Shown here one piece after another: positions 1 to 64,000 of a stretch of 64,000 nt of DNA. Positions within the stretch are counted from its first letter, which is position 1. Every line of letters begins with the position of its first letter. A program made the position numbers and the translations under genes. Below the pieces are notes generated by a model. The model was not told the DNA's origin. It made no database searches and was given only the letters and a program-made list of their open reading frames with translations. The stretch is taken from the NCBI GenBank assembly GCA_050298295.1, contig JBNKTW010000071.1, positions 7,092 through 71,091 of the forward strand, given 5' to 3'. This DNA comes from Rhodomicrobiaceae bacterium (GTDB lineage Bacteria; Pseudomonadota; Alphaproteobacteria; Rhizobiales; Rhodomicrobiaceae).

Positions 1-230
1 GTCGTCATGCTATTGGTGAAGTCGCCAACGAAATACCCGATGAGGCCGGACTCGCCCGGAGCGTACTGCTCAAGCCTGATGCCGATCGCCATCAGCCCCG
101 CGACCAGGAACGCGGCCATCGAACCGGCCAGGTAGAGAATGCCAACACGCTTGTGGTCCGTGGTAAAGATCCAAGCGCCTATCCCCCCGCCGGAATGGGC
201 GGGCGCATCGCTGTAAGAAGCTGCCGTCAT
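1..230 (-). CDS. coxA: Heme-copper (cytochrome c) oxidase subunit I, N-terminal part; gene runs off the window
   Basis: Manual translation from ATG at 230: MTAASYSDAPAHSGGGIGAWIFTTDHKRVGILYLAGS..., containing the TTDHKxIGxLY motif of subunit I. Directly follows subunit II. Confidence 0.9.
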   Translation of the reverse strand, partial: MTAASYSDAPAHSGGGIGAWIFTTDHKRVGILYLAGSMAAFLVAGLMAIGIRLEQYAPGESGLIGYFVGDFTNSMT

Positions 231-248
231 AACTCTTTCCCTTCCAAC

Positions 249-1001
249 CTACTTGCCCGCCGTTCCGTCCAGGGACTGGCTTGCGAATTTCAAGGAACCC
301 GCGGCAGCGCTCTTCTGCTTGGCAAGCCATTGCTCGAACTCAGCCTTCGGCAGCGCTCTCACCGTCGCCACCATCTGCGAATGGCCGGTTCCGCAAAACT
401 CCACGCAATCGACCTTCGTTTCCTTCGGCTCATCCGGGTAGAACCACAGGTAGGTGATGCGGCCGGGGATGAGGTCTTCCTTCAGCCGGTACTCGGTCAA
501 GCCGAAGGAGTGGATCACGTCGTCCGCGGTCATGCGCAGGACGACCGGCTTGCCCACCTCGACGACGAGTTCGCTGCCGGTGACGCCGTTGCCGTAGTCG
601 AATTCGAAGTACCACTGGCGGCCCGTCACCTTCACTTCGACGGCGTTCTTGGGCACGATGCGCTGCACGTTCCAGAGCGTCCAGCCCTTGCCGAACAGCA
701 GAAGGTCGTCCGCGAGGAACAGCGCGCAAGGAATGAGGATCCAGCCCCATTGCGCCGCCGTGCCCAGGCGCACCGGTTCGCCAACCTGGTCCGGCGACTT
801 CGCACGGTAACGGATCATCATGTAAATGGCCGCCAGGCCGAACGGAATGCCGATCAGCAGGAGGTCATACAGCACTTCCAGCCAGATTTCGTTCCACAAG
901 TGCGTCGGGCTTATGATTTTGCCCTCGGCCGCCAGCGCGGGAACAGCCGACGCCGCCAGCGCCAGGGAACCCAGCAGCAGTCTCTTAGGCCACGTGTTCA
1001 T
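249..1001 (-). CDS. coxB: Cytochrome c oxidase subunit II (CuA)
   Basis: Signal peptide, two TM helices, QWYFEFDY, DVIHSF and the CuA motif CVEFCGTGHSQM. Confidence 0.95.
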   Translation of the reverse strand: MNTWPKRLLLGSLALAASAVPALAAEGKIISPTHLWNEIWLEVLYDLLLIGIPFGLAAIYMMIRYRAKSPDQVGEPVRLGTAAQWGWILIPCALFLADDLLLFGKGWTLWNVQRIVPKNAVEVKVTGRQWYFEFDYGNGVTGSELVVEVGKPVVLRMTADDVIHSFGLTEYRLKEDLIPGRITYLWFYPDEPKETKVDCVEFCGTGHSQMVATVRALPKAEFEQWLAKQKSAAAGSLKFASQSLDGTAGK

Positions 1002-1848
1002 GTTTCGCCCCTTTCATAGCTCTCCCCCTTTTTCTGATTTTGTAGAAGACCATCGAACCGGACAGCGTCAGCAGGCCTGACAGCAGCGCTCCAACACCGA
1101 CATACAAGGGGATGTTGAGCTGATATTTGCCATCCTTGAAGTTGTAGCTGTAGCAAAGCGCCAGCACGAGACTGCTGAAATCGGTGGGCTTGATGTGATC
1201 CAGATTTGCGTCGAGGATCGCGAGTTCAACATCGCGCGAACTGGCGTCTTGCTGATAAAGAACCCGGGCCAGCTTGCCCTCCGGCGAGAAGAACAGGTAC
1301 GCTCCTGGGTGAAGGAACGACTTGTCCTGCGGCGACCAGAAGAACTTGAAGCCAACCCTGTCAGTTTGCTTCTTCAAGCTCTCTTCGCTCTTGAAGGTGG
1401 CGAACGTCCACGCGCCCGCCTGCCCGGGCGTCAAGTCCAGCTTTTCCCTGAACGCCGAGGCCGTCTTTACGGTGTCGTGCCGGTCGAAGGACACGGTGAG
1501 GATGCGGAAGTCCTCCCCCGGCTTCACGGCCGTCACATCCTTCAAAAGCCCGGCAAGGTCCTGGTTGATGACAGAGCAGGTTCCGTCGCAGGTGTAGTAG
1601 GACAGAACCAGGATGAACGGCTTGCCCAGCATCTCCTCCCAGCGGAAAGCGCGCCCCCGGTCATCGGTCAGCTCCGTGCCGGGATCAACCTTGTTCCCGA
1701 GCACGGCCCTCTGATCAATTGTCATCAGCCTGGGATCAATGTCGGAGGCGGGCGGGTGCCACCACTGGCCGGACGCCGGCCCCGCGCCCAGGCTCAGGGT
1801 GAGCGCGGCTCCGGTCAACGCGGCTATGCAGGAAAGCGCACGGCGCAT
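985..1848 (-). CDS. SCO1/SenC family copper chaperone with C-terminal TM extension
   Basis: Start MRRALSC at 1848, inside ORF 985..2094. CxxxC (CDGTC), downstream His (FLHP), C-terminal LCYSYNFKDGKY plus TM helix. Stop overlaps the coxB start. Confidence 0.88.
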   Translation of the reverse strand: MRRALSCIAALTGAALTLSLGAGPASGQWWHPPASDIDPRLMTIDQRAVLGNKVDPGTELTDDRGRAFRWEEMLGKPFILVLSYYTCDGTCSVINQDLAGLLKDVTAVKPGEDFRILTVSFDRHDTVKTASAFREKLDLTPGQAGAWTFATFKSEESLKKQTDRVGFKFFWSPQDKSFLHPGAYLFFSPEGKLARVLYQQDASSRDVELAILDANLDHIKPTDFSSLVLALCYSYNFKDGKYQLNIPLYVGVGALLSGLLTLSGSMVFYKIRKRGRAMKGAKHEHVA

Positions 1849-1865
1849 CGTCACTCTCCCCGGGC

Positions 1866-2645
1866 CTACCAGTAGTAAATCTGGGACGCGACGAAGAACC
1901 AGACCACGTCGACGAAGTGCCAGTACACGCCGGCCAGGTTCACGAGCGTCTTGTGCGGGCGCCCGAACATCGAGCCGAACAGGATCACGATGAAGGCGAG
2001 CAGGCCTAGCGCGACGTGCGTGGCGTGAAAGCCGGTCAGCGAGTAAAACGGCGTCGAATACTGGTTCGTGCCGGGCTTGAAGCCATCGGCCCACAGATGC
2101 GTATACTCGTAGGCCGTGCAGCCTACGAAGGACGCGCCGAGAATGATCGAAAGCAGCAGCCAGAAAGTGAAGCCGCCGCGGCCTTCCTCGTAAGCCTTCT
2201 CCGCCTTATGGTAAGTGAGGCTCGAAGTGACCAGGATCACCGTCATGATGAGCGGCAGCACCTTGTTGATTTCGGGCGTGCCGGCGGGCGGCCAGGGCTG
2301 ATCGACCATGCCGGTCGAGACGCGCAGCGTCCAGTAGCTCGCGAAAAGGCCAAGGAAGATCAGGATTTCGCCGAAGATGAACAGGCTGAGCCCAAGGCTG
2401 TTGAGCGCGGGCGCGGTCGGCTGCCCCATTTCGCTCATCCATTTGGCGATGCCCGCGAGAGCCAGCGGGACCATCAGGCCGGCGCAAACGATTGCGGGCA
2501 GCTTCGCCTCGTAAACGAAGTATGCCGTAAATGCGAGAGTGAAGCACAAAGCCGCGAGCGAGATCGCCGCCGGCGCCCAGCTCCATTCCCAATGATGGGC
2601 CTGTCCATGTCCATGCCCGTGTGCGTCTGCTGCAGGTATCGCCAT
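1866..2645 (-). CDS. coxC: Cytochrome c oxidase subunit III
   Basis: GEILIF, TGFHATHV and YWHFVDVVW motifs; multiple TM helices. Confidence 0.93.
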   Translation of the reverse strand: MAIPAADAHGHGHGQAHHWEWSWAPAAISLAALCFTLAFTAYFVYEAKLPAIVCAGLMVPLALAGIAKWMSEMGQPTAPALNSLGLSLFIFGEILIFLGLFASYWTLRVSTGMVDQPWPPAGTPEINKVLPLIMTVILVTSSLTYHKAEKAYEEGRGGFTFWLLLSIILGASFVGCTAYEYTHLWADGFKPGTNQYSTPFYSLTGFHATHVALGLLAFIVILFGSMFGRPHKTLVNLAGVYWHFVDVVWFFVASQIYYW

Positions 2646-2801
2646 GACTTCGCTCTCCCCGTTCCCCTTCCGTTGCTCTCACACTTCAGCCCTGAGCCGT
2701 GTAACGGACGCCCCCCGGCCTAGCCGCGCCGCGCCCGGAATAGGCAGCCGCGCGCCTTGCTTCCCCACCATCCCCGCATGTCCTGAAACCGCGGCCGCGC
2801 C

Positions 2802-3722
2802 CTAAAAGGCGCCGGCAAGCAGCGCCACGAACAAGGCGAACAGATAGAAGATGGAGAAGCCGAACAGTTTGTATGCCGCCCGGATGCGGCGCTCCGTTTC
2901 CTGCTCGCGCCGGATTGCGAACGCCCGGACCAGGAAGGCCGCGCCCAGCACGGCCGCGAGAGCCGCATAGGCGATGCCCGCGATCCCGAGCAGCGGCGGC
3001 AGGAAGGATGCCGCCACCAGCAGGACGGCGTAGATGGATATCTGGCGGGCTGTCTCGTCGGCCCCCGCCACCACGGGCAGCATCGGGATGTTCGCGCGCT
3101 CGTAGTCCGAAGAGCGGCAGATCGCGAGCGCCCAGAAATGCGGCGGCGTCCAAAGAAAGATGATGAGGAACAGCGATAGCGCGCCAAGGCCTGCGCTTCC
3201 GGTTACGGCCGCCCAGCCGATGACCGGCGGCAAGGCGCCGGCGGCACCGCCAAGCACGATGTTCTGGGCCGTCCTGCGCTTCAGGAACATGGTGTAGAAC
3301 GGCACGTAAATGGCGATGGTCAGCGCCAGCAGCGCCGCGGCGGCGGGATTGACCAGGAGGCCCAGCGTGAGGACGGACAGGACCGAGAGCAGAACCCCGG
3401 TGAATAGCGCGTCCCGCGCCGCAATCCGGTTGGCCGGGATGGGCCGGCCCGCGGTCCGCTGCATGACGCCGTCGATATCGGCGTCGTACCACATGTTCAG
3501 CGCGCCGCATCCGCCAGCACCCGCCGCCATGCAGATGAGCGCCGCCGCCGCGCGGGTTGCATCGATATGGCCGGGGGCTACCGCCATCCCCACAGCGCCG
3601 GTAAAGACCACCAGCGACATGACGCGGGGCTTGAGCAGCGCCAAATGATCCGGAACACGGCCGGCGAGGCCGCCTGGCCTGCGCAACTCGCGGTCAGCTA
3701 CTACCTTGACCAACCCGGACAT
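2802..3722 (-). CDS. ctaB: Protoheme IX farnesyltransferase (heme o synthase)
   Basis: LLKPRVMSLV, NMWYDADIDGVMQRTAGRP, WTPPHFWAL motifs. Start taken at MSGLVK (3722). Confidence 0.96.
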   Translation of the reverse strand: MSGLVKVVADRELRRPGGLAGRVPDHLALLKPRVMSLVVFTGAVGMAVAPGHIDATRAAAALICMAAGAGGCGALNMWYDADIDGVMQRTAGRPIPANRIAARDALFTGVLLSVLSVLTLGLLVNPAAAALLALTIAIYVPFYTMFLKRRTAQNIVLGGAAGALPPVIGWAAVTGSAGLGALSLFLIIFLWTPPHFWALAICRSSDYERANIPMLPVVAGADETARQISIYAVLLVAASFLPPLLGIAGIAYAALAAVLGAAFLVRAFAIRREQETERRIRAAYKLFGFSIFYLFALFVALLAGAF

Positions 3723-3829
3723 CGCCCCCCCGTCCGTTTCCACCCTGTTTTCTTTTTTCCGGCCTGGCGCCGGTTGGGGCATTTTGCCGCCCCTTTAGGG
3801 CAGATTGTCGCATTTTTGACAATAGGGTG

Positions 3830-3843
3830 TTGATATATGTCAA
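3830..3843. promoter_or_regulatory. FNR/FnrL/FixK-type box upstream of ctaB
   Basis: TTGATATATGTCAA, 9/10 match to TTGAT-N4-ATCAA. Confidence 0.75.
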
Positions 3844-4008
3844 CGTCAGACGTTTTTGGAGACTTTTTTGCTTAACCCTTTGTCTAGTCAAAAACCGCTC
3901 TGGCCTGTGCATTTATAGGCTTATGATGCTGTGCTATATGGACTATTTAGCGCGCACATGAACTTAACCGCGACGCACCGGTGCAACGCCCTCACCTCAA
4001 ACTGCGCT

Positions 4009-4022
4009 TTGATATGCGTCAA
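4009..4022. promoter_or_regulatory. Second FNR/FnrL/FixK-type box upstream of the cytochrome c gene
   Basis: TTGATATGCGTCAA, 9/10 match to TTGAT-N4-ATCAA. Confidence 0.7.
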
Positions 4023-4204
4023 CCCTGGACAAGCGCGGCCTTTTGATTTTCATTATTCATTGCGTAGCTGAGGGCAGTTTCCGTGCCGCTTTTGCCTTTC
4101 TAGCCTTCGCCAAAGCAAACCGGGGGGTAGGGACTTGCGGCGCGCCAACGTGAGCGGAATACATCTATTCTTCCTTCCATAACAATAACGCGCGGAGGCA
4201 AATC

Positions 4205-4852
4205 ATGAGGAATACCGGCTTGCGGCTGGCGCTGTCGGCGGGGTTTTTGGCAGCCATTTTACCCGCTGCCAGTAGCGCGCAGGACAGCAGCGAGAAACAA
4301 ATCATCGAGGCGAAGGTCCGTTACTGCAAGGATTGCCACGGCCGGCAGGCCCAGGGTTTCCCAGGCGCCAATCCCGTACCGAGGCTCGCAGGACAGCCCC
4401 TCGCCTATCTTCAAGCCCGGGCGGAAATCATCAGCGGGCACAAGCGCGACAATCCCACGGCCGACACCTTCATGGGCCCGGCCATGGCGAGCATGAAGCC
4501 CGAAAGCCGCACGGCCGTGTTCGAGCATTTCACCACGCTCAATCCCCCTCCCGCCGCCCCAGGCCCGAAGAACCTGGCCGCGGCCGGAAAAAAGATATAC
4601 GACGGCGGCGATCCACAAGCCGGTGTGCCCGCTTGTGCGAGCTGCCATGGCCCGGATGGCAAGGGCTCCGGGCCGGTCCCCCGCGTGGCAGGCCAAATCT
4701 ATCCTTATGCGGTGAAGGTGCTGACAAAGTGGGCTACCATCAACCGGGAGCATGAGAAGAATGGCACCACAGAAGTGAAATCGGCCCGCGAGCATACACT
4801 GCCGCCGCAGCAGATCGATCAGGTTGCGTCTTACATAAGCAACATGAAGTAA
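4205..4852 (+). CDS. Periplasmic diheme cytochrome c4-like protein
   Basis: Signal peptide, two CxxCH motifs (CKDCH, CASCH), PRLAGQ motifs. Confidence 0.92.
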   Translation: MRNTGLRLALSAGFLAAILPAASSAQDSSEKQIIEAKVRYCKDCHGRQAQGFPGANPVPRLAGQPLAYLQARAEIISGHKRDNPTADTFMGPAMASMKPESRTAVFEHFTTLNPPPAAPGPKNLAAAGKKIYDGGDPQAGVPACASCHGPDGKGSGPVPRVAGQIYPYAVKVLTKWATINREHEKNGTTEVKSAREHTLPPQQIDQVASYISNMK

Positions 4853-5406
4853 GGCCCGCCGGGGCGGCCAGTCCGCCGGCGTCCGCGAAGCACATGTGCT
4901 GGCGCGGCCGCCAGCGGCTGCCCGCCGGACCGCCCGGCGGCCTTGCCGCAACGCGTTACCGCAAGTTGAAGCGCACCGCCGCTTCGGCCCCTACGCTATC
5001 TTCCGGCAATCCATCCGGCGGCGGCGGGAACGGGTTCGAACGCTGGAGAAGGCCCAGGGTTTTCCGGCACGGCGCCGCATGGCCGGTGCCGGTTGATGTT
5101 CACAGATGAAAGTCCAGACGTCAGGTTGCGTAATCGGCATCCTTGATGTGCTGGTCCGGAAGGAGGTCCCCAAGGAGCACCGCAAGTTTCAGTAGCGGCT
5201 CGACGAGCTGGTAGCGGAATTGACGCACGCGCAGGCTCGGAAGATGATCGCGGCGCTCCAGCAGCGCTGGCGTATGCAGTTTTCTGCCGTCAGGCAATGG
5301 AAAATGGGTGGAAGCCTCTGCGGTTATTGGGTGCGGGGTTGACGCGCGCCCCCCGCCTCCACATAGTCCCCCGCATTCGCAACACTTTGAAACGAAACGC
5401 AAGACA

Positions 5407-7005
5407 ATGACCGCCGCCGCGCACACCCCCGCAGAGCTTGCCGCAAACTCCAAGGCCTGGCCCTTCGAAGAAGCCCGCAAGCTCCTGAAACGGCTTGAAA
5501 AGCGCGGCCCCGGCGGCGAGGTGCTGTTCGAGACCGGCTACGGCCCCTCGGGCCTCCCGCATATCGGCACATTCGGCGAGGTGGCGCGCACCTCCATGGT
5601 GCGGCACGCGCTGCAAACACTGCGCCCGGATGTGAAGACGCGGCTCGTATGCTTCTCCGACGACATGGACGGGCTGCGCAAGGTGCCAACCAATGTGCCG
5701 AACCAGGAACTGCTGGCGAAGTATTTAGAGAAGCCGCTGACGCAAGTGCCCGACCCGTTCGGCACGCACGATAGCTTCGGCGCGCATAATAACGCGCGGC
5801 TGCACGCCTTCCTGGACAGCTTCGGTTTCGAATATGAGTTCCTGTCCTCGACGGAATGCTATAAGTCCGGCCGCTTCGACGAGACGCTCCTGCGGATGCT
5901 GGAAGCATATGACAAGGTGATGGAAATCATCCTGCCGACGCTTGGGCCGGACCGCCGCGAGACCTATTCGCCGTTCCTGCCGGTTTCGCCCACGACCGGC
6001 AAAGTGCTTCAAGTGCCCGTCGAGAAGCGCGACCTCAAGAAGGGCACGATCACCTTCACCGATCCGGACACCAGGAAGAAGCTGGAGCTGCCGGTCACGG
6101 GCGGGCATGTGAAGTGCCAGTGGAAGGCCGACTGGGCCATGCGCTGGGTCGCGCTTGGCGTCGATTACGAGATGGCGGGCAAGGATCTGATCGACAGTGT
6201 TACGCTCTCGTCCAAGATCTGCCGCGCGCTGGGCGGTACGCCGCCGGAGGGCTTCAATTACGAGCTGTTCCTTGACGACAAGGGGCAGAAAATCTCGAAG
6301 TCGAAGGGCAACGGCATCGCGGTGGAGGAATGGCTGGCCTACGCCACGCCCGAAAGCCTCAGCCTTTATATGTTCCAGAAGCCCAAGACGGCGAAACGGC
6401 TCTATTTCGATGTGATCCCGAAGGCCGTGGACGACTATTTCGGCTACCTTGGCAGCTACCAGCAGGAAAGCCCGCAAAAGCAGCTCGAAAACCCGGTCTG
6501 GCACATCCATAACGGCACGCCGCCGCGGCATTCCGTGCCGGTGAGCTTCGGGCTGCTGCTAAACCTCGTCAGCGCATCGAATGCGCATACGGCGGATATT
6601 CTCTGGCAGTTTGTGAAGAACTACGCGCCGGAAGCGAACGCGGAGGATTTCCCGGAGCTGGACCGGCTGATCGGCTTCGCCATCCGTTATTTCGAGGAGC
6701 GCGAGAAGCCGTTCAAGGTCTACCGTGCGCCAACGGAGCTGGAGCGGAAGGCGATGCTTGACTTGCACGGCAGGCTCGCGGAGGCGGACCCATCGCTTAC
6801 CGCCGAGGAACTGCAAGGCATCGTCTACGAAGTTGGCAAATCCTACCCGTTCGAAAACCTGCGCGACTGGTTCAAGGCGCTGTACGAGGTGCTGTTCGGC
6901 GAAAGCCAGGGGCCGCGCTTCGGCTCGTTCATCAAGGCTTACGGTATCGAGAACACGCGCGCGCTGATTGCGGGGCGGCTCCAGCACGCCGAAGCGGCGG
7001 TGTAG
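5407..7005 (+). CDS. lysK: Lysine--tRNA ligase, class I
   Basis: [27 protein letters not shown] (HIGH-like), KISKSKGN. Start at MTAAAH (5407). Confidence 0.97.
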
Positions 7006-7008
7006 GCG

Positions 7009-7515
7009 ATGCCCGCGGCCACGATCTACAAGCTCCTGACGCGCGGGGAATGGGAGGCGGCGCAGGCCGCTGGCGTCTATCGTGGATCGGCGCACGATGC
7101 GCGCGACGGCTTCATCCATTTCTCCACCGCCGCGCAACTCGCGGGGACGGCGCGGAAGTATTTCGCCGGCGTCCCCGGTCTGGTCCTGCTTGCGGTGGAT
7201 GTCGAGGCCCTGAAGAAGCCCCCATCCTGTCCTTCTCCCCAAGGAGAGAAGGGACGCCCGAACTGCCCGCGGCCTGACTCCCTCTCCCATCCGCAAGCGG
7301 ATGCGGACACTTTGGAGAAGCAAGCTCACCAAGGCGAGCTTGCGCGGGAGAGGGCTGGGGTGAGGGGGGATATCCTCTGTTGGGAGCCCGCGCGCGATGG
7401 CGATCTCTTCCCCCACCTTTACGAGGATTTGCCCATTTCCGCAGTGAGAAGCATAATTGCCATACCCCTCGGTGCGGACGGCATTCCCATTCTTCCTGAC
7501 AGGCTTCAGCCATGA
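7009..7515 (+). CDS. DUF952 family protein carrying an in-frame ~52-aa repeat-derived insertion
   Basis: IYKL, DGFIHFST and WEPARDGDLFPHLY motifs; usual position upstream of pyrD; residues ~69-120 are encoded by a palindromic repeat. Confidence 0.9.
   Translation: MPAATIYKLLTRGEWEAAQAAGVYRGSAHDARDGFIHFSTAAQLAGTARKYFAGVPGLVLLAVDVEALKKPPSCPSPQGEKGRPNCPRPDSLSHPQADADTLEKQAHQGELARERAGVRGDILCWEPARDGDLFPHLYEDLPISAVRSIIAIPLGADGIPILPDRLQP
7216..7368. repeat. REP/REPIN-like palindromic element (CCCTCTCCC..GGGAGAGGG family) inside the DUF952 gene
   Basis: CCCCCATCCTGTCCTTCTCCC-CAA-GGAGAGAAGG ... CCCTCTCCC-[two hairpins]-GGGAGAGGGCTGGGGTGAGGGGG; the ends are inverted relative to each other. Confidence 0.85.
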
Positions 7516-8579
7516 ACCGCCTTTGGTCCGCGGCGCAAACCGGCCTATTCCTGCTTGATCCCGAAACAGCGCATGAGATGTCGCTCCGGGCGCTCGAAGC
7601 CGGCATCTACCCGCGCCCCTGCAAACCGGACGATCCGCGCCTTGGCCAAACGCTGTTTGGCCAAACTATCCCCAACCCCATCGGCGTGGCGGCCGGCTAC
7701 GACAAAGACGCGCGCGTCTACAACGCGCTGCTCGCAATGGGCTTCGGTTTCGTGGAGGCCGGCACGCTCACCCCCAAGCCGCAGCCCGGCAATCCGCGCC
7801 CGCGCTCGTTCCGGCTCATCCGCGAACGGGCGATCATCAACCGCATGGGCTTCAACAATGCGGGCCAGACGGCGGCGCAGCTTCGCCTCGCCAGCCGGCC
7901 GCCCAAGGGCGTTCTCGGCATCAATATCGGCGCGAACCGCGACGGCGCCGATCCCATCGCGGACTACGTGGCCGGCGTGCGTGCGCTTGGCCCGCTGGCG
8001 TCCTATCTCGCCATCAACATCTCCTCGCCGAACACGCCGGGCTTGCGCGATCTACAAGCGCCGGAACGTCTCGGCGCCTTGCTGGCGGCTGTTATGGAAG
8101 CGCGGGCGAGCCTGCCGCACCCCGTGCCGGTGCTGGTGAAGCTGGCCCCGGACCTCCACAGCGACGATATTGCGCCCACGATGGCCTGCCTTCTCGCGCA
8201 CAAGGTTGACGGCGCGATCCTCACCAATACCACGCTTTCGCGCGACGGCGTGGAGGCCAGCCCGCATGGCGGCGAAGCCGGCGGGCTTTCCGGCCGGCCG
8301 CTGTTCGCGCGCTCCACGCGCTTCCTCGCTAGGTGCTATCTCGCTACCGGGGGCAAGCTGCCGCTGATCGGCGTAGGCGGCATCGACTCCGCTGAAACCG
8401 CGCTCGCCAAAATCCGCGCCGGCGCCTCGCTGATCCAGCTCTACACCGGCCTCGTCTATGGCGGCCCCGCACTGTTAACGGATATAAAAACCGCCTTGCT
8501 GGGGGAGATCGCGAGAGCGGCCACCCCGCTGGCAAGCTTGGTTGGCTCGGAAGCGGAGCGCTGGGCCGGACCGGCGTAA
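7512..8579 (+). CDS. pyrD: Dihydroorotate dehydrogenase (quinone), class 2
   Basis: NPIGVAAGYDKD, GTLTPKPQPGNPRPR, INRMGFNN, NISSPNTPGLR, GGLSG motifs. Confidence 0.97.
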   Translation: MNRLWSAAQTGLFLLDPETAHEMSLRALEAGIYPRPCKPDDPRLGQTLFGQTIPNPIGVAAGYDKDARVYNALLAMGFGFVEAGTLTPKPQPGNPRPRSFRLIRERAIINRMGFNNAGQTAAQLRLASRPPKGVLGINIGANRDGADPIADYVAGVRALGPLASYLAINISSPNTPGLRDLQAPERLGALLAAVMEARASLPHPVPVLVKLAPDLHSDDIAPTMACLLAHKVDGAILTNTTLSRDGVEASPHGGEAGGLSGRPLFARSTRFLARCYLATGGKLPLIGVGGIDSAETALAKIRAGASLIQLYTGLVYGGPALLTDIKTALLGEIARAATPLASLVGSEAERWAGPA

Positions 8580-8611
8580 TACCGGCCGCCAGAAACAGTG
8601 ACCGCTTCACT

Positions 8612-8694
8612 GTCATTCCCGCGAAAGCGGGAATCGAGGCCAAAACAACGCACTATCCCGTGAACAGGTCGGTCCCCGCTTTCGCGGGAGCGAC
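8612..8694. repeat. REP doublet, GTCATTCCCGCGAAAGCGGGAATC family
   Basis: GTCATTCCCGCGAAAGCGGGAATC ... GTCCCCGCTTTCGCGGGAGCGAC, an inverted pair of hairpins between convergent pyrD and trxA. Confidence 0.85.
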
Positions 8695-8826
8695 GCCAAA
8701 TCGCGGGCAATTTTCCTCTATTTTAGCGCGGATGCGCAGGCGCGGGGATGACGGCGCCAGAGCGAGTGCTACTTCCGGCGGCTTGTGAGCACGCCGGTGA
8801 ACGTTCCTGGTATAAGGGACGCGGTA

Positions 8827-9147
8827 TCAGGTGACGGCCCCGGTAAGCCACGCCTTTAGCTGCTGCTTGGGGAGAGCGCCAACCTTCTGGTCCGCAACCT
8901 GCCCGTTTTTGAACAGAAGAAGGGACGGAATGCCGCGGATATTGTACGCCTGAGCGGTTCCGGGATTGTTGTCGACGTCGAGCTTGACCACCTTCAGCTT
9001 GCCGGCAAGCTCGGTGGACAGTTCCTCCAGGATCGGTGCAATATCCTGGCAGGGGCGGCACCACACGGCCCAAAAATCCACCAGCACAGGCATGTCCGCC
9101 TTCTTGACCTCGCTGTCGAATGTCGCATCTGTTACGGCAGTGACCAT
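8827..9147 (-). CDS. trxA: Thioredoxin
   Basis: [27 protein letters not shown]; 106 aa. Confidence 0.93.
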
Positions 9148-9323
9148 GGATACCCCTATATTTGCGCGGCGCGTGGCCGCATTTCGTTAGCAGGAAATAA
9201 AGAAACGCAAGCGATGACGTCAAGATGTGGGATCTTGCTCAATGCGATTGCGCCGTTAGATAAGCAGCCGGGCCCGCCTGGGAAAAGCGCGAATTCCGCG
9301 CTTTCCAGGCGTTTTCCAGGCCG

Positions 9324-11501
9324 CTAGTTGTTCCAATACCGGAACGGATCTCCACTGCGGTGCTCCGGTGCCGGCCGGCGGCTGGCTTGGGCGCGTGGAT
9401 GCGCCCAGCTCGCGGGTTCCCCACCCCTGTGTTCCGCGGAAGTAGAGGGCGCCGAAGGCGGGGCAGGCTCGGATGCAACCCGCACTGGCTTCCCCTCAAG
9501 CGCAGCGGCCACGCGGCTGTCGAGCCCATAGAGGTCGTGATAGTAGCGAACCCGGCCTGTGTCATCCACCTTGGCGGTGAAATAGACGATGTGCACTGGG
9601 ACCGGTTTCCTTAGCGCAATCTCGCGGGTCCGGCCGGACGCGACTATTTTTTTGATTTGCTCGCCCGAGTAGCCCTTGTCACGGGCCAGCAGCACCTCGG
9701 CGAAATGAAGCGGGTTTTGCGTGCGCATACAGCCATGGCTGAAGGCGCGCTGGCCGTTGCCGAAAAGTTCGCGGTTTACCGTGTCGTGCATGTACACATC
9801 GTGCTTGTTGGGGAAGCGGAATTTCACCTGCCCTAGCACGTTCTTCGCGCCCGCGCCCTGCGTGAACGTGTACCGCCGGATGTCCACCCGCGACCAATCG
9901 ACCGAATCGGGATTGACGGGCTTGCCGTGCAGGGTAACGCGGAGCCCTCCCATACGCTGCAGAACCTCGCTGCTGCCGCCGCCGGCAATGGCACCGAAGC
10001 CGAAAAGGCCGCCGCCCCCGCCGCCGCCGCTGCTGCGAAGCCGCGGCGCTATCTCGTTGACCTTGATACCTTCGGGCACGCCCCATTCGGGGTTGAAGAT
10101 TACGAATCGCATCGACGCGGAGAAGCTCGGTGTGGGCGTTTTGGGCTTGCCAACCACGATCTTCTCCTGCAGCACCATTTTGCCGTGGTCGTAAATGCGG
10201 GCGTATTGCTCCGTGATGCTGTCCCAGACGTAGAACTCGCCGAGGTGTTCCGGCATCCAGCGCCAGCGCTCCATGTTCACCAGGAGGCGCATCCGCTTCG
10301 CCTCCACGCTGCCGCCTCCGTCCTCATCACCGCCGCCGCTGGCCGCCTTATTCAGCGACGCTCGCAGCTTGCGGTCAATAATGCCGGTGATTTCGAGGCC
10401 TTGTTCTTTCTGATAAAGGTTCACGGCTTCGAGCAGTTCTTCGTCGTAGACCGTTTCCTTGGACCCTTGCGCGCTGACGCCCAGGCGCTTGCGCACGAGC
10501 GCGATCTGCCGGTTATCGTCGCCCGGCTTGAAGTCAGGGCCGGACGGGATGCGCGGGGACAGGCCGCTGCCCGATCCCTTGCCCATGAGCGCGAGATAGG
10601 CTTGGCGCAGGCGCTTGAACTGCTCGTGCTTCGGATGCAGGCCACGCAAATAGGCGTCCGCCGAGCTGGCGCCGGATATGCCTTCCAGGACTGATTTGGG
10701 GTCGTAGATGTGGGGACGCCTGTCCATCATCGGGCTGATGGAAGGCGGGTTGAGCCGGCCGCCGCGGGCATACCGCGCATATTTGAGCACGGCCAGGCTC
10801 ATCTTGACCTCGGCCTTGGCACGTTTTTCCACGCTTGACGAACCGCCAGGATTCGATGGGACCGGGAACGCGGATGCTTCCAGGCCCCAGTCATCAGCGT
10901 TCCGGATTTCGCGGATGGCCTTGTGTGCCTTGTGATTGAAGCCTTCCTTGGAAAGCCAGATTGGCTGCCCCTTGTTCTCTGTGTAGTAGGCCTTGGCTCC
11001 GTCAATGTCGTTCTTTGGGCCGTTCGCCTTGTCCAAATCCGCGAGAATTTGCTTGCCGAGCGGATCCATCTCGGGCTCGGATGCTTTTGCGGTGTCCGCC
11101 GGCTTTTTCGCCTCCCCAGCGCCAGGCGCTTTCGGGGCCGGGTCATTCGACTCGGGAGGCGTCAGGGGATCGGGGGCGGCAGGGTCTGGCTCCGCGTCCA
11201 GGGCGATAGCAGGGGCCGGTTGCGCGGGCTTTTTTTCTTTCTTTTGCGCTGGATTGGCGCTGGCGGCTGCACCCGGCCCGGCCGAAGGCGCTGGCTTTGC
11301 GGGTTCTCCCTCTTTTTTCTTTTCCGGAGTGTTTGCTTGCGGCTGCGCATGTGCGGCAGGATTAGCGCCAGCCGCGCCCGCTGCATTCGCGACCGCGGCG
11401 GCCTGCACCCCGGGCGTTCCCACAGCCTGCGCCATGGCGAGGTGCGGGACGCTGGCAAAACATGCGGCCAACCCCAAGCGAAACACTGTCCTTGCTATCA
11501 T
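9324..11501 (-). CDS. L,D-transpeptidase, YcbB/LdtD-like, with peptidoglycan-binding domain
   Basis: VNMERWRW, IVVGK, NPEWGVP, GQVKFRFPN, YMHDT and SHGCMR (catalytic Cys); Pro/Ala-rich N-terminus after a signal peptide. Confidence 0.92.
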   Translation of the reverse strand: MIARTVFRLGLAACFASVPHLAMAQAVGTPGVQAAAVANAAGAAGANPAAHAQPQANTPEKKKEGEPAKPAPSAGPGAAASANPAQKKEKKPAQPAPAIALDAEPDPAAPDPLTPPESNDPAPKAPGAGEAKKPADTAKASEPEMDPLGKQILADLDKANGPKNDIDGAKAYYTENKGQPIWLSKEGFNHKAHKAIREIRNADDWGLEASAFPVPSNPGGSSSVEKRAKAEVKMSLAVLKYARYARGGRLNPPSISPMMDRRPHIYDPKSVLEGISGASSADAYLRGLHPKHEQFKRLRQAYLALMGKGSGSGLSPRIPSGPDFKPGDDNRQIALVRKRLGVSAQGSKETVYDEELLEAVNLYQKEQGLEITGIIDRKLRASLNKAASGGGDEDGGGSVEAKRMRLLVNMERWRWMPEHLGEFYVWDSITEQYARIYDHGKMVLQEKIVVGKPKTPTPSFSASMRFVIFNPEWGVPEGIKVNEIAPRLRSSGGGGGGGLFGFGAIAGGGSSEVLQRMGGLRVTLHGKPVNPDSVDWSRVDIRRYTFTQGAGAKNVLGQVKFRFPNKHDVYMHDTVNRELFGNGQRAFSHGCMRTQNPLHFAEVLLARDKGYSGEQIKKIVASGRTREIALRKPVPVHIVYFTAKVDDTGRVRYYHDLYGLDSRVAAALEGKPVRVASEPAPPSAPSTSAEHRGGEPASWAHPRAQASRRPAPEHRSGDPFRYWNN

Positions 11502-11850
11502 TCCAAACCTCTATTGCCTCCTGGAGGGTATCTATCTAGAAGGCCGTTCGGGTTTAAGCTTCCTGGCCCGCCGCAAAAAACTAGAAAGCTATGTCTCTGA
11601 CGGGCATGGCTTCGCGCGCCGTTGCTGGCGTTTGCTGACGTGCGCAGGTTATGTTGTAAACGGTCCAGACGCAAGCCCGGTTAACATTTGACCCGCTTCC
11701 TTGAAGATCGCTAAAACCTTGCTTCGCAAGCCTTCCGGCATAAATTGACGTTGGAGGATAGCACCTTCGCCCAACCGCGGGCTTGACCGCCCGGCTGGGC
11801 AGTGCTTTGGCTGATCCAAACACAATGCTGCCCTTTTCCTGGAGACCTGG

Positions 11851-12240
11851 ATGCGTTCCTTCTTCCGCGCGAAAATTCACCGTGCGACCGTGACACAGGC
11901 GGACCTCGACTACGAAGGCAGCTTGTCCATCGACCGCGACCTCATGGACGCGGCGGATATCGCGGAGTTCGAGGAAGTGCACGTCTGGAACGTGACGCGC
12001 GGCACAAGGCTCACCACCTACGCGATCGAAGCAGAGCGTGGCAGCGGCATCATCTGCGTTAACGGGGCGGCTGCGCATCTCGTCCACGCCGGCGACCTGG
12101 TCATCATCGCGACCTATCATCTGGTGGCACGCGCCGGAGATGCGCCGGCCCCCGTCGTGGTGCGGGTGGACGAAAAGAACCGCATCATTGGGACCGGGCC
12201 CGAGGTGGCCGGGCCCAGGACCGCGCCGGAGCGCGGGTGA
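11851..12240 (+). CDS. panD: Aspartate 1-decarboxylase
   Basis: [13 protein letters not shown] cleavage site, RLTTYAI, NGAAAHL. Confidence 0.96.
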
Positions 12241-12633
12241 CTCCCGGTTAACCTCATTCGCTGGCATTTGGCTGCGAGCCTTTTCGTGTGTGCTTCTTTG
12301 TGCAACGCGTCATCTGTTCGCGCCGTTTTGCGCGAAAGGTTTAGGGTGCACCTAATGTGCTGAATTGCACGGATATAGTTTGGCAATTCCACGCCGCTTC
12401 CGGGGCAAAAATGCGCCATTTTGGGGCCAAGCCTATCCCGCGCGGTTTGAGGCTTGTGTCCACGCGGCGGCATGGTGTGCCCGGCAGAGGCACGCAGGAT
12501 AGCTCCCTGAACGGAACGCAGTGCTCAACCAGTAAAGTGTCAATCCCCAGTTCCAGGATGATGATGGCGGACAGGAACGAGCTTCCGGCCGTCCTCACCA
12601 AGCGCCTGCGGCGTTTGTGACTGTAGCCAACAT

Positions 12634-13014
12634 CTAGAATGTATCGAGAGGCGTTCGCTCGCGAGCAGGCTGGATCTCCACGCTTTCGCCACAACCGCAC
12701 GCGCCAATCTGGTTCGGGTTGTTGAACACGAAGCGCGAGGAGAGCTTATCGGTCTTGTAATCCATCTCGGTGCCGAGCAGGAACAGGATCGCGGACGGGT
12801 CGATCAGGATGCGCACGCCCTTCTCCTCAACCACCTCGTCGTTCGCGCCGGCCTCCGCGGCATACTCGATGGTGTATTCCATACCCGCGCAGCCGCCCTT
12901 CTTCACGCCCAGCCGCAACCCCGCCACCGGCGTTTCCGGGCGCGCCATGATGGCTTTCAGGCGTTCGGCCGCAGCGTCGGTCAGGGTTATGATCTTCGGT
13001 CTGGGCCTCGTCAT
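12634..13014 (-). CDS. sufA: Fe-S cluster assembly A-type carrier (SufA/IscA/HesB)
   Basis: GGCAG and CGCGES motifs; last gene of the suf operon. Confidence 0.93.
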   Translation of the reverse strand: MTRPRPKIITLTDAAAERLKAIMARPETPVAGLRLGVKKGGCAGMEYTIEYAAEAGANDEVVEEKGVRILIDPSAILFLLGTEMDYKTDKLSSRFVFNNPNQIGACGCGESVEIQPARERTPLDTF

Positions 13015-13029
13015 TCAGTGCTTCCCCGG

Positions 13030-13521
13030 TCAGAATATGTTCAACGCGATGCGCGCCTCGTCTGACATGCGCGACGGGTCCCAAGGCGGCATGAACACCA
13101 GCGACACCCGCGCGACGCTCACGCCCCGCACCGCGTTGACCGCGCTTTCGACCCAGGCCGGCATGTCGCCCGCCACCGGGCAGCCGGGCGCGGTGAGCGT
13201 CATCTCGATGTCGACCTCGCGGTTATCGTTGATGTCCACCCTGTAGATGAGGCCCAGCTCGTAGATATCAACGGGGATCTCCGGGTCGTAGACCGTCTTC
13301 AGCGCCCCGATGATGTCCATGGTGAGCCGCTCCAGCTCCTCCTCGGGGATCGGGGCTCCGGACTTGAAATCCTTCGCCACCTCGACCGTGTGCTGGCAAG
13401 GCTCCGGCATATGATGGTCCGGGCCGTGGTGATGCGGCTCGTGGTGCGCGGGCGGAGCTTGCGGCGCATCCCAGGGCGCGGGGTCAACCAGCGTTTTTCT
13501 TTCGTTCATCGATTCCGTCAT
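13030..13521 (-). CDS. sufT: SUF system Fe-S assembly protein (SufT/DUF59) with His-rich N-terminus
   Basis: VYDPEIPVDIYELGLIY, MTLTAPGCPVA, PPWDPSRMS; ATG overlaps the sufS stop. Confidence 0.92.
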   Translation of the reverse strand: MTESMNERKTLVDPAPWDAPQAPPAHHEPHHHGPDHHMPEPCQHTVEVAKDFKSGAPIPEEELERLTMDIIGALKTVYDPEIPVDIYELGLIYRVDINDNREVDIEMTLTAPGCPVAGDMPAWVESAVNAVRGVSVARVSLVFMPPWDPSRMSDEARIALNIF

Positions 13522-14762
13522 TTGAAGATCCGCTCCGCTTTCAGTAATGCCTCCGCCAGTGCGTCCACCTCGGCGCGCGTATTGTAGAGCCCGAACGACG
13601 CCCTGCAAGTAGCCGTTACGCCAAAGCGGGCGAGCAACGGCTCCGCGCAATGCGTGCCGGCCCTGACCGCAATGCCCGATTGATCCAGGACCGTGGCGAT
13701 ATCGTGGGGGTGCGCGCCTTCCATGGTGAAGGAGACGATCGGCCCCTTGTCCGGCGCCTGGCCTATCATTCTGAGCGAATTGATTGGCCGCAGGCGCTCC
13801 TCCGCATAACGGCGCAGATCGTTCTCATGGGCGCGGACGCGGGCCTTGCCGATGCCGTCCACATAGTCGAGCGCTGCCGTGAGCGCCGCCGCCTCGGCGA
13901 TGGGCGGGGTGCCGGCCTCGAATCGGTAGGGTGGATCGTTGTAGCTGACCGTGTCCATTGTTACGGTCTCGATCATCTCGCCGCCGCCGAGGAATGGCGG
14001 CATGGCCTGAAGATGCTCCGCCTTGCCGTAAAGCGCGCCGATGCCACTCGGGCCGTATAGCTTGTGGCCCGTGATGGCGTAGAAATCGCAATCTATGTCC
14101 TGCACATCCACATCGAGGTGAACCGCGCCCTGGCTGCCGTCCACCAGCACATAAGCGCCATGCGCGTGCGCGATCCCGCACACCTCCTTCACCGGCGCGG
14201 AGGTGCCCAGCACGTTCGACATGTGCGTGATCCCGACCATCTTGGTGCGCGGGGTAATCGCGGCCTCGAAATCCTCCAGCCGGAACTCGCCGTCATCCGT
14301 TACAGGCACCCATTTGATGACGGCGCCGCGCCGCTCGCGATGGAAGTGCCACGGGATGATGTTGGAATGGTGCTCCATAACGGAGAGCACGATCTCGTCG
14401 CCGGGGCCTATCACCATGCCGCCGAAGGACTGCGCCGCGAGGTTAATCGCCTCGGTGGCGTTCTTCGTGAAGATGATTTGCTTCGGGTCCGGCGCGTTCA
14501 GGAACTTCGCCACCCGCGTGCGCGCGCCTTCATACGCATCGGTCGCGGCGTTGGCGAGGTAGTGTAAGCCCCTGTGCACATTGGCATATTCGTGCGCGTA
14601 CGCCTTCACCAGCGCATCGAGCACGGCCTGCGGCTTCTGCGCGCTTGCCGCGTTGTCGAGATAGACCAGCGGCTTGCCGTACACCTTGAGCGACAGCGCC
14701 GGGAAGTCGCGCCGGATGGCCTCCACGTCATAGGTGGCGGGCTCTTTTTCAATTACCGTCAT
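13518..14762 (-). CDS. sufS: Cysteine desulfurase SufS
   Basis: YLDNAASAQKP, HSNIIPW, TGHKLYGP, RAGTHCA motifs. Confidence 0.96.
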   Translation of the reverse strand: MTVIEKEPATYDVEAIRRDFPALSLKVYGKPLVYLDNAASAQKPQAVLDALVKAYAHEYANVHRGLHYLANAATDAYEGARTRVAKFLNAPDPKQIIFTKNATEAINLAAQSFGGMVIGPGDEIVLSVMEHHSNIIPWHFHRERRGAVIKWVPVTDDGEFRLEDFEAAITPRTKMVGITHMSNVLGTSAPVKEVCGIAHAHGAYVLVDGSQGAVHLDVDVQDIDCDFYAITGHKLYGPSGIGALYGKAEHLQAMPPFLGGGEMIETVTMDTVSYNDPPYRFEAGTPPIAEAAALTAALDYVDGIGKARVRAHENDLRRYAEERLRPINSLRMIGQAPDKGPIVSFTMEGAHPHDIATVLDQSGIAVRAGTHCAEPLLARFGVTATCRASFGLYNTRAEVDALAEALLKAERIFK

Positions 14763-14777
14763 GGTAGCACCCCGCTC

Positions 14778-14866
14778 TCATGGCCGGGCTTGACCCGGCC
14801 ATCCAGAGCAACATGGACAACGTTTGTTTTGAGGGGCTGGATGGCCGGGTCGGGCCCGGCCATGAC
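14778..14866. repeat. REP doublet, TCATGGCCGGGCTTGACCCGGCCATCCA family
   Basis: TCATGGCCGGGCTTGACCCGGCCATCCA ... TGGATGGCCGGGTCGGGCCCGGCCATGAC between sufD and sufS. Confidence 0.88.
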
Positions 14867-14867
14867 A

Positions 14868-16187
14868 CTAGGAAAGCCACGCATCCACCTTCTCCTGCAA
14901 CGCGGCGCGCAAGCTCTCGTTGCCGATCTTGTCCAGCGCCTCGCCGACGAACGCCGCTATCAAAAGCGCCCGCGCCTCCGGCTCTGGAAGGCCGCGCGCC
15001 CGCAGATAGAACATCAGATCCCCGTCAATCTGCCCCGCCGTCGAGCCGTGGCCGCACGCCACGTCATCGGCGAAAATCTCAAGCTCGGGCTTGGAGTCGA
15101 ACTCGGCATCGTTGGAGAGCAGGAGCGCATTGGCCATCTGCTTGCCGTCGGTCTTCTGCGCCCCGCGCTGCACGATCACCTTGCCCTGGAACACGCCGCG
15201 CGCGCGCCCGTCCAGCACGGCCTTCACCAGCTCGCGGCTTTCGCAAGCCTCCGCCGCGTGATCGACCACCAGCGTGAAATCCGCGTGCGCCCGCTCGCGC
15301 AGCATCATCGCGCCGGCGTAGTGGCAGCGCGCGTGCCGGCCGTCGAAACGGATGTGCATCTGCGCCCGCGTGAGCGCGCCGTCCACCGTCACTTGCAGCG
15401 GCTCGTAATGCGTCCGCTCCTCCAGCGCCACGGAAACCGAAGCAAGCTGCTTCGCGCCGCCGGTTACGCGGACATGGCTGACGCGGGCGTTGCACCCGGC
15501 CATAAGCCGCATATACGACAGCGCCTGGGACTCGCCCAAAGCCGCGTGCGTTTCGATGAGCTGGACTTCGGCGCGGTCGCCAATCGCAACCGTGCTGAGG
15601 GTTGCGGCAAGCTTCGGCGTCCCTTCACTCACAATGAAAATCAAATGGATGGGCTTTTCGAGCCGCGTGCCGGACGCAACCGAGAGAAGCGCGCCATCGG
15701 TTGCGAAGGCGGCGGCCAGCGCCGCAATCACATCGCGCCCAGCCCCGGCTTGAGTCCCGAGCCCGGCGCAGGAGACCTCTTCGAGCGCAAGGCGGAGCGG
15801 CTCGAACGTCACCCCAGGCGCATCCTGCACGCTCGAAAGATCGGGCCGGAACAGTCCGTCCACGAACACGGCGCGATAGGCGTCCAACTGGGCGAGCGCC
15901 TTGCCAATCGCGGCCTCGACGTTCACGCCGGCCGCCACCACGGGCGTAAGCCCCGCCAGCGGATGGACTTCCGGCATTAGCGTGCGCAGGTCGGTGTATT
16001 TCCATTCCTCGACGCGGCGGTGCGGCAGGCCCTGCGAGGCGAACAGATCCAGCGCCGCCTCGCGCTTTTCGCGCACGTTTGCGTGGCGCGCGCCGGGCAG
16101 CTTGTCCGCAACGCTGGCGTAGAGGTCGAGATAGCGCTGCTCCGCCGCAGTGGGCGCGGGGCGGGCTTTGGTTGGTTGGATCGTCAT
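14868..16187 (-). CDS. sufD: Fe-S cluster assembly protein SufD
   Basis: LPHRRVEEWKYTDL, VFQGKVIV, KPELEIFADDVACGHG. Confidence 0.95.
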   Translation of the reverse strand: MTIQPTKARPAPTAAEQRYLDLYASVADKLPGARHANVREKREAALDLFASQGLPHRRVEEWKYTDLRTLMPEVHPLAGLTPVVAAGVNVEAAIGKALAQLDAYRAVFVDGLFRPDLSSVQDAPGVTFEPLRLALEEVSCAGLGTQAGAGRDVIAALAAAFATDGALLSVASGTRLEKPIHLIFIVSEGTPKLAATLSTVAIGDRAEVQLIETHAALGESQALSYMRLMAGCNARVSHVRVTGGAKQLASVSVALEERTHYEPLQVTVDGALTRAQMHIRFDGRHARCHYAGAMMLRERAHADFTLVVDHAAEACESRELVKAVLDGRARGVFQGKVIVQRGAQKTDGKQMANALLLSNDAEFDSKPELEIFADDVACGHGSTAGQIDGDLMFYLRARGLPEPEARALLIAAFVGEALDKIGNESLRAALQEKVDAWLS

Positions 16188-16196
16188 CGCCGCCCC

Positions 16197-16952
16197 TTAA
16201 GCCGCTTCCGCGCCGTAGCCTGCGTAGCCGGATTCCTCAAGCTCCACCGCCAGCTCCTTGCCGCCCGAGCGCAAAATCTGTCCGCGAGCCATCACATGCA
16301 CCTTGTCCGGCACGATGTAGTTCAGGAGCCGCTGATAATGGGTGATGACGAGGATCGAGCGCTCCGGCGACCGCAGCCGGTTCACCCCCTCCGCGGCGAT
16401 GCGGATCGCGTCGATGTCGAGGCCGGAGTCCATCTCGTCGAGGATGAGCAGGCTGGGCTTGAGCAGCGCCATCTGCAGCACCTCGTTGCGCTTTTTCTCG
16501 CCGCCCGAAAAGCCGGTGTTCAGCGGGCGCTTCAGCATATCCATCGAAATGCCGAGTTCACCGGCCGCCGCCTTCACCACGCGCATGAATTCGGGGATGG
16601 AGATTTCGCTCTCGCCGCGCGCCTTGCGATGCGCATTCATGGCGGCGCGCAGGAAGGTCAGCGAGGCAACGCCCGGAATCTCTATCGGATATTGGAAGGA
16701 CAGAAACACGCCGGCGTGTGCGCGTTCGTCGGGACTCATTTCCAGGAGGTTCTTGCCGTCCCAGGTGATCGAACCGCCCGTGACCTCGTAATCCTCCTTG
16801 CCGGAAATGACATAGGACAGCGTGGACTTGCCCGAGCCATTCGGCCCCATGATCGCGTGCACCTCGCCTCTGGGCACGGTGAGGCTGAAACCCTTCAGTA
16901 TTTCCTTGCCGTCGATTTCGGCGCGCAGGTCTTTGATTTCGAGCATTCCCAT
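16197..16952 (-). CDS. sufC: Fe-S cluster assembly ATPase SufC
   Basis: MGPNGSGKST, FQYPIEIPG, FSGGEKKRNE, LDEMDSGLD. Start at MGMLEIK (16952) or at 16946. Confidence 0.96.
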   Translation of the reverse strand: MGMLEIKDLRAEIDGKEILKGFSLTVPRGEVHAIMGPNGSGKSTLSYVISGKEDYEVTGGSITWDGKNLLEMSPDERAHAGVFLSFQYPIEIPGVASLTFLRAAMNAHRKARGESEISIPEFMRVVKAAAGELGISMDMLKRPLNTGFSGGEKKRNEVLQMALLKPSLLILDEMDSGLDIDAIRIAAEGVNRLRSPERSILVITHYQRLLNYIVPDKVHVMARGQILRSGGKELAVELEESGYAGYGAEAA

Positions 16953-16954
16953 TC

Positions 16955-17215
16955 CTATCTTTTTTCTTCGTCCGCGCCCCAGCGCCACCGCCAGGCCCCG
17001 TCCGTTTTCTTCCAGGATATCCAAATAAATAGCACCGTGGCGGCGGCCGTGGCCGTGAGCGCGATGAGGCGCGCCTGCCCGCCGCCGAAGCCGGCTTCGA
17101 GCATCTTCATAATCCCTATGAGCGCGGCCACGAAGGCAACGGTCAGCAGCCATCCCTGCCATGTCGCAGGCGTGGCGCCGTAACCATAGCGTTTTGGGCG
17201 GAACCAGTAGCTCAC
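16955..17215 (-). CDS. Small membrane protein (WFRPKRYGYGATPxxWxGW type), unknown function
   Basis: GTG start overlapping the upstream stop; two hydrophobic helices; Trp-rich ends. Confidence 0.7.
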   Translation of the reverse strand: MSYWFRPKRYGYGATPATWQGWLLTVAFVAALIGIMKMLEAGFGGGQARLIALTATAAATVLFIWISWKKTDGAWRWRWGADEEKR

Positions 17216-17433
17216 AATGGCTTCCTCCAGCGCCGTATCGGGCCAACGCCCCAGAAAAAGGCCCGGATGAACAGCGCAACGGTGACGGCCAGGGTTGCGA
17301 ACCGGGTCAACGGCCAGCCGCTGAACAGGCCGTGGGCCAGCGCGAAGGCCAGCACCGCGAACAGCGCCGCCGCGATCCAGGCTTTCCAGTCCCATGCCGG
17401 CTCGAAATCCTTGCGCCTATATCCGTAGCTCAT
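17212..17433 (-). CDS. Small hypothetical membrane protein
   Basis: 73 aa, two hydrophobic segments, translationally coupled on both sides. Confidence 0.65.
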   Translation of the reverse strand: MSYGYRRKDFEPAWDWKAWIAAALFAVLAFALAHGLFSGWPLTRFATLAVTVALFIRAFFWGVGPIRRWRKPL

Positions 17434-17789
17434 GAGGCCCTCCGCACCAAAACGAGACCCAGGATTAGAGTAAACGGCAGAACGATGAGATGCCGGACGG
17501 CGGCGGAGTAGCCCACGGCTTTGCCCGCAATCGCGAAATCGCCGAGCGGCACGATGGAGGCCAGCAGCAGCACCACGCCCAGCGGCTTCGCGGCGCGCAT
17601 CGCCGCCAGCGCGATGACAGCGAGCCCTATGGCCAGCTCGCGCGTGCCCATCAGTGGCGTGAGCCCGATATCGGCCAGATGCGACGGGTCGATCCCGAAC
17701 GCTTGCACCGCGCCGAACGGCGAGACGATCAGCGCGGCGCCGATCAGGCTCAGAAACGCACCCAGCAATGCAGCAAGTATCAACGCCAT
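17430..17789 (-). CDS. DUF4267-like membrane protein
   Basis: Four hydrophobic helices with GxRELxxG and PxGD motifs. Confidence 0.7.
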   Translation of the reverse strand: MALILAALLGAFLSLIGAALIVSPFGAVQAFGIDPSHLADIGLTPLMGTRELAIGLAVIALAAMRAAKPLGVVLLLASIVPLGDFAIAGKAVGYSAAVRHLIVLPFTLILGLVLVRRAS

Positions 17790-18199
17790 TATTGATATTT
17801 CCCTTTCAGCATCGTCCCCTCTCCCACAGGGAGAGGGACAGGGTGAGGGGTTGCACCCTTCGTTATTCTGACAATCTCAGCCAAGACCCCTTCGATATTC
17901 TCCAGCACTTCGTTATTCCAGAACCGCAGAACCTGAATTCCGGCCCCCTGCAGGACTGCGGTCCTATTCATATCCCATTCCGTCTGGCTGGCGTGCTGGC
18001 CGCCGTCGAGTTCCACAACCAGGTTCGCGGCTTCGCAGAAGAAATCCGCGTAGAAGCCAAAGAGCGGAACCTGGCGGCGGAACTTCAGGCCTTCGAGCTG
18101 GCGATTTCGCAGGTGCCGCCAGAGCTTACGCTCAGCGTCAGTGCCCGCGCCGCGTAACTCGCGGGCTCCGCCTGTTTTACGCTTTGCCAGACTCTCCAA
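17789..18199 (-). CDS. DUF559 / Vsr-like endonuclease domain protein
   Basis: ARELR, TDAERKLW, KFRRQ, YADF, VVELDGGQH, VLRFWNNEV motifs. Confidence 0.92.
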   Translation of the reverse strand: MESLAKRKTGGARELRGAGTDAERKLWRHLRNRQLEGLKFRRQVPLFGFYADFFCEAANLVVELDGGQHASQTEWDMNRTAVLQGAGIQVLRFWNNEVLENIEGVLAEIVRITKGATPHPVPLPVGEGTMLKGKYQ

Positions 18200-18241
18200 C
18201 CCTGTAACCCCTCACCCTGTCCCTCTCCCACTGGGAGAGGG
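17817..18241. mobile_element. Putative DUF559 element bounded by 36-bp hairpin inverted repeats
   Basis: Left 17817-17852 (reverse complement) and right 18206-18241 both read AACCCCTCACCCTGTCCCTCTCCC-NNN-GGGAGAGGG, 34/36 identical. Mobility is inferred. Confidence 0.65.
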
Positions 18242-18251
18242 CACGCTGTTG

Positions 18252-19739
18252 CTAACCTACGCTGCCTTCGAGGCTGATGGAGATGAGTTTCTGCGTTTCG
18301 GCCAGGAACTCCATCGGGAGCTGTTGCAGCACGTCGCGGACGAAGCCGTTCACGATCAGCGTCACCGCCTCCTCTTCGGAAAGCCCGCGCTGCAGGCAAT
18401 AGAAGAGCTGGTCATCGGAGATTTTCGAGGTGGTTGCCTCGTGCTCGAACTGGGCGCTGGCGTTCTTCGCCTCGATATAGGGCACGGTGTGCGCACCGCA
18501 TTTATCGCCGATCAAGAGGCTGTCGCATTGCGTGAAGTTGCGGGCGCCGGTAGCGCGGCGGTGCGCCGAGACGAGCCCGCGATAGGTGTTGTCCGAGTGG
18601 CCGGCCGAGATGCCCTTCGAGATGATGCGGCTCGACGTGTTCTTGCCGAGATGCACCATCTTGGTGCCGCTGTCCACCTGCTGGTAGCCGTTCGACACGG
18701 CGATGGAATAGAACTCGCCCCGGCTGTTGTCGCCGCGCAGGATGCAGCTCGGATATTTCCAGGTGATGGCAGAGCCGGTCTCGACCTGCGTCCAGGAAAT
18801 CTTCGAGTTGCGGCCCCGGCAATCGCCGCGCTTGGTCACGAAATTATAAATACCGCCCTTGCCTTCCTTGTCGCCGGGATACCAGTTCTGCACGGTCGAG
18901 TATTTGATCTCGGCGTCGTCGAGCGCGATCAGCTCGACCACGGCGGCGTGAAGCTGGTTCTCGTCGCGCATCGGCGCGGTGCAGCCTTCGAGGTAGCTCA
19001 CATAAGCGCCCTTGTCCGCGATGATGAGTGTGCGCTCGAACTGGCCGGTCTGCTTCTCGTTGATGCGGAAGTAGGTGGAAAGCTCCATCGGGCAGCGCAC
19101 GCCTTCGGGCACGTAGACGAAGGAGCCGTCGGAGTAGACCGCCGAGTTGAGCGTTGCGAAATAGTTGTCGCTGGTGGGCACCACGCTGCCGAGATACTTG
19201 CGCACCAGTTCGGGATATTCGCGCACGGCCTCGGAGATCGAACAGAAAATCACGCCGGCCTTGGCCAGCTCTTCCTTGAAGGTCGTCACCACGGAAACGC
19301 TGTCGAACACCGCGTCCACCGCCACGCGCGGCCCATCCACGCGCGCGCCCTCGACGCCCGCAAGCACGGCCTGCTCCTTCAGCGGAATGCCAAGCTTCTC
19401 ATAGGTGCGCAGAAGCTCGGGATCGACCTCGTCCAGGCTCTTGGGCGCGGCCGCCGTTTTCGGCGCGGCGTAATAATACAGGTCTTCGTAGTCGATCTTC
19501 GGATAGTGCACGCGCGCCCATTTGGGCTCTTCCATCGTGCGCCAGCGCTGGTACGCCTCAAGCCGCCATTCGAGCAGCCATTCGGGCTCGCCCTTCTTGG
19601 CGGAGATGAAGCGGACGATGTCCTCGCTGAGGCCCTTCGGCGCTTTGTCGCTTTCGATATCGGTCGTGAAGCCGTATTTGTACTTGTCGACGTCAATCTC
19701 GTGGACGCGATGGACTGTCTCCGTTACTGGCGTAGCCAT
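18252..19739 (-). CDS. sufB: Fe-S cluster assembly protein SufB
   Basis: [38 protein letters not shown]. Confidence 0.97.
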
Positions 19740-19786
19740 GTTTTCTCCTATGGCTCATCGCAGGCCCGCCCGCGATGTTACAAACG

Positions 19787-20980
19787 TTACACAGCAGGCC
19801 CGGCTTCATAACTTCCGCCTGCACTGCTGCAAATCCCGTGCCGTGCCTCCCGGCGTTCGCAAATCCTTGAAAGCACGGTTAAAAACCGTTCGATATCCGC
19901 TTCCGCCGTGGTCCAGCCGGTGGAAACGCGGATCGCGCTGCGGGCGAGTTCCTTCGGCACGCCCATCGCCGCCAGCACATGCGACCGCTCAACCTTGCCC
20001 GAAGAGCAGGCCGAGCCCGAGCTTACCGCGACTCCCTCCAGGTCGAAGGCGATGAGCATGGTCTCCGCGCTCCTGCCCGGCACCGCGAAGCAGGTGGTGT
20101 TCGGCAGCCGGCCGGCGCCTTCCGCCGCAGCGCCCGTAATACCCGCCGAAGGCAAGCCGAAAATGACCGCATCCGGCGCAATGTCACGAATGCCGCATTC
20201 CAGCTTGTCCCGCAAGGCCTTGGTTCTGGCCGCAAATCCGGCCTGCTCCGCTACGGCTACTTCCAGCGCGGCGGCCAGCCCGGCAATCGCCGGCACGTTC
20301 TCCGTGCCCGAACGCTGGCGGCGCTCCTGCCCGCCGCCCTTCAGCAGTGGCGCCGGCGCGAAACCGGGATCGCGGACGATCGCGGCCCCCGCGCCCTTCG
20401 GCCCGCCGAACTTGTGCGCCGAGAAGAACAGCACATCCGCATCCTTGAGTTCGTGAAGCGGCAAGCGCCCGATGGCCTGCACCGCGTCGCAGATCAGCAC
20501 AGCCCCTTTCGAATGCACCGCTTTCGCGATTTCCGCAATCCGCTGGATAACGCCAGTCTCGTTATTCGCCGCCTGCCCTGCCACAACCGACCCTGGAGCA
20601 GCATCAAGCGTGGCCAGGTCAAGCGTTCCGTCTTCAAGGACGGGAACGGCGCGGCACCTGTCTTGCACGAAGCGATGGCCGGAGAGAACGCAAGGGTGCT
20701 CGACAGCGGAGACCGCGAGCGTTTCATCGCCGCGCGGCTGCAAGAGCCAATTCGCGGCCTCGGTTCCGCCGCTGGTGAAATAAACGCCGGCCGCGTCAGC
20801 CTCGAACAGCGCGGCAACCGTCTCGCGCGCGTCTTCGACGATCCGGCGCGCGGCGCGGCCCTCGCCGTGGATCGACGAGGGGTTGCCGGCGCAATCGAAC
20901 GCCGCAATCATCGCGGCGCGTGCCTCCGGGCGCAGCGGCGATGTTGCATTATGGTCGAGATAGGCGCGCGGCGGCCTCAT
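19787..20980 (-). CDS. Cysteine desulfurase, NifS/IscS-like
   Basis: YLDHNATSP, FTSGGTEA, SAHKFGGPKG, RSGTEN, SGSACSSG. ATG overlaps the Rrf2 gene stop. Confidence 0.93.
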   Translation of the reverse strand: MRPPRAYLDHNATSPLRPEARAAMIAAFDCAGNPSSIHGEGRAARRIVEDARETVAALFEADAAGVYFTSGGTEAANWLLQPRGDETLAVSAVEHPCVLSGHRFVQDRCRAVPVLEDGTLDLATLDAAPGSVVAGQAANNETGVIQRIAEIAKAVHSKGAVLICDAVQAIGRLPLHELKDADVLFFSAHKFGGPKGAGAAIVRDPGFAPAPLLKGGGQERRQRSGTENVPAIAGLAAALEVAVAEQAGFAARTKALRDKLECGIRDIAPDAVIFGLPSAGITGAAAEGAGRLPNTTCFAVPGRSAETMLIAFDLEGVAVSSGSACSSGKVERSHVLAAMGVPKELARSAIRVSTGWTTAEADIERFLTVLSRICERREARHGICSSAGGSYEAGPAV

Positions 20981-21450
20981 GGCGCACCCTCCGCTCCCAC
21001 CGCGAGCTTGCACAGCGAAAGCTCCTCCCGCTGCGGCACCGAATAACGGCCGGAAACCACGTCGCCCAGGGTCGCGGTGGCGAGGAACTGCTCGATATGC
21101 GCGGTAAGCGCGTCCCAGAGAAAATGCGTACTGCAGCGATTTTCGGCCACGCAGCCGTTCTCGCGCTCGTTCTCGCACCGCGTCATCTTGAGCGGTTCGT
21201 CCACCGCCGACATGATCTCGCAAATGCTGATCTGATAAGCGTCGCGGCCCAGCACATAGCCGCCGCCCGGCCCGCGCACCGATTGAACCAGTCCGCCGCG
21301 CCGGAGCTTCATGAATAGCTGCTCCAAATAGGCGAGCGATAGCGAAAGCTTCGCCGCCACGTCCCCAAGCGAGCGCGGCTTCGAATCGCCTTGCTTAGCG
21401 ATCTCGGCCATCGCCATGACGGCATAACGCCCCTTGGTGCTCAGCAGCAT
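20977..21450 (-). CDS. iscR: Rrf2 family regulator, IscR-like
   Basis: LSTKGRYAV, YLEQLF, SVRGPGGGY; three Cys plus His (C..C..CSTH); heads the suf operon. Confidence 0.9.
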   Translation of the reverse strand: MLLSTKGRYAVMAMAEIAKQGDSKPRSLGDVAAKLSLSLAYLEQLFMKLRRGGLVQSVRGPGGGYVLGRDAYQISICEIMSAVDEPLKMTRCENERENGCVAENRCSTHFLWDALTAHIEQFLATATLGDVVSGRYSVPQREELSLCKLAVGAEGAP

Positions 21451-21586
21451 TTACAACGCCTCCTCAAGCCGCCGCGTGAAGGTAATGGAAATTTGCGTTC
21501 GCGTTATGATATGCGTGGTCGAATCCCGCTCTTTGCCCGAATCAGGTTCGTCCAGGCTCGCGGTTCTCCAGAGCTTAATAGATATG

Positions 21587-21611
21587 ATTTCCGACTGCCG
21601 CAGTCAAGTAT
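21587..21611. promoter_or_regulatory. IscR type-1-like operator upstream of iscR
   Basis: Minus strand ATACTTGACT-GCGGC-AGTCGGAAAT, a GACT-N5-AGTC dyad overlapping a TTGACT -35-like hexamer. Confidence 0.7.
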
Positions 21612-21659
21612 TCCGCCGCAAGCATGGCGGCAGTCTCCGCCAAGAAGAGGTTCCAGCAT

Positions 21660-22385
21660 ATGCCTGAAGTGATCATCAACGGGCCGGCCGGCCGCATCGA
21701 AGGACGCTACCATCACGAGTCCAAGCCCGGCGCTCCGATCGCGATCATCCTTCACCCGCACCCGCAATTTGGCGGGACCATGAACAATCAGATCGTCTAC
21801 AGCCTTTATTACACCTTCGTGAAGCGGGGCTATTCGGTGCTGCGCTTCAATTTCCGGGGCGTGGGCCGCAGCCAGGGCATGTTCGATCAGGGGCCGGGAG
21901 AACTTTCCGACGCGGCGACCGCGCTCGACTGGCTCCAGCTCGCCAATCCGGACGCGAAATCCTGCTGGATCGCGGGCGTTTCCTTTGGCGCCTGGATCGC
22001 CATGCAGCTCCTGATGCGCCGGCCGGAGATCGACGGCTTCATCTCGGTGGCGCCGCCTGCCAATCTCTACGATTTCAGCTTCCTGGCGCCGTGCCCCTCC
22101 TCCGGCCTGATGATCAACGGCGACCGCGACCGCGTCGTTCCGGTCAGCGCCGTGAAAACGCTAGTGGACAAGCTCAAGACGCAGCGCGGCATCGTGGTCA
22201 GCCACGAGATCGTGCCCGGCGCGAACCACTTCTTCGAGGACAAGGTCGAAGACCTTACCCTGGCGGTGGAGCGCTATCTCGAAAAGCGCGCCCAGATCCA
22301 GGCAAAACCGGGCCGCAAGGAAAAGCTGCCGCCGCCCCCGCCGGTGGAGGAAATCGAGGACGTGGAGCTGGACGAGGAGGAATAG
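21660..22385 (+). CDS. Alpha/beta hydrolase conserved next to iscR in Alphaproteobacteria
   Basis: HPHPQFGGTMNN, AGVSFGAW, GANHFF. Confidence 0.92.
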   Translation: MPEVIINGPAGRIEGRYHHESKPGAPIAIILHPHPQFGGTMNNQIVYSLYYTFVKRGYSVLRFNFRGVGRSQGMFDQGPGELSDAATALDWLQLANPDAKSCWIAGVSFGAWIAMQLLMRRPEIDGFISVAPPANLYDFSFLAPCPSSGLMINGDRDRVVPVSAVKTLVDKLKTQRGIVVSHEIVPGANHFFEDKVEDLTLAVERYLEKRAQIQAKPGRKEKLPPPPPVEEIEDVELDEEE

Positions 22386-22644
22386 CCGGCGTGCGCTGGA
22401 AAGGCGAAGTTTGGAATGCGTAGCGGGAAGGGCCGCTGAGCGGATAGCCAAAGACAGCGCCTCTACTTCGCAGCCTTTGCGGGGTGTGCGGCGGCGCGAT
22501 CCGGCCTCGCCCCGCCGGTCAGGCGCGGATGACGGTGCGTTTGCGGCGTCCCTCCAGGTTAAGGAACCGTATATTTCGCGTAAAGCCGCATCATGGTAAA
22601 TTCCGGTATGGTAAACGCGCGAATCCCGCGCGCTAAATATCCGA

Positions 22645-22728
22645 ATTTCGGCGCATTTTTACTTGTTTTCGCGCGATTTCTACGGTTCAAAAAACCCGTT
22701 AAATATAATTTAATATTTGAAATTAACC
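22645..22728 (-). repeat. 84-bp intergenic element, copy A (GGTTAAT-N15-ATATTTAA plus phased A-tracts)
   Basis: Ungapped manual alignment to 39669-39752 and 55649-55733. Confidence 0.8.
22698..22713 (-). promoter_or_regulatory. CtrA consensus box
   Basis: Minus strand TTAA-ATTATAT-TTAAC = TTAA-N7-TTAAC. Confidence 0.6.
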
Positions 22729-22973
22729 ATGATTGGCGTCTCAAATCTCGTGCGTGGCGGTGCCGGCGCTAAAATAACAGCAGCGATATCAATAACATAG
22801 CAGCTTAATCGTTATTCAAGACAAACCTGCTATATTTCTTCAAAATCGAGCGCACCCATTCCAACGCTGGAAAAGGGGGCGGGAAAACTGTAAAGACGGT
22901 TAAGGTAGCGTTACCTGGACAGGCTGCGATACGGCCGGGCAGGCCTGACGCCAGGTTAGCGATTGGGGGCTTT

Positions 22974-24119
22974 ATGGCGTACAACCTGCTTGTTCTCGGG
23001 CCGATGCAGCATCGCGTTGGCGACAACATCCTCCGCGATTCCAACACCGCGCGCATCGGCGAAATTCTCGGCCAGATGTCGCAGGCGCTTGGCGAGGGCG
23101 GGCGGCAGCCCTTCCGCGTCGTGACGCCGGAAGACCCCAGCCAGCCGGCTATCGTCGAACTCGTCTTGAGCGAGATCGAGAAGGCCGATCTCGTGGTTCT
23201 CGACCTGACGGGCAGCCGGCCGAGCGTGGCCTACGAAGCCGGAATCATCCACGCGCTTGGCATTCCGCACATCTTCGTCACCGAAGACGAGGAGACTTCG
23301 TTCTACTTCTCGTCGGTGCGCGTGATCCGCGGCTTGCAGCTTGGCTCCGATTTCAATCCCGCCAATCCAGGGCCGAGCCATGGCGAGCTGTTCGCCAGGC
23401 TCAAGACGTTCCTGAGTGACGCCAACGCCAGGGCCGATATGGCCGGCAATATTCTCACCGCTCATTTCGAAGGCCTGCCCATCATTGATCTGGCCGGGCC
23501 TGCCGGGATGGCCGCGAGCTATTACACCAACGCGGTGCGGCGCTTCATCCGGCCCGGCGGTTTCGCGGGCAGGGAATGCAAGCTCATGCTGAAGGAAGAG
23601 CGATCCGCGCGCTTTGGCAAAGGAACCGTCACATCCACGCGCACGGTTCCCGCGACCGTCAAGGCGCTTATTGCCGTGGAGCCGCCCGCCAAGCTTGTCA
23701 GGAGCTTTTTCGAGGACGACAAGGCGCTTAAGGCGGAGCTGAAGGGACTGGGCATCGAGCTGGAGCGGGCAACAATCGCCGGCGATGATCCGCTCGACAA
23801 GCGCGACTATGGCGGCTGGTTCGACGCGAAGGGCATCGCGCGCGGCGCCACGGTCTGCATCGAGATCCCGACTATTGTTTACCCTTTGACGGAGTCGCCG
23901 AGGATTTTACGGCTCAAGAAACACCGGGCCAAGTTCGAGGGCGAGCAGCGGCAAATCATGCAGGAGGTGGAGGAGCGCGCGCTCGAAAAACTGCTGGCCT
24001 CGTTCAAACGCAACCTTCTTTATCACATTGATATGGAACACGAAGCCACCAAGAGCGGTTTCCATTACGTGCCGCTGTCCGGCCTCCCCGCCCTGCTGCG
24101 GCAGGTGGGAGCGCTGTAG
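22974..24119 (+). CDS. Nucleoside 2-deoxyribosyltransferase-like domain fused to a prokaryotic STING-like domain
   Basis: N-term IEKADLVVLDLTGSRPSVAYEAGIIHALGIP (NDT-like, YE). C-term PAGMAASYYTNAV, KRDY, EIPTIV, EERALEKLLASFKRNL (STING-like motifs in the expected order). Confidence 0.75.
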   Translation: MAYNLLVLGPMQHRVGDNILRDSNTARIGEILGQMSQALGEGGRQPFRVVTPEDPSQPAIVELVLSEIEKADLVVLDLTGSRPSVAYEAGIIHALGIPHIFVTEDEETSFYFSSVRVIRGLQLGSDFNPANPGPSHGELFARLKTFLSDANARADMAGNILTAHFEGLPIIDLAGPAGMAASYYTNAVRRFIRPGGFAGRECKLMLKEERSARFGKGTVTSTRTVPATVKALIAVEPPAKLVRSFFEDDKALKAELKGLGIELERATIAGDDPLDKRDYGGWFDAKGIARGATVCIEIPTIVYPLTESPRILRLKKHRAKFEGEQRQIMQEVEERALEKLLASFKRNLLYHIDMEHEATKSGFHYVPLSGLPALLRQVGAL

Positions 24120-24371
24120 CCGCGGGGGCTGACCCATGCAAAAAAAGCATGGCTTGGGTGTCACAGCAAAGTGCCTAAATTATATGCAATTTGGCTGGGC
24201 TGTTTACATCTCTGTATACAATGCAATAAGATTGCGCTGACCGGTTTGAAAATTTCTGGTTAAAAGCCGGAGGATCATCCGCCGCGAATAAGATATTGTG
24301 CAGTGCATCGGGGCCGCAGAGTGAAGGAACAGCAGCAGGGCCGGCCAGCTCAGACACGGCCGGGAAGCGAC

Positions 24372-25343
24372 GTGTTGGACCTGAACCTGAGGTCTCTCGA
24401 CACCTTCGTGCAAATAGCGGAAAGCGGCGGCATGAGTTCCGCGGCCCGCCGGATGAAGCTTACTCAGTCGGCTGTCAGCCAGATCATCCAGAGTCTTGAG
24501 CGCTCGCTCGATGTGGCTCTCTTCGACCGCAAGGTCCGCCCCATCGCCCTGACGCCTTCGGGTGTTATACTTCTGGAGAAAGCCCGCGGGTTGCTGCTTG
24601 CAGCGCGCGAGGCGATCAGGAGCGTGAAGGAGCCGGAAACGGCGGCTTTCCCAAAGCTCAATCTTTGCCTGGTCGAGAGTATCACGGCCACCATCGGGCC
24701 AGGTTTTGCCCGGGATATTCAAGGGTTTGCCGATCTTTGGTCGGTGCATACGGGCTTGCCTAGCCAGCATAGCCGCGCGCTGCTTGCGCGGGAGGCGGAC
24801 ATCGTGCTGACCCCAGATCCCCTGGAAGAACACCCGAATATCGAGCGGTACGAGATCCTGAAAGAGCCGTTCTTCATTGCCTTGCCGAAGGATTTTGCCG
24901 GGGATTCAGTGAACCTGCCGGCGCTTGCCGCGCAGCACGACCTCATCCGGTTCAGCGCGCGCACTATGATGGGACGCCAAGTGGGGCGGCATCTGGAGCG
25001 GCTCAAGGCGGACACCACCGGCCGGCTGGAATTCGACAGCGCCACCGCTATCCTGGCGATGGTTACGGCCGGCCTCGGCTGGGCCGTCATCACCCCCCTC
25101 TGCGCGCTCCTGGGGCGGGCCTTCTGGTCCGAGGTCAGGTTTGTGCCGATGCCCGGTCCGGCGCTTCACCGCCGGCTCTACGTCGTCGCCCGGCATGGAG
25201 AGTTTGGCGACATCCCAAGGCGGATCGCCAATGCCGCCATCGAGCGGAACCGGAAATCCTTGCACAATCATTTCGCCGATTATCCGTGGATCCTCGAAGG
25301 TTGCACAATCCCCGATTTCATCGGCACCACCAGCCGAACCTGA
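24372..25343 (+). CDS. LysR family transcriptional regulator
   Basis: HTH (SSAARRMKLTQSAVSQ, LFDRKVRPIALT) plus substrate-binding domain; GTG start approximate. Confidence 0.92.
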   Translation: MLDLNLRSLDTFVQIAESGGMSSAARRMKLTQSAVSQIIQSLERSLDVALFDRKVRPIALTPSGVILLEKARGLLLAAREAIRSVKEPETAAFPKLNLCLVESITATIGPGFARDIQGFADLWSVHTGLPSQHSRALLAREADIVLTPDPLEEHPNIERYEILKEPFFIALPKDFAGDSVNLPALAAQHDLIRFSARTMMGRQVGRHLERLKADTTGRLEFDSATAILAMVTAGLGWAVITPLCALLGRAFWSEVRFVPMPGPALHRRLYVVARHGEFGDIPRRIANAAIERNRKSLHNHFADYPWILEGCTIPDFIGTTSRT

Positions 25344-25450
25344 AGCAATCGCCACGGCGTCCTGGGCTGAGACCGGGCGGCACCGCCATGCCCCGCCATG
25401 CGTCTCATGGGGTGAAGCCACGGTTCTGGCAGCGGAAAACAGCCGTCAGC

Positions 25451-26149
25451 TCAGGCGACTGCCTCATAGCGCCGCGTCAGCTCGCCGCCGGCAAGAAACG
25501 CCTCCAAGGCCGGGAAGCTGTTCACCACCGCTTTCGCCCCGCTTCGCTTGAGATCGGCCGCCGCATGGTAGCCCCAGCTCACGCCGATGCCTGGCACGTT
25601 CGCGCATGTGGCCATGATCATGTCGAAGGAGGTGTCGCCGATCATAACGGTTGTTTCCGGGCTGGCGCCTGTTTCCTCCATGGCCTGCAGAAGCATTGCC
25701 GGATGCGGCTTCGACGGGGCGTTGTCCGCGGTCTGCACCGTCACGAACATGCCGTGCAGGCCGTTCTGCCCGATAAGGCGGTCTACACCGCGGCGGGATT
25801 TTCCGGTGGCAAGGCCGAGCAAGACGTTGCTCTTCGCCGCGAGGCTGAAAAGCAGGGAAGCCGCGCCCTCGAACAGGGGCTCTTCCCATTCCGGCTGGCG
25901 GCGCAGGTTCATGCACCATTCGCGGTAGGAGCGGGCAAGCCCGTTTCTGGCATCCGGGTACAGGTCCGGCGCCAGCATGTTCATGGCTTCGGGAATGGAA
26001 AGGCCTACGGTGCGTAAAATACCGGAGCGCTCCGGCACGGGAAGGCCCGCGTCCTGGAAGGTCCGGCGCATGGCCTCCACGATCAGCCGCTGGCTATCGG
26101 CGAGGGTACCGTCGCAGTCAAAAACAATAAGATTGGGTGCCAATGTCAT
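25451..26149 (-). CDS. HAD-IA family hydrolase (phosphoglycolate phosphatase-like)
   Basis: FDCDGTL, ATGKS, SKPHP, MIGDTSFD. Confidence 0.92.
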   Translation of the reverse strand: MTLAPNLIVFDCDGTLADSQRLIVEAMRRTFQDAGLPVPERSGILRTVGLSIPEAMNMLAPDLYPDARNGLARSYREWCMNLRRQPEWEEPLFEGAASLLFSLAAKSNVLLGLATGKSRRGVDRLIGQNGLHGMFVTVQTADNAPSKPHPAMLLQAMEETGASPETTVMIGDTSFDMIMATCANVPGIGVSWGYHAAADLKRSGAKAVVNSFPALEAFLAGGELTRRYEAVA

Positions 26150-26258
26150 TTCGAACCATCGCCTAACTCTGGCGGTGCACCGTTTCATAGCGCAACACCA
26201 GCAATGCTGAACCGCCCCGGTTGGGTTGCGCAGATTGTATCAGAACTGCAACCCTGGG

Positions 26259-27269
26259 TTAAACCCGGGCTGACATCTTGCCCCCCGGACTTTCGTAGGG
26301 CTGTGCATCGAACCCCAGAAGCTCGAATGTTCCCGCCATGTGCGGAGGGAGCGGCGCGGAGATGTCAAGATCTCCGATTTTCGCGTCCTTTAGTGTCAGG
26401 CGCCGGGCATGAAGGTGCAATTTGTTCTCAATCCCGTCCATTGGCATTTCGGCTATTTGCCCATATTTCTGGTCGCCTAAAATGGGAGTGCCCAGAATAT
26501 CCATGTGGGCGCGGAGCTGGTGCTGGCGGCCCGTTACGGGCTTCAGCGACAGCCAGGCGAGCTTCTGCGCCGCCCGGTCGATCACCGAATAATAGGTGGT
26601 GGCGTGCTGGGCCAAGTCCTGCTCGCCGGGTCTTGCCTTGCGCACACGGTCCCCCTCCGGCCCCGCCGCCTTCACGAGCGGAGCCTCAACCTTGCCTTGC
26701 GGCGGCTTAGGCACGCCGCGAACGATGGCCCAATAGATTTTCTGCACCGAACGCGTCTGGAACAGCCGGCCGAGGCGCGCCGCCGTTTGCCGGTCCTTCG
26801 CCACCACGAGAATGCCGGAAGTGTCGCGGTCGAGCCGGTGCACGAGGCGCGGGCGTTCGCCGCCGAAGCGATCCGCCATGCCCGCGAGCAGGCCATCGAT
26901 ATGGCGCTTGGTGTTCGTGCCGCCCTGCACCGCGATGCCGAACGGCTTGTTGAGCACGGCGATGTACTCGTTCTCGAACACGATCATGCGCTCGATAAAG
27001 TCGCGATCGGCCTTGGAGAGGCCGGGCGGTGGCTTGAGCGATGGCGCGGGCGCAGCCTCGGGCGCGGCGAAATGCGTGGGGATGCGGACTTCCTGGCCCG
27101 TGGACAGCCGCGCATCCGCCTTCATGCGCCCGCCATCGACACGGACCTGGCCCGTGCGCACGAGCTTCTGAACCAGCGTATGCGGCAGCGACGGATAGTA
27201 TTTCTTCAGCCAGCGGTCGAGACGGAGCCCGTCGTCGTCCGCCCTGACAGCGCGTTTCTCGATGCTCAT
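26259..27269 (-). CDS. rluC: RluA family pseudouridine synthase (RluC-like)
   Basis: S4 domain (RLDRW..RTGQVRVDG), HRLDRDTSG, TGRQHQLR, LHLHA. Confidence 0.9.
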   Translation of the reverse strand: MSIEKRAVRADDDGLRLDRWLKKYYPSLPHTLVQKLVRTGQVRVDGGRMKADARLSTGQEVRIPTHFAAPEAAPAPSLKPPPGLSKADRDFIERMIVFENEYIAVLNKPFGIAVQGGTNTKRHIDGLLAGMADRFGGERPRLVHRLDRDTSGILVVAKDRQTAARLGRLFQTRSVQKIYWAIVRGVPKPPQGKVEAPLVKAAGPEGDRVRKARPGEQDLAQHATTYYSVIDRAAQKLAWLSLKPVTGRQHQLRAHMDILGTPILGDQKYGQIAEMPMDGIENKLHLHARRLTLKDAKIGDLDISAPLPPHMAGTFELLGFDAQPYESPGGKMSARV

Positions 27270-27332
27270 GCCGGCAGTTTGGCTAGGCCGCGCGCAAAGT
27301 AAAGGAAAAGGATGAGCGCCCCCCGGCAGGGG

Positions 27333-28268
27333 CTAAAGCGGGAGCGGTTTGCGGAACCTTTGGGGAAGGACCGCTCTTTCGCGTTCGATCACGGCCCTGA
27401 CTTCACTGAAACGCTCGGTCCGGGCGAGCGCTTGGCCGAAACGCATATTCCTTACGATGCTGGGAGCGTCGAAAGTCCAATACTGGATCATGAGCGGATT
27501 GATGAAAAGCTCGCTTCCCCTGGTGCGGCGGGTGGCGTGGTAATCCCCAAATTCTCCGCGTAAGGCGCTCGCGATCGAATTGCAGACAATGCTCTCGTGC
27601 CTGGGCTGACGTTCGTTGGCGTAGTCCACAAGGCTGAGGAAGGCTTCGGCCTCGGGCGTACCCGGAGAGAGCGAAAACGCACCGAGAAACCCGCCTTGGC
27701 GGATGAGCTGAGCGGTATTCTCCAGAAAGGCATGATGCGAAACCCCGTGGAAGTGGTCGATGCCAAACCCGATGGCGGCAAGCATGGCCTTGCCGCCGCC
27801 AGCCACGCAAGCCGCGACTAAGGACACGGCATCCTCTTCTATAGTTCCAAGCCCAGGCTCATCGCCGAAAATCACGCTGTCCGTTCCGCCGTCGATCAAC
27901 AGGATCACGTCTATCCCGTGACGGTTCAGGATATGTCTGTATGCCTCCGCCAAACGCCGTGCGCCGGTTTTTTCAAATGCATAGACCGGGGCCGTGCGGC
28001 CCTGTCGTGCCAGCCATTCGGCCAGCCATTTTTCTGGAAAGTATGGAATATCCTTGGCTTCCGCACCGATGCGCCAAACCGCTGGTGCAATCTTCTCGCC
28101 TCCGCAAAGCCAAAGGGTCGTAAAGGAGAGATTCGCGAATACGACCTCCTTTCCAGCATCCATGAGGCAAAGGCCTATAGGAACGCCGGAGAATACATCG
28201 AACCCTCCTCCGCAACCCGCGATTAAAATACGCTTTGACTCGCCCAGCCGTCTTAGGAACGGAGTCAT
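27333..28268 (-). CDS. DUF1152 family protein
   Basis: IAGCGGGFDVFSG, EKWLAEW, DGGTDS, EDAVSL, LFINPLM. Confidence 0.8.
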   Translation of the reverse strand: MTPFLRRLGESKRILIAGCGGGFDVFSGVPIGLCLMDAGKEVVFANLSFTTLWLCGGEKIAPAVWRIGAEAKDIPYFPEKWLAEWLARQGRTAPVYAFEKTGARRLAEAYRHILNRHGIDVILLIDGGTDSVIFGDEPGLGTIEEDAVSLVAACVAGGGKAMLAAIGFGIDHFHGVSHHAFLENTAQLIRQGGFLGAFSLSPGTPEAEAFLSLVDYANERQPRHESIVCNSIASALRGEFGDYHATRRTRGSELFINPLMIQYWTFDAPSIVRNMRFGQALARTERFSEVRAVIERERAVLPQRFRKPLPL

Positions 28269-28412
28269 TACCGGACTTCCCCCCTGCTTACCCAGACAAT
28301 GCCCGCCTCCGCTGCTGCCTCGCAGCCTCAATAGAGCCGCGGTAAATCCCGCACGCCCGCTGGTGCGGCAAACGGGAACGCTGCGGGATGCTCCCCTTGG
28401 GTAGCTATACCG

Positions 28413-28913
28413 CTATTTACCCTCGTCAAAGGGATGCAGCTCCACCTCGGCCACGGCCACCGCGGCATTAAGCCCGGTCTGGCCCTGGATGCTGAGCGGC
28501 TGCAGCGAGATGGTGTTGTCCGATCCGCCGGCCAGCACATGCGCGCCGCCGCCGATAACCGCTGAAGCGTCCGCCGACACGCCGTAATACTTGCCCGCGA
28601 GTGCGCCGGAGGCAACGCCGCGCGATGGCGCAAGTACGGTCCAGGTCAGATATGCGGTGTTGGTGACGCCAAGGTCGAGGCCGTATTTGTTGATCGAGCC
28701 CACATAGCGCTCGCCTTCGTCGCCGGGGCTTGTCCGGAATACGCAGCGCAGCTCCCGCGTGGAACCGAAGATAAAGCCGGCCCCGCCCTTCACGCCGCAG
28801 GTGAGCAGCCCGATCTCGACCCTTTCTCCCGCAGTGGCGCCGGATGCAAATGCCGCACCTATGGCCATGGCCGTAATTGTAATCGTTTTTAGTAATTTCC
28901 CGGACATCTTCAC
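28413..28913 (-). CDS. DUF992 family secreted protein
   Basis: Signal peptide; GLLTC, FIFGSTRELRC, GALAGKYYG, LQPLSIQGQTGLN. Confidence 0.85.
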   Translation of the reverse strand: MKMSGKLLKTITITAMAIGAAFASGATAGERVEIGLLTCGVKGGAGFIFGSTRELRCVFRTSPGDEGERYVGSINKYGLDLGVTNTAYLTWTVLAPSRGVASGALAGKYYGVSADASAVIGGGAHVLAGGSDNTISLQPLSIQGQTGLNAAVAVAEVELHPFDEGK

Positions 28914-29035
28914 CTCCCAGGCTCCCTCATGCCCGGCTTAGCACTGCCTTAGTAAAAAGAAAACACTGGCCGGTACTTTGAAACAACAAAATAGCGTCAT
29001 CCCGTGCGCGGTGGCGCGCACGGGATGGGGGGCAA

Positions 29036-32000
29036 CTACTTCTCTGGCAGCAGCTTGCCATCGTCCCGCAGCACGACGTAGATCGCGGGGATAACAAGCA
29101 CCGTCAGCAGGGTCGACGAGGCGAGCCCGAACAGGAGCGAGATCGCCAAGCCCTGGAAGATCGGGTCGGCCAGGATCACGGCCGCGCCGATCATGGCGGC
29201 CAGCGCCGTGAGCAGGATCGGCTTGAACCGGATCGCGCCGGCCTCCAGCAGCACCTTCCGCAACGGCGTGTCCGCGTCCCGCCGCTCGCGGATGAAGTCC
29301 ACGAGCAGGATCGAGTTGCGCACAATGATGCCCGCCAGCGCGATGAAGCCGATCATCGAGGTTGCGGTGAACGGCGCGCCGAATATCCAATGCCCCAGCA
29401 TGATGCCGATCAGCGTCAGCGGAACCGGCGTCAGGATCACCAGCGGCAGCTTGAACGAGCCGAACTGCCCAACCACGATGAAGTAGATGCCCATGATGGC
29501 GATGGCGAAGGCCGCGCCCATGTCGCGGAAGGTGACGTAGGTCACTTCCCACTCGCCGTCCCAAAGCAGCGCCGGCTTCGATTCGTCGTCCGGCTGGCCA
29601 TGCAGAATGATCTCCGGTTTCTCGCCGGGGCCCCACTTCGCGTTCTTGATCGCATTATCCACCGCGAGCATGCCATAGATGGGTGCTTCATAAGCGCCGG
29701 CAAGCTCCGCCGTTACCATCTCGGCAGGGCGGCCGTTGTGCCGGAAGATCGGGTAGGAAGACCGCTCTTTCGACAGGCTCACCACATCGCCCATCTCGAC
29801 GATGGAGCGGTTGCCGGGGATGGCGTTGGCCGGAACCGGCGTGGAGAGCGTGTGCTGCGAGACCGACAGCTCTTTCTTCGGCAGGGCGATGGCGATCTCC
29901 ACCGGATGGCGGCCTTCGCCGCGGTAGGAGTAGCCCACCGGCACGCCGGAGAGATAAGCCTGGATCGTGTCGTAGACATCTTTCTGCTCGACTTTGAAGT
30001 ATTCGAGCTTGTCCTGGTCGATGGCCACGCGAAGCCTTTCGGCCGGCACGCCGAAGCTGTCGTCCACATCCACAATAAAGGGGATGCTTTCGAAGATCTT
30101 CCGGACCTTCGCGGCGGTCGCGCGGCGCGCCTCGGGCGTCGGGCCGTAAATCTCCGCCAAGAGCGTCGAGAGCACCGGCGGTCCAGGCGGAACCTCGACC
30201 ACCTTCAGCGCCGTGTGCGGCGGCAGCTTAAGGCTCTTCAGCCGCTTGCGGACATCGAGCGCGATCTGATGGCTTGTGCGGCTCCGCTCCGCTTTGGGTG
30301 TCAGATTGAGCTGCAAGTCGCCCTGCTCGGGGTTGGACCGGAGGTAATAGTGACGCACGAGGCCGTTGAAATTGAACGGTGCGGCCGTGCCGGCGTAAGA
30401 CTGGATCGTGGTCAGCTCCGGCAGGGTCTTGATGCGCGCGGCCGCCTCTTGCAGGATGCGGTCGGTCTCCTCAAGCGAAGAGCCCTTCGGCAGGTCGATT
30501 ACAACTTGCATCTCCGACTTGTTGTCGAAGGGCAGGAGCTTCACCGTCACTGCCTTGAAATAGAAGAGCGTCAAGGACAGGAGCGTGGCCACGCCAACGG
30601 CGATGAGAAACCGCAGCGCGGTCTTACGCGTCCGCAGGATGGGCCGCGCGGTGGCCAGGTAGGCGCGCGCGAGAATGCCGCCGCCCTCGTCATGGCCGTG
30701 GCCGCCCACGTCCTTTTTGCCGAAGCGCACCATCAGCCACGGCGTCACCATTACCGCCACGAAGAACGAGAAGATCATGGCGGCCGACGCGTTGGCCGGG
30801 ATCGGGCTCATATATGGCCCCATCAGTCCCGAGACGAATAGCATCGGCAAGAGCGCCACCACCACGGTAAGCGTGGCGATGATCGTCGGGTTGCCCACCT
30901 CCGCCACGGCCTCGATGGCCGCCTGCGTCCGGCTGCGCCCGTCGTGCATCGCCCAGTGACGCGCGATGTTCTCGATCACGACGATGGCGTCATCGACCAG
31001 AATGCCGATGGAGAAGATCAGCGCGAACAGGCTCACCCGGTTGATGGTGTAGCCCATGATCCAGGAGGCGAAGAGCGTAAGCAGGATCGTGGTTGGGATC
31101 ACGATGAAGACGACGAAGCCTTCGCGCCAGCCGATCGTAAACACGATCAGCGCTACGATGGAGACTGTCGCAAGCCCCAGGTGGAACAGCAGCTCGTCGG
31201 CCTTGTCGCTCGCGGTCGCGCCGTAGTTGCGCGTGACCTCCACGTTAATGTCGCTGGGGATGGCGTTCCCGCGCAGAAGCTCAAGTTTCTGGATGAGCTT
31301 GTCCGCGATATCGACCGCGTTGGCGCCGGCCCGCTTGGCGATGGCGACGGAGACGGAGGGAACGCGGACCAGCTTGCCATTGGGCCCTTTGCTGAAGTTC
31401 CAGGACTTCTGCTCCAGCGGCTTGCCGCCGATCACGATGTTGGCCACGTCGCGCACATAGACGGGGCGGCCGTCGCGGGTCGTGAGCAGCAGGAGCCCGA
31501 TATCGGGGATGCCATGCAGCGTTTGCCCCGCCACCACGGGCACGGAGTGATCGCGGTCGCGGATCTCGCCAGCCTGGAACGAGCGGTTCGCCGACTTCAC
31601 CTTGTCAACGAGCTGCGCCAGCGTGACGCCATAGAGCGAAAGCTTCTCGGGATCGGGCTCGACGCGGATCTGATCGGGCGTGCCGCCGACAAGATAGGTG
31701 AGGCCGGTGTTGTCCACCTTGGCTAGTTCGATCCGAAGGTTCTCCGCCAGATGATAAAGCGCGCTCGGCGTCCAGCGGTCCGCGGCCTCGGGTTTCGGCG
31801 AGAGCGTCAGGGAGAGGATGGCCACATCGTCGATGCCGCGGCCCACGATAAGCGGCTCGGGGATGCCGATGGGGATGCGGTCGAGATTGGCGCGGACCTT
31901 GTCGTGCACGCGCAGGATCGCTTCGTCCGCCTTCGTGCCCACGAGGAAGCGCGCCGTCACCAGCACCCGGTCGTCATAGGTGTAGCTGTAGACGTGCTCG

Positions 32001-32245
32001 ACACCGTTGATCGCCTTCACGATGGTCTCAAGCGGCTCGGTTACAAGCCGCATGGCATCCTGGGCCTTGAGGCCGTCGGCGCGGACCTGGATGTCCACCA
32101 TCGGCACGGAGATCTGTGGTTCCTCCTCGCGCGGCAGCATGACCAGCGCGATGCTGCCCAAGGCCAGGGCGGAAAGCAGGAGAAGGGGCGTCAGCTTGGA
32201 GGAGATGAACGCCTTGGTGAGGTTTCCGGAGATGCCCAGCTTCAT
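29036..32245 (-). CDS. RND efflux transporter permease (AcrB/D/F family)
   Basis: 1069 aa; GILVDDAIVVIEN, GIIVRNSILLVDF, RFKPILLT. Confidence 0.95.
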   Translation of the reverse strand: MKLGISGNLTKAFISSKLTPLLLLSALALGSIALVMLPREEEPQISVPMVDIQVRADGLKAQDAMRLVTEPLETIVKAINGVEHVYSYTYDDRVLVTARFLVGTKADEAILRVHDKVRANLDRIPIGIPEPLIVGRGIDDVAILSLTLSPKPEAADRWTPSALYHLAENLRIELAKVDNTGLTYLVGGTPDQIRVEPDPEKLSLYGVTLAQLVDKVKSANRSFQAGEIRDRDHSVPVVAGQTLHGIPDIGLLLLTTRDGRPVYVRDVANIVIGGKPLEQKSWNFSKGPNGKLVRVPSVSVAIAKRAGANAVDIADKLIQKLELLRGNAIPSDINVEVTRNYGATASDKADELLFHLGLATVSIVALIVFTIGWREGFVVFIVIPTTILLTLFASWIMGYTINRVSLFALIFSIGILVDDAIVVIENIARHWAMHDGRSRTQAAIEAVAEVGNPTIIATLTVVVALLPMLFVSGLMGPYMSPIPANASAAMIFSFFVAVMVTPWLMVRFGKKDVGGHGHDEGGGILARAYLATARPILRTRKTALRFLIAVGVATLLSLTLFYFKAVTVKLLPFDNKSEMQVVIDLPKGSSLEETDRILQEAAARIKTLPELTTIQSYAGTAAPFNFNGLVRHYYLRSNPEQGDLQLNLTPKAERSRTSHQIALDVRKRLKSLKLPPHTALKVVEVPPGPPVLSTLLAEIYGPTPEARRATAAKVRKIFESIPFIVDVDDSFGVPAERLRVAIDQDKLEYFKVEQKDVYDTIQAYLSGVPVGYSYRGEGRHPVEIAIALPKKELSVSQHTLSTPVPANAIPGNRSIVEMGDVVSLSKERSSYPIFRHNGRPAEMVTAELAGAYEAPIYGMLAVDNAIKNAKWGPGEKPEIILHGQPDDESKPALLWDGEWEVTYVTFRDMGAAFAIAIMGIYFIVVGQFGSFKLPLVILTPVPLTLIGIMLGHWIFGAPFTATSMIGFIALAGIIVRNSILLVDFIRERRDADTPLRKVLLEAGAIRFKPILLTALAAMIGAAVILADPIFQGLAISLLFGLASSTLLTVLVIPAIYVVLRDDGKLLPEK

Positions 32246-33303
32246 GGCTTCACCAGCCTGTCGCCGGCCCGCAAGCCGCCAAGCACCTCAATGAAGTCCG
32301 AGCCTCCCTCCTCAGCCCGTGCGGGCTGGCCGGGCTGGACGACCACATCCATTGTCTTGCCGTCCTTCCCTTGAAGCCGGACATAGTCAAGTCCGAAATG
32401 CCTGAACAGATAGGCGCGTGGCACGATGATGGTCCGCCGCTTGCCGCCCGAGATCCAGACGAGAACCCGTTCGCCCACGAAGTATTTACCAAGGCCATCG
32501 GCTTTCGCGTCCGCGATGACGCGGCCGTCCTGCAACTCGGGATAGACGAGCGTGATGATGCCCTTACGAACCGGGGCATCGCTGGTTGTGGACAGCTCGC
32601 GGCCGGCGACGATCACGGGATCGCCCTTCTTGATGAAGCGCGCGTGGCGCTCCGGCAGTTCAAGCCGCAGCACATAATCATTGGCCGCGATCTTGGCGAT
32701 GGTCTCGCCCGGCATGACCACGGAGCCGACCGTAACGGGAATGGTCAGAACACGGCCGTTGGCGGGCGCCAGCACATCGCCTTCCTTGACCTGCTGGGTT
32801 ATCACTTGGCGCTCGGCTTCCGCCGATTTGAGCGCGTTCGCAGCAACCTCGGACGCCGCCCGCGCCTGGTCGAGCTTGGCGCTGGCCGCGTACCCCTTCT
32901 TGGCAAGCTGCTGCTGACGCTCCAGCTCTGCCCGCGCGGTTTTGGCGCGCGACCTGAGCCCGACGATTAGTGCATCGAGCGCCCGCATCCGAAGCGCGAG
33001 CTTCTCATCGGTGACGGTAGCAAGCACATCGCCCATCTTCACCTCGGAGCCCTTGTTGATGGCAAGCGAGGCGACGGTGCCGCCGGTGCGCACCCGGGCG
33101 TTAATTTCGTCGGTGCTGCGGACGGTGCCGAACACCGCCTTGAGATCGTCGATGGAACGTTCCTTCACCACGAACGTATCGGCTGCCGTGGCCACGCCGG
33201 AAATGCCGGCCAGAATTAGAGCGGATAACACGCCGGCAATCGCCTGGCGGTTAGCAGCAAGAAATTGGATAGTGCGGGCACTTTTTGTCACGCCGGTCTC
33301 CAT
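32242..33303 (-). CDS. RND efflux periplasmic adaptor (MFP)
   Basis: Lipoyl/coiled-coil pattern, APANGRV, overlap with the RND start. Confidence 0.92.
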   Translation of the reverse strand: METGVTKSARTIQFLAANRQAIAGVLSALILAGISGVATAADTFVVKERSIDDLKAVFGTVRSTDEINARVRTGGTVASLAINKGSEVKMGDVLATVTDEKLALRMRALDALIVGLRSRAKTARAELERQQQLAKKGYAASAKLDQARAASEVAANALKSAEAERQVITQQVKEGDVLAPANGRVLTIPVTVGSVVMPGETIAKIAANDYVLRLELPERHARFIKKGDPVIVAGRELSTTSDAPVRKGIITLVYPELQDGRVIADAKADGLGKYFVGERVLVWISGGKRRTIIVPRAYLFRHFGLDYVRLQGKDGKTMDVVVQPGQPARAEEGGSDFIEVLGGLRAGDRLVKP

Positions 33304-33447
33304 TGGGGGAATTTTGCCGGAATTTAGGCGAGGAGCGTTCTGCCGTCTGTGACTTAGTCACTGCTGCACCCTTTTACCACAAAAAGGCTGAGCGAATCCT
33401 GTGCATTAAGGCCCGGTGCTCCGGGCGCCCTCCCACCGGCGGCGCGC

Positions 33448-34746
33448 TTAACGTCTCGCTTCCATTGCAATCATGGTGAACGTTGCCAGCACGACGGCGA
33501 TATTTTTGGTCAGCGGTCCCAGCGGCTCGATCCAGGCTTCCGGCACGGCGAAGCAGGCGAGGATCGTGAAAACGGCGATGGTTGCGAGCTGAAGCAGGCC
33601 GGTCAAAACGGGCCTGACATTGAAGAAAAGCATGAGCCCGAGCGCCCCGTCCACCGCCGCTCCGCCATAAATGAGGGCCAAGGATTGCCAGCCGGAGACG
33701 CCGAGCCCCGCCACCATCGCCATGCTCTTTTCGAGCGGATAGACGAAGGCCGATACGATGGCCGTGGCGACCCAGATGATGGCAAGGCCGATGCGCAGCG
33801 CCGGCCGCAGGAAGAACAGGCGCGCGTGCCAGAGCGCCGCCTCGGTGGAAGGCTCCGAAGCGAGCGCCGCGCCAAGCTCGCGCGGCGTCCAGCAGAGGGC
33901 CTCGGACAGGGGCTCTACGGGGGCAGAGTTGCCGCGCTTGAGCATGGCAAGGCTGTCCCGCGACAGCGCGTCGAAACCGAGAAGCCGCGCGAGCGGGATC
34001 GAAGCCCGAAGCGCCCATTCCGGCACAGGAAACGCGTGCGCCGGCGCAAGCCCCAGCCATCGCCGCAGCGCTTGCGTCAGCCCGTCCGTGGTCATTGGCG
34101 CGGGGCCAACCAGATCCAGCACGGGCGGCGCGGCTTCCTTCCGCTCAATGAGCAGCCGCACAGCAACCACGAGATCCGCGATGTGGACCGGTTGAACCCG
34201 CCAGGTTCCGTCGCCAAGGCGCGGCGGCCACGGCAGGGCCGCTAGCGCCGCGAATAACGCCGTGCTCTGCCCGCCCTGGCCAATCACGAGCGAAGGCCGG
34301 ACGACGGTCCAGCCGGAGAGGCCATGCTCTCGCGCGAACTGCATACAGCGCTGGTCCGCCGCCGCCTTCGTCAGGTGGAATTGCGTCTCCGCCCCCTCGC
34401 CCGCGCCGAGCGCCGAAATCTGGATGAGTTTGGGAATTTTCAGCGCCGCGCAGGCTTCGAACAGCGCGGCGGGACCGGTGATATGAACCTGCTCGAAGCT
34501 GTTCGCGCCGTGCCCTTTAAAAATTCCGGCGGCATTGATGACGGCGTCCACATTCGCAAGCCGCGCGCGCCAATCGCCGGCGCTGTCCTTCGCGAAGTCG
34601 CAAGCGGCGGCCTCCGCATTGGGAAAAAGGCGCTGGAGCCGGTCTGGGCCGCGCCCGCAGGCAACCACCTCGTGGCCCGCGTCCTGCAGCGCCGCCGCGA
34701 TCCTGCCGCCAATAAAGCCGCCCGCCCCGGCAATCAGAATGCGCAT
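33448..34746 (-). CDS. NAD(P)-dependent SDR/epimerase with C-terminal DoxX-like membrane domain
   Basis: GAGGFIG, RPSLVIG, QPVHIADL; C-terminal TM helices ending PLGPLTKN. Confidence 0.85.
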   Translation of the reverse strand: MRILIAGAGGFIGGRIAAALQDAGHEVVACGRGPDRLQRLFPNAEAAACDFAKDSAGDWRARLANVDAVINAAGIFKGHGANSFEQVHITGPAALFEACAALKIPKLIQISALGAGEGAETQFHLTKAAADQRCMQFAREHGLSGWTVVRPSLVIGQGGQSTALFAALAALPWPPRLGDGTWRVQPVHIADLVVAVRLLIERKEAAPPVLDLVGPAPMTTDGLTQALRRWLGLAPAHAFPVPEWALRASIPLARLLGFDALSRDSLAMLKRGNSAPVEPLSEALCWTPRELGAALASEPSTEAALWHARLFFLRPALRIGLAIIWVATAIVSAFVYPLEKSMAMVAGLGVSGWQSLALIYGGAAVDGALGLMLFFNVRPVLTGLLQLATIAVFTILACFAVPEAWIEPLGPLTKNIAVVLATFTMIAMEARR

Positions 34747-34814
34747 CCTCTCCCCCGAATTGTCATCGCGAGGCAGCCTTGGCGGCCGGGAGTCCGCCCG
34801 GCAAGGGAACCGCT

Positions 34815-35396
34815 TTATAGGCTGATTTTCTTGGCTGCACGAAGCCCGAGCACGAGGGATGCTACCGTGATAGCCGGCATCGCGCCGCTCATGGCAAGGT
34901 TCAAAGCCTCGCGGTAGGGCATACGCTCGACTTCGATAATCTCGGTCGGGTCATGGTGCGGGGCGGAGACCGCCGACACGTTCTCCGCCAGCACCGTGTG
35001 GCAGAAATTGGTGTGGCTCGCCGCGTTGACGGCAAGCTTCGAAACGGGCGTGAGCGATCCGGTGGCCTGGTAGCCAGTCTCTTCGAGAAGCTCACGGGCC
35101 GCCGCTTCGAGCACAGGCTCGCCCGCCTCGATGCCGCCCGCGGGCAGCCCTAGCGCAATGCGCTGCAGCCCGTGCCGGTATTGGCGCACCAGGATCAGAT
35201 GATCCTCGGCGTCGAGGGCGACGACGTGCACCCAATCCGGGTATTCCACCACGTAAAAGGGAGATATTTCAAAACCTTCCGCCGTAACGCAATCGTCTGC
35301 GCGTACTGACATCCAGGGACTGCGTATCACATGCTTCGAACTCCTCACCGTCCATGGCTTAAGCTTACTATTCACAATCTTCTCCCCAAACTCCAT
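34815..35396 (-). CDS. NUDIX hydrolase (ADP-ribose pyrophosphatase-like)
   Basis: Nudix box GGIEAGEPVLEAAARELLEETG; QYRH. Confidence 0.92.
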   Translation of the reverse strand: MEFGEKIVNSKLKPWTVRSSKHVIRSPWMSVRADDCVTAEGFEISPFYVVEYPDWVHVVALDAEDHLILVRQYRHGLQRIALGLPAGGIEAGEPVLEAAARELLEETGYQATGSLTPVSKLAVNAASHTNFCHTVLAENVSAVSAPHHDPTEIIEVERMPYREALNLAMSGAMPAITVASLVLGLRAAKKISL

Positions 35397-35632
35397 GCTT
35401 CAGCACTGCGCAAACGCGCACCAGACGCGGGCACAGCCAATAATGCGGCCATCACGGGAAAGTATCAACATAATGGCTTATACTGGCAGGCGTAGCCACA
35501 CCATCCGGTGGCGGAAACCGTCGCACAGCAGGAATCCGAAACAAGCTAATAAGCGCCAAAACACGCACGCAGCGCCTGTCCAGCGCCGCGGCGATGTCAC
35601 CGGCGGGTAGAGCCCCGTCCCTGCTCCAGCCC

Positions 35633-36274
35633 TTAAGCGGACTGGAAAAGGCTAGGCCCTTCGAGAACCGGCTCGTCGCGCACCTGCGGCGTCTTGGCGG
35701 ACCCCACGCTGAGGAACGAGAAGAACCGCCGCCGCCGGTGCTCTTTCTGGTCGCGCTCCTGCTTCTTGAGGTGCTGCGCGAGCGCGAGATAGGGATTGGC
35801 AAGCTCGCTGTCGTCAGCCGCCCCCTTGGCGATCCGGTGCCAGATCACGCCAAGCGGACGCCGGGTCTTGACCTCGATGGCGCCGATAACCATCACGGCG
35901 ACATAGGGCAGGATCTTTTGCAGCGCTCCGGCGTCCATGGACAGAACCTTGGTCCGGTTCTCGACGATCTTCTTGACGCGGGCGTCGCGCACAAAAAGGT
36001 ATTCGATCACCCGCTCGCCTTCTTTTTGCACCTGGCCGTGCCCGAAGATGCGCGGATCGTCGAGGAAGCGGTCGTACCGGCGCGAGCCCAGGAACTCCAG
36101 AACCGACAACAGCCCTTCCGGCGTCTGCGCGCGCTTTTCGATGGCCTTGGCCATCGGCGGGATGAAATACCGGACAGCTTGCGCCATCAGCTCATCCGTA
36201 AAGCCGAAAGCCTGCCCCATGTTCGAGAATGCGCGGCCGCCCTGCGCGCTTGCGATGATTTGAAAAAGCTTCAT
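35633..36274 (-). CDS. DUF937-like protein
   Basis: SAQGG..MGQAFG N-terminus and G..V..YLF, ..LQKILP pattern. Confidence 0.65.
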   Translation of the reverse strand: MKLFQIIASAQGGRAFSNMGQAFGFTDELMAQAVRYFIPPMAKAIEKRAQTPEGLLSVLEFLGSRRYDRFLDDPRIFGHGQVQKEGERVIEYLFVRDARVKKIVENRTKVLSMDAGALQKILPYVAVMVIGAIEVKTRRPLGVIWHRIAKGAADDSELANPYLALAQHLKKQERDQKEHRRRRFFSFLSVGSAKTPQVRDEPVLEGPSLFQSA

Positions 36275-36624
36275 AGCTCGCCTCGTTCCGCCTGATTGGC
36301 TCGCGAGGCGATCATGCGCCTCTTAAGCCGGTCCCCCTGGGAAACTCGCTCTACGCACCAACGCCATCCTTCTCGGCCTTTGAAATTGCAGCCGAATCAC
36401 TAAGCACTAATAAATTGTAAACAATTTCGCCCCCTTGCGAACGGCTATCTCGCCGGTTCGCCTCAAATCCATCACACCCGTTGCAGAACTACATCACAAC
36501 CGGCAAGTGGGAACAAAGCACACTTCGGTGGTTCCAGGCTTTCGCAGCCGTAGTGAAGGAGGCGGACACAGCACCTCCGGGGGCAGCCGGCGTCCGCATT
36601 GGCTGGGAGGCTTCCTAACCGGAA

Positions 36625-37521
36625 TTAGAACGACCATTCGCGCGACTTCGCGACAAGGAAGTCGCGGAAGGCATTGACGCGCTTGGTATCTTTCAGGTCT
36701 TCCGGATAGACGAAGAACGTATCGAACACCGGCATTTCCATGTTTTCCAGGACGTGGACCAGGCGCTGATCGTCCTTCGCGAGATAGTCCGGGAGCACGG
36801 CCACGCCGATGCCGTGCACGACCGCCTCGCGCAGCGCGACAAGGCTGTTGATCCGGAGCGCCGGCTCGCGCGGCCCCTTGCCGTCGCGGTTTGCCGTCTC
36901 AAGCCAATTCATCTCCTTGAACGGGCTCGGCACCGGCACGCCGTAGGTCAGAATGCGGTGGTTGTCGAGATCGCCAGGAGACTGCGGCTTGCCATGGCGC
37001 TTCACATACTCATGCGAGGCGTAGATGTGGTAATGCGCGGTGAACAGCCTGCGCCGCACGAGATCCTGCTGGGTGGGAGCGCCGAACCAGATCGCCACAT
37101 CCGCTTCGCGCATGGTGAGATTGATGATCTCGTCGCCAAGCAGGAGGTTGAGCTGGATATCCGGATAGAGCTTCATGAACTCGTTCAGGCGCGGCGTGAG
37201 CCAGCCCGTGCCGAACGCCTGCGTCGTCGCCACCCTTAGCTCGCCGCTGGGCTTGCCCCGCGAATCCGCGAGCAGGATTTGCGTTGTCGCAAGCTTGTGC
37301 AGCACGTCCTGCGCGGTCCGGTAGAGCAGTTCGCCTTGCTCGGTCAGCACCAGGCCGCGCGCATGGCGGTGGAACAGGGGAACGTTCAAGTCCCGTTCCA
37401 GCGCGCTGATGTGGCGGCTGACAGCGGACTGGCTGATGGCCAGCGCCTCGCCCGCGTGCGTGAAGCTTCCCGCCTCGGCGGCGGCATGAAAAATGCGCAG
37501 CTTGTCCCAATCCAAGGGCAC
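36625..37521 (-). CDS. lsrB: LysR regulator, LsrB/VtlR-like
   Basis: LDWDKLRIFHAAAEAGSFTHA; downstream of trxB and divergent from lrp, as for rhizobial lsrB/vtlR. Confidence 0.8.
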   Translation of the reverse strand: MPLDWDKLRIFHAAAEAGSFTHAGEALAISQSAVSRHISALERDLNVPLFHRHARGLVLTEQGELLYRTAQDVLHKLATTQILLADSRGKPSGELRVATTQAFGTGWLTPRLNEFMKLYPDIQLNLLLGDEIINLTMREADVAIWFGAPTQQDLVRRRLFTAHYHIYASHEYVKRHGKPQSPGDLDNHRILTYGVPVPSPFKEMNWLETANRDGKGPREPALRINSLVALREAVVHGIGVAVLPDYLAKDDQRLVHVLENMEMPVFDTFFVYPEDLKDTKRVNAFRDFLVAKSREWSF

Positions 37522-37548
37522 GGCTTTTGCCTCCAGGACTCCAGGCCC

Positions 37549-38511
37549 CTAGCTGGCGGCCTCAGCCTGCGTTTCCGAGCTTGCCAGATAGCGTTCGGCG
37601 TCCAGGGCGGCCATGCAGCCCATGCCGGCAGCGGTGACGGCCTGGCGGTAGGTGTCGTCGGTCACGTCGCCCGCGGCGAACACGCCCGGTACATTTGTAG
37701 CAGCGGATTTGGCGGCGGTCACGATATAACCCGAGGGCTTCATCTCCACCTGCCCCTTGAATATGCCGGTAGCGGGGGCGTGGCCGATGGCGATGAACAC
37801 GCCATCCACGGCAAGCTCGCTAACCGCGCCGCTCTTTACGTCGCGCAGCTTTACGCCGGTGACGCCTTTCGGGTTCTCGCCTCCCACTACCTCCTCCAGC
37901 GTGGCGTTCCAGACCACCTTCACCTTCGGATTCGCGAACAGCCTCTGCTGCAGGATCTTCTCGGCGCGGAGCGAATCCCGGCGGTGGATCACCGTCACGG
38001 AGCGGGCGAAATTGGTGAGGAATATCGCCTCCTCGACCGCGGAATTGCCGCCGCCGATGACCGCAACGTCCTTGCCCCTATAGAAGAAGCCGTCGCAGGT
38101 CGCGCAGGCGGATACGCCGTAGCCCTGGAATTTCTGCTCGCTTGGCAGGCCGAGCCAGCGGGCCTGAGCGCCCGTGCAAATGATCACAGCCTTCGCAGTG
38201 TAGGCCGTGCCGGAATCGCCTTGCAGCGTGAACGGCCGCCGCGCAAAGTCCACAGAGACGATGTGATCCTGCACAATTTCCGCGCCCACATGCTGCGCCT
38301 GCGCGCGCATCTGCTCCATGAGCCACGGGCCCTGGATCGCTTCCGCGAAGCCCGGATAATTCTCAACATCGGTGGTTATGGTGAGCTGCCCGCCCGGCTG
38401 TATGCCTTCGATCAGGACCGGCTGCAGCATGGCGCGGGCCGCATAGATCGCCGCCGTGTAGCCCGCCGGGCCGGACCCAACGATAACGAGCTTCGCCTTT
38501 CGCTCCGTCAT
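37549..38511 (-). CDS. trxB: Thioredoxin-disulfide reductase
   Basis: [35 protein letters not shown]. Confidence 0.97.
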
Positions 38512-38735
38512 GGCGATTCCTCTCCCCTTAACCTTATGTGTTGCATCGCACAAGTAAGCTTGCATGGGGTTTTTGCAAGAAGATATGGCTGGGGCGCGGC
38601 GACTGGGCGCGGGGCCGGCGCCCCCATCCGCTCACATTAGAGAAACTTTTCTTCTGAATTTGCATTTTTTGATCTTAATCATTTTTTATCCTGCCCCTGC
38701 CGGTTATTAGAATTGGTTTAGGCTAGAGGGCGCCC

Positions 38736-39236
38736 ATGGCCTCTATACGGACGCTTAACGACGTGAACAAACCCACGAAATTGGATGCCACCGACTGGCG
38801 AATACTGACCGAACTGCAAAGAAATGGACGGATAACCAATGTAGAGCTTGCCAGCCGGGTGGGCCTTTCGGCTCCACCTTGCCTTAGGCGCGTGCGCGAG
38901 CTGGAGCGCGCCGGCGTTATTTCCGGATATCACGCGGCGTTCAACCTGCCCCGGCTCGGGTTCCACCTGACCGCGTTCGCTTACGTGAAGCTCGAAAGCC
39001 AGTCCGAGGCCGACCTGTCGGCGTTCGAAACGCGCACGCGCCAGTGGGAAATCGTGCGCGAGGCGCACATGCTGTCCGGCGAAATCGATTTCCTGCTGAA
39101 GTGCGTGGCCCCCGATGTCGTGACGTTTCAGAACTTTGTCATCCGTGAGCTGACGGCCGCGCCGAACGTCAGTTCGGTGAAAACGGCCATTACGATCAAG
39201 ACCGCGAAGCAGGAGCCGGGCGCGCCACTGGAGTGA
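38736..39236 (+). CDS. Lrp/AsnC family regulator
   Basis: LDATDWRIL, ITNVELASRVGLSAPPCLRRVR, GEIDFLLK. Confidence 0.94.
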   Translation: MASIRTLNDVNKPTKLDATDWRILTELQRNGRITNVELASRVGLSAPPCLRRVRELERAGVISGYHAAFNLPRLGFHLTAFAYVKLESQSEADLSAFETRTRQWEIVREAHMLSGEIDFLLKCVAPDVVTFQNFVIRELTAAPNVSSVKTAITIKTAKQEPGAPLE

Positions 39237-39386
39237 AGGGCGCGGAGAGGCGGAAATCGCCTGCCCCGCTGCCTTCGCCGGCCGCCACGGGCGGCGCCCG
39301 GCAGGCGACGGCAGTTCGTGCGCCGTTTCTGGCGGCTGTGCGCGTTCTTGCTGGCACCGCGCAATCTCCCAAAGGCGCTGCAACGG

Positions 39387-39476
39387 CGTCATCGCGAGGC
39401 GGCCTTGGCCGCCATGGCAATCCATGGCAGCGCCGGCAGCCCGGCCGTGGATTGCTTCGCTTCGCTCGCAATGGCA
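39387..39476. repeat. REP doublet, GTCATTGCGAGCGAAGCGAAGCAATCC family
   Basis: CGTCATCGCGAGGCGGCCTTGGCCGCCATGGCAATCCA ... TGGATTGCTTCGCTTCGCTCGCAATGGC. Confidence 0.8.
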
Positions 39477-39668
39477 GCATTTTCCGCCTCCGCCGTTAAC
39501 GTTTTCCCGGCAGTTTGGGCCGGCGGGTGGTGTCTTCCGGATTTGAAACAATATAGCAGATGCGCCTTACGGAAGCATTAAGCTGTAGACGGAACACTAA
39601 GTTGCTGCGTAGGAACGGATAATATTGCCGCCGCTTTCGCACTGCGCGTGAGCTTAATACATTCTTCA

Positions 39669-39752
39669 GGTTAATCCGCAAGTTGCGGATATATTTAAAG
39701 GGATTCTGCGAACGTGAAATTCGCGCGAAAACACGAAAAAATCACGCGAAAT
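39669..39752 (+). repeat. 84-bp intergenic element, copy B
   Basis: GGTTAAT-N15-ATATTTAAAGGGATTC...TCGCGCGAAAACACGAAAAAATCACGCGAAAT. Confidence 0.8.
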
Positions 39753-39998
39753 ACGCATCCCGAAGCGGTCCCGCCACGCCGTTAACCTTACCGGCATTAA
39801 GCATACCGCGCCGCGTGGCCAGCTTTACCGGATCTCAAGAATTCCTGAGGAACGGAAAAGCGCCGAAAAACAGCCGCAACGATTAAGTGCTGCGGCGGAA
39901 ATGCGAGCTTGCCTGGCCGCGAAAAATGCCGCCCGCCTCCGGCGGGTCTGTTTCGCTTGGCGTCCGTGACAACGCGCAGATTATAAGACGTAAGGATG

Positions 39999-41204
39999 CT
40001 AAGATTCAGGATTTAATGTTCGGGCCAGACGGAAACCCGCATTGCCGCCGCGGCCGACTGGGGCGCCCCAGATGCGGCCCGCCGCGCGGAGGAACCGTGG
40101 ATCGCTGACCCAGGAACCGCCGCGAAGAACACGGAGACTACTGTCTCCCGTTGTCCAGGCGTCACCAGTGCTTTTCAAGCTTTCGGGCTTATCCCAGTAA
40201 CTCCCATGCCAGACATCCTCGCACCATTCCCAGACATTTCCGTGCATGTCGTGCAAGCCGAAGCCGTTGGGCTGCTTCCCGCCCACGGGATGGGTTTCAC
40301 CGCCTGCGTTGGACGAATACCAGGCATGGCGATCCAGATCGCTTTCGTTACCGCCGAAGGAGTAAGCTGCCTCGCTTCCCGCACGGCAAGCGTATTCCCA
40401 TTCCGCCTCACTCAAGAGACGGTAAGGCTGGCCAGTCTTGTCCGAAAGCCACTTTATGTAAGCCTGCGCGTCGTTCCATGAGACGTTGATGACAGGCCGC
40501 CGCCCGTGCCCCCAGCCTCTGTCGCCTGGCTTATGAGAGACGCCCCCCGCCGCAACCGCGGCGTCCCATTCGTCGAACGTCACCGGATACTTTCCCACCG
40601 CGAAGGCTCGTTGGATCGTCACCTTGTGGCGCGGGCGCTCCCTGTCCTCTCCTTCGCCGTCCTTGGAACCCATCATGAAGCTGCCCGCCGGGATCACAAC
40701 CATCTCCGGCCCTGCGTCAAAATCGCGGAAGCTCTTGCCCGGCTTCGGCTTCTGGCGCTCAACTTCCGGCGCGGGCGTTTCCGCTTTGGCCACGGCTTCG
40801 GCGTACACCACTTCGGCATGATTGCTGGGAGCGATCAGCCTCCGCGCCAGCGCGGCGAAGATCTTCGCGCGGTCGCTCACAAGCGTGATGTTCCCCGACG
40901 TGAACGGCATCGGCACCTTGCGCGGATCGAGCGTTTCTTCGCGCACCTGCAAAAGCTTGCCGTGCGCGTCCCCCTCGCTCGCCTCGGACCAGACCCAGCG
41001 AGACGTCACCGAATGCTCCGCCCAGATCACGATCACGGCCTTCGCCGCCGCGATCTGGGTGCGGATCGTCTCGGGGAAGAACCCGTCGTCCGGCAGAAGG
41101 TTCGTATCCCACCAGGTGGTGTAGCCTTCGGCTTCAAGGTCACGCGCAAGCTCCTTGGTGAGCCGGTCGTGCTTCTTCGAGTATGAGATAAAAATATCGG
41201 CCAT
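39999..41204 (-). CDS. TIR domain + formylglycine-generating enzyme (SUMF1/CLec) domain protein; probable DGR-type target
   Basis: DIFISYS..WVWSEA (TIR with Glu); GPEMVVIPAGSFMMG, RLLSEAEWEYACRAG, DMHGNVWEW, RGGSW..GFRLAR. Confidence 0.9.
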   Translation of the reverse strand: MADIFISYSKKHDRLTKELARDLEAEGYTTWWDTNLLPDDGFFPETIRTQIAAAKAVIVIWAEHSVTSRWVWSEASEGDAHGKLLQVREETLDPRKVPMPFTSGNITLVSDRAKIFAALARRLIAPSNHAEVVYAEAVAKAETPAPEVERQKPKPGKSFRDFDAGPEMVVIPAGSFMMGSKDGEGEDRERPRHKVTIQRAFAVGKYPVTFDEWDAAVAAGGVSHKPGDRGWGHGRRPVINVSWNDAQAYIKWLSDKTGQPYRLLSEAEWEYACRAGSEAAYSFGGNESDLDRHAWYSSNAGGETHPVGGKQPNGFGLHDMHGNVWEWCEDVWHGSYWDKPESLKSTGDAWTTGDSSLRVLRGGSWVSDPRFLRAAGRIWGAPVGRGGNAGFRLARTLNPES

Positions 41205-41302
41205 GCCTGCCCCGTCAGCGCCGTTGCCCGCAACAAGATATATAGCAGCGGCGGCGCGGGGCGCAAAGAAGATAGCTAAGCTTTTGCGCTATATGAGGGA
41301 AT

Positions 41303-41404
41303 CCCCCGTCACCCTCTCCCTGTCCCTTACCCACGCAAGCCCGCCAAGGCGAGCTTGCCACTCAGAAGCGTCCATATCCGCAAGCGGATATGGATGGGAG
41401 AGGG
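41303..41404. repeat. REP-like element of the CCCTCTCCC..GGGAGAGGG family with two internal hairpins
   Basis: CCCTCTCCCTGTCCCTTACCC-acg-CAAGCCCGCCAAGGCGAGCTTG-N13-TCCATATCCGCAAGCGGATATGGA-TGGGAGAGGG; matches the right half of the DUF952 insert. Confidence 0.8.
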
Positions 41405-41409
41405 CTCCA

Positions 41410-42423
41410 TCAGGCGGCGCCCGCGCGCAACAGATCGTGGACGTGAATAATGCCCACCGGCGTGCCGCCGCCGTCCACCACGAACAGCGCGGTGATCTGC
41501 GAGGAATTGATGATCTGCAGCGCGGCGCTCGCAAGCGTGCCCGCCGTCACTGTCTTGGGCGAGCGGGTCATGATCTCGCCCGCCGTCTTGCCGAGCAGGT
41601 CCGGCCCCATGTTCCGGCGCAGGTCGCCATCCGTCAGGATGCCGATGAGCCTGCCGCCGCCGTCAACAATGCCGAGGCAGCCGAACGCTTTTTCGGTCAT
41701 CACCACAAGCGCCGTGCTCATCGGTTCGCCGGTTCCCACCACCGGCAGCCGCTCGCCCGTGTGCATGAGGTCGCCGATGTGTTTCAAATTCGCGCCGAGC
41801 TGGCCGCCTGGGTGGAAAACCTTGAAATCGAGCGCGGTGAAGCCGCGGCCTTCCAAGAGCGCGATGGCGAGGCAATCGCCGAGGGCGAGCTGCACCAGCG
41901 CCGATGTCGTGGGCGCAAGCCCGTGCGGGCACGCCTCTTTCACCTGCGGCAGGGCAAGCACGATGTCCGCGGCCCGGCCAAGCGTGCTGTCGCGCCGCGA
42001 GGTCATCGCCACGAGCGGCACCTTGAAGCGCCGCGAATAGGTGATGAGATTGGCAAGCTCGGCCGTTTCGCCCGACCAGGAGAGCGCCAGCACGGCATCG
42101 TTCGCCGTGATCATGCCGAGGTCGCCATGGCTTGCCTCGGCGGGATGAACGAACTGCGCCGGCGAGCCCGTGGACGAAAGCGTCGCGGCGATTTTCTGCC
42201 CGACATGGCCGCTCTTGCCCATGCCGGTGACGATCACCCGGCCTTTGCAGGCGAGCATCAGCTCCACCGCGGCTTCAAAGTCCTTGGCGAGCCCGTTGCC
42301 TAAGGTACCCCCCAGCGCGTTCAGCCCATCAATCGCGCAGGCGATGCTGCGCTCGGCCACGGGCGCGGCCTCAAACCCGGTTGCTGGCTTGCTTCCGGCG
42401 GCCAGCGCGAGAGGCTTTCCCAT
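41410..42423 (-). CDS. kdsD: Arabinose-5-phosphate isomerase (KpsF/GutQ)
   Basis: TGMGKSGHVG, HPAEASHGDLG, APTTS, FHPGG, two CBS domains. Confidence 0.94.
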   Translation of the reverse strand: MGKPLALAAGSKPATGFEAAPVAERSIACAIDGLNALGGTLGNGLAKDFEAAVELMLACKGRVIVTGMGKSGHVGQKIAATLSSTGSPAQFVHPAEASHGDLGMITANDAVLALSWSGETAELANLITYSRRFKVPLVAMTSRRDSTLGRAADIVLALPQVKEACPHGLAPTTSALVQLALGDCLAIALLEGRGFTALDFKVFHPGGQLGANLKHIGDLMHTGERLPVVGTGEPMSTALVVMTEKAFGCLGIVDGGGRLIGILTDGDLRRNMGPDLLGKTAGEIMTRSPKTVTAGTLASAALQIINSSQITALFVVDGGGTPVGIIHVHDLLRAGAA

Positions 42424-42539
42424 TTACATATCCCCCGAAAACCGCGGCGCCTGTATCCGCCAGCGGTTCCCTCCATTCCAGCCCCGAAGGGCTATGCCGT
42501 TGAGACGCCGCCTCTTTTTGCGCGCGGCTCTCCCAAGGC

Positions 42540-43469
42540 TTACTCCGCAGCTTGCTTGGTCTCAAGCTCCGCCGCAAGCCTTTTCAGCTCTTCGCTGAAC
42601 TTTGGGGCAAGGTCGGGGCACGCGAGCGCGAAGGCGACGTTGGCGCTCAAGAAACCCAGCTTGGAGCCGCAATCGTAGCTCTTGCCCTGGTATTTGTAGG
42701 CGAAGAACATCTGGTCCCGCATCAGGGTCTTCATCGCGTCGGTAAGCTGGATCTCTCCGCCGGCGCCGGTGGATTGGTCTTTGAGGATGTCGAAGATTTC
42801 GGGCTGCAGGATGTAGCGGCCCATGATGATGAGGTTCGAGGGGGCCGTGCCCGCCGCCGGCTTCTCGATCATCGACTTGACGCGCCAAAGCCGGTCCTCC
42901 ACCTGGCTTTCGAGCCCCACCACTCCGTAGGAACTGGTCTCTTGGGGTGCAACCTCTTCCACGGCGAGAATGTTGATCTTGGCGTCCGGCCCGTATTTTC
43001 CGGCAAGGCGGTTGTAAACGCCGATCATCTGCTCCAGGCAGCTTTCGCCATTCTGCAGGACGATCACGTCCGGCAGAAGCAGCGCGAACGGTTCCCTGCC
43101 AGCGATATCGTGCGCGCACCAAATCGCATGGCCGAGGCCCAGCGGTTCCTGCTGGCGCGTGAAGCTCGTGGCTCCCGGCAAGGGCAGATTCCGCTCAAGT
43201 TCCCTAAGCTCCTCGGACTTGTTCCGGCGCCGCAGCATCTCTTCCAGCTCGAACTGGTGGTCGAAATGGTCCTCGATCACACCCTTGTTGCGGCCCGTGA
43301 CGAAAATGAAGTGCTCGATGCCGCCAGCCCGCGCCTCGTCGGCCACATGCTGAATGATGGGACGGTCCACGACCGTCAGCATTTCCTTGGGCATGGCCTT
43401 GGTGGCTGGGAGGAAACGGGTGCCAAGGCCTGCAACGGGGAAGATGGCCTTGCGGATCGGTTTGCTCAT
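42540..43469 (-). CDS. galU: UTP--glucose-1-phosphate uridylyltransferase
   Basis: FPVAGLGTRFLPATKAMPKEML, RQQEPLGLGHA, GRYIL, EIQLTDA. Confidence 0.96.
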   Translation of the reverse strand: MSKPIRKAIFPVAGLGTRFLPATKAMPKEMLTVVDRPIIQHVADEARAGGIEHFIFVTGRNKGVIEDHFDHQFELEEMLRRRNKSEELRELERNLPLPGATSFTRQQEPLGLGHAIWCAHDIAGREPFALLLPDVIVLQNGESCLEQMIGVYNRLAGKYGPDAKINILAVEEVAPQETSSYGVVGLESQVEDRLWRVKSMIEKPAAGTAPSNLIIMGRYILQPEIFDILKDQSTGAGGEIQLTDAMKTLMRDQMFFAYKYQGKSYDCGSKLGFLSANVAFALACPDLAPKFSEELKRLAAELETKQAAE

Positions 43470-43836
43470 CGTGGGGATTCCTGGAAGCTTACAGACTGCG
43501 GCAGTGGACAATAAACGGCGGCTGAAAGATGCGCGGCAGAGCTGCATATAACTGATGAACTGAAGGAGTACAGCAGGAATTGCAGCAATTTCTACCAAAT
43601 CGCCGTGAGCCGCACGGCGCGGACCGGGGCCGCCGCGAGGGCCGTTCCAGCGAATACGCCCTCGATTGAGGCAGGCAATCCTCACTTTACTCACAGAAGG
43701 CCGCGCGCCTGCAGCCGGGGCTTGATCCTGTCACGATCTGTAATATAGCTAACAGAGGGACTCTGGGGGAGAATCAGGCTTGAGCTTCAGCATCGGCCGT
43801 GGGGGCAACTTAGAGAGCTTGAAAGGGGGAACGCGC

Positions 43837-45051
43837 GTGCGGTTCGCTGCCTTACTTGCTGTCTTGTTCCTAACGCTCTTCGGCGCCGCGAGCGTTTCCG
43901 CGCAAGGCATCTACTCCTCCAGCTATATTACGCCATTTCCGCAAGGGGACCGCTATCAGATCCGCGTGATCGGCGATTGGTACGGCGCTGGGCTTGCGGC
44001 CGGGCTCCAGGATGCGCTCAAGGGCGAGGCTTCCCTGGAAATTCAAGACGTGAGCCGGTCCAGATATGGCTTGGTGCGTGCCGGCCGGAACGGCCTTTCC
44101 GCCGAAATCGATAAGCTGGTCTCCAGCGGGCCCATTCATATCGCCGTTATTATGATGGGCATGAACGACCGGGTTTCGTTCAGAACGGACTCGGGCCATG
44201 CGCGCCCCGGTACGGCGGAATGGAAGGAGCTGTACGGCAAGGAGGCCGAGAAGCTCATCAAGAAGCTCAGGGCCGCGGGTATCGCGGTGTATTGGGTGGG
44301 CCTGCCGCCGATGAGCAATACGTCGCTCAATGAGTTCGTGGCGCGGCTCAATGACACGATCCGCCAGGCCGTCTACCTGAATGGCGCCAAGTTCGTCGAA
44401 ACGGCCGCCGGTTTCACCGGCCCGGGCGGCAGTTATAGCGCCTGGGGGCCGGACATCTCCGGCCAAACCAAGCGCTTGCGCGATAGCGATGGCTCGGGGC
44501 TGACTCAGGCCGGCTACCGCAAGATTGCAAGTTTCGTCGAGGTTTCCATCCGCCGCGATCTGGCGCAAGCGCGCGCCCAGCGGAATATCCCGCTTGCCGG
44601 CGACGAGGAGGAGCAGGCGCGGGTCGTACCCAATTACGCGCATGGCTCCCGGGCGAAAAGCGGAACCTCGGGGCCGGCTGCCGGCTGGAAGCCGGAGATC
44701 AATGCCAGCAAGCCGGACGCGGCATCCAAGACCGGAGGCCCCGTGGTCAAGGCCAAAGCCGTGGCTTCTGCTCCAGCCGCTACCGGCGTCTCGCGGCGTG
44801 ACCGGGCCGCGTTCGCTGAAACAGGCGGCCAGCCGGGCGAATACATCTTGGCTGACCTTGGCGGCGATTTGACCTCAATCGCGGTGATCACACCCGTGGG
44901 CGATTTGTCGATGCGCGAAATTCAAAGGCAAACGCCGCTCGCGGACCGGCTCTATTTCAGGGTTCTGAGCAAGGGCGAAGCCTTGCCCGCAAAGGAAGGC
45001 CGCGCGGACGATTTCCGCTGGCACGGAGAGGAAAACACTAGAACACAGTAG
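43837..45051 (+). CDS. DUF459/SGNH-fold periplasmic protein
   Basis: Signal peptide, VIGD, MMGMND, VYWVGLPPM, LRDSDG; GTG start approximate. Confidence 0.78.
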   Translation: MRFAALLAVLFLTLFGAASVSAQGIYSSSYITPFPQGDRYQIRVIGDWYGAGLAAGLQDALKGEASLEIQDVSRSRYGLVRAGRNGLSAEIDKLVSSGPIHIAVIMMGMNDRVSFRTDSGHARPGTAEWKELYGKEAEKLIKKLRAAGIAVYWVGLPPMSNTSLNEFVARLNDTIRQAVYLNGAKFVETAAGFTGPGGSYSAWGPDISGQTKRLRDSDGSGLTQAGYRKIASFVEVSIRRDLAQARAQRNIPLAGDEEEQARVVPNYAHGSRAKSGTSGPAAGWKPEINASKPDAASKTGGPVVKAKAVASAPAATGVSRRDRAAFAETGGQPGEYILADLGGDLTSIAVITPVGDLSMREIQRQTPLADRLYFRVLSKGEALPAKEGRADDFRWHGEENTRTQ

Positions 45052-45089
45052 CATCCGCAGGTGCGCTGACCTGTTTCGCAGGAGCTTTT

Positions 45090-46724
45090 ATGCAGGGTCG
45101 TGAGCAAAATGTCTGGAATCTCTCGCGCTCCATCGGCTGCGTAAGCGCGCCGTTGCTGCTAAGTATCCTGCTTTCAGGATGCCTGCCCGGAATGGAATGG
45201 GGGGACGAGGCTGACAACAATCCGGCCGCCCATGCTCAAGGGGCTCCGGCGCTCAACCGCGATTACAAGACGAATTTCCTGTCGCTGAAAATGCCGTCGC
45301 TCGGTATGCAGAACGTGCAGGCTCATCTTATGCCGGACATCGGGCCGGCGATCCTCGGAGCGTTCTCCACGGTCGAAAGCCGCAGGCCCGCCTCCGCCGG
45401 ATCACCAAGCCCGTTCGCCACTCTCACGGAGTCCGGCCTGGGGTTTGGGCCGGTTATCCTGCCTCCATCGAGATCGCTTGCGAACTTCTATTCCGCGCTC
45501 TCGGCGCTTGCATCCAAAAGGCGCACCAAGCCGGTGGCTATCCTGCATCTGGGCGACGACCATATCGCCTACGACCGCTTCTCCGGCCCCTTGCGCGAGC
45601 GTTTGATAAACCGGTTCGGCTCGGCCGGCCGCGGACTGATGATGCCTGGCCTGTTTCCGGTCCGTGGCATGAAAGTCAGCCGGCGCGGGCAATGGCATCT
45701 GGAAAGCTCGGCCGCTGGAGCGGAAGGCCCGTTTGGTATCACGGGTGTCAGGATGACATCGGGCGCAAGCCAGGCGTGGCTCCGTTTCACGTCAACGCCC
45801 GGCACTTTCTCCTGGGCTGAGGTGACGTTCATGACCGGCCCGCGCTTTGGCACGGCTCTAGTTAGTGTGGACGGCGGCATCCAGCTTGTGCCCACGCGGC
45901 GGCCGCGCCTTGGCGAGACAGCGATGCAGGTCACGGCCAAGGGTCGCGAGATCCTGATCAAGCCAAAGGGCGATGGTCCCATCGCGGTCCTTTCCATCGC
46001 AACCGGTAACAACAGGCGGGGTATCTTTTACAGCAGCCTGGGGCTGCCGGGCGCGACCGCGGCGACGCCGGCGAAGTGGTCCCCGGCCTTCCTGGCGAAC
46101 GACCTCAAGAAGCTCAACCCGGATTTGATCCTCATCGAGTACGGTACCCGCGAAGGGTTCGACGACAGATTGGATGTGCGGCAGTACGAAATGCGGTTTG
46201 CCGCCATCATCGAGATGATCAAGGAGAGGGTTCCGAAAGCCTCTATTCTCGTTATCGGGCCGCCCGACGCGGCAAGGCTGCCGGGCTTTGCGAGTTCCAT
46301 GGGAGCGCAAGCTTGCAGGGCTCTCAACCGGCACGAGATTGCGTCCTATGGGCGCATGATCGCGGAAGGCGATGGAAGACTGGCGCGCTGGCACGCTCCG
46401 CCCAAGCTCGATGCCGTGCGCTCGGCGCAGCGGCGGGCCGCGGCGTCGGTGGGCGCTTACTTCTGGGATTGGGCCAGGTATATGGGCGGGGCATGTTCCA
46501 TCCACGCATGGGCATCAGCCACGCCGCGGTTAGCCGAGCGGGACCACATAACGCTGACCAAGGCTGGCGACAGGCGTTCGGCGCGCGCACTTTTCACCGA
46601 GCTTATGACGGGCTACGACGCCTACCAGCGCGAACTTAAGGCAAAAGCCCAGAAAATTGCCGCCGCGGCCAAGCCAGCGCGAAAACACCGCCGGGTGCGG
46701 AAAAAGCGCAAAAAAGTCCGATAG
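45090..46724 (+). CDS. SGNH/GDSL family lipoprotein (O-acetyltransferase/esterase-like)
   Basis: Lipobox LSGC, ILHLGDDH, YGTRE, GPPD, DHITLT. The canonical GDS Ser appears as GDD. Confidence 0.75.
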   Translation: MQGREQNVWNLSRSIGCVSAPLLLSILLSGCLPGMEWGDEADNNPAAHAQGAPALNRDYKTNFLSLKMPSLGMQNVQAHLMPDIGPAILGAFSTVESRRPASAGSPSPFATLTESGLGFGPVILPPSRSLANFYSALSALASKRRTKPVAILHLGDDHIAYDRFSGPLRERLINRFGSAGRGLMMPGLFPVRGMKVSRRGQWHLESSAAGAEGPFGITGVRMTSGASQAWLRFTSTPGTFSWAEVTFMTGPRFGTALVSVDGGIQLVPTRRPRLGETAMQVTAKGREILIKPKGDGPIAVLSIATGNNRRGIFYSSLGLPGATAATPAKWSPAFLANDLKKLNPDLILIEYGTREGFDDRLDVRQYEMRFAAIIEMIKERVPKASILVIGPPDAARLPGFASSMGAQACRALNRHEIASYGRMIAEGDGRLARWHAPPKLDAVRSAQRRAAASVGAYFWDWARYMGGACSIHAWASATPRLAERDHITLTKAGDRRSARALFTELMTGYDAYQRELKAKAQKIAAAAKPARKHRRVRKKRKKVR

Positions 46725-46732
46725 CGCTCAAA

Positions 46733-47257
46733 TCATCCCTGCCTAGTGTCTGGCGATGCCGGCACCCCGCCCCGGCGCCAGGGCCACGCAATGAGCGCAA
46801 GGATGTACGCAAGCACGCCAAGCGCCCAGGGCATCAGGGCAAAGGTTGGGAAGAGAAGGTGGCGGCTACCCGCCTTTTCGATGAAATGCCAGGTTGCCTC
46901 GGGTGCATATATGTAGGTTGCAATGAGCCCTGCCCCCGAAACGGCTGCGAGTGTAAAGCCCACGGTGAGCGATCTCGCGAAGGTGCGTTTGCTGTCAGCT
47001 AAAGCGAATACGGTCAATCCGTAGCCGATTATGATAAGGACACCCGACACCCAGGCTGAAACAGGCACCAGTACGCTTCCCGCCAAACCGATAATAATGC
47101 CCCAGAAAAAGGTAGTCCAAGGAAAGCTATCCTCATCCGTGGGGTAGAAGCGGTCCCGGTCTGGGGGGAAATATATCGCGGGCTCCCCATTCCGCGAGTC
47201 GCCGTTGACGTCGTCGGGCCAGCCGCCATCCCAGTTCGAAGACATGCGCGCCTCCAC
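46733..47257 (-). CDS. Hypothetical membrane protein
   Basis: 174 aa; acidic N-terminus followed by four hydrophobic segments. Confidence 0.6.
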   Translation of the reverse strand: MEARMSSNWDGGWPDDVNGDSRNGEPAIYFPPDRDRFYPTDEDSFPWTTFFWGIIIGLAGSVLVPVSAWVSGVLIIIGYGLTVFALADSKRTFARSLTVGFTLAAVSGAGLIATYIYAPEATWHFIEKAGSRHLLFPTFALMPWALGVLAYILALIAWPWRRGGVPASPDTRQG

Positions 47258-47434
47258 TCAAATATCGCGCGGCTCACCGAAGCTAGCGCGCGTATTCAAG
47301 ATGTAGTTATCAAAAATATAGGTTGAAGGCCTGTAATTGCCGTTTGCGGCGTTTTGCCTGAACATTTGATTTCCTTATAACCGCAGGCGCGCGCTTGCCT
47401 AAACTCAGACGTTACCCGGTCAATGCTTGCACGC

Positions 47435-48067
47435 TTAACGGGCAAGCTCCTTGAGCGCCAGCCGGATAAGGTTTTCGATACGCGGCGGCGGATCGCCTGC
47501 CTTCTGCAGGGCGGCGGCAACGGCGGCGTTCGCCTGAGCCTGCGGGTAGCCAAGATTGAGAAGCGCGGAGACGGCCTCGGTCACAGGCGGGATGGCGCCG
47601 CCCGGCCCGGCAGTATCCGAAGGCGGCGCAACCGCCGTCACGGTTCCGCCAGCGGAGATCGCGGCGGGCGGCGCCTTATCCTTGAGTTCGTTGACGATGC
47701 GCAGCGCCACCTTGGGGCCGACGCCCGGTGCGCGCGCCACCATCGCCCGGTCTTGCAGCGCTATCGCGTGGGCAAGCTGGACGGTATCGAGGGTGCTGAG
47801 GATCGAAAGCGCGACCCTGGAGCCGACGCCTTGCACATTTTGCAGGAGGCGGAACCAGCCCCGCTCGGTTTCGGTCAGGAAGCCGTAGAGCTTGATCGCA
47901 TCCTGCCTGACATGGGTGTCGATGGAAAGCGTCACGGGTTCGCCCGGCGCCGGAAGCGCGGAGAGCGTGCGCGACGAGCAGGCAACCTCATAGCCGACGC
48001 CGCCCACATCGATGATGGCAAGTTCCGCGCCCACGGCGTCGACGGCGCCACGCAATTTCCCGATCAT
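47435..48067 (-). CDS. ruvA: Holliday junction DNA-binding protein RuvA
   Basis: [27 protein letters not shown]. Confidence 0.96.
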
Positions 48068-48194
48068 GCGCTACCCCCATGAAATAACACCGCCGCCCTG
48101 GAAACGGGAGCCTTCGCCGCAACAAACCGGCGCGCCGCTTCAGCCTCCAACGCTAGCGCGAGTCTGGCGTGCGGCGCTCGCGGGCGGGCAGGTT

Positions 48195-48713
48195 TTACAC
48201 AAGTGCCGCGTACTGCGCCGCAATCGCGCGCGCGCGGCGGTGGTGGGCGTGGGTGATGGCGATCGCCAGCGCATCGGCTGCGTCCGCGGTCCCCGGCGAG
48301 GCCTTCGGCAGGAGGTAGCGGATCATGGCGCGGATTTGCGTTTTGTCGGCGTGGCCGGTGCCCGTTACCGTCTTCTTGACCGAGTTGGGCGCGTACTCGG
48401 CGACGCGCAAGCCCATCCGCGCGGGCGCCAGAAGGGCGATGCCTCGCGCCTGGCCGAGCCTCAGCGCCGAGCGCGCATTGCCGTTCACGAAAGTCTCCTC
48501 CACGGCGGCCTCGGCCGGCGCCCAGTCCTTCAGCACGTCCTCCAGCGAGGCGAACAACGAGGCAAGCCTGCCGCCCATCGGCTCGGCGGCGGCTGTCCTG
48601 ATCGTGCCGCAAGCCACGAAAGTCAGACGCGTTTCGTCCCAGTCGACCACCCCCCAGCCAAGATTGCATAGACCCGGATCAAGGCCGATGATGCGCGTCA
48701 GGGGTTTTTGCAT
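48195..48713 (-). CDS. ruvC: Holliday junction resolvase RuvC
   Basis: IIGLDPG, AVEETF, LGQARG, DAADALAIA. Confidence 0.96.
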   Translation of the reverse strand: MQKPLTRIIGLDPGLCNLGWGVVDWDETRLTFVACGTIRTAAAEPMGGRLASLFASLEDVLKDWAPAEAAVEETFVNGNARSALRLGQARGIALLAPARMGLRVAEYAPNSVKKTVTGTGHADKTQIRAMIRYLLPKASPGTADAADALAIAITHAHHRRARAIAAQYAALV

Positions 48714-48826
48714 GGCGGGAGATCCAGGTGCTCGAATCGAATTCGATCAAGGGTTTCCGCTGGATGCGCCGCGGTCAAGCTGAGTTTTGGAGATGGACCG
48801 GCAAGCGGCGCGGTGAATGGAAGCAC

Positions 48827-48861
48827 AAAAAAAGCAAGCGGTGACGGTGAACACCGCTTGC
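48827..48861 (-). terminator. Rho-independent terminator
   Basis: 10-bp stem GCAAGCGGTG/CACCGCTTGC followed by U7 on the minus strand. Confidence 0.8.
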
Positions 48862-48957
48862 CCCCCTCCAAATGCGTGCTGTCAGACCCAATGCGGGCGT
48901 TCGCCACGGAACGGACAGGTGGCGGACCGCGAAGGGTCATTGCAGCTTAGCCGCACG
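48827..48957 (-). ncRNA. Candidate small structured RNA (~130 nt)
   Basis: TTGACG-N17-TATCAA promoter (48964-48992), internal stems and a terminator. Confidence 0.5.
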
Positions 48958-49195
48958 ATTTATTTGATATTTTTTCCGCGGATGCGCGTCAACGGCTGCG
49001 TTTCCGCCAAGCCTGAGACTAGCCGTCACTGTGACAGTTGGGCGACAATTCTTCTAGTTTCAGATCGCGCCTGGGCCTGGCGGGAACGGTTGCGCGGCGG
49101 TGCGGGCGAGCTTCACGGTTGTGTGCTCGTTCCCATTTGGCTTTGCCACCCCCCGGCAAACAAGGTTAACGTCACGCCCCTGCAAGGAGGCCAGC

Positions 49196-51862
49196 ATGAA
49201 AACCGACGTGCCCCAACCAATCTATCTCAAGGACTACGCGCCGCCGGCCTTCCTGGTCGATGAGACGGTGCTGGATTTTACCCTGTCCCCGGAGGAAACG
49301 CGCGTGCGCTCGCGGCTCTCGCTGCGCCCCAACCCGGCCTCGAAGGCTAAGTCCGGCGTTCTGAAGCTCGACGGAGAGATGCTGAAGCTCATCCGCGTTG
49401 CCATTGGCGGCAAGGAGCTGGACGCTTCGCACTATGAGGTCACGGAAAAGTCCCTCATTATCGAAGGCGTGCCGGCCAAGCCGTTCACGCTTGAAATCGA
49501 GACGGTCTGCAACCCCGAGGCCAACAAGGCGCTGTCGGGCCTCTACCGCAGCAGTGGCGTCTATTGCACCCAATGCGAGGCGGAAGGCTTCCGGCGCATC
49601 ACCTACTATCCCGACAGGCCCGACGTGCTGTCGAAGTTCCGCGTGCGCATCGAAGCGGATGCCAAGGAAGCGCCGGTGCTGCTGTCGAACGGCAATCTGA
49701 TCGAAAGCGGCGATGCGGGCGCCGGCCGGCATTACGCGGTTTGGGAAGACCCATTCCCGAAGCCGGCCTATCTGTTCGCGCTGGTGGCCGGCAAACTCGG
49801 CATGGTGCGGGACAGCTTTTACACCCGCTCGCAGCGCAAGGTTGATCTCCGGATCTACGTCGAGCCGGGCAAGGAGGACCGCTGCGGCTGGGCCATGGAG
49901 TCGCTCAAGCGCGCGATGGAGTGGGACGAAAAGCGCTACGGCCTCGAATATGACCTCGACACCTTCATGATCGTGGCCGTCTCCGACTTCAACATGGGGG
50001 CCATGGAGAACAAGGGGCTCAATATTTTCAACGATGCGCTGATCCTGGCCCGCCCGGACACCGCCACGGACTCCGATTATCAGCATATTGAAGGCGTGAT
50101 CGCGCACGAATACTTCCACAACTGGACCGGCGACCGCGTGACCTGCCGCGACTGGTTCCAGCTCTGCCTCAAAGAGGGGCTTACGGTTTTCCGCGATCAG
50201 GAATTTTCGGCGGACATGCGTTCGGCCGTTGTGAAGCGCATCGGGGACGTGCGGGCCCTAAGGAGCGGGCAATTCCCGGAGGACGCCGGCCCGCTCGCCC
50301 ACCCGGTGCGGCCTTCCTCATTCATCGAGATCAGCAACTTTTATACGCGTACCGTCTACAGCAAGGGCGCCGAGCTTTGCCGAATGATGCAGACGGTGCT
50401 CGGGAAGGAGGGCTTCCGGCGGGGGCTCGATCTTTATTTCGAGCGGCATGACGGGCAGGCGGTCACGGTGGAGGATTTCGTCGCCGCGCTGGGGGACGCG
50501 AATGGCACCGACCTTTCAGGCTTCCTGCTTTGGTACAATCAGGCGGGAACACCGGCGCTCGATGCCCGGCTGACCTATTCGGCCGGTCCGCGGACGGCGC
50601 GGCTCACTCTGTCGCAGTCCTATCCGAATGCCGCCGCCGGGGACAAACGCAAGCCGGTTCCCATTCCGGTCAAGCTTGGCCTGCTGGACGCCAATGGCAA
50701 CGAGTTTCCGCTTAAGAGCGGCGGGAAGCCTGTGCCCGACGGCCTGGTGGTTCTGAGGAAAAAGAAGGAGACTTTCACCTTCGAGGATATCGGCGAGCGT
50801 CCCATCCCGTCGCTGCTGCGGGGCTTCTCCGCTCCGGTCAAGCTCAATGGCGGGGTGAGCGATCGTGACATGCTCACGCTGATGCGCTCGGATAGCGACC
50901 TCTTCAACCGCTGGCAAACCGCGCAGGCTTTCGCGCTGAAGCACATGGTGCAAATGGCCCAGGCGATTGCGGAGGGAAAGCCGGCCCGGCCCAATCCGCG
51001 CTTCGTTCAAGCCGCGGGCGCTGCCGCCGGCGATGAAAGCCTCGAACACGCCTACCGCGCGGCCTTCCTGGTTATGCCATCGGAGCCGGACATCGCGCAG
51101 GCGATTGGCGGAAACATAGACCCCGAAGCAATTCATGCCGCCCGCGCGGCGCTGCGCTCGGCGCTGGGCAAGAGCCTGCGCCCGGTTCTCGAAAACCTGT
51201 ATGAGCAGAGCAAGCCGGCCGAGCCCTACTCGCCGGACCCCGATAGTATTGGGCGGCGCGCACTGCGGCACGCGGCGCTGGGCCTGCTTGCGGCGGGCAA
51301 GAGCCGCTTCGGCATCGCCAAAGTGAAGGAGCTCGCGCGCACCGCTTCCAACATGACCGACGCAATGGGGGCGCTTGGCATCCTCTCGCAGCTTGGCGGC
51401 GAACCTTTCGAAGGCGTGCTTCAACGCTTCCACCGGCGCTGGAAGGACGAAGCCCTGGTTATGGACAAGTGGTTTGCCCTCCAAGCAACCGCGCCCGGCC
51501 GCGAAACGCTGAAGCGCGTGGCGGAGCTTGCCTCTCATCCGCTGTTCTCGATCAAGAACCCCAACCGCGCGCGCTCGCTTTACGGCGCGTTCGCGCATGG
51601 CAATCAGGTGCGCTTCAACGACGCCAGCGGGCAGGGCTACGAACTGGTGGCGAATGCGGTGATCGAAATCGACAGCTTTAATCCACAGATTGCTTCGCGG
51701 CTGCTCAGCGCCTTCGAAAGCTGGCGGATTTTGGAGCCCCAGCGCAGGGGCCTCGCGGAAGCCGCGCTGCGGCGTGTGCTCGCCAAAAAGGCAATTTCGC
51801 GGGACCTGTTTGAAATTGCCACAAAAATACTTGGCCAAGAGGCCGGTAAAGTGGCAGCTTAG
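49196..51862 (+). CDS. pepN: Aminopeptidase N
   Basis: TQCEAEGFRRIT, GAMENKGLN, HEYFHNW, LKEG, VYSKGAE. Confidence 0.97.
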   Translation: MKTDVPQPIYLKDYAPPAFLVDETVLDFTLSPEETRVRSRLSLRPNPASKAKSGVLKLDGEMLKLIRVAIGGKELDASHYEVTEKSLIIEGVPAKPFTLEIETVCNPEANKALSGLYRSSGVYCTQCEAEGFRRITYYPDRPDVLSKFRVRIEADAKEAPVLLSNGNLIESGDAGAGRHYAVWEDPFPKPAYLFALVAGKLGMVRDSFYTRSQRKVDLRIYVEPGKEDRCGWAMESLKRAMEWDEKRYGLEYDLDTFMIVAVSDFNMGAMENKGLNIFNDALILARPDTATDSDYQHIEGVIAHEYFHNWTGDRVTCRDWFQLCLKEGLTVFRDQEFSADMRSAVVKRIGDVRALRSGQFPEDAGPLAHPVRPSSFIEISNFYTRTVYSKGAELCRMMQTVLGKEGFRRGLDLYFERHDGQAVTVEDFVAALGDANGTDLSGFLLWYNQAGTPALDARLTYSAGPRTARLTLSQSYPNAAAGDKRKPVPIPVKLGLLDANGNEFPLKSGGKPVPDGLVVLRKKKETFTFEDIGERPIPSLLRGFSAPVKLNGGVSDRDMLTLMRSDSDLFNRWQTAQAFALKHMVQMAQAIAEGKPARPNPRFVQAAGAAAGDESLEHAYRAAFLVMPSEPDIAQAIGGNIDPEAIHAARAALRSALGKSLRPVLENLYEQSKPAEPYSPDPDSIGRRALRHAALGLLAAGKSRFGIAKVKELARTASNMTDAMGALGILSQLGGEPFEGVLQRFHRRWKDEALVMDKWFALQATAPGRETLKRVAELASHPLFSIKNPNRARSLYGAFAHGNQVRFNDASGQGYELVANAVIEIDSFNPQIASRLLSAFESWRILEPQRRGLAEAALRRVLAKKAISRDLFEIATKILGQEAGKVAA

Positions 51863-52087
51863 TCAGGTGTAACCTTAGTTCGATTCGCTCGCGCGGGGCT
51901 TGCGTCCTCCGGCGCCGCCTACCGGAGCGGCGTTAAGCAGCCGCGCGGCGCAATGGATCGTTGGTGTGAGCGCGCGGTATCTACCTTAAGTGGCTGGGCA
52001 CAAGGCTGCGTGGCAAGGTTTTATTAACCAAGACCCGGCAAAGTTAAGATCTCAGTTACGAAGAGTTCAATCCACCGGCAGGACGGC

Positions 52088-53998
52088 ATGGCTATAAATG
52101 CAACGCGCCAGTCATACATCCAGCCCCAGTCCGCTTCAGACGAGCGGCTTCCGGGGGGGAAGAGCCTAGCTTCGAGGGCAGGGCCGCTTTTGGCGAACCT
52201 GCGGCGGAAGGCCGAAACGCACGCTCAGGCTCTGGCGATGGCGCTGGGGTTCCTCGCTTTGCTGCTGCCCGCGGTCAGTGCGTTCAGTCACGGCGTGCTC
52301 GGCGCCGCCAGCAACCTGATAGCGCTGTCCGCCGCCGCGATTGCGCTCGTGCTGGTCTATAAGGCGGGCCGCCGGGACGCCGAGGGGTTTGAAAGCCGGG
52401 CGCAGTATTACAGCACGCAGTCGCAATGCGTCGCGGCCGCGGGCGGCGCGGTTTTGCGCTGGAACCTTGTGGACGGCGAGCTGACCTGGGCGGGTGGGGC
52501 GCAAGGGGTTTTCAGCAACTGCGATGCTCCGGCCAACTTCCGGGATTTGAGCCCATATCTGCACCCCGAGGACTCGGTCTACAATCTCGTCTCGGAGGCG
52601 CTCAAGGCCCATTCCCGCAACGTGTGCTGGACGCTCAGGCTCAAGGATGGCGAGCGCGGCTGGCGCGCCTACAGCCTGCGCGGCCAGATCGACCATGGCG
52701 GCCGGGCCAATCCCGCGCCCGTCTTTTCGGGCGTCTTGCTGCCCCAGGAGACGGCGCACGCCCATACGCCGCCGGAGCAGGGCGGCACTGCGCGCATACG
52801 GGCCATCATAGAGGCGCTGCCGATGGCCTTCGTGGTCTGGGACAGCTCGAAGCGGCTACAGCTTTGCAATCGCAAGTTCCGCCAAATCTACCGGATCGCT
52901 CCAGGGAAGGCGCTCCCCGGAACGCCGTTCGGCGACTTGCAGAACCATGCCAAGGAGCTGTTGCTGCAAGGCCCCACGGACACGGCCGGCGCTCCCGGCC
53001 GTTTCCAGCTTAGTGAAAAGCAGATGGGCGACGGCACTTGGCTGCAGGTTTCTGAATATTGGACGGCTGACGGCGCCATGGTGAGCGTCGGCACGGATAT
53101 CACCGTGCCGAAAGTGAACGAGCAGCGGCTGCTTGAGCGCGAGCGCGAGATGCGCGCGACCGTCGAGATTTACGAGCAGAGCCGCAGGCAGCTCGAAGTG
53201 CAGACACACCAGCTCCGCGCGCTCGCCGAAGGCTACAATGAAGAGAAAATCCGCGCCGAGGCCGCCAACAAGGCGAAATCCGAGTTCCTGGCCAATGTCA
53301 GCCATGAACTGCGCACGCCGCTTAACGCGATCATCGGCTTCTCCGAGATGATGCGCGACCAGGTGCTTGGGCCCATCGGCAACGAGAAATACGAAGACTA
53401 CGCGACGGACATTGCTTCCAGCGGCCAATACCTGCTCGAAATGATCAACGATATTCTCGACATGTCGAAGATCGAGGCGGGCCGCGTGACGATCAAGCCG
53501 GAATGGTTCCCGCTCGCGCCGCTGCTTCAGGAGTGCGCCCGCGTGGTCGAGACGGCGGCCAAGGAGCGCGAGGTCGAAGTCGCGATGGCCGGAAATTCGA
53601 ACGTCCAGGTGCACGCGGATCAGCGCGCGCTCAAGCAGATTTTACTCAATCTGCTGGCGAATGCCGTGAAGTTCAGCCTGGCGGGCGGCAAGGTCGTGCT
53701 CCGGGCCACGAAGTACAAGGGTAACATCCGTATAGCCATCAGCGACACCGGCGTCGGGATCGCCAAGCACGAACTGCCGCGCCTGGGCAAGCCCTTCGAG
53801 CAGGTCGGCAGCCAGCTTACCAAGGAGCACAAGGGCACCGGGCTTGGGCTCGCGATCTCGCGGTCGCTGGCGGAGCTGCATGGCGGCAAGCTCGACATCA
53901 AGAGCAAGCCAGGGGAGGGCACGACCGTCACCTGCGTGCTGCCCGCGCAGGAGGCGAAGTCCGCCGCCAGGGCCTCCGCCACGAAGGCAGCGGCGTGA
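52088..53998 (+). CDS. pleC: PleC-like PAS sensor histidine kinase
   Basis: PAS-like domains, AEAANKAKSEFLANVSHELRTPLNAIIGFSE, HATPase boxes; adjacent to pepN. Confidence 0.8.
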   Translation: MAINATRQSYIQPQSASDERLPGGKSLASRAGPLLANLRRKAETHAQALAMALGFLALLLPAVSAFSHGVLGAASNLIALSAAAIALVLVYKAGRRDAEGFESRAQYYSTQSQCVAAAGGAVLRWNLVDGELTWAGGAQGVFSNCDAPANFRDLSPYLHPEDSVYNLVSEALKAHSRNVCWTLRLKDGERGWRAYSLRGQIDHGGRANPAPVFSGVLLPQETAHAHTPPEQGGTARIRAIIEALPMAFVVWDSSKRLQLCNRKFRQIYRIAPGKALPGTPFGDLQNHAKELLLQGPTDTAGAPGRFQLSEKQMGDGTWLQVSEYWTADGAMVSVGTDITVPKVNEQRLLEREREMRATVEIYEQSRRQLEVQTHQLRALAEGYNEEKIRAEAANKAKSEFLANVSHELRTPLNAIIGFSEMMRDQVLGPIGNEKYEDYATDIASSGQYLLEMINDILDMSKIEAGRVTIKPEWFPLAPLLQECARVVETAAKEREVEVAMAGNSNVQVHADQRALKQILLNLLANAVKFSLAGGKVVLRATKYKGNIRIAISDTGVGIAKHELPRLGKPFEQVGSQLTKEHKGTGLGLAISRSLAELHGGKLDIKSKPGEGTTVTCVLPAQEAKSAARASATKAAA

Positions 53999-54265
53999 GG
54001 CGTGGCTGCTTTGGCAGCTGGACCTGCCCGGCGGGCGGGCAGTGCGTGCCGGAAGCAACACTGGGCCGGCCGCCGCTTGCCCCACCTTGATCTCGCCGCA
54101 AATTATCTTAAATCGAATGCGCCGGGGCGCTGAGCCTCGAACCTCTCTGTACCCTGTTCGCACTAAATTAGCGGAATCAGGGTCTTCTAGCAGTGCCGCA
54201 GCTTCCGCAGGAGAACGGATCGGCGGAAGGCACGCTTGCGGGCACAAACAACGAGTACAGTCAAT

Positions 54266-55480
54266 ATGACCATAAGTGAAGAAGTAGCCGTCCCAAGCGG
54301 TCTCGGCTTGGCCGAACCAGTTCCTTCCCGCGGCGGCCTGGCAATCGCGGAACGCCCGCGAGTAGCGCAGCTCCAGGCCTGGCGGAATTCCTTCAGGGCG
54401 CAGCGCAAGGATAGCCGGTATTACGAGATCGTCGAGAACACGATCTGCCCGGATTTCGATTTCCGCTACTTCCTTATCCAGGACGAATACGGACGCACCA
54501 GAGCCGTACAGCCCTTTTTCGTCCTCGATCAGGACGTACTCGCAGGGCTTGAGCCGCGCTGGCAGAAGCTCGCCGCAAAAATCAGGCGCTTCTGGCCGCG
54601 CTTCCTTTTTATCCGCACGCTGATGGTAGGCTGCGCGGCGGGCGAGGGCCATCTGCCTTCCGGCGCCGCGGCCGCGCAGGAACTCGATGCCGAAGCGCTC
54701 TCCGCCAACATCTGCCGGCTGGCAAGGCAGGAGGGCGCGGGGCTGATCGTGCTCAAGGAATTCCCGGCCCGCTACAGGGACACGCTCTCCGCCTTCCTGA
54801 AGCGCGGCTTCACGCGCATCCCCAGTATGCCCATGACACGGCTCGATATTTCGGGCTTCAAGGACTTCGACGACTACCTGGCCAAGGCCATCAAGAGCAA
54901 GCGGCGCAATGAATTCAGGCGCAAGTTCAAGGCCGCCACGCAGTCCGCGCCCATCGAGCTGGAAGTCGTCCGGGATGCGTCCGGCGTAGTGGATGAAATT
55001 TATCCGCTGTACCTGCAGGTGTATAACCGCTCCAAAATGCAGTTCGAGAAGCTTACGAAGGAATATTTCGCCGAAATCGGGCAAAGAATGCCCGACAAGG
55101 CGCGGTTCTTCCTGTGGCGGCAGAACGGTAAAATCATCGCCTTCGCGCTCAATATGGTAGAAGGTGACACGCTATACGGAGAATACATCGGATTCGACTA
55201 CGAAGTCGCATTGAATATTCACCTCTACTTCTACGTTATGCGCGATATGGTGGCCTGGTCTATCGCGAATGGCTACAAAACCATCCAAAGCAGCGGCTTA
55301 AGTTATGCGCCCAAACTGCAAATGGCGCATGAACTGGCGCCGCTCGACCTCTATGTCCGGCATACCTCGCCGCTGATCAATCCCATCATCAAATTCATCC
55401 TGCCCTGGCTTGAGCCCACGGCCTCGGAACCTTTGCTCAAACAGTTCAAGAATTACGGAGAGCTGTGGGCCAAACCTTAA
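54266..55480 (+). CDS. GNAT-fold (FemAB/BioF2-like) acetyltransferase family protein
   Basis: FDDYL..IKSKRRNEFRRK, YFAEIG, GEYIGFDY, SGLSYAPK pattern. Confidence 0.75.
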   Translation: MTISEEVAVPSGLGLAEPVPSRGGLAIAERPRVAQLQAWRNSFRAQRKDSRYYEIVENTICPDFDFRYFLIQDEYGRTRAVQPFFVLDQDVLAGLEPRWQKLAAKIRRFWPRFLFIRTLMVGCAAGEGHLPSGAAAAQELDAEALSANICRLARQEGAGLIVLKEFPARYRDTLSAFLKRGFTRIPSMPMTRLDISGFKDFDDYLAKAIKSKRRNEFRRKFKAATQSAPIELEVVRDASGVVDEIYPLYLQVYNRSKMQFEKLTKEYFAEIGQRMPDKARFFLWRQNGKIIAFALNMVEGDTLYGEYIGFDYEVALNIHLYFYVMRDMVAWSIANGYKTIQSSGLSYAPKLQMAHELAPLDLYVRHTSPLINPIIKFILPWLEPTASEPLLKQFKNYGELWAKP

Positions 55481-55648
55481 CAGCGCCCGGATGGAGGGCG
55501 GCGGGGCTGGCCTGGCCGCGCCGCTTTCCATGTTGAGACAATCTAGCAGAGATGTTTCAACATGGCGTTAAGCGCATGACGATCGCGCAAGAGGCTGAAT
55601 TGTAAGTGGAAAACCCACCGGTGCGGCGCCTTGGGGGTGAGCAGGGAA

Positions 55649-55733
55649 GGTTAATCCGGAGCCTGCGTTTATATTTAACGGGATTCCGCGCACATGGAAT
55701 TTCGCCCAAAACGCGCAAAAACGCCGCCAAAAT
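55649..55733 (+). repeat. 84/85-bp intergenic element, copy C
   Basis: GGTTAAT-N15-ATATTTAACGGGATTC...TCGCCCAAAACGCGCAAAAACGCCGCCAAAAT. Confidence 0.8.
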
Positions 55734-55965
55734 GCGGGTGCGGAACGCATTCCGATGCCCGATTAACCACGCCCGCGTTAACTATAACCGCCAGCACTGG
55801 AAATTAACCCTCCGGCAATACTTCACAGGACGGTGCAAGTTCCTGCCGCGCGCAAGGAATTATTCACAGGCGCCTGCATAGAATCCGCACATCTGTCTCC
55901 TGCGTTCGAGATAGAACCTTATTCCGGGAGGAGATGTTCACTCCACCCGTTTGTGCGGAGGCGGC

Positions 55966-58900
55966 ATGACGCTTCGACTGATCGTGCAGGAAGAAAACGG
56001 AATCACGCAAGTGATGGAGCGCCTTCCCGGTGTCACGGAAACCGTGCCGTTCGGCGCGCTGGAGTCCTTCGCTTCGCCGCTCACCGCCGCTGATTTCGAA
56101 GATCTGCGCCATTACCTTCAAGACTATGCGAACCCTCCTCTGGCGGAGTGCGCTGGCCGGGGCGAACGTGCGGACCGGGAGCGCCTGACTGCTTACGGAG
56201 AGGCGCTGTATAAAGCCGTATTCGCGGGACGCCCGAGACGGTGCGATGCCTATCTGCGGGCCAAGCTTGCGATCGAGAACCGGAGGGGGGCCGAAGTTGC
56301 GATCAGTTCCAGAGACCCGCGCTTTCTGGTCCTTCCCTGGGAATTGATGAAGGCGCCAGAAGCGCGCGATCCCCTGTCGGTGTGCGTGGACACGTTCGAC
56401 CGCATTCTGCCCGGGGACGAGCCTGCCCTTGAGTTTGCTAGCATAGGACAGGGCTTCAGGGTTTTGATGGTTACCCCACGGCCGGCAGACATAGGCGGTG
56501 AGATATTTCCGGCCGTCGCGCGGCCTCTCCTCCGGCACCTGGAAGCAGCCAAGAACCCGGTGCGGATCGATATTTTACGGCCTCCAAGCTTTGAGGCGTT
56601 CAAGGCGCGGCTCAAGGAGGCGAAAGAAGCCGGCACACCCTATCATGCCGTCCACTTCGAAGGATACGGCCAAACCGGGGAAGGCGGGGACGCCCCAACC
56701 GTCCTTTGCGAAAGACAGGGAGAGGCTCCGCAAAACTATGCAATCTTCGAGCGCGATAACGGCGAGCCGGAGCCGGTTCGCGTCAGGGCGGTTGCCGCGG
56801 CCCTGGCTAGAGGCGATGTGCCGCTGATGATCCTCAGCGCTTGCCGCCCCCGTGAAGCCCAGACGCCGTGTGATGCCACATGCCCTGGCACCTTCATGGC
56901 GATGCAGCTTCTTGAGAGAGGCACACCCTCGGTGGTGGCGATGGGGCATCCTCTTTACTCCGTGGCCGCCGCCGCCTTCATGGCGGCGTTTTACGCGGAG
57001 CTGCTTGCGGGCAGGAGTGTCTCCGAAGCCGTCAATACCGGACGCAAGGCGCTGCGGGAGGAGACCAACCGCCTGCGCCCGAGCCTGAAAGGCAGCACGC
57101 CGCTGCAAGATTGGTTCGTGCCGGTCCATTTCGCCCGCAACTTTCTCCGCCTGCGTCAAGGCGAGGCGGCGCCTGGGCCCGCCTTCCCGGCTGAAGAGAC
57201 GGTAGCCGCCGTGCTGGACGCGGCGGCGTCGGCTGAAAACCGGCCGGCCGGCGACCTTACCGCGGCCGGGGACTTGTTCTTTGGCCGCGATGCGGAATTC
57301 TTCATCCTTGAGCGCGCCATCCGCACCCGCCACATTGCCGTGATCCATGGTTTGGGCGGCACGGGCAAAACCGAGCTGGCCAAGGGCTTCGCCCGCTGGC
57401 TGCAAGCCTCGGGTGGCCTCGGCGATCAGCGGTTCGTGTTCTTCGACAGCTTCGAGCCGGGCCATCAGGCCTTTGGGCTCGATCTGATCGCGAACCAGAT
57501 CATGGCCCGCTTCGGCGAGGCAGAGGCTTGCCGGGCCGCGGAAAACACGAAAGAGCGGGCGGAGCTTGCCTTACAGAAGCTTCGCCAGCATCGCTGCCTG
57601 TTGATCTGGGACAATTTCTCGACCGCGTTCTCCTTGCCCGACCCGAGCGGGAAAATGCAGCCCCTGGACGAAGCTCAGAGAGCCGGGGTGCTATGGTTCC
57701 TCGGCGAGCTTCACGAAAGCCAATCGGCGCTGCTCATCACTTCGCGCACGCGGGAAGAGTGGCTCGGCGGGCCGGAAATGGCGGCGCGCTGCGAGGTTAG
57801 GGGCTTAAACGAGCGCGACGTGCTGCTATACGCGGACCGGCTGCTTGCGCCTTATCCGCAGGCGAGCGCCCGGCGCGTGGCCGATCCCGCCGGCTTTAAG
57901 GCGCTGCTGGATTATTTGGGCGGCCATCCTTTAAGCCTGAAACTCGTACTCCCGCAGCTTTCCCGGTCGTGCGCGGCGGTGCTGCTGGAGGCGCTGAAGA
58001 CTCAGGAGACGCCGCTGGCCGGATTTGGCGCGGAGGAAGGGCACCTCGCATCGCTTGGTGCGAGCCTCTATTATTCCTTCCGCCATTTGACCGGCAAGGA
58101 TCAGACGCGCCTCGTTATTCTCTCTCTCTTCGAGAAAGTGGCGCCGTCGCACATTCTCGGCGCCATGAAGGATGCGCCGGAACAATTCCGGGATCTCGGC
58201 CAGCCGGAATGGGAGGCGCTTCTCGGCCGGCTTACGGATATCGGTCTTCTGACAAACCTTGGCGGCGGCCTCTACCAGCTTCATCCGGCCCTGCCGTCCT
58301 ATCTCGGTGCTCTTTGGAAATCGCAGGCTCAGGCTCCCGCTGACGCCGGCAGGGAACGCGAGGAGGCGCTCAGAAGCCTTATCGCCGCCGCCGCCAGGAT
58401 CGCCGGTCATCTGCACAGGCAGCTCCAGACGGAGGAAGCCCGTCCGGCGCTCGATCAAATCGGCGCCTTGCGGGCAAACTTCTACGCCTTCCTCGCCGCC
58501 GCCGTGGAGCGCCGCCTGTTCGCGGAGGCGCAGACGCTGATTCTGGCGCTAGATCATTATTGGCACAGCGCGGCGCTCGCGCAGGAAGCCCAAACCTGGA
58601 GCGAATACATCATCAAGGCCATCGAGCCCAGGGCGTACCAGGCCCCGGAAACCGGAACCCCGGCGCATGAACTCTGGCTGTCCGTCATGGTCAAGGAGGG
58701 CGACCGCGCGTTTCAGGCTGGCGACCTTGGCAAGGCCGAAGCCATATACCGCCGTATAGCCAGCAGTATCGAGCGGCATGGCGGCGGGAGGCCGGACCGG
58801 AATCTGGCTGACGCATATTACAAGCTCGGCATAGCCGGACAGGAACACGGCCTTCTCGAAGAGGCCGGGGCGTCGGTTGAGAAAGCCCTGGCGATTTTCG

Positions 58901-59769
58901 AGGCGCTGGACTCTCCTATGGATATCGCGCTGTGCTATTACCGGCTTGGGGCGGTGGCGCAGCTTCGCGGGAATCCCGGAGAGGCCGAGGGATGGTACAA
59001 AAAGTCCCTCACCATCCATAATACCCTGGTCGACCAGCCGGAAATGGCCGAAGCCTACCAGAAGCTCGCCCGGGAAGCGCAGGAGTGCGGCCGCCATCAG
59101 GAAGCCGAGGGATGGTATAAGAAATCGCTCGCCATCGAGGAAGCGCTGGGCTGCATGGCCGATAGCTATCATCAGCTTGGCGTGGTGGCGCAGGATCGCG
59201 GCCATCCCGGCGAGGCCGAGGGATGGTACAATAAGTCGCTCTCCGTCTTCGAGATGCTGGGCAACAAGGCGGGCGTGGTCAAGAATTACCACCACCTTGG
59301 CGCTTTGGCGCAAGCGCGCGGCCGTTCCGGCGAGGCCGAAGACTGGTATAGGAAATCCGCCGCCGCCGAGGAGGCGCTGGGCAACCGGCCCGGCGTGGCG
59401 TGGAGCTGCCGGCTGCTTGGCGCCGTGTTGCATGGGCGCGGCCGTTTCGAAGAGGCCCAGGAGTGCTACAGGAAATCCCTCGCCATCGAAGAGGTGCGGG
59501 GCAGCCAGGCGGGCATGGCCGCGGACTTCTATCAGCTCGCCCTGCTGGCGCGGGACCGGGGCTCCTCCGGCGAGGCCCAGGTCTGGGCGATGAAAGCGTT
59601 CGCCATGTTCGATATGCTGGGCGACGAGCTGGACAAGGGCAAGGCGCTCGCGCTCATCGCCGGGCTTAAGACCGCCGCCGATGACGAAGACATGCCGCAA
59701 GGGACGCCGCCGGCCGGACTGCAACAGCCCCCGGCTCAGCCCGCGGAAAGCGGCAAGCCCGCGCCGTGA
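55966..59769 (+). CDS. CHAT (caspase-like) + STAND/NB-ARC-like NTPase + TPR protein
   Basis: LPWELM, RPP, HFEGYG, LSAC, FYAEL, DWFVPV (CHAT); HGLGGTGKTELA (Walker A); LLIWDN (Walker B); GGHPLSL; C-terminal TPR repeats. Confidence 0.88.
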   Translation: MTLRLIVQEENGITQVMERLPGVTETVPFGALESFASPLTAADFEDLRHYLQDYANPPLAECAGRGERADRERLTAYGEALYKAVFAGRPRRCDAYLRAKLAIENRRGAEVAISSRDPRFLVLPWELMKAPEARDPLSVCVDTFDRILPGDEPALEFASIGQGFRVLMVTPRPADIGGEIFPAVARPLLRHLEAAKNPVRIDILRPPSFEAFKARLKEAKEAGTPYHAVHFEGYGQTGEGGDAPTVLCERQGEAPQNYAIFERDNGEPEPVRVRAVAAALARGDVPLMILSACRPREAQTPCDATCPGTFMAMQLLERGTPSVVAMGHPLYSVAAAAFMAAFYAELLAGRSVSEAVNTGRKALREETNRLRPSLKGSTPLQDWFVPVHFARNFLRLRQGEAAPGPAFPAEETVAAVLDAAASAENRPAGDLTAAGDLFFGRDAEFFILERAIRTRHIAVIHGLGGTGKTELAKGFARWLQASGGLGDQRFVFFDSFEPGHQAFGLDLIANQIMARFGEAEACRAAENTKERAELALQKLRQHRCLLIWDNFSTAFSLPDPSGKMQPLDEAQRAGVLWFLGELHESQSALLITSRTREEWLGGPEMAARCEVRGLNERDVLLYADRLLAPYPQASARRVADPAGFKALLDYLGGHPLSLKLVLPQLSRSCAAVLLEALKTQETPLAGFGAEEGHLASLGASLYYSFRHLTGKDQTRLVILSLFEKVAPSHILGAMKDAPEQFRDLGQPEWEALLGRLTDIGLLTNLGGGLYQLHPALPSYLGALWKSQAQAPADAGREREEALRSLIAAAARIAGHLHRQLQTEEARPALDQIGALRANFYAFLAAAVERRLFAEAQTLILALDHYWHSAALAQEAQTWSEYIIKAIEPRAYQAPETGTPAHELWLSVMVKEGDRAFQAGDLGKAEAIYRRIASSIERHGGGRPDRNLADAYYKLGIAGQEHGLLEEAGASVEKALAIFEALDSPMDIALCYYRLGAVAQLRGNPGEAEGWYKKSLTIHNTLVDQPEMAEAYQKLAREAQECGRHQEAEGWYKKSLAIEEALGCMADSYHQLGVVAQDRGHPGEAEGWYNKSLSVFEMLGNKAGVVKNYHHLGALAQARGRSGEAEDWYRKSAAAEEALGNRPGVAWSCRLLGAVLHGRGRFEEAQECYRKSLAIEEVRGSQAGMAADFYQLALLARDRGSSGEAQVWAMKAFAMFDMLGDELDKGKALALIAGLKTAADDEDMPQGTPPAGLQQPPAQPAESGKPAP

Positions 59770-59876
59770 CGGACTTCTGTTGGAGCGCCAAGCGCTTTGA
59801 GCCGAAGTCCGCTTGGTCTGCTGGCTCAACGGCCTTAGGCTATCGCCAATCGCTGGAGCGGCGGTGCCATGGCATC

Positions 59877-61055
59877 TTACGCGTTACAAAGAGCCATTGG
59901 TCTTCCTGCTCCGCGGTTCGTTGTGGCGGCTGTATTGCGCATTCGGCAGAAGCCATCTTTCGGCCTGGAGGCTCTTGCTGATGCTGGTTCCATTTTGACC
60001 AGCTTCAGTGTGCACAGCTCGTGAGACCTGACCGGGGCAAATTTCTGCTTATACAAATTTAGCCCTTCGCTTTCAGAACCACCGATGCACATCTCCTTGT
60101 ACCCCGAATCCAGAAGCCTGCGCGCCGCCTGATAATGCAGATATTCGCAGCAGCCCGGTTCGCTGGTCGCTTGGAGCGCCGCCAAACAGGGAACAGGATC
60201 GTTGTACCTGCGATTATTTTCCCAAAGCCAAAATGCGAGATACTCATTTCCCCTTTTTAGAAAAATACCGTCTACGGGTAGCTCGCGGTTTACGGTAAGG
60301 TTGGCAATAAATTGGTACGGTGCCAAAAGCTCTTCGTAGTCAAACGAGAAATTGGTATCCTCTTTATGGTTTGTCAGCTTATTTTCTACCCAGCGTTCGC
60401 TTATAGACTGGATCGCGTTTACCCTTTCCGTTTCCATCAAGTCACCGAAAACAACCGTATCTATGCCTCGCGCCCTAAATTTGTTCAGCTTATTCCTATA
60501 GGCAGAAAGACGAGGCCCAACAGGATAAGCGGAGCTTTGTAACGAAACATCATAGGATGGAAACATCCAGTCCAACTTGCTCTCGCGATGGACTTCAACT
60601 ACAAAGCCCTTCATTGAGAACTTGCCGCCTGCTATGTCATCCTTACTAATAAAACGTTTGGGGACTCTGGCTATATGAACATTTTCGCATTCATAGATCC
60701 ACTTGCACAACGGAGTACTGTCTCCTCCCTGTAAATTGCTCGCAATGGCATTAATATGCAAATCAAATGAATCTTGATCAGATACGAAAGGCATAAATAG
60801 CAATCGGGTTAAGTTATCATTAGGATGGACACAACCAACAAACTTAATGCCATTCGATTGGAAATACCATAACCCATTTCTACCTGTAAATGCATAGTAC
60901 AGAGGTGACTTCACATAAACATCCTTGGCCTCCGACCTGCTTAGTGACTGTTTTAGGAAAGTGCTACCGTATGCACCAATATTGACTACGTCAATTTCAT
61001 CGCCGCGCCCGAACCTCCTACTGTCTACGTCCCGAAATTCGTTTGCCATCCTCAT
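59877..61055 (-). CDS. Soluble DUF2156 / aminoacyl-phosphatidylglycerol-synthase C-terminal-like (GNAT fold) protein, low GC
   Basis: YxV..G..LSAYRNKLNKF and GGSESEGLNLYKQKFAP patterns; coupled to the XRE gene stop. Confidence 0.55.
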   Translation of the reverse strand: MRMANEFRDVDSRRFGRGDEIDVVNIGAYGSTFLKQSLSRSEAKDVYVKSPLYYAFTGRNGLWYFQSNGIKFVGCVHPNDNLTRLLFMPFVSDQDSFDLHINAIASNLQGGDSTPLCKWIYECENVHIARVPKRFISKDDIAGGKFSMKGFVVEVHRESKLDWMFPSYDVSLQSSAYPVGPRLSAYRNKLNKFRARGIDTVVFGDLMETERVNAIQSISERWVENKLTNHKEDTNFSFDYEELLAPYQFIANLTVNRELPVDGIFLKRGNEYLAFWLWENNRRYNDPVPCLAALQATSEPGCCEYLHYQAARRLLDSGYKEMCIGGSESEGLNLYKQKFAPVRSHELCTLKLVKMEPASARASRPKDGFCRMRNTAATTNRGAGRPMALCNA

Positions 61056-61720
61056 TTTTCTTCTCCGTTTTGGATGGCCCAGATGAATTCGAACATATGC
61101 CGCGATGCTTCAGCGATTGCCTTGCTGTGTACGACAGTGACCGTCACCTGAGGTTCGAATTGCACAACGGCAACGCTTTCGCCGAATATGACGATAGGAG
61201 GAAAATGTCTATTACTTATATCTGCGCCTTTTAACAACCGATACCATGGCATCGGAGCCACGAAAGTCGTTGTATCCGAAAAGTATAATATTTTCTCCTT
61301 TAATCCAGCCAGACGAAGGCGCTCAATATGTTGAGTTAAATAATCTCCAAGAGATTCATCGGCATCGTCTTCCCTTAGGCCATAGATCAATATGTCATCG
61401 ATGCCTGTTTTTTCCTGATACGCAAGGGCGTTGCTATAAATCTCATTAAGCAAACGCCTATTTGCGCCTGGCATGTTGTCATATGATGTCGTAGGCTCCC
61501 TAAAACGTACACCCTCTTGCGGAAGGAATTCCACCTGCCGCTCCTCCAGAACAGTACGCAGCCGCAGCGTCAGGTCGCGCGATGGGTTTCCGCCTCCTTT
61601 TTCAAACGCGATCACAGTACTTCGAGAAAGTCTCGCCGCAGTCGCTAGATCGGTTTGCGACCAGCCAATCAACCCGCGCGCAGCACGAATTTGACGAGGA
61701 GTAACAAGGAAGACATTCAT
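61052..61720 (-). CDS. XRE-family HTH regulator with C-terminal sensor-like domain, low GC
   Basis: TPRQIRAARGLIGWSQTDLATAARLSRSTVIAFEKG followed by a ~140-aa extra domain. Confidence 0.85.
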   Translation of the reverse strand: MNVFLVTPRQIRAARGLIGWSQTDLATAARLSRSTVIAFEKGGGNPSRDLTLRLRTVLEERQVEFLPQEGVRFREPTTSYDNMPGANRRLLNEIYSNALAYQEKTGIDDILIYGLREDDADESLGDYLTQHIERLRLAGLKEKILYFSDTTTFVAPMPWYRLLKGADISNRHFPPIVIFGESVAVVQFEPQVTVTVVHSKAIAEASRHMFEFIWAIQNGEEK

Positions 61721-61964
61721 TGCGAGATCGCAGGTTGCTTTGGTGGTACACACCCTCCCCTCTGAAGGGGTGGGCCTAGTCAAACAAAATGTATCTTAAG
61801 ATCTCACAAAATGTCTAACTTGTCCACCGACCACAAAAAAATTGGCGTATCCAACCAATAACGCGAAAAGATACTGATCGAAGCTAACTCGGTCATCGCA
61901 TTGGCTATCCAGGCAAGGCAATTACATCTTGCCTGGGTTTCTTCATAAAGCTCCTTGGGATCAC

Positions 61965-62315
61965 TCAACCACCAGGTGCTGCAGGTCGCTCTTTGGCCGC
62001 CATGTTAGTTTGCGTATTCGCACACATGGCGACGCTCTGGGACCTCGCTAGCGGATGGATTTCCTGGATGGCGATTGTCAAGAGAATCGCGGCGGCTGCG
62101 ACGATTGCGCACGCTAGCTCTCTTGCTTCCGGCCTCGGATCTTTGAGAAGCAAGTATATGAGCGCTCGAAGCATGGCCAGAGAGATGAACATCAGATGCG
62201 CTGTATCGCTCTGTAAAAAGATCCATAACCTTTTCAGGTCGCTCAAGACCGCAACTGCACAGGACTCGGGCATGAGCATCTTAGCACCTCCTACCTGTTT
62301 GCCTGTGCCCGACAC
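61965..62315 (-). CDS. Possible small hypothetical membrane protein
   Basis: 116-aa ORF with two hydrophobic segments and a GGAGG upstream; no family recognised. Confidence 0.35.
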   Translation of the reverse strand: MSGTGKQVGGAKMLMPESCAVAVLSDLKRLWIFLQSDTAHLMFISLAMLRALIYLLLKDPRPEARELACAIVAAAAILLTIAIQEIHPLARSQSVAMCANTQTNMAAKERPAAPGG

Positions 62316-63035
62316 CTCCTTTCACCTTGCCTTTCTTTTATATTTGTAGTAGCTTGAAAGCCGGTGTGACAAGAGCCGCCGGGCTCGTTGATCATTCTGA
62401 GTGAGGAAGAGGTGGCCGGATTGTTGCTTTCCAGGGCGATCCGGTCCACTTCCGGTATGTTTTGCTGTTGCCTCTATGCCAACAGTGCCTCCTTTCTCCA
62501 GCGCAAGAAAATCAACTCCCAAAAAGAGAAGCTAGGCTCTCAGGCGCCCATTTAGATCTTCTTTTTGCCCCTCAGGCCGTATCTGGTTGAGGTTGGAGTG
62601 CCGGTTGTACGGCTTGCCGTAGCTTGTAAACCTGCTGCGGCTATAAGCGTGCAAGCCTAACGCTCATACCACCTCCCAATGACGCACTCTAAGGATAAGA
62701 GTTACCCTATCTAGAATAGTGAACATCATTTTCGGCAGATTGTCTATACAAATAGTGAAGGTCATTTGGAATAGAGTACACAAATTATCGGCATACTCCC
62801 CATTTTCACTGACAAATTATCACCTTCTAGCCATCTGCCCCAACAATTTGTTTACCGAGGCTAGCCAATATGTTCGCAATTGAAGTGCAAGTCCCCGGAG
62901 TCTATTTACCGTATCTAAGGCTTCTATCCGCAAGTCCTTCCTTGTCAAACACAATTTCCTGAGTGGAATCATACCTCCCTCGCGTCTTCGGTCACACTTG
63001 ACCAGCCCTCTGAAAAATAATGCGGTCCGGTGCCG

Positions 63036-64000
63036 CTATTGCGGCGCGGCTGTTTCCGGCCTGGGGTTCGTGGTCAGGGTCTCAACTCCCGCGTTTGCGC
63101 CCGTCGGCCGCCCCGCAAGCTCTCCTCCCGCCCCTGGCGGCAGGCGCGCGAACGAGATCACCGACAGCACGCCGATTGCGGCGGCGATCCAAAAGGCGAT
63201 GGCGAAATCCCCCCGCGAGATGTCCGGCGCCCCGCGCAAAGCCTGAGCCGCCTGCAGGATCAGCGCGCCGATGGCCACGCCCAGCGATAGCGACACCTGC
63301 TGCGTCACGCTCGCGAAGCCCGTCGCCCGGCTCATCCTGGCCTGCGGGATGTCGGCGTAGGCGAGCGCGTTGATGGCGGTGAATTCGAGCGAGCGGAAGA
63401 AGCCGCCGGCCAGCAGCACCGCGAACATGAGGGCGTGCGGCCAGGCGGCGGTGAAGAAGCCGTTCGCCGCCATGAACGCGGCGCTTATGACGGCGTTCAC
63501 GATCAGCACGCGGCGGAAGCCGAGCGCGCGGATGATGGGTGCGGCGCTCGCCTTCATGACCAGCGCGCCTGTGGCGGCGGCGAAGGTCAACAGGCCCGAC
63601 TGGAACGGCGTCAGCCCGAAGCTCAGCTGCAGCATCAGCGGCAGGAGAAAGGGAACGGCGCCCACGCCGATGCGGAAGAGCGACGCGCCCAGGACGCCCG
63701 CCCGGAAGGTCTGAATCTCAAGCAGCCGTAAGTCGATCATCGGGTTTTCTGTCCGCCTGGCGTGCCAGACATAGGCCGCGCACATGGCGGCGCCCCCCGC
63801 CGTGAGCCCAAATCCAGCCACCAGCGACCCCGCGTTCTCTCCAAGCATCGCCAGGCCAGAGACGAAGGCGGAAAGGCCGAGGCCCGAGAGCACGAAGCCC
63901 CTCCTGTCGAGCGGCGGCACATGCGGCTCGCGGATGTTGGCGATGTATTTCCAGGTGAGCGCCAGCCCCAGCGCGCCAATCGGCAAGTTGATGTAGAAGA
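63036..64000 (-). CDS. MFS transporter, DHA2/EmrB-like; 5' part outside the window
   Basis: FYINLPIG, PMIDLRLL, FLLPLMLQ, GFFRSLEFTA; multiple TM helices. Confidence 0.92.
   Translation of the reverse strand, partial: FYINLPIGALGLALTWKYIANIREPHVPPLDRRGFVLSGLGLSAFVSGLAMLGENAGSLVAGFGLTAGGAAMCAAYVWHARRTENPMIDLRLLEIQTFRAGVLGASLFRIGVGAVPFLLPLMLQLSFGLTPFQSGLLTFAAATGALVMKASAAPIIRALGFRRVLIVNAVISAAFMAANGFFTAAWPHALMFAVLLAGGFFRSLEFTAINALAYADIPQARMSRATGFASVTQQVSLSLGVAIGALILQAAQALRGAPDISRGDFAIAFWIAAAIGVLSVISFARLPPGAGGELAGRPTGANAGVETLTTNPRPETAAPQ

Follow-up and report, generated by a model that had tools for sequence, protein, structure and literature searches.

BoxC repeats, also called PIT (potential intrastrand triplex) or TM_ECO repeats and referred to here as BoxC/PIT/TM repeats, entered the literature in the 1990s and, in Escherichia coli, mark genome regions that are unstable. 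We know of no protein that has been assigned to them, nor of an assigned origin or mechanism of spread. They occur in E. coli and in more than 260 other bacteria, conform to the consensus CCCTCNCCC-N3-6-GGGNGAGGG-N3-GGGNGAGGG, and are described as having variable loops and as forming inverted doublets (Holder et al., 2015; PMC4666352). As single-stranded DNA, the E. coli sequence adopts an intrastrand triplex in vitro, as followed by CD and NMR, and no stable triplex was found in vivo (Holder et al., 2015; PMC4666352). The repeats were further described as always intergenic and without an associated mobility gene or other gene, remnants of transposases or integrases were "never found" near them, and earlier work cited by the same authors detected neither promoter nor terminator activity in PIT elements (Holder et al., 2015; PMC4666352).

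Proteins with a DUF559 domain form a second group that bears on the locus described here. Among them, VsrA of Caulobacter shows the behaviour of a Vsr-like nuclease and is tied to cytosine methylation. We know of no function assigned to the DUF559 family, which includes YcjD of E. coli and a structure solved in 2009, nor, to our knowledge, is there a known way in which a PD-(D/E)XK hydrolase moves DNA by itself. The third point of reference is the REPIN-RAYT system, in which a domesticated nuclease, the RAYT, which is an HUH Y1 transposase, lives together with its own population of repeats (Bertels & Rainey, 2011; Nunvar, 2010; Ton-Hoang, 2012). A link between BoxC/PIT/TM repeats and a DUF559 gene appears to be unreported.

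In the window, by which we mean the whole stretch of 64,000 nucleotides that was analysed, the suf operon contains a compact, conserved unit of about 435 bp, which is an inverted pair of BoxC/PIT/TM repeats placed around a small YcjD-like DUF559 gene. The upstream repeat (18206-18241, minus strand) lies 10 nt past the sufB stop and is composed of the C-arm CCCTCTCCC, the loop AGT, the G-arm GGGAGAGGG, the loop ACA and the third strand GGGTGAGGGG, so that the reverse complement of 18206-18241 reads CCCTCTCCC-AGT-GGGAGAGGG-ACA-GGGTGAGGGG-TT. The downstream repeat (17817-17852, plus strand) reads CCCTCTCCC-ACA-GGGAGAGGG-ACA-GGGTGAGGGG-TT and overlaps the final DUF559 codons (TPHPVPLPVGEG). Direct reading of the letters bears out what an earlier note on this DNA had stated, namely that the two repeats are identical at 34 of 36 positions, with both mismatches within the 3-nt hairpin loop, and that one of them occupies part of the gap from the sufB stop (18252) to the DUF559 start codon TTG (18199) and the other encodes the tail of the open reading frame (ORF). 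A repeat search confirmed both 9-bp hairpins and found an extended inverted repeat with 68-nt arms that are 79% complementary (right-hand arm, 17807-17874; left-hand arm, 18184-18251). Outward and inward of the generic motif, the two cassette repeats share additional identity with each other, and the same holds at other loci.

Judged by its sequence, each repeat is a hairpin followed by a G-rich third strand, that is, the known BoxC/PIT/TM triplex motif. Both cassette copies match the consensus exactly, with C-arm, G-arm and a mirror third strand that follows purine-motif rules, and they differ very little from K-12 copies, for example CCCTCTCCCTGTGGGAGAGGGCCGGGGTGAGGGC, with which they also share the variable loops and the arrangement as inverted doublets. 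The idea of a separate palindromic repeat family, with which the earlier note had started, gives way to this motif, which had already been described. The hairpin pattern occurs twice in the 64 kb, against 0.01 occurrences expected from shuffles, and a rule-based detector of triplex motifs called both cassette copies and made 0 calls in five shuffled windows. In Rfam, the cassette repeats and the long-loop variants described below had no match at the gathering threshold and no meaningful E-value match. The G-arm and the third strand together also supply four G-tracts, which allows a G-quadruplex reading; in vitro, the structure published for these repeats is the triplex.

Three canonical triplex motifs and two long-loop copies are present in the window. 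The third canonical motif stands alone at 7219-7252 (minus strand), inside a DUF952 ORF, and has the degenerate stems CCTTCTCTCC/GGAGAAGG. The first long-loop variant (7280-7368, plus strand) is composed of CCCTCTCCC, a 57-nt insert with two hairpins, GGGAGAGGG, CTG and GGGTGAGGGG, and the second (41303-41404, minus strand) lies directly downstream of a gene ending at 41410; both keep the canonical stems and third strand and hold a two-hairpin insert of 57-62 nt in loop 1. The same composite occurs in the relative L086 (2488-2575). The nuclease-free relatives of the cassette repeats noticed at first are real, but they are composite, with one canonical and two long-loop members. In contrast to the E. 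coli K-12 copies, for which an intergenic-only rule was stated, the downstream cassette copy extends into the 3' end of an ORF, where it encodes the DUF559 tail, another copy lies within the DUF952 ORF, and a nuclease gene sits inside the pair, an arrangement that is general.

The ORF between the repeats (17789-18199, minus strand, 136 aa) matches the Pfam family DUF559 (PF04480) with E=8e-39 and 132 bits, the cutoff being 20.6. Its upstream neighbour is sufB (18252-19739, minus strand), and on the other side a gene for a DUF4267 membrane protein (17430-17789, minus strand) follows, the ATG of which overlaps the DUF559 stop codon (TAATG). In the AF2 model, the folded core spans approximately residues 8-115 (17855-18178) and tail residues 117-136 are predicted to be disordered. 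Foldseek relates this model to PDB 3HRL (TM 0.90), with the catalytic domain of I-Bth0305I (PDB 3R3P) ranking second among the PDB matches (E=9e-5; target-normalised TM 0.79), and residues D52, E63, D65 and H69 are invariant in a 30-sequence DUF559 alignment. Sequence and model together predict a YcjD-like PD-(D/E)XK nuclease of the Vsr clade that has the restriction-endonuclease-like fold of 3HRL and conserved catalytic-type residues. E. coli YcjD (b1289) and Neisseria gonorrhoeae NGO0050 (PDB 3HRL), both uncharacterised, belong to the same Pfam family, and the DUF559 profile matches 3HRL with E=1e-38; the window protein differs from YcjD in that it reaches 98 bits against the NCBIfam YcjD equivalog, below the cutoff of 218 bits. 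PADLOC gave no match to a defence system, the sole exception being a marginal DpdF fragment.

The triplex motif accompanies DUF559 genes well beyond this locus. Across 83 DUF559 loci surveyed in Alpha-, Beta-, Gamma- and Deltaproteobacteria, Deinococcus, Nitrospirota, Terriglobia and Binatia, it was found in the expected orientation on both sides of the gene at 54, upstream only at 9, downstream only at 13 and on neither side at 7. At least one side carries it at 76 of the 83 loci, against a background of 0.11 motifs per kb in the flanks, which contradicts the notion that DUF559 homologs and these repeats might be unassociated. In most homologs, the downstream repeat lies 0-8 nt past the domain core, and the distance from third strand to start codon is most often 8-10 nt (median 10, n=49 loci). 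The repeat sequence co-varies with the lineage, and gene-flanking copies are resembled more by copies of the same genome (0.82) than by those of other genomes (0.68). We propose that the DUF559 nuclease may be the cognate protein of the BoxC/PIT/TM repeats, which it would maintain and occasionally copy in a REPIN/RAYT-like partnership, a reading to which we give an even chance. The nuclease is the first concrete candidate for a protein that maintains or spreads these repeats. Among the points that speak against a partnership are the seven loci without a detectable repeat, the fact that an empty allele of the suf locus, a target-site duplication and a cleavage tag were not found, the enzyme class, the absence of a stable triplex in vivo in the work of Holder et al., and, as set out below, relatives that keep the repeat pair without an intact DUF559 and E. 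coli lineages that have repeats but no ycjD.

The association could also be viewed as a coincidence, in which the gene of a Vsr-type mismatch-repair nuclease of the ordinary kind is placed by chance in a hotspot rich in repeats, which insert nearby, or hitch-hike, for unrelated reasons. The DUF559 domain of the Vsr-like VsrA of Caulobacter fits this view, as do the sufB-sufC and sufD-sufS spacers, which are clear hotspots for several repeat families. The window protein and E. coli Vsr (very short patch repair endonuclease) share a PD-(D/E)XK clade. However, the window protein does not match the Vsr Pfam model (PF03852), its similarity to the Vsr fold is weak (TM 0.42 to 1VSR), and no cytosine methyltransferase gene was found beside it, the neighbours being sufB and DUF4267. 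Moreover, from phylum to phylum and in genomic contexts that are unrelated, the repeats keep their place and direction relative to the gene with a tolerance of a few nucleotides, which a hotspot coincidence cannot explain, and we regard this view as improbable.

L001, L002, L003 and L085 all carry the cassette at this suf locus, L086 and L087 retain remnants of it, and, as far as these six relatives indicate, it is inherited vertically within the suf operon. No empty allele of the locus was found among the six. The earlier note had counted vertical conservation without empty alleles against its own comparison with RAYTs; the conservation is indeed seen, but RAYTs are likewise vertically inherited, so the analogy is not refuted by it. 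A metagenome scan with the DUF4267 protein returned three loci, all with the repeat pair (around an intact gene, a pseudogene and a GIY-YIG gene), and no empty sufB-DUF4267 junction. Across seven suf-locus relatives, with flanking-gene dS values of 0.3-1.6, the stems, loop 2 and the third strand are essentially invariant and loop 1 varies freely, which leaves the suggestion that loop mismatches serve as the substrate of the nuclease without support. The gene itself has a dN/dS of 0.07-0.12 among suf-locus relatives, which indicates that the nuclease is under purifying selection, and thus maintained. In L087, a GIY-YIG gene takes the place of DUF559 between the same repeat pair, and in L086 the pair still surrounds a DUF559 pseudogene, so that in the short term the repeats need no DUF559 encoded in cis.

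Several of these features would also suit a selfish, homing-type cassette, the nuclease of which cuts gene-less doublets as "empty sites", whereupon repair copies the gene in, with the repeats serving as target and homology arms. After 3HRL, the fold is closest to that of a homing endonuclease, I-Bth0305I, which provides a precedent for this fold in the nuclease of a mobile element, although sequence identity is 20% and I-Bth0305I, the gene of which lies in a group I intron, possesses extra DNA-binding parts, whereas the window gene is free-standing between repeats. Gene-less inverted doublets share the cassette geometry H-E...E'-H, that is, they are the cassette minus its gene; the DUF559 dS is 1.5-2.7 times that of neighbouring genes and its GC3 lower (0.72 versus 0.80-0.85), which fits occasional replacement of alleles; another nuclease, GIY-YIG, fills the same repeat-bounded slot in L087; and the flat DUF559 identity of 48-59% across phyla suggests horizontal transfer. 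Against homing, the gene is usually single-copy in spite of the doublets (five in K-12, with a median of one ycjD), it is rare on plasmids, the homology arms would be short (approximately 35-50 bp), and in five relatives the gene has kept its place and is under strong purifying selection, whereas fixed homing genes normally decay. Gene-less doublets are known at other loci, and the suf locus shows the GIY-YIG replacement but no empty allele. On balance, homing is an unlikely explanation, if the most credible of the alternatives. A plasmid-borne or IS-like lifestyle was rejected, as homologs occur in just 45 of 72,556 plasmid records, and most of these 45 are chromids or chromosomes with a wrong label; unlike an insertion sequence or MITE, the cassette has no transposase domain in Pfam and no target-site duplications.

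Data from the source metagenome agree with dispersal of the repeats outside the suf locus. Repeat bins reach 50-80 times the word depth of unique DNA, and three contigs of genome-like depth in the source run show a gene-less inverted-doublet junction. "Skip" joints in this metagenome are most simply explained as doublets at other loci. The depths of DUF559 (36) and its flanks (34) are equal enough to give no sign of a gene-less subpopulation at the suf locus. Outside the repeats, neither a conserved cleavage tag nor a target-site duplication was detected over 228 repeats, GCGT being kept only in the suf clade, and no direct repeats were found to flank the cassette or an E. coli doublet.

In E. 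coli, the repeats and ycjD can be compared between genomes. The K-12 genome has 23 repeats at 18 loci and its five doublets are gene-less and inverted, and ycjD, with a median of one copy per genome, is missing from 38% of complete E. coli genomes. The gene (b1289) sits between sapF and fabI, approximately 170 nt from TM_ECO #9, which lies downstream; BoxC is reported to have been originally described, in the 1990s literature, as adjoining envM (fabI). The tail of ycjD is a decayed repeat (RRSPSP*) and its upstream repeat has been lost, whereas the window gene keeps both intact. Repeat number tracks the presence of ycjD in a clade-level, phylogenetically confounded correlation: there are 1-2 repeats per genome in B2 strains, which carry eefRABCD and no ycjD, and 13-30 in the ycjD-carrying phylogroups A, B1 and C, and 5,426 sampled genomes have a median of 17 repeat places with ycjD versus 3 without it. 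The ycjD-negative lineages of phylogroups E and D have 10-15 repeats, with approximately 11-12 in O157:H7. The doublet between hrpB and mrcB shows clean presence and absence between E. coli lineages. The ycjD locus was rejected as a clean empty site, since its alternative allele is the eefRABCD island of approximately 7 kb rather than a precise excision, so that it does not define the ends of an element.

The repeats may also act on the expression of the gene that they surround. Upstream of DUF559, the G-rich third strand (18208-18217), an 8-nt spacer and the TTG start codon (18197-18199) follow one another on the minus strand (18197-18217), and the third strand is likely the Shine-Dalgarno sequence, or ribosome-binding site (RBS), of the gene, a spacing kept in orthologs with GTG, ATG and TTG starts. 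The gene is probably co-transcribed with sufB, because the cassette itself lacks a promoter-like site, and pairing of both repeats in the suf mRNA may throttle translation. Taken to its limit, this would make the repeats structural elements acting in cis only, with the upstream copy as RBS and an mRNA panhandle that hides it, holds down the level of a nuclease that may be toxic and provides a site for RNase III or mRNA stability between sufB and sufC, the dispersed copies being unrelated to the protein. Apart from the missing promoter-like site and the 8-10 nt between third strand and start codon in the modal class, the predicted minimum free energy structure of the RNA, a long-range repeat-repeat stem enclosing the ORF (-236.9 kcal/mol, z=-9.6), is in line with this, and palindromic repeats occupy further intercistronic spacers of the suf operon. 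However, such a role leaves unexplained both the dispersal of the repeats at dozens of unrelated loci and the tracking of ycjD by repeat number in E. coli, it gives no reason for the conserved third strand of the downstream copy, which needs no RBS, and PIT elements lack promoter and terminator activity in the earlier work already mentioned. We find an exclusively cis-acting role doubtful, somewhat more so than homing.

Inverted repeats on both sides of a gene also bring to mind an invertible segment, in which programmed inversion between the repeats would switch the nuclease on and off, and the annotation "DUF559 domain-containing protein" is 14-fold enriched among computationally predicted targets of programmed inversion (Milman et al., 2023). 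Such enrichment would result from the inverted repeat alone. The flanks contain no recombinase, the orientation of the cassette is identical in all seven suf-locus relatives and in the contigs of the source run, and the contig-level data of that run show no strand-switch joints, all of which makes inversion very improbable.

Returning to the partnership of nuclease and repeats, the proposed steps are that the nuclease would recognise the repeat or its non-B structure, be it a hairpin, a triplex or the cruciform of an inverted pair, and would bind or cut there, so that repeats would be maintained, occasionally copied elsewhere in the genome and in this way spread. As the enzyme is a PD-(D/E)XK hydrolase and not an HUH transposase, copying would have to use host processes, such as repair, recombination or template switching, instead of strand transfer catalysed by a transposase. 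The cassette resembles the REPIN-RAYT system in having a low-copy, vertically inherited nuclease gene flanked by inverted short palindromic repeats, with many repeat copies against few copies of the gene, and in the dispersal of the repeat as singlets and inverted doublets, the abundance of which tracks the gene (in E. coli, at the clade level). It differs in the enzyme, a Vsr-clade hydrolase of approximately 115 aa with a fold for which no transposition chemistry is known instead of an HUH Y1 transposase, in the lack of a conserved GTAG/CGTC tag over the 228 repeats, in the third, putatively triplex-forming strand, and in that one repeat belongs to the ORF. Of the RAYT-like system envisaged in the earlier note, the association at 54 and 76 of the 83 loci, the low-copy vertical gene, the dispersed singlets and doublets and, at the clade level, the E. 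coli tracking are supported, and mobilisation is the part that we infer.

The broader version of this proposal, which we put forward more tentatively and think somewhat less probable than its failure, is that YcjD-type DUF559 proteins might be the missing partners of BoxC/PIT/TM repeats in general, in a second, mechanistically distinct REPIN/RAYT-like symbiosis that spans many bacterial phyla, recognises non-B DNA and seeds new copies via host repair. If true, the idea that a domesticated nuclease can live alongside a population of repeats would gain an independent second example, with another fold and a non-B substrate, and the genomic instability reported around BoxC/PIT/TM repeats would also be explained. 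If DUF559 and the repeats belong together, both puzzles could be tested directly by standard genetic and biochemical means in E. coli K-12.

The protein tail encoded by the downstream repeat deserves a separate remark. A role for it as a peptide was rejected, as all three frames of the motif are in use and the model shows a disordered tail. Translation of the G-arm across DUF559 loci gives GEG in 26, GER or RER in 12 and GRG or GGG in 11, and this use of every frame places the constraint on the nucleic acid, be it DNA or RNA, rather than on the peptide. The DUF559 family is very large, with at least nearly 8,000 significant matches among the 8,000 scored candidates listed, and the unusual Pro/Gly-rich tails ("PHPxPLPxGEG / PSPxxGRG") in which thousands of "endonuclease domain-containing proteins" end are explained as translated repeat DNA.

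In the window the suf operon lies on the minus strand, where sufS (13518-14762), sufD (14868-16187) and sufC (about 16197-16950) are separated from sufB (18252-19739) by several small genes that have accumulated in the sufB-sufC gap of this lineage. Two overlapping, hydrophobic ORFs of 73 and 146 aa (16955-17433, minus strand), probably encoding membrane proteins, lie between sufC and the DUF4267 gene (17430-17789, minus strand); a Pfam search with both gave no match, and the 73-aa one alone is kept in the relatives L003 and L085. Between the DUF4267 gene and sufB lies a DUF559 ORF (17789-18199; 136 codons, TTG start; Pfam E=8e-39), which is bracketed by repeats in inverted orientation (17817-17852 and 18206-18241). 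The earlier note had described these repeats as 34/36 identical and differing in the hairpin loop, and direct reading together with a repeat search of the window bore this out in every detail, both mismatches falling inside the 3-nt loop; the downstream repeat indeed encodes the DUF559 C-terminal TPHPVPLPVGEG. The repeat search extends the inverted repeat around DUF559 to 68-nt arms with 79% complementarity, and the window has two occurrences of the hairpin pattern where 0.01 would be expected.

The window repeat consists of a hairpin plus a third strand, namely C-arm CCCTCTCCC, a loop, G-arm GGGAGAGGG, ACA and then GGGTGAGGGG. Its sequence strings are matched, in a full-text literature search, by the work of Holder et al. 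(2015; PMC4666352), and judged by its sequence it is the BoxC/PIT/TM_ECO "intrastrand triplex" repeat, with the consensus CCCTCNCCC-N3-6-GGGNGAGGG-N3-GGGNGAGGG. By their account this repeat has 23 copies in E. coli K-12, with inverted doublets at five loci, and is found in >260 genomes; in vitro its single-stranded DNA folds into a triplex of the purine-motif type, genome instability accompanies it locally, and older work found no promoter or terminator activity (cited in PMC4666352). DUF559 is not mentioned by Holder et al. (2015), and the searchable literature on DUF559 yielded no link to these repeats. The nearest published hint is a table of predicted inversion targets that gives a 14-fold enrichment for "DUF559 domain-containing protein", presumably because of the flanking inverted repeats; its authors did not take this further (Milman et al., 2023). 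That the cassette is itself an invertible switch is very improbable.

The association reaches far beyond this lineage. A Pro/Gly tail, PHPxPLPxGE(G/R), is almost invariant among DUF559 homologs of unrelated bacteria in a protein search, and 80 DUF559 loci were taken from reference genomes of Alpha-, Beta-, Gamma- and Deltaproteobacteria, Deinococcus, Nitrospirota, Terriglobia and Binatia. When the 200 nt upstream of DUF559 were scanned, ungapped, for inverted matches to the gene's 3' end, most loci scored 20-47 and shuffled controls at most 9-14. A rule-based triplex-motif detector, which finds three motifs in the window and none in shuffles, found motifs, oriented as expected, to either side of DUF559 at 54 of 83 loci, upstream only at 9, downstream only at 13 and on neither side at 7, the flank background being 0.11 per kb. 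The downstream motif starts 0-8 nt past the DUF559 domain core, and the upstream one ends about 30-60 nt ahead of conserved residue 12. Since the start codon most often follows the G-rich third strand by 8-10 nt (median 10, n=49), this strand of the upstream repeat is placed like a Shine-Dalgarno sequence, and we infer that it probably acts as one. The repeat sequence is lineage-dependent (CCCCCTCCC...GGGAGGGGG...GGGGGGTGGG in sphingomonads, GCCCTCCCC...GGGGAGGG...GGGTGGGG in Lysobacter), and similarity to the gene-flanking repeats is 0.82 for other copies at the same locus versus 0.68 for copies from other genomes. The reading of the earlier note is partly supported: the association of nuclease and repeat and the RAYT-like logic stand and extend far past the window, mobilisation by the nuclease is a proposal, and no such partnership turned up in the searchable literature; the repeat itself belongs to a family already known.

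Some of these loci are more elaborate. Three tandem units of roughly 96 nt, encoding TPTPLPEGEGLKQSTVENVSEANCNA..., follow DUF559 at L050 (3300-3600), and many alternating units do so at L017 (2800-3550), one of two DUF559 loci (with L012) in a Rickettsiales genome. In a Rhodanobacteraceae (gamma, L023) and a Rhodospirillales (alpha, L056) genome the cassette lies directly upstream of a hemW-like radical-SAM gene, into which the DUF559 frame continues; the cassette may tend to insert in this context, or the two cases may agree by chance.

Translation of the G-arm gives GEG (26 loci), GER/RER (12) or GRG/GGG (11), depending on the homolog, so that one DNA motif is read in each of the three frames, and DUF559 residues 117-136 are disordered in the AlphaFold model (mean pLDDT 77). 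The "conserved tail" is therefore translated repeat DNA, with the constraint acting at the nucleic-acid level; a functional peptide was rejected on the same two grounds. The invariant residues of the alignment are D52, E63, D65 and H69. By sequence, the N. gonorrhoeae structural-genomics protein 3HRL is the sole homolog with a solved structure (TM 0.90, E 5e-9 against the model), and the model also resembles the catalytic domain of the homing endonuclease I-Bth0305I (3R3P; TM 0.79, E 9e-5) and, more distantly, E. coli Vsr (1VSR; TM 0.42, E 0.073). A defence-system search gave nothing beyond a marginal DpdF fragment, and no methyltransferase adjoins DUF559 in the window. That the protein is a Vsr-like repair enzyme, unrelated to the repeats and residing in a repeat hotspot, is improbable.

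Contigs of relatives, found via homologous proteins, by a scan of genomes and by scanning metagenomes with the product of the adjacent DUF4267 gene, bear on the history of the cassette. Four carry it at the same suf position as the window, with SufB and DUF559 identities of 97% and 90% (L085), 95% and 72% (L003), 95% and 66% (L001) and 92% and 78% (L002). Among the suf-locus relatives the DUF559 core has a dN/dS of 0.07-0.12, which points to strong purifying selection. DUF559 (window 17855-18166) has a dS 1.5-2.7x as high as its neighbours DUF4267, sufB and sufC and a lower GC3 (0.72 versus 0.80-0.85); mutagenesis linked to the repeats, weak selection on codons or an allele replaced now and then could account for both. 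The flanking repeats hardly vary across all seven genomes in their stems, loop 2 (ACA) or third strand, and loop 1 takes nine sequences. In L087 (SufB 94%) the same repeat pair holds the first approximately 8 DUF559 codons and then a GIY-YIG nuclease gene (96 aa; Pfam E=3e-14), bracketed by its own GGCCGGGTCAAGCCCGGCC hairpins (L087 2560-2935); in L086 (SufB 90%) the DUF559 gene is frameshifted, and behind it come decayed hairpins and a repeat of the long-loop type seen at window 7280-7368. The repeat pair thus outlives the nuclease gene. No empty allele was found among the suf-locus relatives. The cassette is an old resident, inherited vertically, and the suf copy did not insert recently.

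The gene is low in copy number and the repeat high. Of 5,426 complete genomes, 3,378 have ycjD, the E. coli DUF559 gene, the median copy number being one, and only 45 of 72,556 plasmid records hold a DUF559 homolog. In the source metagenome the window's repeat bins have a word depth 50-80x that of unique sequence, and contigs end at repeats; three contigs of genome-like depth join the two repeats directly, for which inverted doublets elsewhere that lack the gene are the simplest explanation. The K-12 doublets have the geometry of the cassette minus the gene: in the hrpB-mrcB spacer a repeat, 16 nt and an inverted repeat form a doublet of about 100 bp, which is cleanly absent from ST131, a B2 strain. 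A homing-type selfish cassette with the doublets as its targets is unlikely, though the least so of the alternatives.

BoxC was first noticed beside envM (fabI), the neighbour of ycjD. This gene ends in a decayed repeat (tail RRSPSP*), and TM_ECO #9 lies about 170 nt downstream; in K-12 (NC_000913.3 1351160-1351830) the last approximately 50 nt of ycjD are partly duplicated downstream, ahead of TM_ECO #9. The sapF-fabI spacer holds ycjD in phylogroups A, B1 and C plus ST69 and ST182, and eefRABCD in its place in other groups (a 2026 paper), as was confirmed for O157:H7. The efflux operon and ycjD are alternative occupants, and the repeat count per strain follows the allele. There are 1-2 repeats per strain in B2, 6-7 in F, 10-11 in E, 13 in D, 13-24 in A and 23-30 in B1/C. 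These counts come from Table S7 of Holder et al. (PMC4666352), the strains being grouped here by phylogroup. Independently, a chimeric ycjD+repeat query was run against all 5,426 E. coli genomes and an evenly spread sample was counted: chromosomes with ycjD (n=35) have 11-28 places (median 17, ycjD's own included), those without (n=21) 1-23 (median 3). The correlation is real; it is also clade-level and confounded by phylogeny, and O157 strains lacking ycjD still have about 12 repeats.

As in REPIN/RAYT systems, a low-copy, vertically inherited nuclease gene kept by selection is surrounded by inverted repeat copies, and the same repeat occurs genome-wide as singlets and inverted doublets. In E. 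coli it is also more abundant, at clade level, where the DUF559 gene is present. By this analogy the BoxC/TM repeats would have DUF559 as their cognate nuclease, our preferred reading, to which we give about an even chance. As a PD-(D/E)XK hydrolase DUF559 would make a structure-specific cut, after which the repeat could be copied only via host repair or template switching. For suf mRNA a panhandle is predicted in which the repeats pair with each other and enclose both the ORF and the presumed ribosome-binding site (z=-9.6); it might keep the nuclease low and offer a processing site. This is a plausible secondary function; taken alone, as a purely cis-regulatory role, it is an unlikely rival of the partnership. 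Such a partnership would reduce two long-standing unknowns, the BoxC/PIT/TM repeats and DUF559/YcjD, to a single question that can be put to the test in E. coli K-12.

Other palindromic elements mark this lineage. A canonical triplex motif and a long-loop variant form a 153-nt, 51-codon in-frame insert (window 7216-7368) in a DUF952 gene (ORF 7009-7515, plus strand), whose Pfam matches are two stretches flanking the insert; it resembles the palindromic elements found in frame in Rickettsia. The long-loop form (window 7280-7368 and 41303-41404, L086 2488-2575) is a composite, a triplex motif whose 57-62-nt loop 1 insert contains two hairpins, the first with differing stems around a constant GCWWGC centre, that is, compensatory changes, and the second GCAAGCTCGCCWWGGCGAGCTTGC. 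An Rfam search with it gave no match, and it may be the form proliferating in this lineage. The GIY-YIG gene and its hairpins in L087, nested between two triplex repeats in the usual DUF559 slot, suggest a parallel cassette type, a small nuclease between its own palindromes. The same GGCCGGGTCAAGCCCGGCC repeat forms a gene-less inverted doublet in the sufS-sufD spacer of the window (14775-14868), where L001 (8201-8297) and L002 (7171-7268) have, in place of this GGCCGGG hairpin doublet, a triplex-motif doublet in the opposite, tail-to-tail arrangement; the intercistronic spacers of the suf operon swap repeat families among related genomes.

Follow-up and report, generated by a model that had tools for sequence, protein, structure and literature searches.

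The 64-kb window (the whole stretch of DNA that was analyzed) contains three copies of a non-coding element, referred to as A, B, and C, whose neighbors are conflict-system genes: STING-like, TIR-FGE, and CHAT-NACHT-TPR. An earlier note, made from the sequence of the window, had described the element as 84 bp long and alignable without gaps. The pattern GGTTAAT-N15-ATATTTAANGGG matches exactly these three places with no mismatches, compared to 0 matches expected from 100 dinucleotide-preserving shuffles. Over 84 nt, the ungapped identity of A and B is 57/84, the same as had been counted by hand; it is 61/84 for B and C and 49/84 for A and C. The alignment is ungapped for A and B and nearly so for C, where the segment is 85 nt long and has one additional base in the rigid module described below.

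The 84-bp feature is thus real, yet it is a fragment of a larger unit. Homology continues for ~130 to 200 bp further upstream and ~90 bp further downstream, and a dispersed, non-coding repeat with a unit of ~340 to 490 bp has the 84-bp motif as its core (HMM homology covers ~275 bp; the alignment extends further). Open frames on both strands of the unit are not conserved proteins. An 11-codon frame, MMRLYAKYTVP (ATG..TAA), lies within the distal boxes of copy A and was judged incidental. The last box of copy B is TTTACC at +155, with no TTAA at +166; that of copy C is TTAAC at +155, followed by CCTCC. In copy C, the left TTAA lies partly within the stop codon of the FemAB/GNAT-like gene upstream of it.

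Coordinates of the repeat copies and their parts in the window
Feature	Position	Strand	Basis and make-up
Copy A, whole unit, ~358 bp	22559..22916	−	Sequence; nhmmer 22850-22587, E 9e-68; left extension aligned. Left-end box GGTAACGCTACCTTAAC, GC hairpin with CTCGATTTTG, block 1, rigid module ending in TTAA
Copy A, 84 bp of the earlier note	22645..22728	−	First half of rigid module: GGTTAAT, N15, ATATTTAACGGG, hairpin-like palindrome, A-tracts
Copy A, distal boxes	22559..22616	−	GTTTACCAT at +113, ATTTACCATG at +128, TTAA at +166
Copy B, whole unit	39496..39830	+	nhmmer 39535-39820, E 3e-80. GTTAAC, hairpin with CCGGATTTG, block 1 (GAAACAATATAGCAG...TTAAGC), variable spacer, rigid module
Copy B, 84 bp of the earlier note	39669..39752	+	Pattern match, alignment
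Separate REP-like unit adjoining copy B	39380-39480		
Copy C, whole unit	55477..55810	+	nhmmer 55527-55801, E 3e-71
Copy C, 85 bp of the earlier note	55649..55733	+	Pattern match, alignment

The repeat family and the architecture of its unit

A scan of relatives, which the earlier note had proposed, covered 185,579 species genomes and gave at least 98 matches, with a true copy in 93 of the listed loci. These at least 93 related copies (E values down to 1e-41) come from five to eight Hyphomicrobiales MAGs of Rhodomicrobium type, four of which contain at least 25, 22, 21, and 15 copies. Searches of plasmid, phage, and viral-contig collections produced no match. Within the collections searched, only an uncultured Rhodomicrobium-related clade of Hyphomicrobiales carries the family, each genome with dozens of copies, which makes the repeat a marker of this clade. 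The median pairwise identity between copies is 56%. The sets of copies analyzed below differ by test: 93 listed loci; 92 copies for boxes, tracts, and terminators; 80 for invariance and RNAalifold; and 57 full copies for folding.

The unit consists, in order, of a TTAAC-type box, a terminator-like GC-rich hairpin with a T-tract, an indel-rich block, and a rigid module. The left-end box has the form xTAA-N7-TTAAC in a third of copies (TAA-N7-TTAAC is found there in 30/92 copies in the forward orientation vs 0 in reverse). The 3′ arm of the hairpin abuts TTTTCGATTTTG, which gives it the look of an intrinsic terminator. The minimum free energy hairpin of the left module stops right before TTTTCGATTTTG in most of the 57 full copies, with an energy z-score against shuffles that is weak (mean −0.67); a strict terminator scan called the left hairpin in only 16/92 copies and in 0/3 window copies. 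In the A-tract region, a hairpin with a T-run is present on the reverse strand in 73/92 copies and on the forward strand in 5. The indel-rich block reads ..GTAATATAGCAG..CTTGAG..GTTAAG..CATTGATAT, and its last part is IHF-like on the other strand; the IHF-like consensus is found in a quarter of copies.

The rigid module closes the unit and is 170 bp long and nearly free of indels. It starts with the invariant GGTTAAT-N15-ATATTTAANGG(G); GGTTAA and ATATTTAA..G do not vary among 80 copies, while the N15 spacer is constant in length and free in sequence across the family, as had been noticed for the three window copies. The phased A-tracts seen there also turned out to be a family-wide property. 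Counted from the first G, four runs of at least 3 A are located at +49 to 51 (64% of the 92 copies), +59 to 62 (91%), +68 to 72 (85 to 96%), and +79 to 82 (94%). Their centers, at approximately +50, +60.5, +70, and +80.5, are spaced by 10 to 10.5 bp, and the autocorrelation has its maximum at a lag of 10 to 11. A-tracts repeated in helical phase, every ~10 to 11 bp, predict intrinsically curved DNA. The extra TTAAC/TTTACC sites reported downstream are likewise conserved as TTTACC(AT)/TTAACC(AT) boxes at +113 and +128, with a further box position at +166, each ±1, and GGAGG often follows the last TTAA. The two ends of the consensus share a direct repeat, ACGCCAAATTAAC / ACGCGAAATTAAC.

Resemblance of the boxes to CtrA and SciP sites

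Published CtrA motifs are TTAA-N7-TTAA and TTAACCAT, and the predicted SciP motif is (G/A)TTAACCAT(A/G) (PMC4083442; PMC6180460). In 775 kb, TTAACCAT occurs 64 times inside copies vs once outside. The exact motif is located at +128 in 37/92 copies, TT[TA]ACCAT at +113 in 36/92, and WATCAANNNNTTR is present in 23/92 copies vs 1 on the control strand. An inverted 10-mer at GGTTAAT was found in 17/92 copies, and only 5/92 have a strict full box close to the right end. The TT(T/A)AC core is nearly universal among copies, but the full CtrA/SciP motif is not, and the invariant blocks GGTTAAT and ATATTTAANGG correspond to no described CtrA site. A GATTC after the second TTAA is present in B and C, as had been stated, and absent from A; it occurs in 41/92 copies of the family. 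The proposed link to CtrA is only a resemblance of sequence, with an exact match in ~40% of copies at one site, a full left-end box in ~33%, and GANTC in less than half. We regard the likeness to CtrA/SciP boxes as partial and as a lead.

Genomic context, possible mobility, and competing readings

The orientation of copies relative to adjacent genes is random (upstream 47+/41−, downstream 43+/40−), in agreement with the earlier view that the element is unlikely to be a simple shared promoter. No orientation bias relative to GC skew was detected (46 vs 47), and no gene family recurs beside the copies. TIR, STING-like, and CHAT-NACHT genes are frequent neighbors. Of the copies, 54 lie in tandem, 15 in convergent, and 10 in divergent intergenic regions, with 150, 64, and 59 such regions in the background.

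Several observations point to past movement. Some copies within one genome are 86 to 93% identical, their homology stopping sharply after 375 to 490 bp between unrelated flanks. Collinearity with the window is interrupted at copies in L004, L008, and L055. Upstream of rplU, two genomes carry a copy and three do not, one of these three being fen_921, with its at least 15 copies at other sites; because the flanking intergenic DNA is not alignable between filled and empty genomes, no insertion junction can be read at this locus. Like MITEs, the repeat is short (340 to 490 bp compared to a limit of <~600 bp), non-coding, multicopy, and dispersed between genes (at least 93 copies in five to eight genomes). 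No target-site duplication was visible at the ends of recent copies, and a clean empty site was found for no copy. Self-comparison of the consensus revealed no terminal inverted repeats in the main subfamily, where the similarity of the ends is direct and not inverted; subfamily II has only a weak imperfect inverted pair. Among genes neighboring the copies, no partner transposase, recombinase, or autonomous element sharing the ends was found; four DDE transposase genes lie near copies, none of them flanked by the repeat. Several copies occupy orthologous positions in different MAG species, next to rplU, hemA, metH, and meaB; therefore, most are old, and mobility is sporadic at best.

The earlier note had offered three interpretations, a protein-bound, intrinsically curved site, a multicopy ncRNA promoter, or a target or scar for cassette insertion, which are supported in part. 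The ncRNA reading assumes multicopy small RNA genes with a GGTTAAT-N14-TATATT promoter, a start near the invariant GGG, and an A-rich RNA with two short hairpins. The two invariant blocks and their fixed spacer do resemble a −35/−10 pair: the near-consensus −10 element TATATT is present in 80/92 copies, some of which read TTGgtt-N17-TATATT. A hairpin-like palindrome follows straight after TATATT (at least 5/6 pairs in 79/92 copies) and folds better on the forward than on the reverse strand, a gene of this kind would be insulated by the terminator-like hairpin ahead of it, and contigs from peat metatranscriptomes contain at least four different paralogous copies at a depth of 2 to 19. Yet these contigs span the core and cross the supposed promoter (with ends that could be unitig artefacts), only 29/92 copies have TTG before GG, a sigma-70 scan found 0 sites in all three window copies, and a genuine housekeeping promoter of the same clade is TTGACA-N17-GATAAA. 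Rfam returned 0 matches at the gathering score and nothing beyond noise when E was relaxed to 10. RNAalifold on 80 copies yielded 0 pairs, and the two candidate hairpins show no covariation (73.1% of cells pair vs 73.8% in shuffles, with only 6 compensatory cells), so neither mark of a structured RNA family, a curated match or covariation, was seen. There is no consistent downstream terminator (17/92 copies vs 10/92 in the control), and the strict length of segments with variable sequence would be unusual for RNA stems and loops. We consider ncRNA genes unlikely. A portable outward promoter or 5′ leader, possibly activated by CtrA and driving the gene past the TTAACC boxes as well as a divergent gene via the left box, appears quite unlikely. 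It would agree with the geometry of CtrA-activated promoters, where the box is near −35 and the start site is 23 to 24 nt beyond it (PMC6180460), with the frequent GGAGG after the last TTAA, with the CHAT-NACHT-TPR start 160 nt downstream of copy C, a linkage kept in locus L012, and with co-oriented TIR genes that start 136 to 150 nt downstream of a copy in L042 and L037. However, in about half of the cases the gene next to a copy has its 3′ end toward it, no gene downstream of A or B is co-oriented with the copy, divergent regions are not enriched (10/79 for copies vs 59/273 in the background), and nothing is conserved at the −10 position past the last box.

The third interpretation, insertion of cassettes, has some indirect support from the variable gene content and the breaks in synteny beside copies. 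It can be extended to a recombination or att-like site, or recombinase accessory sequences, used for capture or exchange of accessory genes; the bend and the IHF-like site would fold an intasome-like complex. Sites such as attP and res/cer combine multiple direct and inverted boxes with a bend and an IHF site, and the repeat, with boxes in both orders, a predicted bend, and an IHF-like site, recalls them. Gene content at the right end is variable: the window and L012 have CHAT-NACHT there but L055 lacks it, and the single TIR gene of L015 corresponds to three TIR paralogues in L037. Copies coincide with breaks in synteny, and the ends share the direct repeat. No recombinase gene is linked to the copies, though, and neither an att-like duplication nor an empty site could be delimited; the end repeats differ at their variable positions within a copy and therefore are not duplicated cores. 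Solo boxes are rare outside copies (TAAC-N6-TTAAC twice), and many copies lie between housekeeping genes without accessory DNA. We judge a recombination site to be very unlikely. For a common promoter class shared among genes, or for AT-rich intergenic DNA that is similar by chance, nothing speaks beyond the AT-richness of the segment, and the probability is negligible given the 3 matches vs 0 expected, the 93 listed homologous copies, and their random orientation.

Of the three original options, the protein-bound, curved site fits best, considering the invariant boxes with their fixed spacer, the 170 bp nearly free of indels, the phased A-tracts, and the TTAACC(AT) boxes, which are similar to the published CtrA half-site and the predicted SciP motif. 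The reading we prefer, and to which we would assign an even chance from these sequence patterns, is a MITE-like mobile non-coding cassette whose selected core would be a bent protein-binding scaffold, usable by neighbors as an insulator or regulatory site. The repeat would be, or recently have been, a MITE-type copy-and-paste element that some enzyme mobilizes in trans, and selection would hold DNA geometry constant rather than an RNA or a peptide. The rigid module might then present sequence-specific proteins at a fixed helical phase; the best candidates are CtrA and SciP, which regulate the cell cycle of Alphaproteobacteria, at the TTAACCAT-type boxes, joined by architectural proteins such as IHF or those of MucR type. 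The left hairpin with its T-tract and the opposite-strand hairpin with its T-run in the A-tract region would shield the complex from read-through transcription; the core-spanning metatranscriptome contigs, if real RNA, would argue against complete insulation. Such a cassette could serve as a portable insulator and regulatory site wherever it inserts, in the window for conflict-system genes. It is also conceivable, if unlikely, that the mobile cassette spreads CtrA/SciP platforms together with a bend and insulators, putting new conflict or immune genes (TIR, STING-like, and CHAT-NACHT) under cell-cycle-gated or silenced expression. The transposon-borne transcription-factor sites of eukaryotes would then have a counterpart in bacteria.

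If the preferred reading holds, the repeat is a family kept constant by DNA geometry over 170 bp despite a median identity of 56%, whereas typical bacterial MITEs are defined by transposon ends. Nearly all TTAACCAT boxes in the sampled regions are, moreover, found within its copies. The repeat would be a testable case of a mobile element that spreads sites for regulators or architectural proteins in a bacterial genome and might explain the control of conflict-gene islands in budding, dimorphic Hyphomicrobiales. An old, decaying MITE would be an ordinary finding. In practice, short-read assemblies of the MAGs that carry the repeat break at it.

Comparison with known systems

The repeat resembles the Correia elements (CREE) of Neisseria in being short, non-coding, multicopy, and intergenic in either orientation, with an IHF-type site, transcription signals able to affect neighbors, and subfamilies with alternative internal modules. 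Correia elements are 100 to 155 bp long and have clear terminal inverted repeats and a TA duplication, whereas the unit described here is 340 to 490 bp long, has no convincing inverted termini or duplication, and combines direct-repeat-like end boxes with a 170-bp indel-free core containing phased A-tracts. E. coli BIME/RIP (REP plus an IHF site), pneumococcal BOX, and rhizobial RIME are likewise mosaics that alternate conserved boxes with variable linkers and number tens to hundreds of copies, and for them as for the repeat a role in nucleoid architecture and in ending transcripts is plausible. REP sequences are imperfect palindromes of ~35 bp that often come in pairs, in genomes that encode a RAYT transposase. 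Unlike BIME, the unit contains no REP-type 35-bp palindrome with a GTAG head; it has TTAAC-type boxes, a far longer module, and rigid spacing.

Regions controlled by CtrA/SciP, such as S-phase promoters and Caulobacter Cori with its CtrA boxes, IHF site, and GANTC, share with the repeat the TTAACCAT-type boxes, xTAA-N7-TTAAC, an IHF-like site, AT-rich DNA in a GC-rich genome, and GANTC, which is present in about half of the copies. Those regions are single-copy and tied to particular genes or to the origin, while the repeat is dispersed and gene-independent, and its spacing of 15 bp between direct boxes and 126 bp to the inverted box differs from the 11-bp spacing of a CtrA dimer. Finally, attP and res/cer sites also have several protein-binding repeats in fixed spacing about a bend, intrinsic or induced by IHF, within ~200 to 300 bp. 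They are, however, single sites beside recombinase genes, and the repeat family consists of dozens of diverged copies with no linked recombinase.

Extent and anatomy of the repeat

Exact matches to GGTTAAT-N15-ATATTTAANGGG were found at three sites in the window (0 mismatches; 0 expected from 100 dinucleotide-preserving shuffles). They correspond to copies A, B, and C, three occurrences of an intergenic repeat that an earlier note had described as an 84-bp element. Their coordinates are as that note gave them, the identity of copies A and B (57/84) equals its hand count, and GATTC follows the second TTAA in copies B and C, as it had claimed; on these grounds, the observation is confirmed. Ungapped identity is 61/84 for B-C and 49/84 for A-C. 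The absence of internal gaps holds for A and B and nearly for copy C, which has one extra base. The element is thus real; however, it is considerably larger than described, being part of a longer unit that belongs to a large family.

In a three-way alignment, similarity runs well past 84 bp on both sides. Copies A, B, and C share an upstream block, TTGAA.(A/C)AAT(A/C)TAGCAG..N20..TTAAGC, and, downstream, TTTACC/TTAACC boxes. A hidden Markov model (HMM) of the three copies detected no further ones in the window. Alignment with relatives added an extra left part of 50 to 70 bp, and recent paralogues have 375 to 490 bp in common.

Parts of the unit, HMM matches, and adjoining genes (numbers with a plus sign, here and in the text, take the first G of GGTTAAT as origin and run in the direction of copies B and C; L numbers denote loci fetched from metagenome-assembled genomes, MAGs)
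Feature	Position	Strand	Description
84-bp part, copy A	22645-22728	-	
84-bp part, copy B	39669-39752	+	
84-bp part, copy C	55649-55733	+	
HMM match, copy A	22850-22587	-	HMM of three copies, ~275 bp
HMM match, copy B	39535-39820	+	HMM of three copies, ~275 bp
HMM match, copy C	55527-55801	+	HMM of three copies, ~275 bp
(a) Left box, main subfamily			(T)GTAACGCCA-NN-TTAAC(TCTCC)
(b) GC-rich hairpin			variable sequence; 3' arm ends directly before TTTTCGATTTTG in most full copies
(c) Block 1			GAAGTAATATAGCAG..CTTGAG.AAGCGTTAAG, then 0-25 variable bases, then TAAG.CATTGATAT
(d) GC-rich spacer			45-75 nt, length variable
(e) Rigid module, palindrome			GGGATT(C/T)..(G/A)AATCC, hairpin-like
(e) Rigid module, after A-tracts			TCGCAAAAATGCG, then variable 25 nt
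(e) Rigid module, end			cTACGCGAAA..AC, then TTAA
(f) Subfamily II (L069, L042, L007, L082, others)			left module GGCTGGCATAAGTCTCTGGCGCACCAT..CTCCTGTTAACG, hairpin, then TTTTCAATTTTATACAATATAGCAC
Gene beside copy A	22974-24119	+	weak matches, below Pfam cut-offs in both cases: prok_STING and nucleoside 2-deoxyribosyltransferase-like
Gene beside copy B	39999-41204	-	TIR_2 + FGE-sulfatase
Gene beside copy C	55966-59769	+	CHAT-NACHT-TPR

At the left box, TAA-N7-TTAAC is present in the forward orientation in 30/92 copies and in reverse in 0. The hairpin and T-tract of the left part resemble an intrinsic terminator; under strict criteria, a terminator scan accepted 16/92 copies and 0/3 window copies. 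The end of block 1 reads ATATCAATG.CTTA on the other strand, where it matches WATCAANNNNTTR, which we take to be the IHF consensus, exactly in 23/92 copies versus 1 on the control strand. Two stretches of the rigid module, GGTTAA(T) and ATATTTAA..G, do not vary among 80 aligned copies, and a spacer of 15 separates them in every case. A-tracts at +49-51, +59-62, +68-72, and +79-82 are present in 64-96% of copies, with an autocorrelation peak at lag 10-11. Farther on lie GCGTTTACC(AT) at +113 (80/92 copies), ATTAACC(ATG) at +128 (86/92), and TTAA at +166 (58/92), each +/-1.

In subfamily II, the second subfamily of the repeat, the left module differs in sequence and follows the same logic as in the main subfamily. 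A second short inverted-repeat family, CTTATACCAACCGCC / GGCGGTTGGTATAAG(TCTCTGG), occurs in the flanks of subfamily-II copies (L007, L082, L042, L020, and L038); one of its arms forms the left end of these copies, a hint that repeats are nested or mosaic. At window positions 39380-39480, just upstream of copy B, there is a REP-like palindrome that belongs to the "CATTGCGAGCGAAGCGAAGCAATCC" repeat type of Hyphomicrobiales, and units of this type also flank copies in other genomes (L069 and L038).

Distribution and neighboring genes

Scanning 185,579 species-representative genomes with an 18-base pattern yielded at least 98 stretches. Among the loci fetched from the matches listed, 93 were true copies by HMM (E down to 1e-41). 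Within the matches listed, every true copy comes from a MAG with the label Alphaproteobacteria, Hyphomicrobiales, or Rhodomicrobium sp., except for one on a 4.5-kb contig that was binned as Bacteroidetes; at the few pattern matches in other phyla, the rest of the element is absent. Genomes carry 25, 22, 21, 15, 3, 2, or 1 copies among the matches listed. Since those on a 2.49-Mb contig of MFD06085.bin.1.7 are roughly 100 to 700 kb apart (again among the matches listed), the three window copies within 33 kb represent a local cluster. Orientation relative to local GC skew is unbiased (46 against 47), and a +/- switch along one 2.5-Mb contig was apparent only, as it involved too few copies. The window itself (62% GC) is absent from the genome collection scanned; genes that it shares with copy-carrying MAGs are about 75 to 85% identical. 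No blastn matches were obtained in 72,556 plasmids and 50,697 phage records, and the single IMG/VR pattern match, located in 31% GC DNA, was dismissed as chance.

Copies occupy tandem, convergent, and divergent intergenic regions in a ratio of 54/15/10 versus 150/64/59 among the remaining intergenic regions of these loci. No neighbor protein family recurs beyond orthologous pairs. Copy B has the 3' end of an Lrp/AsnC gene on one side and the terminators of the convergent TIR-FGE gene on the other. The low-complexity translation of an ORF at 38718-39551 (-) led to its rejection as a gene; the true neighbor there is the Lrp/AsnC gene, 38736-39236 (+).

While the window is otherwise core chromosome (suf operon, ruvA/ruvC, pepN, an RND efflux pump, LysR regulators, and a histidine kinase), each of its three copies adjoins one accessory conflict-system-type gene. 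PADLOC returned weak TIR/TPR domain matches for the three genes and nothing more, and none is therefore assigned to a catalogued defence system. TIR, FGE, caspase, and TPR proteins adjoin copies in L002, L015, L037, L042, and L086 too; this association with conflict-type genes is suggestive only. At L037:4226-7925 (MFD02416), a copy is immediately followed downstream by three tandem TIR-domain paralogues, and the orthologous locus L015 (MFD04428) has one TIR gene. A low-GC island at window positions 59877-63000 (45-49% GC versus the window mean) contains two unannotatable ORFs and an HTH_3 protein and has a syntenic counterpart in L055. Between copy C and this island, the window and L012 have the CHAT-NACHT-TPR gene, which is missing in L055.

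Proposed mobility and alternative readings

In the reading that we find most likely, to which we give about even odds, the repeat is a MITE-like, sporadically mobile non-coding cassette; its conserved core would be a bent scaffold to which proteins bind, bearing CtrA/SciP-like boxes and putative insulators at its flanks. Over the 174-nt module, median pairwise identity is 56% (95th percentile, 68%). A few within-genome pairs are 86-93% identical (L069/L042/L007, L097/L043, and L014/L003); in these, homology ends sharply after 375-490 bp and the flanks are unrelated. Older copies share a position in different MAG species, beside rplU, hemA, metH, meaB, and others. The rplU locus has a copy in MFD02416 (L049) and MFD06085 (L093); with 3 mismatches allowed, none was found there in fen_921 (L101), another MAG (L102), or Rhodomicrobium sp. 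(L103). RplU of fen_921 is 90% identical to that of L049, and fen_921 carries at least 15 copies elsewhere. Intergenic DNA at the locus is not alignable, so neither a junction nor a duplication is readable. Upstream of rplU-rpmA, four genomes (L049:2270-2434, L101, L102, and L103) share a highly conserved region made up of a TTGACA-N17-GATAAA promoter and a ~130-nt leader, which may be a regulatory leader of the L21 type.

Also among the signs of copy-and-paste, window synteny with L004, L008, and L055 stops at a copy. No linked transposase or recombinase was found beside copies, and the consensus ends are not inverted but direct-repeat-like, ACGCCAAATTAAC and ACGCGAAATTAAC; both points argue against classical transposition. 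An att-like recombination site is a reading we hold to be very unlikely. Compared by eye, Xer/dif and lox-like sites appear not to fit the repeat in spacing or sequence, nor do sigma-54, sigma-28, ECF, and LexA/Fur/FNR-type motifs. Candidate empty sites in metagenome contigs aligned to the window were repeat-induced chimeric joints and nothing else, and the "opposite strand" joints that link copy A to copy B are assembly chimeras. In the short-read assembly of the source run (window positions 22693/22782 and 39077-40378), contigs end within copy A, and contig depth is two- to three-fold higher over copies because paralogues pile up. A family of small RNA genes appears unlikely. In three peat metatranscriptomes from the same study as fen_921, at least 4 different paralogous copies turn up on contigs (depth 2-19) that span the variable spacer, GGTTAAT...TTTAAC, and beyond; as these contigs are unstranded, end at conserved stretches where k-mer assemblies break, and may be DNA carry-over, they show that family sequences occur in RNA libraries, no more than that. 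Such copies were seen in runs X16-X18, e.g., L005:6562-6627. Window sequence was found in metagenome DNA runs only and in none of the RNA runs searched. Rfam had no match at gathering score and none with E relaxed to 10, the search for tRNAs found none, and RNAalifold predicted 0 pairs for 80 copies. In two candidate hairpins, 73.1% of cells pair versus 73.8% in column shuffles, with only 6 compensatory cells, so that covariation is absent; a mutual information scan detected T/A alternation between boxes and no other signal. No consistent terminator follows the unit (17/92 versus 10/92 on the control strand), which has no defined 3' end.

Short reading frames were rejected as well. An 11-codon ATG..TAA frame is present in about half of copies, the ATG is missing in the rest, and its "codons" follow the GC hairpin or boxes; reverse-strand frames that begin at the left box ("MALHR...", "MVRQRLMPAV...") show conservation over just ~5-12 residues and then run into variable-length junk. 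On both strands, such frames are by-products of the boxes with no coding function. A portable outward promoter or leader is quite unlikely in our estimate. A TTG suitably spaced from the conserved TATATT is present in 29/92 copies; for comparison, an actual housekeeping promoter of the clade, upstream of rplU, is TTGACA-N17-GATAAA. Scans of the three window copies found 0 canonical sigma-70 promoters, and copies A and B have no co-oriented gene downstream. Across the family, 47 copies are co-oriented with the nearest gene upstream and 41 are divergent from it; for the nearest gene downstream, 43 are co-oriented and 40 convergent. These near-even counts bear out the earlier view that orientation to genes is inconsistent and a simple shared promoter unlikely; the repeat is not a promoter class of particular genes.

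Predicted scaffold and comparison with known systems

Returning to the cassette with a protein-binding core, segments of free sequence hold their exact length over 170 bp, whereas the left half of the unit is rich in indels. Such fixed lengths would be expected of helical phasing between bound proteins, not of RNA stems or neutral decay. The module may thus serve as a bent scaffold holding proteins at a fixed helical phase. Four A-tracts in phase are a textbook cause of intrinsic curvature, and the module is predicted to be curved on this basis. On the strand opposite the A-tract region, a short hairpin followed by T-runs is present in 73/92 copies versus 5 forward. Together with the left hairpin and T-tract, it would form a putative block to transcription from either side, and a two-sided stop would suit a complex that is not to be transcribed through. 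The sequence GTAATATA / TATATTTAA presumably resembles a Ros box (Ros/MucR).

CtrA binds TTAA-N7-TTAA and ungapped TTAACCAT (PMC6180460). For SciP, ChIP-seq peaks in Caulobacter led to the predicted motif (G/A)TTAACCAT(A/G) (PMC4083442). The 775 kb of loci contain TTAACCAT 64 times within copies and a single time elsewhere. At +128, 37/92 copies have it in exact form; TT[TA]ACCAT is found at +113 in 36/92, and an inverted 10-mer at GGTTAAT in 17/92. The two invariant blocks, GGTTAAT and ATATTTAA, are not a described CtrA site. Since the box match is partial as well, CtrA/SciP is a lead rather than a result.

Classical MITEs are defined by inverted ends, a duplication, and a partner transposase; the repeat appears to depart from them in these features and likewise falls outside the definition of REP/BIME elements. 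Because it differs from both and no published description of the family was found in the literature searched, we file it under a known kind, the dispersed intergenic repeat, as a variant.

What the first reader, a model, noticed from the sequence alone, without database searches (positions are those of the whole stretch)
22974..24119. Orphan NDT-STING fusion: a STING-like receptor with a deoxyribosyltransferase/nucleosidase-like effector and no cyclase
Seen: the C-terminal ~210 aa carry, in order, PAGMAASYYTNAV, LIAVEPPAKL, DKRDY, IEIPTIV and EERALEKLLASFKRNLL. From memory these parallel bacterial STING motifs (PSTxLAxGYFxNF, IIIPxxL, the conserved R-x-Y dinucleotide-contacting motif, DxPTTL, EERELxNFKxxL). 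The N-terminal ~150 aa carry ADLVVLDLTGSRPSVAYEAGIIHALGIP, the signature of NDT-like N-glycosidase domains, with the catalytic Glu. Established: characterised bacterial STINGs are TIR-STING and TM-STING CBASS effectors encoded next to a c-di-GMP-making CD-NTase. This gene sits alone between an alpha/beta hydrolase and a LysR, with no CD-NTase in 64 kb. Inference: an uncharacterised cyclic-dinucleotide-gated nucleotide/NAD glycosidase, activated in trans by a distant CD-NTase or by host diguanylate cyclases.
Basis: partly seen in the sequence, partly recalled or inferred. Interest (0 to 1): 0.9.

Follow-up and report, generated by a model that had tools for sequence, protein, structure and literature searches.

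The report
Cyclase-less NDT-like–STING fusion protein
This gene really does fuse a STING-type nucleotide receptor to a nucleoside-deoxyribosyltransferase-like enzyme with no signal-making cyclase nearby, and it belongs to a sizeable family that has been catalogued by computation but, as far as I could find, never tested.

Summary
The ORF (22974..24119 +, 381 aa) and every quoted motif are present. Both domain calls hold. The single sequence scores just below Pfam's thresholds. The family profile, however, matches solved bacterial STINGs (FsSTING E 8e-8) and Rcl/DNPH1 (E 9.5e-6). An AlphaFold model (pLDDT 86) matches LrSTING and NDT/DNPH1 by Foldseek (prob 1.0).

An exhaustive profile search found 151 representatives. 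All 112 full-length ones carry the same NDT-like N-terminus, and Tyr87-Glu88 are the only invariant columns. No CD-NTase was found in the window or beside 15 diverse relatives, and no GGDEF motif in the window or any fetched locus, so lacking a cyclase is a family trait.

In Rhodomicrobium the gene is syntenic (suf cluster, then the gene, then LysR) and under purifying selection (dN/dS about 0.1). In other lineages it sits next to SLOG-SLATT or TrkA_N-RyR proteins, often among defence genes.

The pocket keeps the class-I R-x-Y lid and a Glu for the guanine-reading Asp. It replaces the stacking Phe/Leu with Ala and carries an LrSTING-like long-lid insertion, so the ligand is uncertain.

The architecture is not new: deoxyribohydrolase-STING fusions are attributed to Burroughs & Aravind 2020. 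I found no experimental work. Most likely it is a nucleotide-gated N-glycosidase.

The parts
22974..24119 (+). Complete ORF, 381 aa: NDT-like (DrHyd-superfamily) domain fused to a prokaryotic STING domain
22974..23444 (+). N-terminal NDT/DNPH1-like Rossmannoid domain (res 1-157)
   Evidence: PF05014 res 56-108; Rcl/DNPH1 profile hits; Foldseek NDT/DNPH1 prob 1.0, TM to 0.66; local N-term profile hits all full-length relatives
22998..23006 (+). G9-P10-M11 loop after strand 1; aligns with the GSI of the Rcl GSIRGG loop
   Evidence: G 105/113, P 100/113, M 107/113; alignment to Rcl
23232..23237 (+). Tyr87-Glu88, aligned with the GYELG nucleophile Glu of Rcl/DNPH1; predicted catalytic Glu
   Evidence: the only invariant columns in 113 relatives; alignment to 2klh/4fyh
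23466..24116 (+). C-terminal prokaryotic STING domain (res 165-381)
   Evidence: PF20300 res 177-346; FsSTING 6wt4 E 8e-8 and LrSTING 8hwi 2e-6; Foldseek 8hwi E 1.2e-5 prob 1.0
23499..23549 (+). STING helix alpha-1 (res 176-192). Y183 and N186 are invariant in the clade. A187 occupies the position of the base-stacking Fs F92 / Pc F171
   Evidence: Ko et al. 2022
23562..23678 (+). Insertion (res 197-235) modelled as a long beta-hairpin, at the same site as the autoinhibitory 'long lid' of LrSTING
   Evidence: strands 200-211 and 218-235, pLDDT 71-97; best Foldseek hit is LrSTING 8hwi; alignment; Hou et al. 2023
23796..23822 (+). Lid segment D275-K-R277-D-Y279-G-G-W-F: a class-I RX(Y/F) motif
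   Evidence: R 30/32 and F/Y/W 31/32 in the clade; motif classes from Ko et al. 2022
23859..23876 (+). I-E297-I-P299-T300-I. E297 aligns with the guanine-N2-reading Asp (Fs D169 / Pc D252). T300 falls in the canonical PTT motif that I assign to the phosphate-contacting Thr pair of ElSTING; that assignment is inferred, not aligned
   Evidence: D 98/113, E 14/113; P 104/113; alignment
22386..22973 (.). 588-bp spacer upstream with an AT-rich stretch; no Rfam family and no riboswitch; GGGGG Shine-Dalgarno-like run 6 nt before the ATG. Probable own promoter region and inversion breakpoint
24303..25343 (+). LysR-family regulator, co-directional. Conserved downstream neighbour in 6 Rhodomicrobium relatives; no demonstrated functional link

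Best explanation
A stand-alone, ligand-gated N-glycosidase built on the TIR-STING plan with a different enzyme head. Shown: the C-terminal half is a bacterial-type STING domain and the N-terminal half an NDT/DNPH1-like domain whose Tyr-Glu motif is invariant; the fusion is a conserved family; no nucleotide cyclase is encoded near it. Inferred: STING dimers bind a 3'3' cyclic dinucleotide. The R-x-Y lid and the Glu at the Asp252 position make c-di-GMP the leading candidate, but Ala at the stacking position and a long autoinhibitory-type lid argue for altered affinity or a different ligand. Binding would close the lids and polymerise the dimers. That would juxtapose the N-terminal domains, which in NDT, DNPH1 and the retron-Ec86 effector work only as dimers, and switch on cleavage of an N-glycosidic bond. 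The substrate would be NAD+ or a (deoxy)nucleotide. I slightly favour NAD+ because relatives are paired with SLOG, TrkA_N and RyR proteins, which are NAD/ADPR-type ligand binders. The outcome would be growth arrest or a secondary signal. The ligand must come from elsewhere in the genome: host diguanylate cyclases or a distant CD-NTase.
For: Domain identity. Family-wide fusion with invariant Y87-E88. Purifying selection on both domains, dN/dS 0.07-0.19. Class-I lid motif, N186 and E/D297 conserved. Long-lid insertion matching LrSTING. No CD-NTase or GGDEF in cis. Precedents: c-di-GMP-induced filamentation activating the fused TIR NADase, and the NDT-like retron Ec86 effector with a catalytic Glu and obligatory dimerisation. 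Some relatives sit among defence genes such as Cas13a, type I restriction enzymes, RT and TIR.
Against: No binding or activity data exist. The alpha-1 stacking residue (Phe/Leu in c-di-GMP-binding STINGs) is Ala or Ser in this clade. The DNPH1 Asp69-equivalent position is Val64 here (alignment), so the chemistry may differ from DNPH1/NDT. A high-affinity c-di-GMP-triggered toxin would be hard to tolerate in an alphaproteobacterium that uses c-di-GMP routinely; this rests on my own knowledge, and the genome outside the window was not seen. In Rhodomicrobium the gene behaves like a stable chromosomal gene next to the suf cluster, not like a mobile defence gene. The window protein is absent from PADLOC models and from viral contigs.
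Confidence: 0.5

Rival explanations
1. Signal-generating sensor rather than terminal effector, in the manner of Thoeris. The NDT-like domain would convert NAD+ or a nucleotide into a small messenger. That messenger would be read by the SLOG, TrkA_N or RyR domain of a membrane partner (SLATT/DUF4231). In this genome the partner would be lost or encoded elsewhere.
For: 11 relatives' loci carry an adjacent SLOG/DprA-like (+SLATT/DUF4231 or +TrkA_N) or TrkA_N+RyR protein, in Alphaproteobacteria, Bacteroidota, Comamonadaceae and Chloroflexota. DrHyd and SLOG domains are discussed as signal makers and readers in NAD+-derived signalling (PMC9503650; Thoeris SLOG).
Against: No partner homologue is in the 64-kb window (tblastn at 1e-4), nor beside the core Rhodomicrobium, Reyranella (L002), L005 or L007 copies. 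Yet the gene stays under strong purifying selection there.
Confidence: 0.2
2. Domesticated receptor for the cell's own second messenger. STING would sense physiological c-di-GMP, or another endogenous nucleotide, and tune a non-lethal nucleotide or NAD N-glycosidase used in housekeeping or stress metabolism.
For: Conserved synteny iscR-nifS-sufBCDS-sufA, then NDT-STING, then lysR on one strand in 7 Rhodomicrobium genomes, with lysR seen in 4 of the 7. Amino-acid identity of 76-93% is comparable to SufC, SufS and SufA. dN/dS is about 0.1. No cyclase and no partner in cis. The weakened stacking position and the extra lid could lower affinity into a physiological range.
Against: The closest relative (L011, 93%) and L016/L018 have lost the suf linkage, and the window itself has it inverted, so the linkage looks positional. 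A 49%-identical copy in Rhodomicrobium sp. Az07 lies in a Cas13a/IS66/RT island with a SLOG-SLATT-like neighbour. No c-di-GMP riboswitch or other regulatory link was found.
Confidence: 0.15
3. Classical CBASS-type effector served in trans by a CD-NTase encoded far away in the same genome.
For: The STING fold and the class-I lid motif. The genome outside the 64-kb window was not available.
Against: None of 15 diverse relatives has a CD-NTase within about 6 kb (PADLOC, none at E<1e-8). Precomputed Pfam for 8 contexts shows no SMODS. A family-wide absence argues against a dedicated cyclase.
Confidence: 0.08
4. The STING-like domain no longer binds cyclic dinucleotides. It would serve as an oligomerisation scaffold or sense something else, such as a phage protein or another nucleotide.
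For: Ala/Ser replaces the stacking Phe/Leu. The lid region is poorly conserved across the wider family: column 278 is mostly a gap and column 279 varies. Hou et al. note that some STING fusions lack the conserved motifs.
Against: N186, R277, the aromatic at 279, E/D297, P299 and T300 are all conserved in the clade. That pattern is hard to explain without a nucleotide pocket.
Confidence: 0.07

Closest known systems
TIR-STING (Cap12) of CBASS, e.g. SfSTING, PcSTING, MySTING
   Same: Same plan: an N-terminal Rossmannoid N-glycosidase-type enzyme of about 150 aa fused to a C-terminal bacterial STING domain. Class-I RX(Y/F) lid motif, and an acidic residue at the guanine-N2 position.
   Different: The enzyme head is NDT/DNPH1-like, not TIR (TIR_2 in only 1 of 113 relatives). 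No adjacent CD-NTase. The stacking Phe/Leu is replaced by Ala. Found in c-di-GMP-using Alphaproteobacteria as well as Bacteroidota. A profile built from this family's STING domain retrieved essentially only NDT-STINGs among its best 150 hits.
LrSTING (Larkinella arboricola, PDB 8hwi), the 'long-lid' STING
   Same: Best structural match. Both have an insertion after alpha-1 that forms an extra beta-hairpin over the pocket. In LrSTING this hairpin is autoinhibitory.
   Different: LrSTING is a TIR-STING. The hairpin here is longer (about 36 residues) and unrelated in sequence.
Deoxyribohydrolase(DrHyd)-STING fusions catalogued by Burroughs & Aravind 2020 (as cited in PMC10732462)
   Same: Apparently the same domain architecture.
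   Different: The original paper was not held, so membership of their exact set could not be checked. No experiments were found.
Retron-Eco1/Ec86 NDT-like effector
   Same: An NDT-like domain used as a defence effector, with a catalytic Glu (E106) and obligatory dimerisation within a filament.
   Different: It is controlled by the retron RT-msDNA complex, not by a STING domain. No detectable close sequence relationship was tested.
DNPH1/Rcl and nucleoside 2-deoxyribosyltransferases
   Same: Fold, and the G-Y-E-L-G-type nucleophile motif.
   Different: The Asp69 (Rcl) equivalent is not conserved (Val64, alignment). From my reading of the sequence, not a printed alignment, no Tyr stands at the Tyr13-equivalent position either. 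These enzymes are housekeeping and carry no sensor domain.
Thoeris (TIR ThsB plus SLOG-containing ThsA)
   Same: Only for relatives: a TIR/DrHyd-class enzyme gene next to a SLOG-domain protein.
   Different: No SLOG partner in this window. Here the enzyme itself carries a STING sensor.

Membership tests
Prokaryotic STING domain (Pfam PF20300) | Sequence-profile match | tested here: met
   The window protein alone scores 24.8 bits, below the 27.1 cutoff. However, 106 of 113 relatives match (best 4.3e-17), and the family profile hits FsSTING 6wt4 at 8e-8, LrSTING, CgSTING, PcSTING and SfSTING.
Prokaryotic STING domain (Pfam PF20300) | STING fold | tested here: met
   AF2 model pLDDT 86. Foldseek 8hwi E 1.2e-5, prob 1.0, target TM 0.57-0.62; 6wt6 also hit.
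Class I (c-di-GMP-specific) bacterial STING, sensu Ko et al. 2022 | [quoted passage not shown] | tested here: met
   R277-D-Y279. R in 30/32 and an aromatic in 31/32 of the clade. The HMM alignment of this loop is offset by 2, so the assignment is motif-based.
Class I (c-di-GMP-specific) bacterial STING, sensu Ko et al. 2022 | Asp contacting guanine N2 (Pc D252 / Fs D169) | tested here: inconclusive
   Glu297 here. Asp in 98/113 and Glu in 14/113 of the family. The change is conservative but untested.
Class I (c-di-GMP-specific) bacterial STING, sensu Ko et al. 2022 | Phe/Leu on alpha-1 forming the bottom layer of the four-layer stack (Pc F171, My L169, Fs F92) | tested here: not met
   Ala187. 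Ala 27/32 and Ser 4/32 in the clade; Phe in 81/113 of the wider family.
Class I (c-di-GMP-specific) bacterial STING, sensu Ko et al. 2022 | Binds c-di-GMP and oligomerises | not testable with these tools
   Needs ITC, DSF, EMSA and SEC or EM.
CBASS operon (CD-NTase plus Cap effector) | CD-NTase gene adjacent to the effector | tested here: not met
   No CD-NTase among 52 window genes, nor among 122 neighbours of 15 relatives' loci at E<1e-8. No SMODS in precomputed Pfam of 8 contexts.
NDT/DrHyd superfamily (Pfam PF05014; DNPH1/Rcl) | Sequence-profile and fold match | tested here: met
   The window protein scores 23.4 bits, below the 28.8 cutoff. 60 of 113 relatives match. The family profile hits Rcl 2klh at 9.5e-6 and NDT 2a0k at 0.0097. 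Foldseek NDT/DNPH1 prob 1.0, TM up to 0.66.
NDT/DrHyd superfamily (Pfam PF05014; DNPH1/Rcl) | Catalytic nucleophile Glu | tested here: met
   E88, preceded by Y87, is invariant in 113/113 and aligned with the GYELG Glu of Rcl.
NDT/DrHyd superfamily (Pfam PF05014; DNPH1/Rcl) | DNPH1 auxiliary catalytic residues (Rcl Tyr13, Asp69) | tested here: not met
   Asp69 aligns with Val64 in the Rcl alignment. For Tyr13 I inferred the equivalent position by counting back from the GSI/GPM alignment and saw no Tyr there; it is not a printed alignment. So this is not a DNPH1 orthologue, and the substrate is open.
NDT/DrHyd superfamily (Pfam PF05014; DNPH1/Rcl) | N-glycosidase or transferase activity | not testable with these tools
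   Needs enzyme assays.
DrHyd-STING fusions (Burroughs & Aravind 2020) | Deoxyribohydrolase domain fused to prokaryotic STING | tested here: met
   Architecture shown here. The existence of the class is taken from a citation in PMC10732462. The original paper is not held.

The most novel reading that the evidence does not exclude
STING here is not part of a cyclase-effector defence pair at all. One possibility is a vertically inherited receptor that lets a c-di-GMP-rich alphaproteobacterium read its own second messenger and switch an NAD/nucleotide N-glycosidase. The other is that the family defines a cyclase-less two-gene immune module (NDT-STING plus SLOG-SLATT or TrkA_N-RyR) in which the STING-linked enzyme makes the signal and the membrane partner executes, with the Rhodomicrobium copy being a partner-less derivative.
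Probability: 0.25. Interest if true: 0.85.

Novelty: new variant of a known kind. Interest (0 to 1): 0.62.

Why it matters
Every experimentally studied bacterial STING I could find is a TIR- or TM-STING CBASS effector activated by a neighbouring CD-NTase. This family pairs STING with a different enzyme and consistently has no cyclase. It also occurs in bacteria that, from my own knowledge, use c-di-GMP as a housekeeping messenger. Working it out would answer three questions. What ligand does a STING with an altered pocket read? Can STING act outside CBASS, on endogenous messengers or upstream of SLOG-SLATT effectors? What do NDT-like domains cleave when used in conflict systems? It would also widen the picture of how STING was wired before animals acquired it.

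Tried and rejected
- Searching PDB sequences with the single protein, the 32-sequence profile (A1) and the 12-sequence STING-only profile (A2) gave no STING hit. Only the 113-sequence profile (A3) reached them.
- PADLOC and NCBIfam hold no model for this protein.
- Rfam found no c-di-GMP riboswitch or any other RNA family in the window or in the upstream spacer.
- No RNA-seq run holds the gene, and DNA runs are metagenomes only, so transcription could not be checked.
- The viral contig scan found no relative.
- Morehouse 2020 and Burroughs & Aravind 2020 are not held.
- My ORF caller produced an apparent 1082-aa fusion in L029. It was an artefact: the region is the antisense of a TrkA_N-RyR gene.
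- I rejected the idea that the N-terminal domain is a TIR. TIR_2 matches only 1 of 113 relatives, and in that protein (P0170) the TIR is an extra inserted domain.
- I rejected suf-operon membership as a functional link. The linkage is inverted in the window and absent in L011, L016 and L018.
Full report

The window holds an ATG-initiated ORF at 22974..24119 on the + strand, encoding 381 aa. The upstream gene (21624..22385) is an alpha/beta hydrolase and the downstream gene (24303..25343) a LysR regulator. The gene has the composition of its surroundings (GC 0.63; GC3 0.80).

**2. Domain identity**

On its own the protein scores just under Pfam's thresholds:
- prok_STING PF20300: 24.8 bits against a cutoff of 27.1, residues 177-346.
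- Nuc_deoxyrib_tr PF05014: 23.4 bits against 28.8, residues 56-108.

PADLOC and NCBIfam have no model for it. Family-level evidence removes the doubt.
- A word-indexed search found 58 clusters of relatives, many carrying both Pfam hits.
- All 32 aligned relatives hit PF20300, and 26 hit PF05014.
- An exhaustive HMM search of 1.84 billion representatives with the STING-domain profile gave 151 proteins at E<=1e-3.
- A profile of the N-terminal 157 residues matched all 112 full-length representatives.
- Of 113 aligned members (those 112 plus the window protein), 106 hit PF20300 (best 4.3e-17), 60 hit PF05014, and only one has a TIR.
- The 113-sequence profile matches solved bacterial STINGs: FsSTING 6wt4 at E 8e-8, LrSTING 8hwi at 2e-6, and also CgSTING, PcSTING and SfSTING. 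It matches Rcl/DNPH1 at 9.5e-6 and NDT 2a0k at 0.0097.
- An AlphaFold2 model (mean pLDDT 86) finds LrSTING 8hwi first (E 1.2e-5, prob 1.0, target TM 0.57-0.62). Next comes oyster TIR-STING 6wt6, then a long run of NDT and DNPH1 structures (prob 1.0, TM up to 0.66).

The refutation criterion "C-terminal fold unrelated to STING" is therefore not met.

**3. Residue-level anatomy**

*Enzyme head.* Across 113 relatives the only invariant columns are Tyr87 and Glu88. They align with the GYELG motif that holds the nucleophile Glu of Rcl/DNPH1. G9-P10-M11, D72, D77, H93, G96 and Y111 are nearly invariant. The Rcl Asp69 equivalent is Val64 (alignment), so this is not a DNPH1 orthologue and the substrate is open.

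*STING pocket.* The alignment to FsSTING and the structural literature give the following map:

| Window residue | Equivalent in solved STINGs | Conservation |
|---|---|---|
| N186 | phosphate-contacting Asn of the GYxxNF helix | invariant in the clade |
| A187 | stacking Phe/Leu (Fs F92, Pc F171, My L169) | Ala/Ser in 31 of 32 clade members; Phe in 81 of 113 of the wider family |
| R277-D-Y279 | class-I RX(Y/F) lid motif | R 30/32, aromatic 31/32 |
| E297 | guanine-N2-reading Asp (Fs D169, Pc D252) | Asp 98/113, Glu 14/113 |
| P299-T300 | part of the PTT motif | P 104/113 |

Residues 197-235 are an insertion modelled as a long beta-hairpin. It sits where LrSTING carries its extra "long lid", which Hou et al. 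showed to be autoinhibitory. That explains why LrSTING is the best structural hit.

The pocket is therefore class-I-like in three determinants, lacks the fourth, and has an extra lid. c-di-GMP is the leading candidate ligand but is far from certain.

**4. Context in the window**

PADLOC scans of 52 window genes found no CD-NTase. The SspA/DndA hits are among the 42 genes; I take them to be the suf cysteine desulfurases, and the mad3/mad8/AriA hits probably the ABC ATPase SufC, but the call does not say which genes matched. No ORF with a GG[DE]EF motif exists in the window or in any fetched locus. No riboswitch or other Rfam family is present.

The 588-bp upstream spacer is partly AT-rich and has a G-rich Shine-Dalgarno-like run. 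"Orphan" is correct for these 64 kb. The rest of the genome was not available.

**5. Context in relatives**

Precomputed annotations of eight contexts and a scan of species-representative genomes (27 loci) were analysed.

*Within Rhodomicrobium.* Seven genomes show the same co-directional order: iscR - nifS - sufB - sufC - sufD - sufS - sufA - NDT-STING. The alpha/beta hydrolase lies upstream of iscR on the opposite strand where the locus reaches that far. lysR follows the gene in 4 of these 7 (L012, L014, L017, L019). In the window the hydrolase-to-sufA block is inverted but lysR is kept. The closest relative (L011, 93%) keeps only lysR. Two others lie elsewhere.

Amino-acid identity is 76-93%, in the range of the neighbouring SufC, SufS and SufA. 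Pairwise dN/dS is 0.09-0.14 for the whole gene and 0.07-0.19 for each domain. The gene is functional and mostly vertically inherited in this genus.

*Outside that clade.* Neighbour clustering with Pfam/PADLOC and tblastn shows recurrent adjacent partners:
- Proteins with a SLOG/DprA-like N-terminus, joined to SLATT/DUF4231 membrane modules or to TrkA_N: L001/L023, L025, L028, L006, L010/L021, L027, L026.
- TrkA_N + RyR proteins: L029, L030, L031, L032.

Several loci lie among defence genes. Examples are Cas13a, IS66 and RT in Rhodomicrobium sp. Az07, and type I restriction enzymes, TIR and BrxL-like genes elsewhere. A PADLOC scan of 122 neighbours from 15 loci shows no CD-NTase at E<1e-8. No partner homologue is in the window, and no relative is on viral contigs.

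Lacking a cyclase is therefore a property of the family, not of this locus.

**6. Mechanism**

The best-supported reading is a ligand-gated N-glycosidase on the TIR-STING plan. In TIR-STINGs, c-di-GMP closes the lid, the dimers polymerise, and the fused TIR NADase switches on. NDTs, DNPH1 and the NDT-like retron-Ec86 effector need dimerisation, and in Ec86 a catalytic Glu, for activity. Oligomerisation-driven activation of the NDT-like head is thus mechanistically natural.

The substrate is inferred. SLOG, TrkA_N and RyR are ligand-binding domains associated with NAD+/ADPR-type molecules (and my own knowledge). Their presence next to relatives tilts me towards NAD+, but (deoxy)nucleotides are equally compatible with the fold.

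What is shown: the architecture, the conserved catalytic-type residue, the pocket residues, the selection, and the absence of a cyclase in cis. What is inferred: ligand identity and source, oligomerisation, substrate and physiological outcome.

Rivals:
- A Thoeris-like arrangement in which the enzyme makes a messenger for the SLOG/RyR partner, with this copy partner-less.
- A domesticated receptor of endogenous c-di-GMP controlling a non-lethal enzyme.
- A trans-acting distant CD-NTase.
- A STING-like scaffold that no longer binds cyclic dinucleotides.

**7. Comparison with what is known, and novelty**

[quoted passage not shown] They cite Burroughs & Aravind 2020 for this. Hou et al. [quoted passage not shown] Public pipelines already name relatives "nucleoside 2-deoxyribosyltransferase" or "STING domain-containing protein". 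The architecture itself is therefore not a discovery.

In the searchable library I found no experimental study of it. The original 2020 paper and Morehouse 2020 were not held.

What appears to be new here, subject to those two unread papers:
- The size and coherence of the family: at least 112 clusters at 50% identity, with an invariant Tyr-Glu.
- The consistent lack of any cyclase.
- The recurrent SLOG-SLATT or TrkA_N-RyR partners.
- The Ala at the stacking position together with a long lid in the alphaproteobacterial clade.
- The housekeeping-like synteny in Rhodomicrobium.

I file it as a new variant of a known kind (STING-effector fusion) and not as a CBASS member, because the defining adjacent CD-NTase was tested and not found.

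**8. Verdict**

Interest is moderate to high (0.62). The gene is a good experimental target rather than a categorical novelty.

Noticed in passing
window 39999..41204 (-): 401-aa fusion of a TIR_2 domain (res 4-91) with an FGE-sulfatase / formylglycine-generating-enzyme-like domain (res 166-395). PADLOC matches cover only the TIR part. This is a conflict-system-type architecture sitting between an Lrp/AsnC-like regulator gene and a KpsF-like gene; those two neighbour names are my own reading of the translations, not an HMM scan.
   Followed up: partly
window 55951..59769 (+): 1272-aa CHAT protease-like + NACHT/nSTAND1 NTPase + TPR-repeat protein, a bacterial STAND/NLR-like architecture.
   Followed up: partly
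window about 59900..63000: Low-GC island (45-50% against about 62% elsewhere). It holds a 392-aa LPG_synthase_C-like protein (59877..61055 -) that overlaps by 4 nt a 243-aa XRE-type HTH protein (61052..61783 -). It is probably horizontally acquired and lies directly after the STAND gene.
   Followed up: partly
window 12634..22385 compared with L012-L015, L017, L019, L020: The block from the alpha/beta hydrolase through iscR-nifS-sufBCDS-sufA is inverted in the window relative to seven Rhodomicrobium relatives. One breakpoint falls in the 588-bp partly AT-rich spacer (22386..22973) just upstream of the NDT-STING gene.
   Followed up: partly
window 17789..18199 (-): A 136-aa ORF that I read as DUF559/endonuclease-like (from the translation, not scanned) lies inside the suf cluster between sufB and sufC. 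It is also present at that position in relatives L013, L014, L017 and L019, at 51-79% identity.
   Followed up: no
P0170 (490 aa, metagenomic relative): A triple architecture: an NDT-like domain with the YE motif, a complete TIR_2 domain inserted at residues 135-254, then STING (344-484). It is the only TIR-bearing protein among the best 150 hits of the STING-domain profile.
   Followed up: partly
L001 7922..9976, L025 433..2370, L028 3659..5450, L006 6780..8621, L010 5359..7155, L027 8377..9798, L026 11693..14455; L029 about 2700..4403 (-), L030 11758..14142, L031 8126..9910, L032 954..2738: Recurrent partner genes next to NDT-STING relatives. One set has SLOG/DprA-like N-termini joined to SLATT/DUF4231 or TrkA_N. 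The other set is TrkA_N + RyR proteins. The 645-684-aa versions have no Pfam match at all. This may be a cyclase-less two-gene module.
   Followed up: partly
L002/L003/L004 (Reyranella), 8918..9949 in L002: An S1-P1 nuclease gene lies 52 bp upstream of the NDT-STING relative, co-directional, on three contigs.
   Followed up: no
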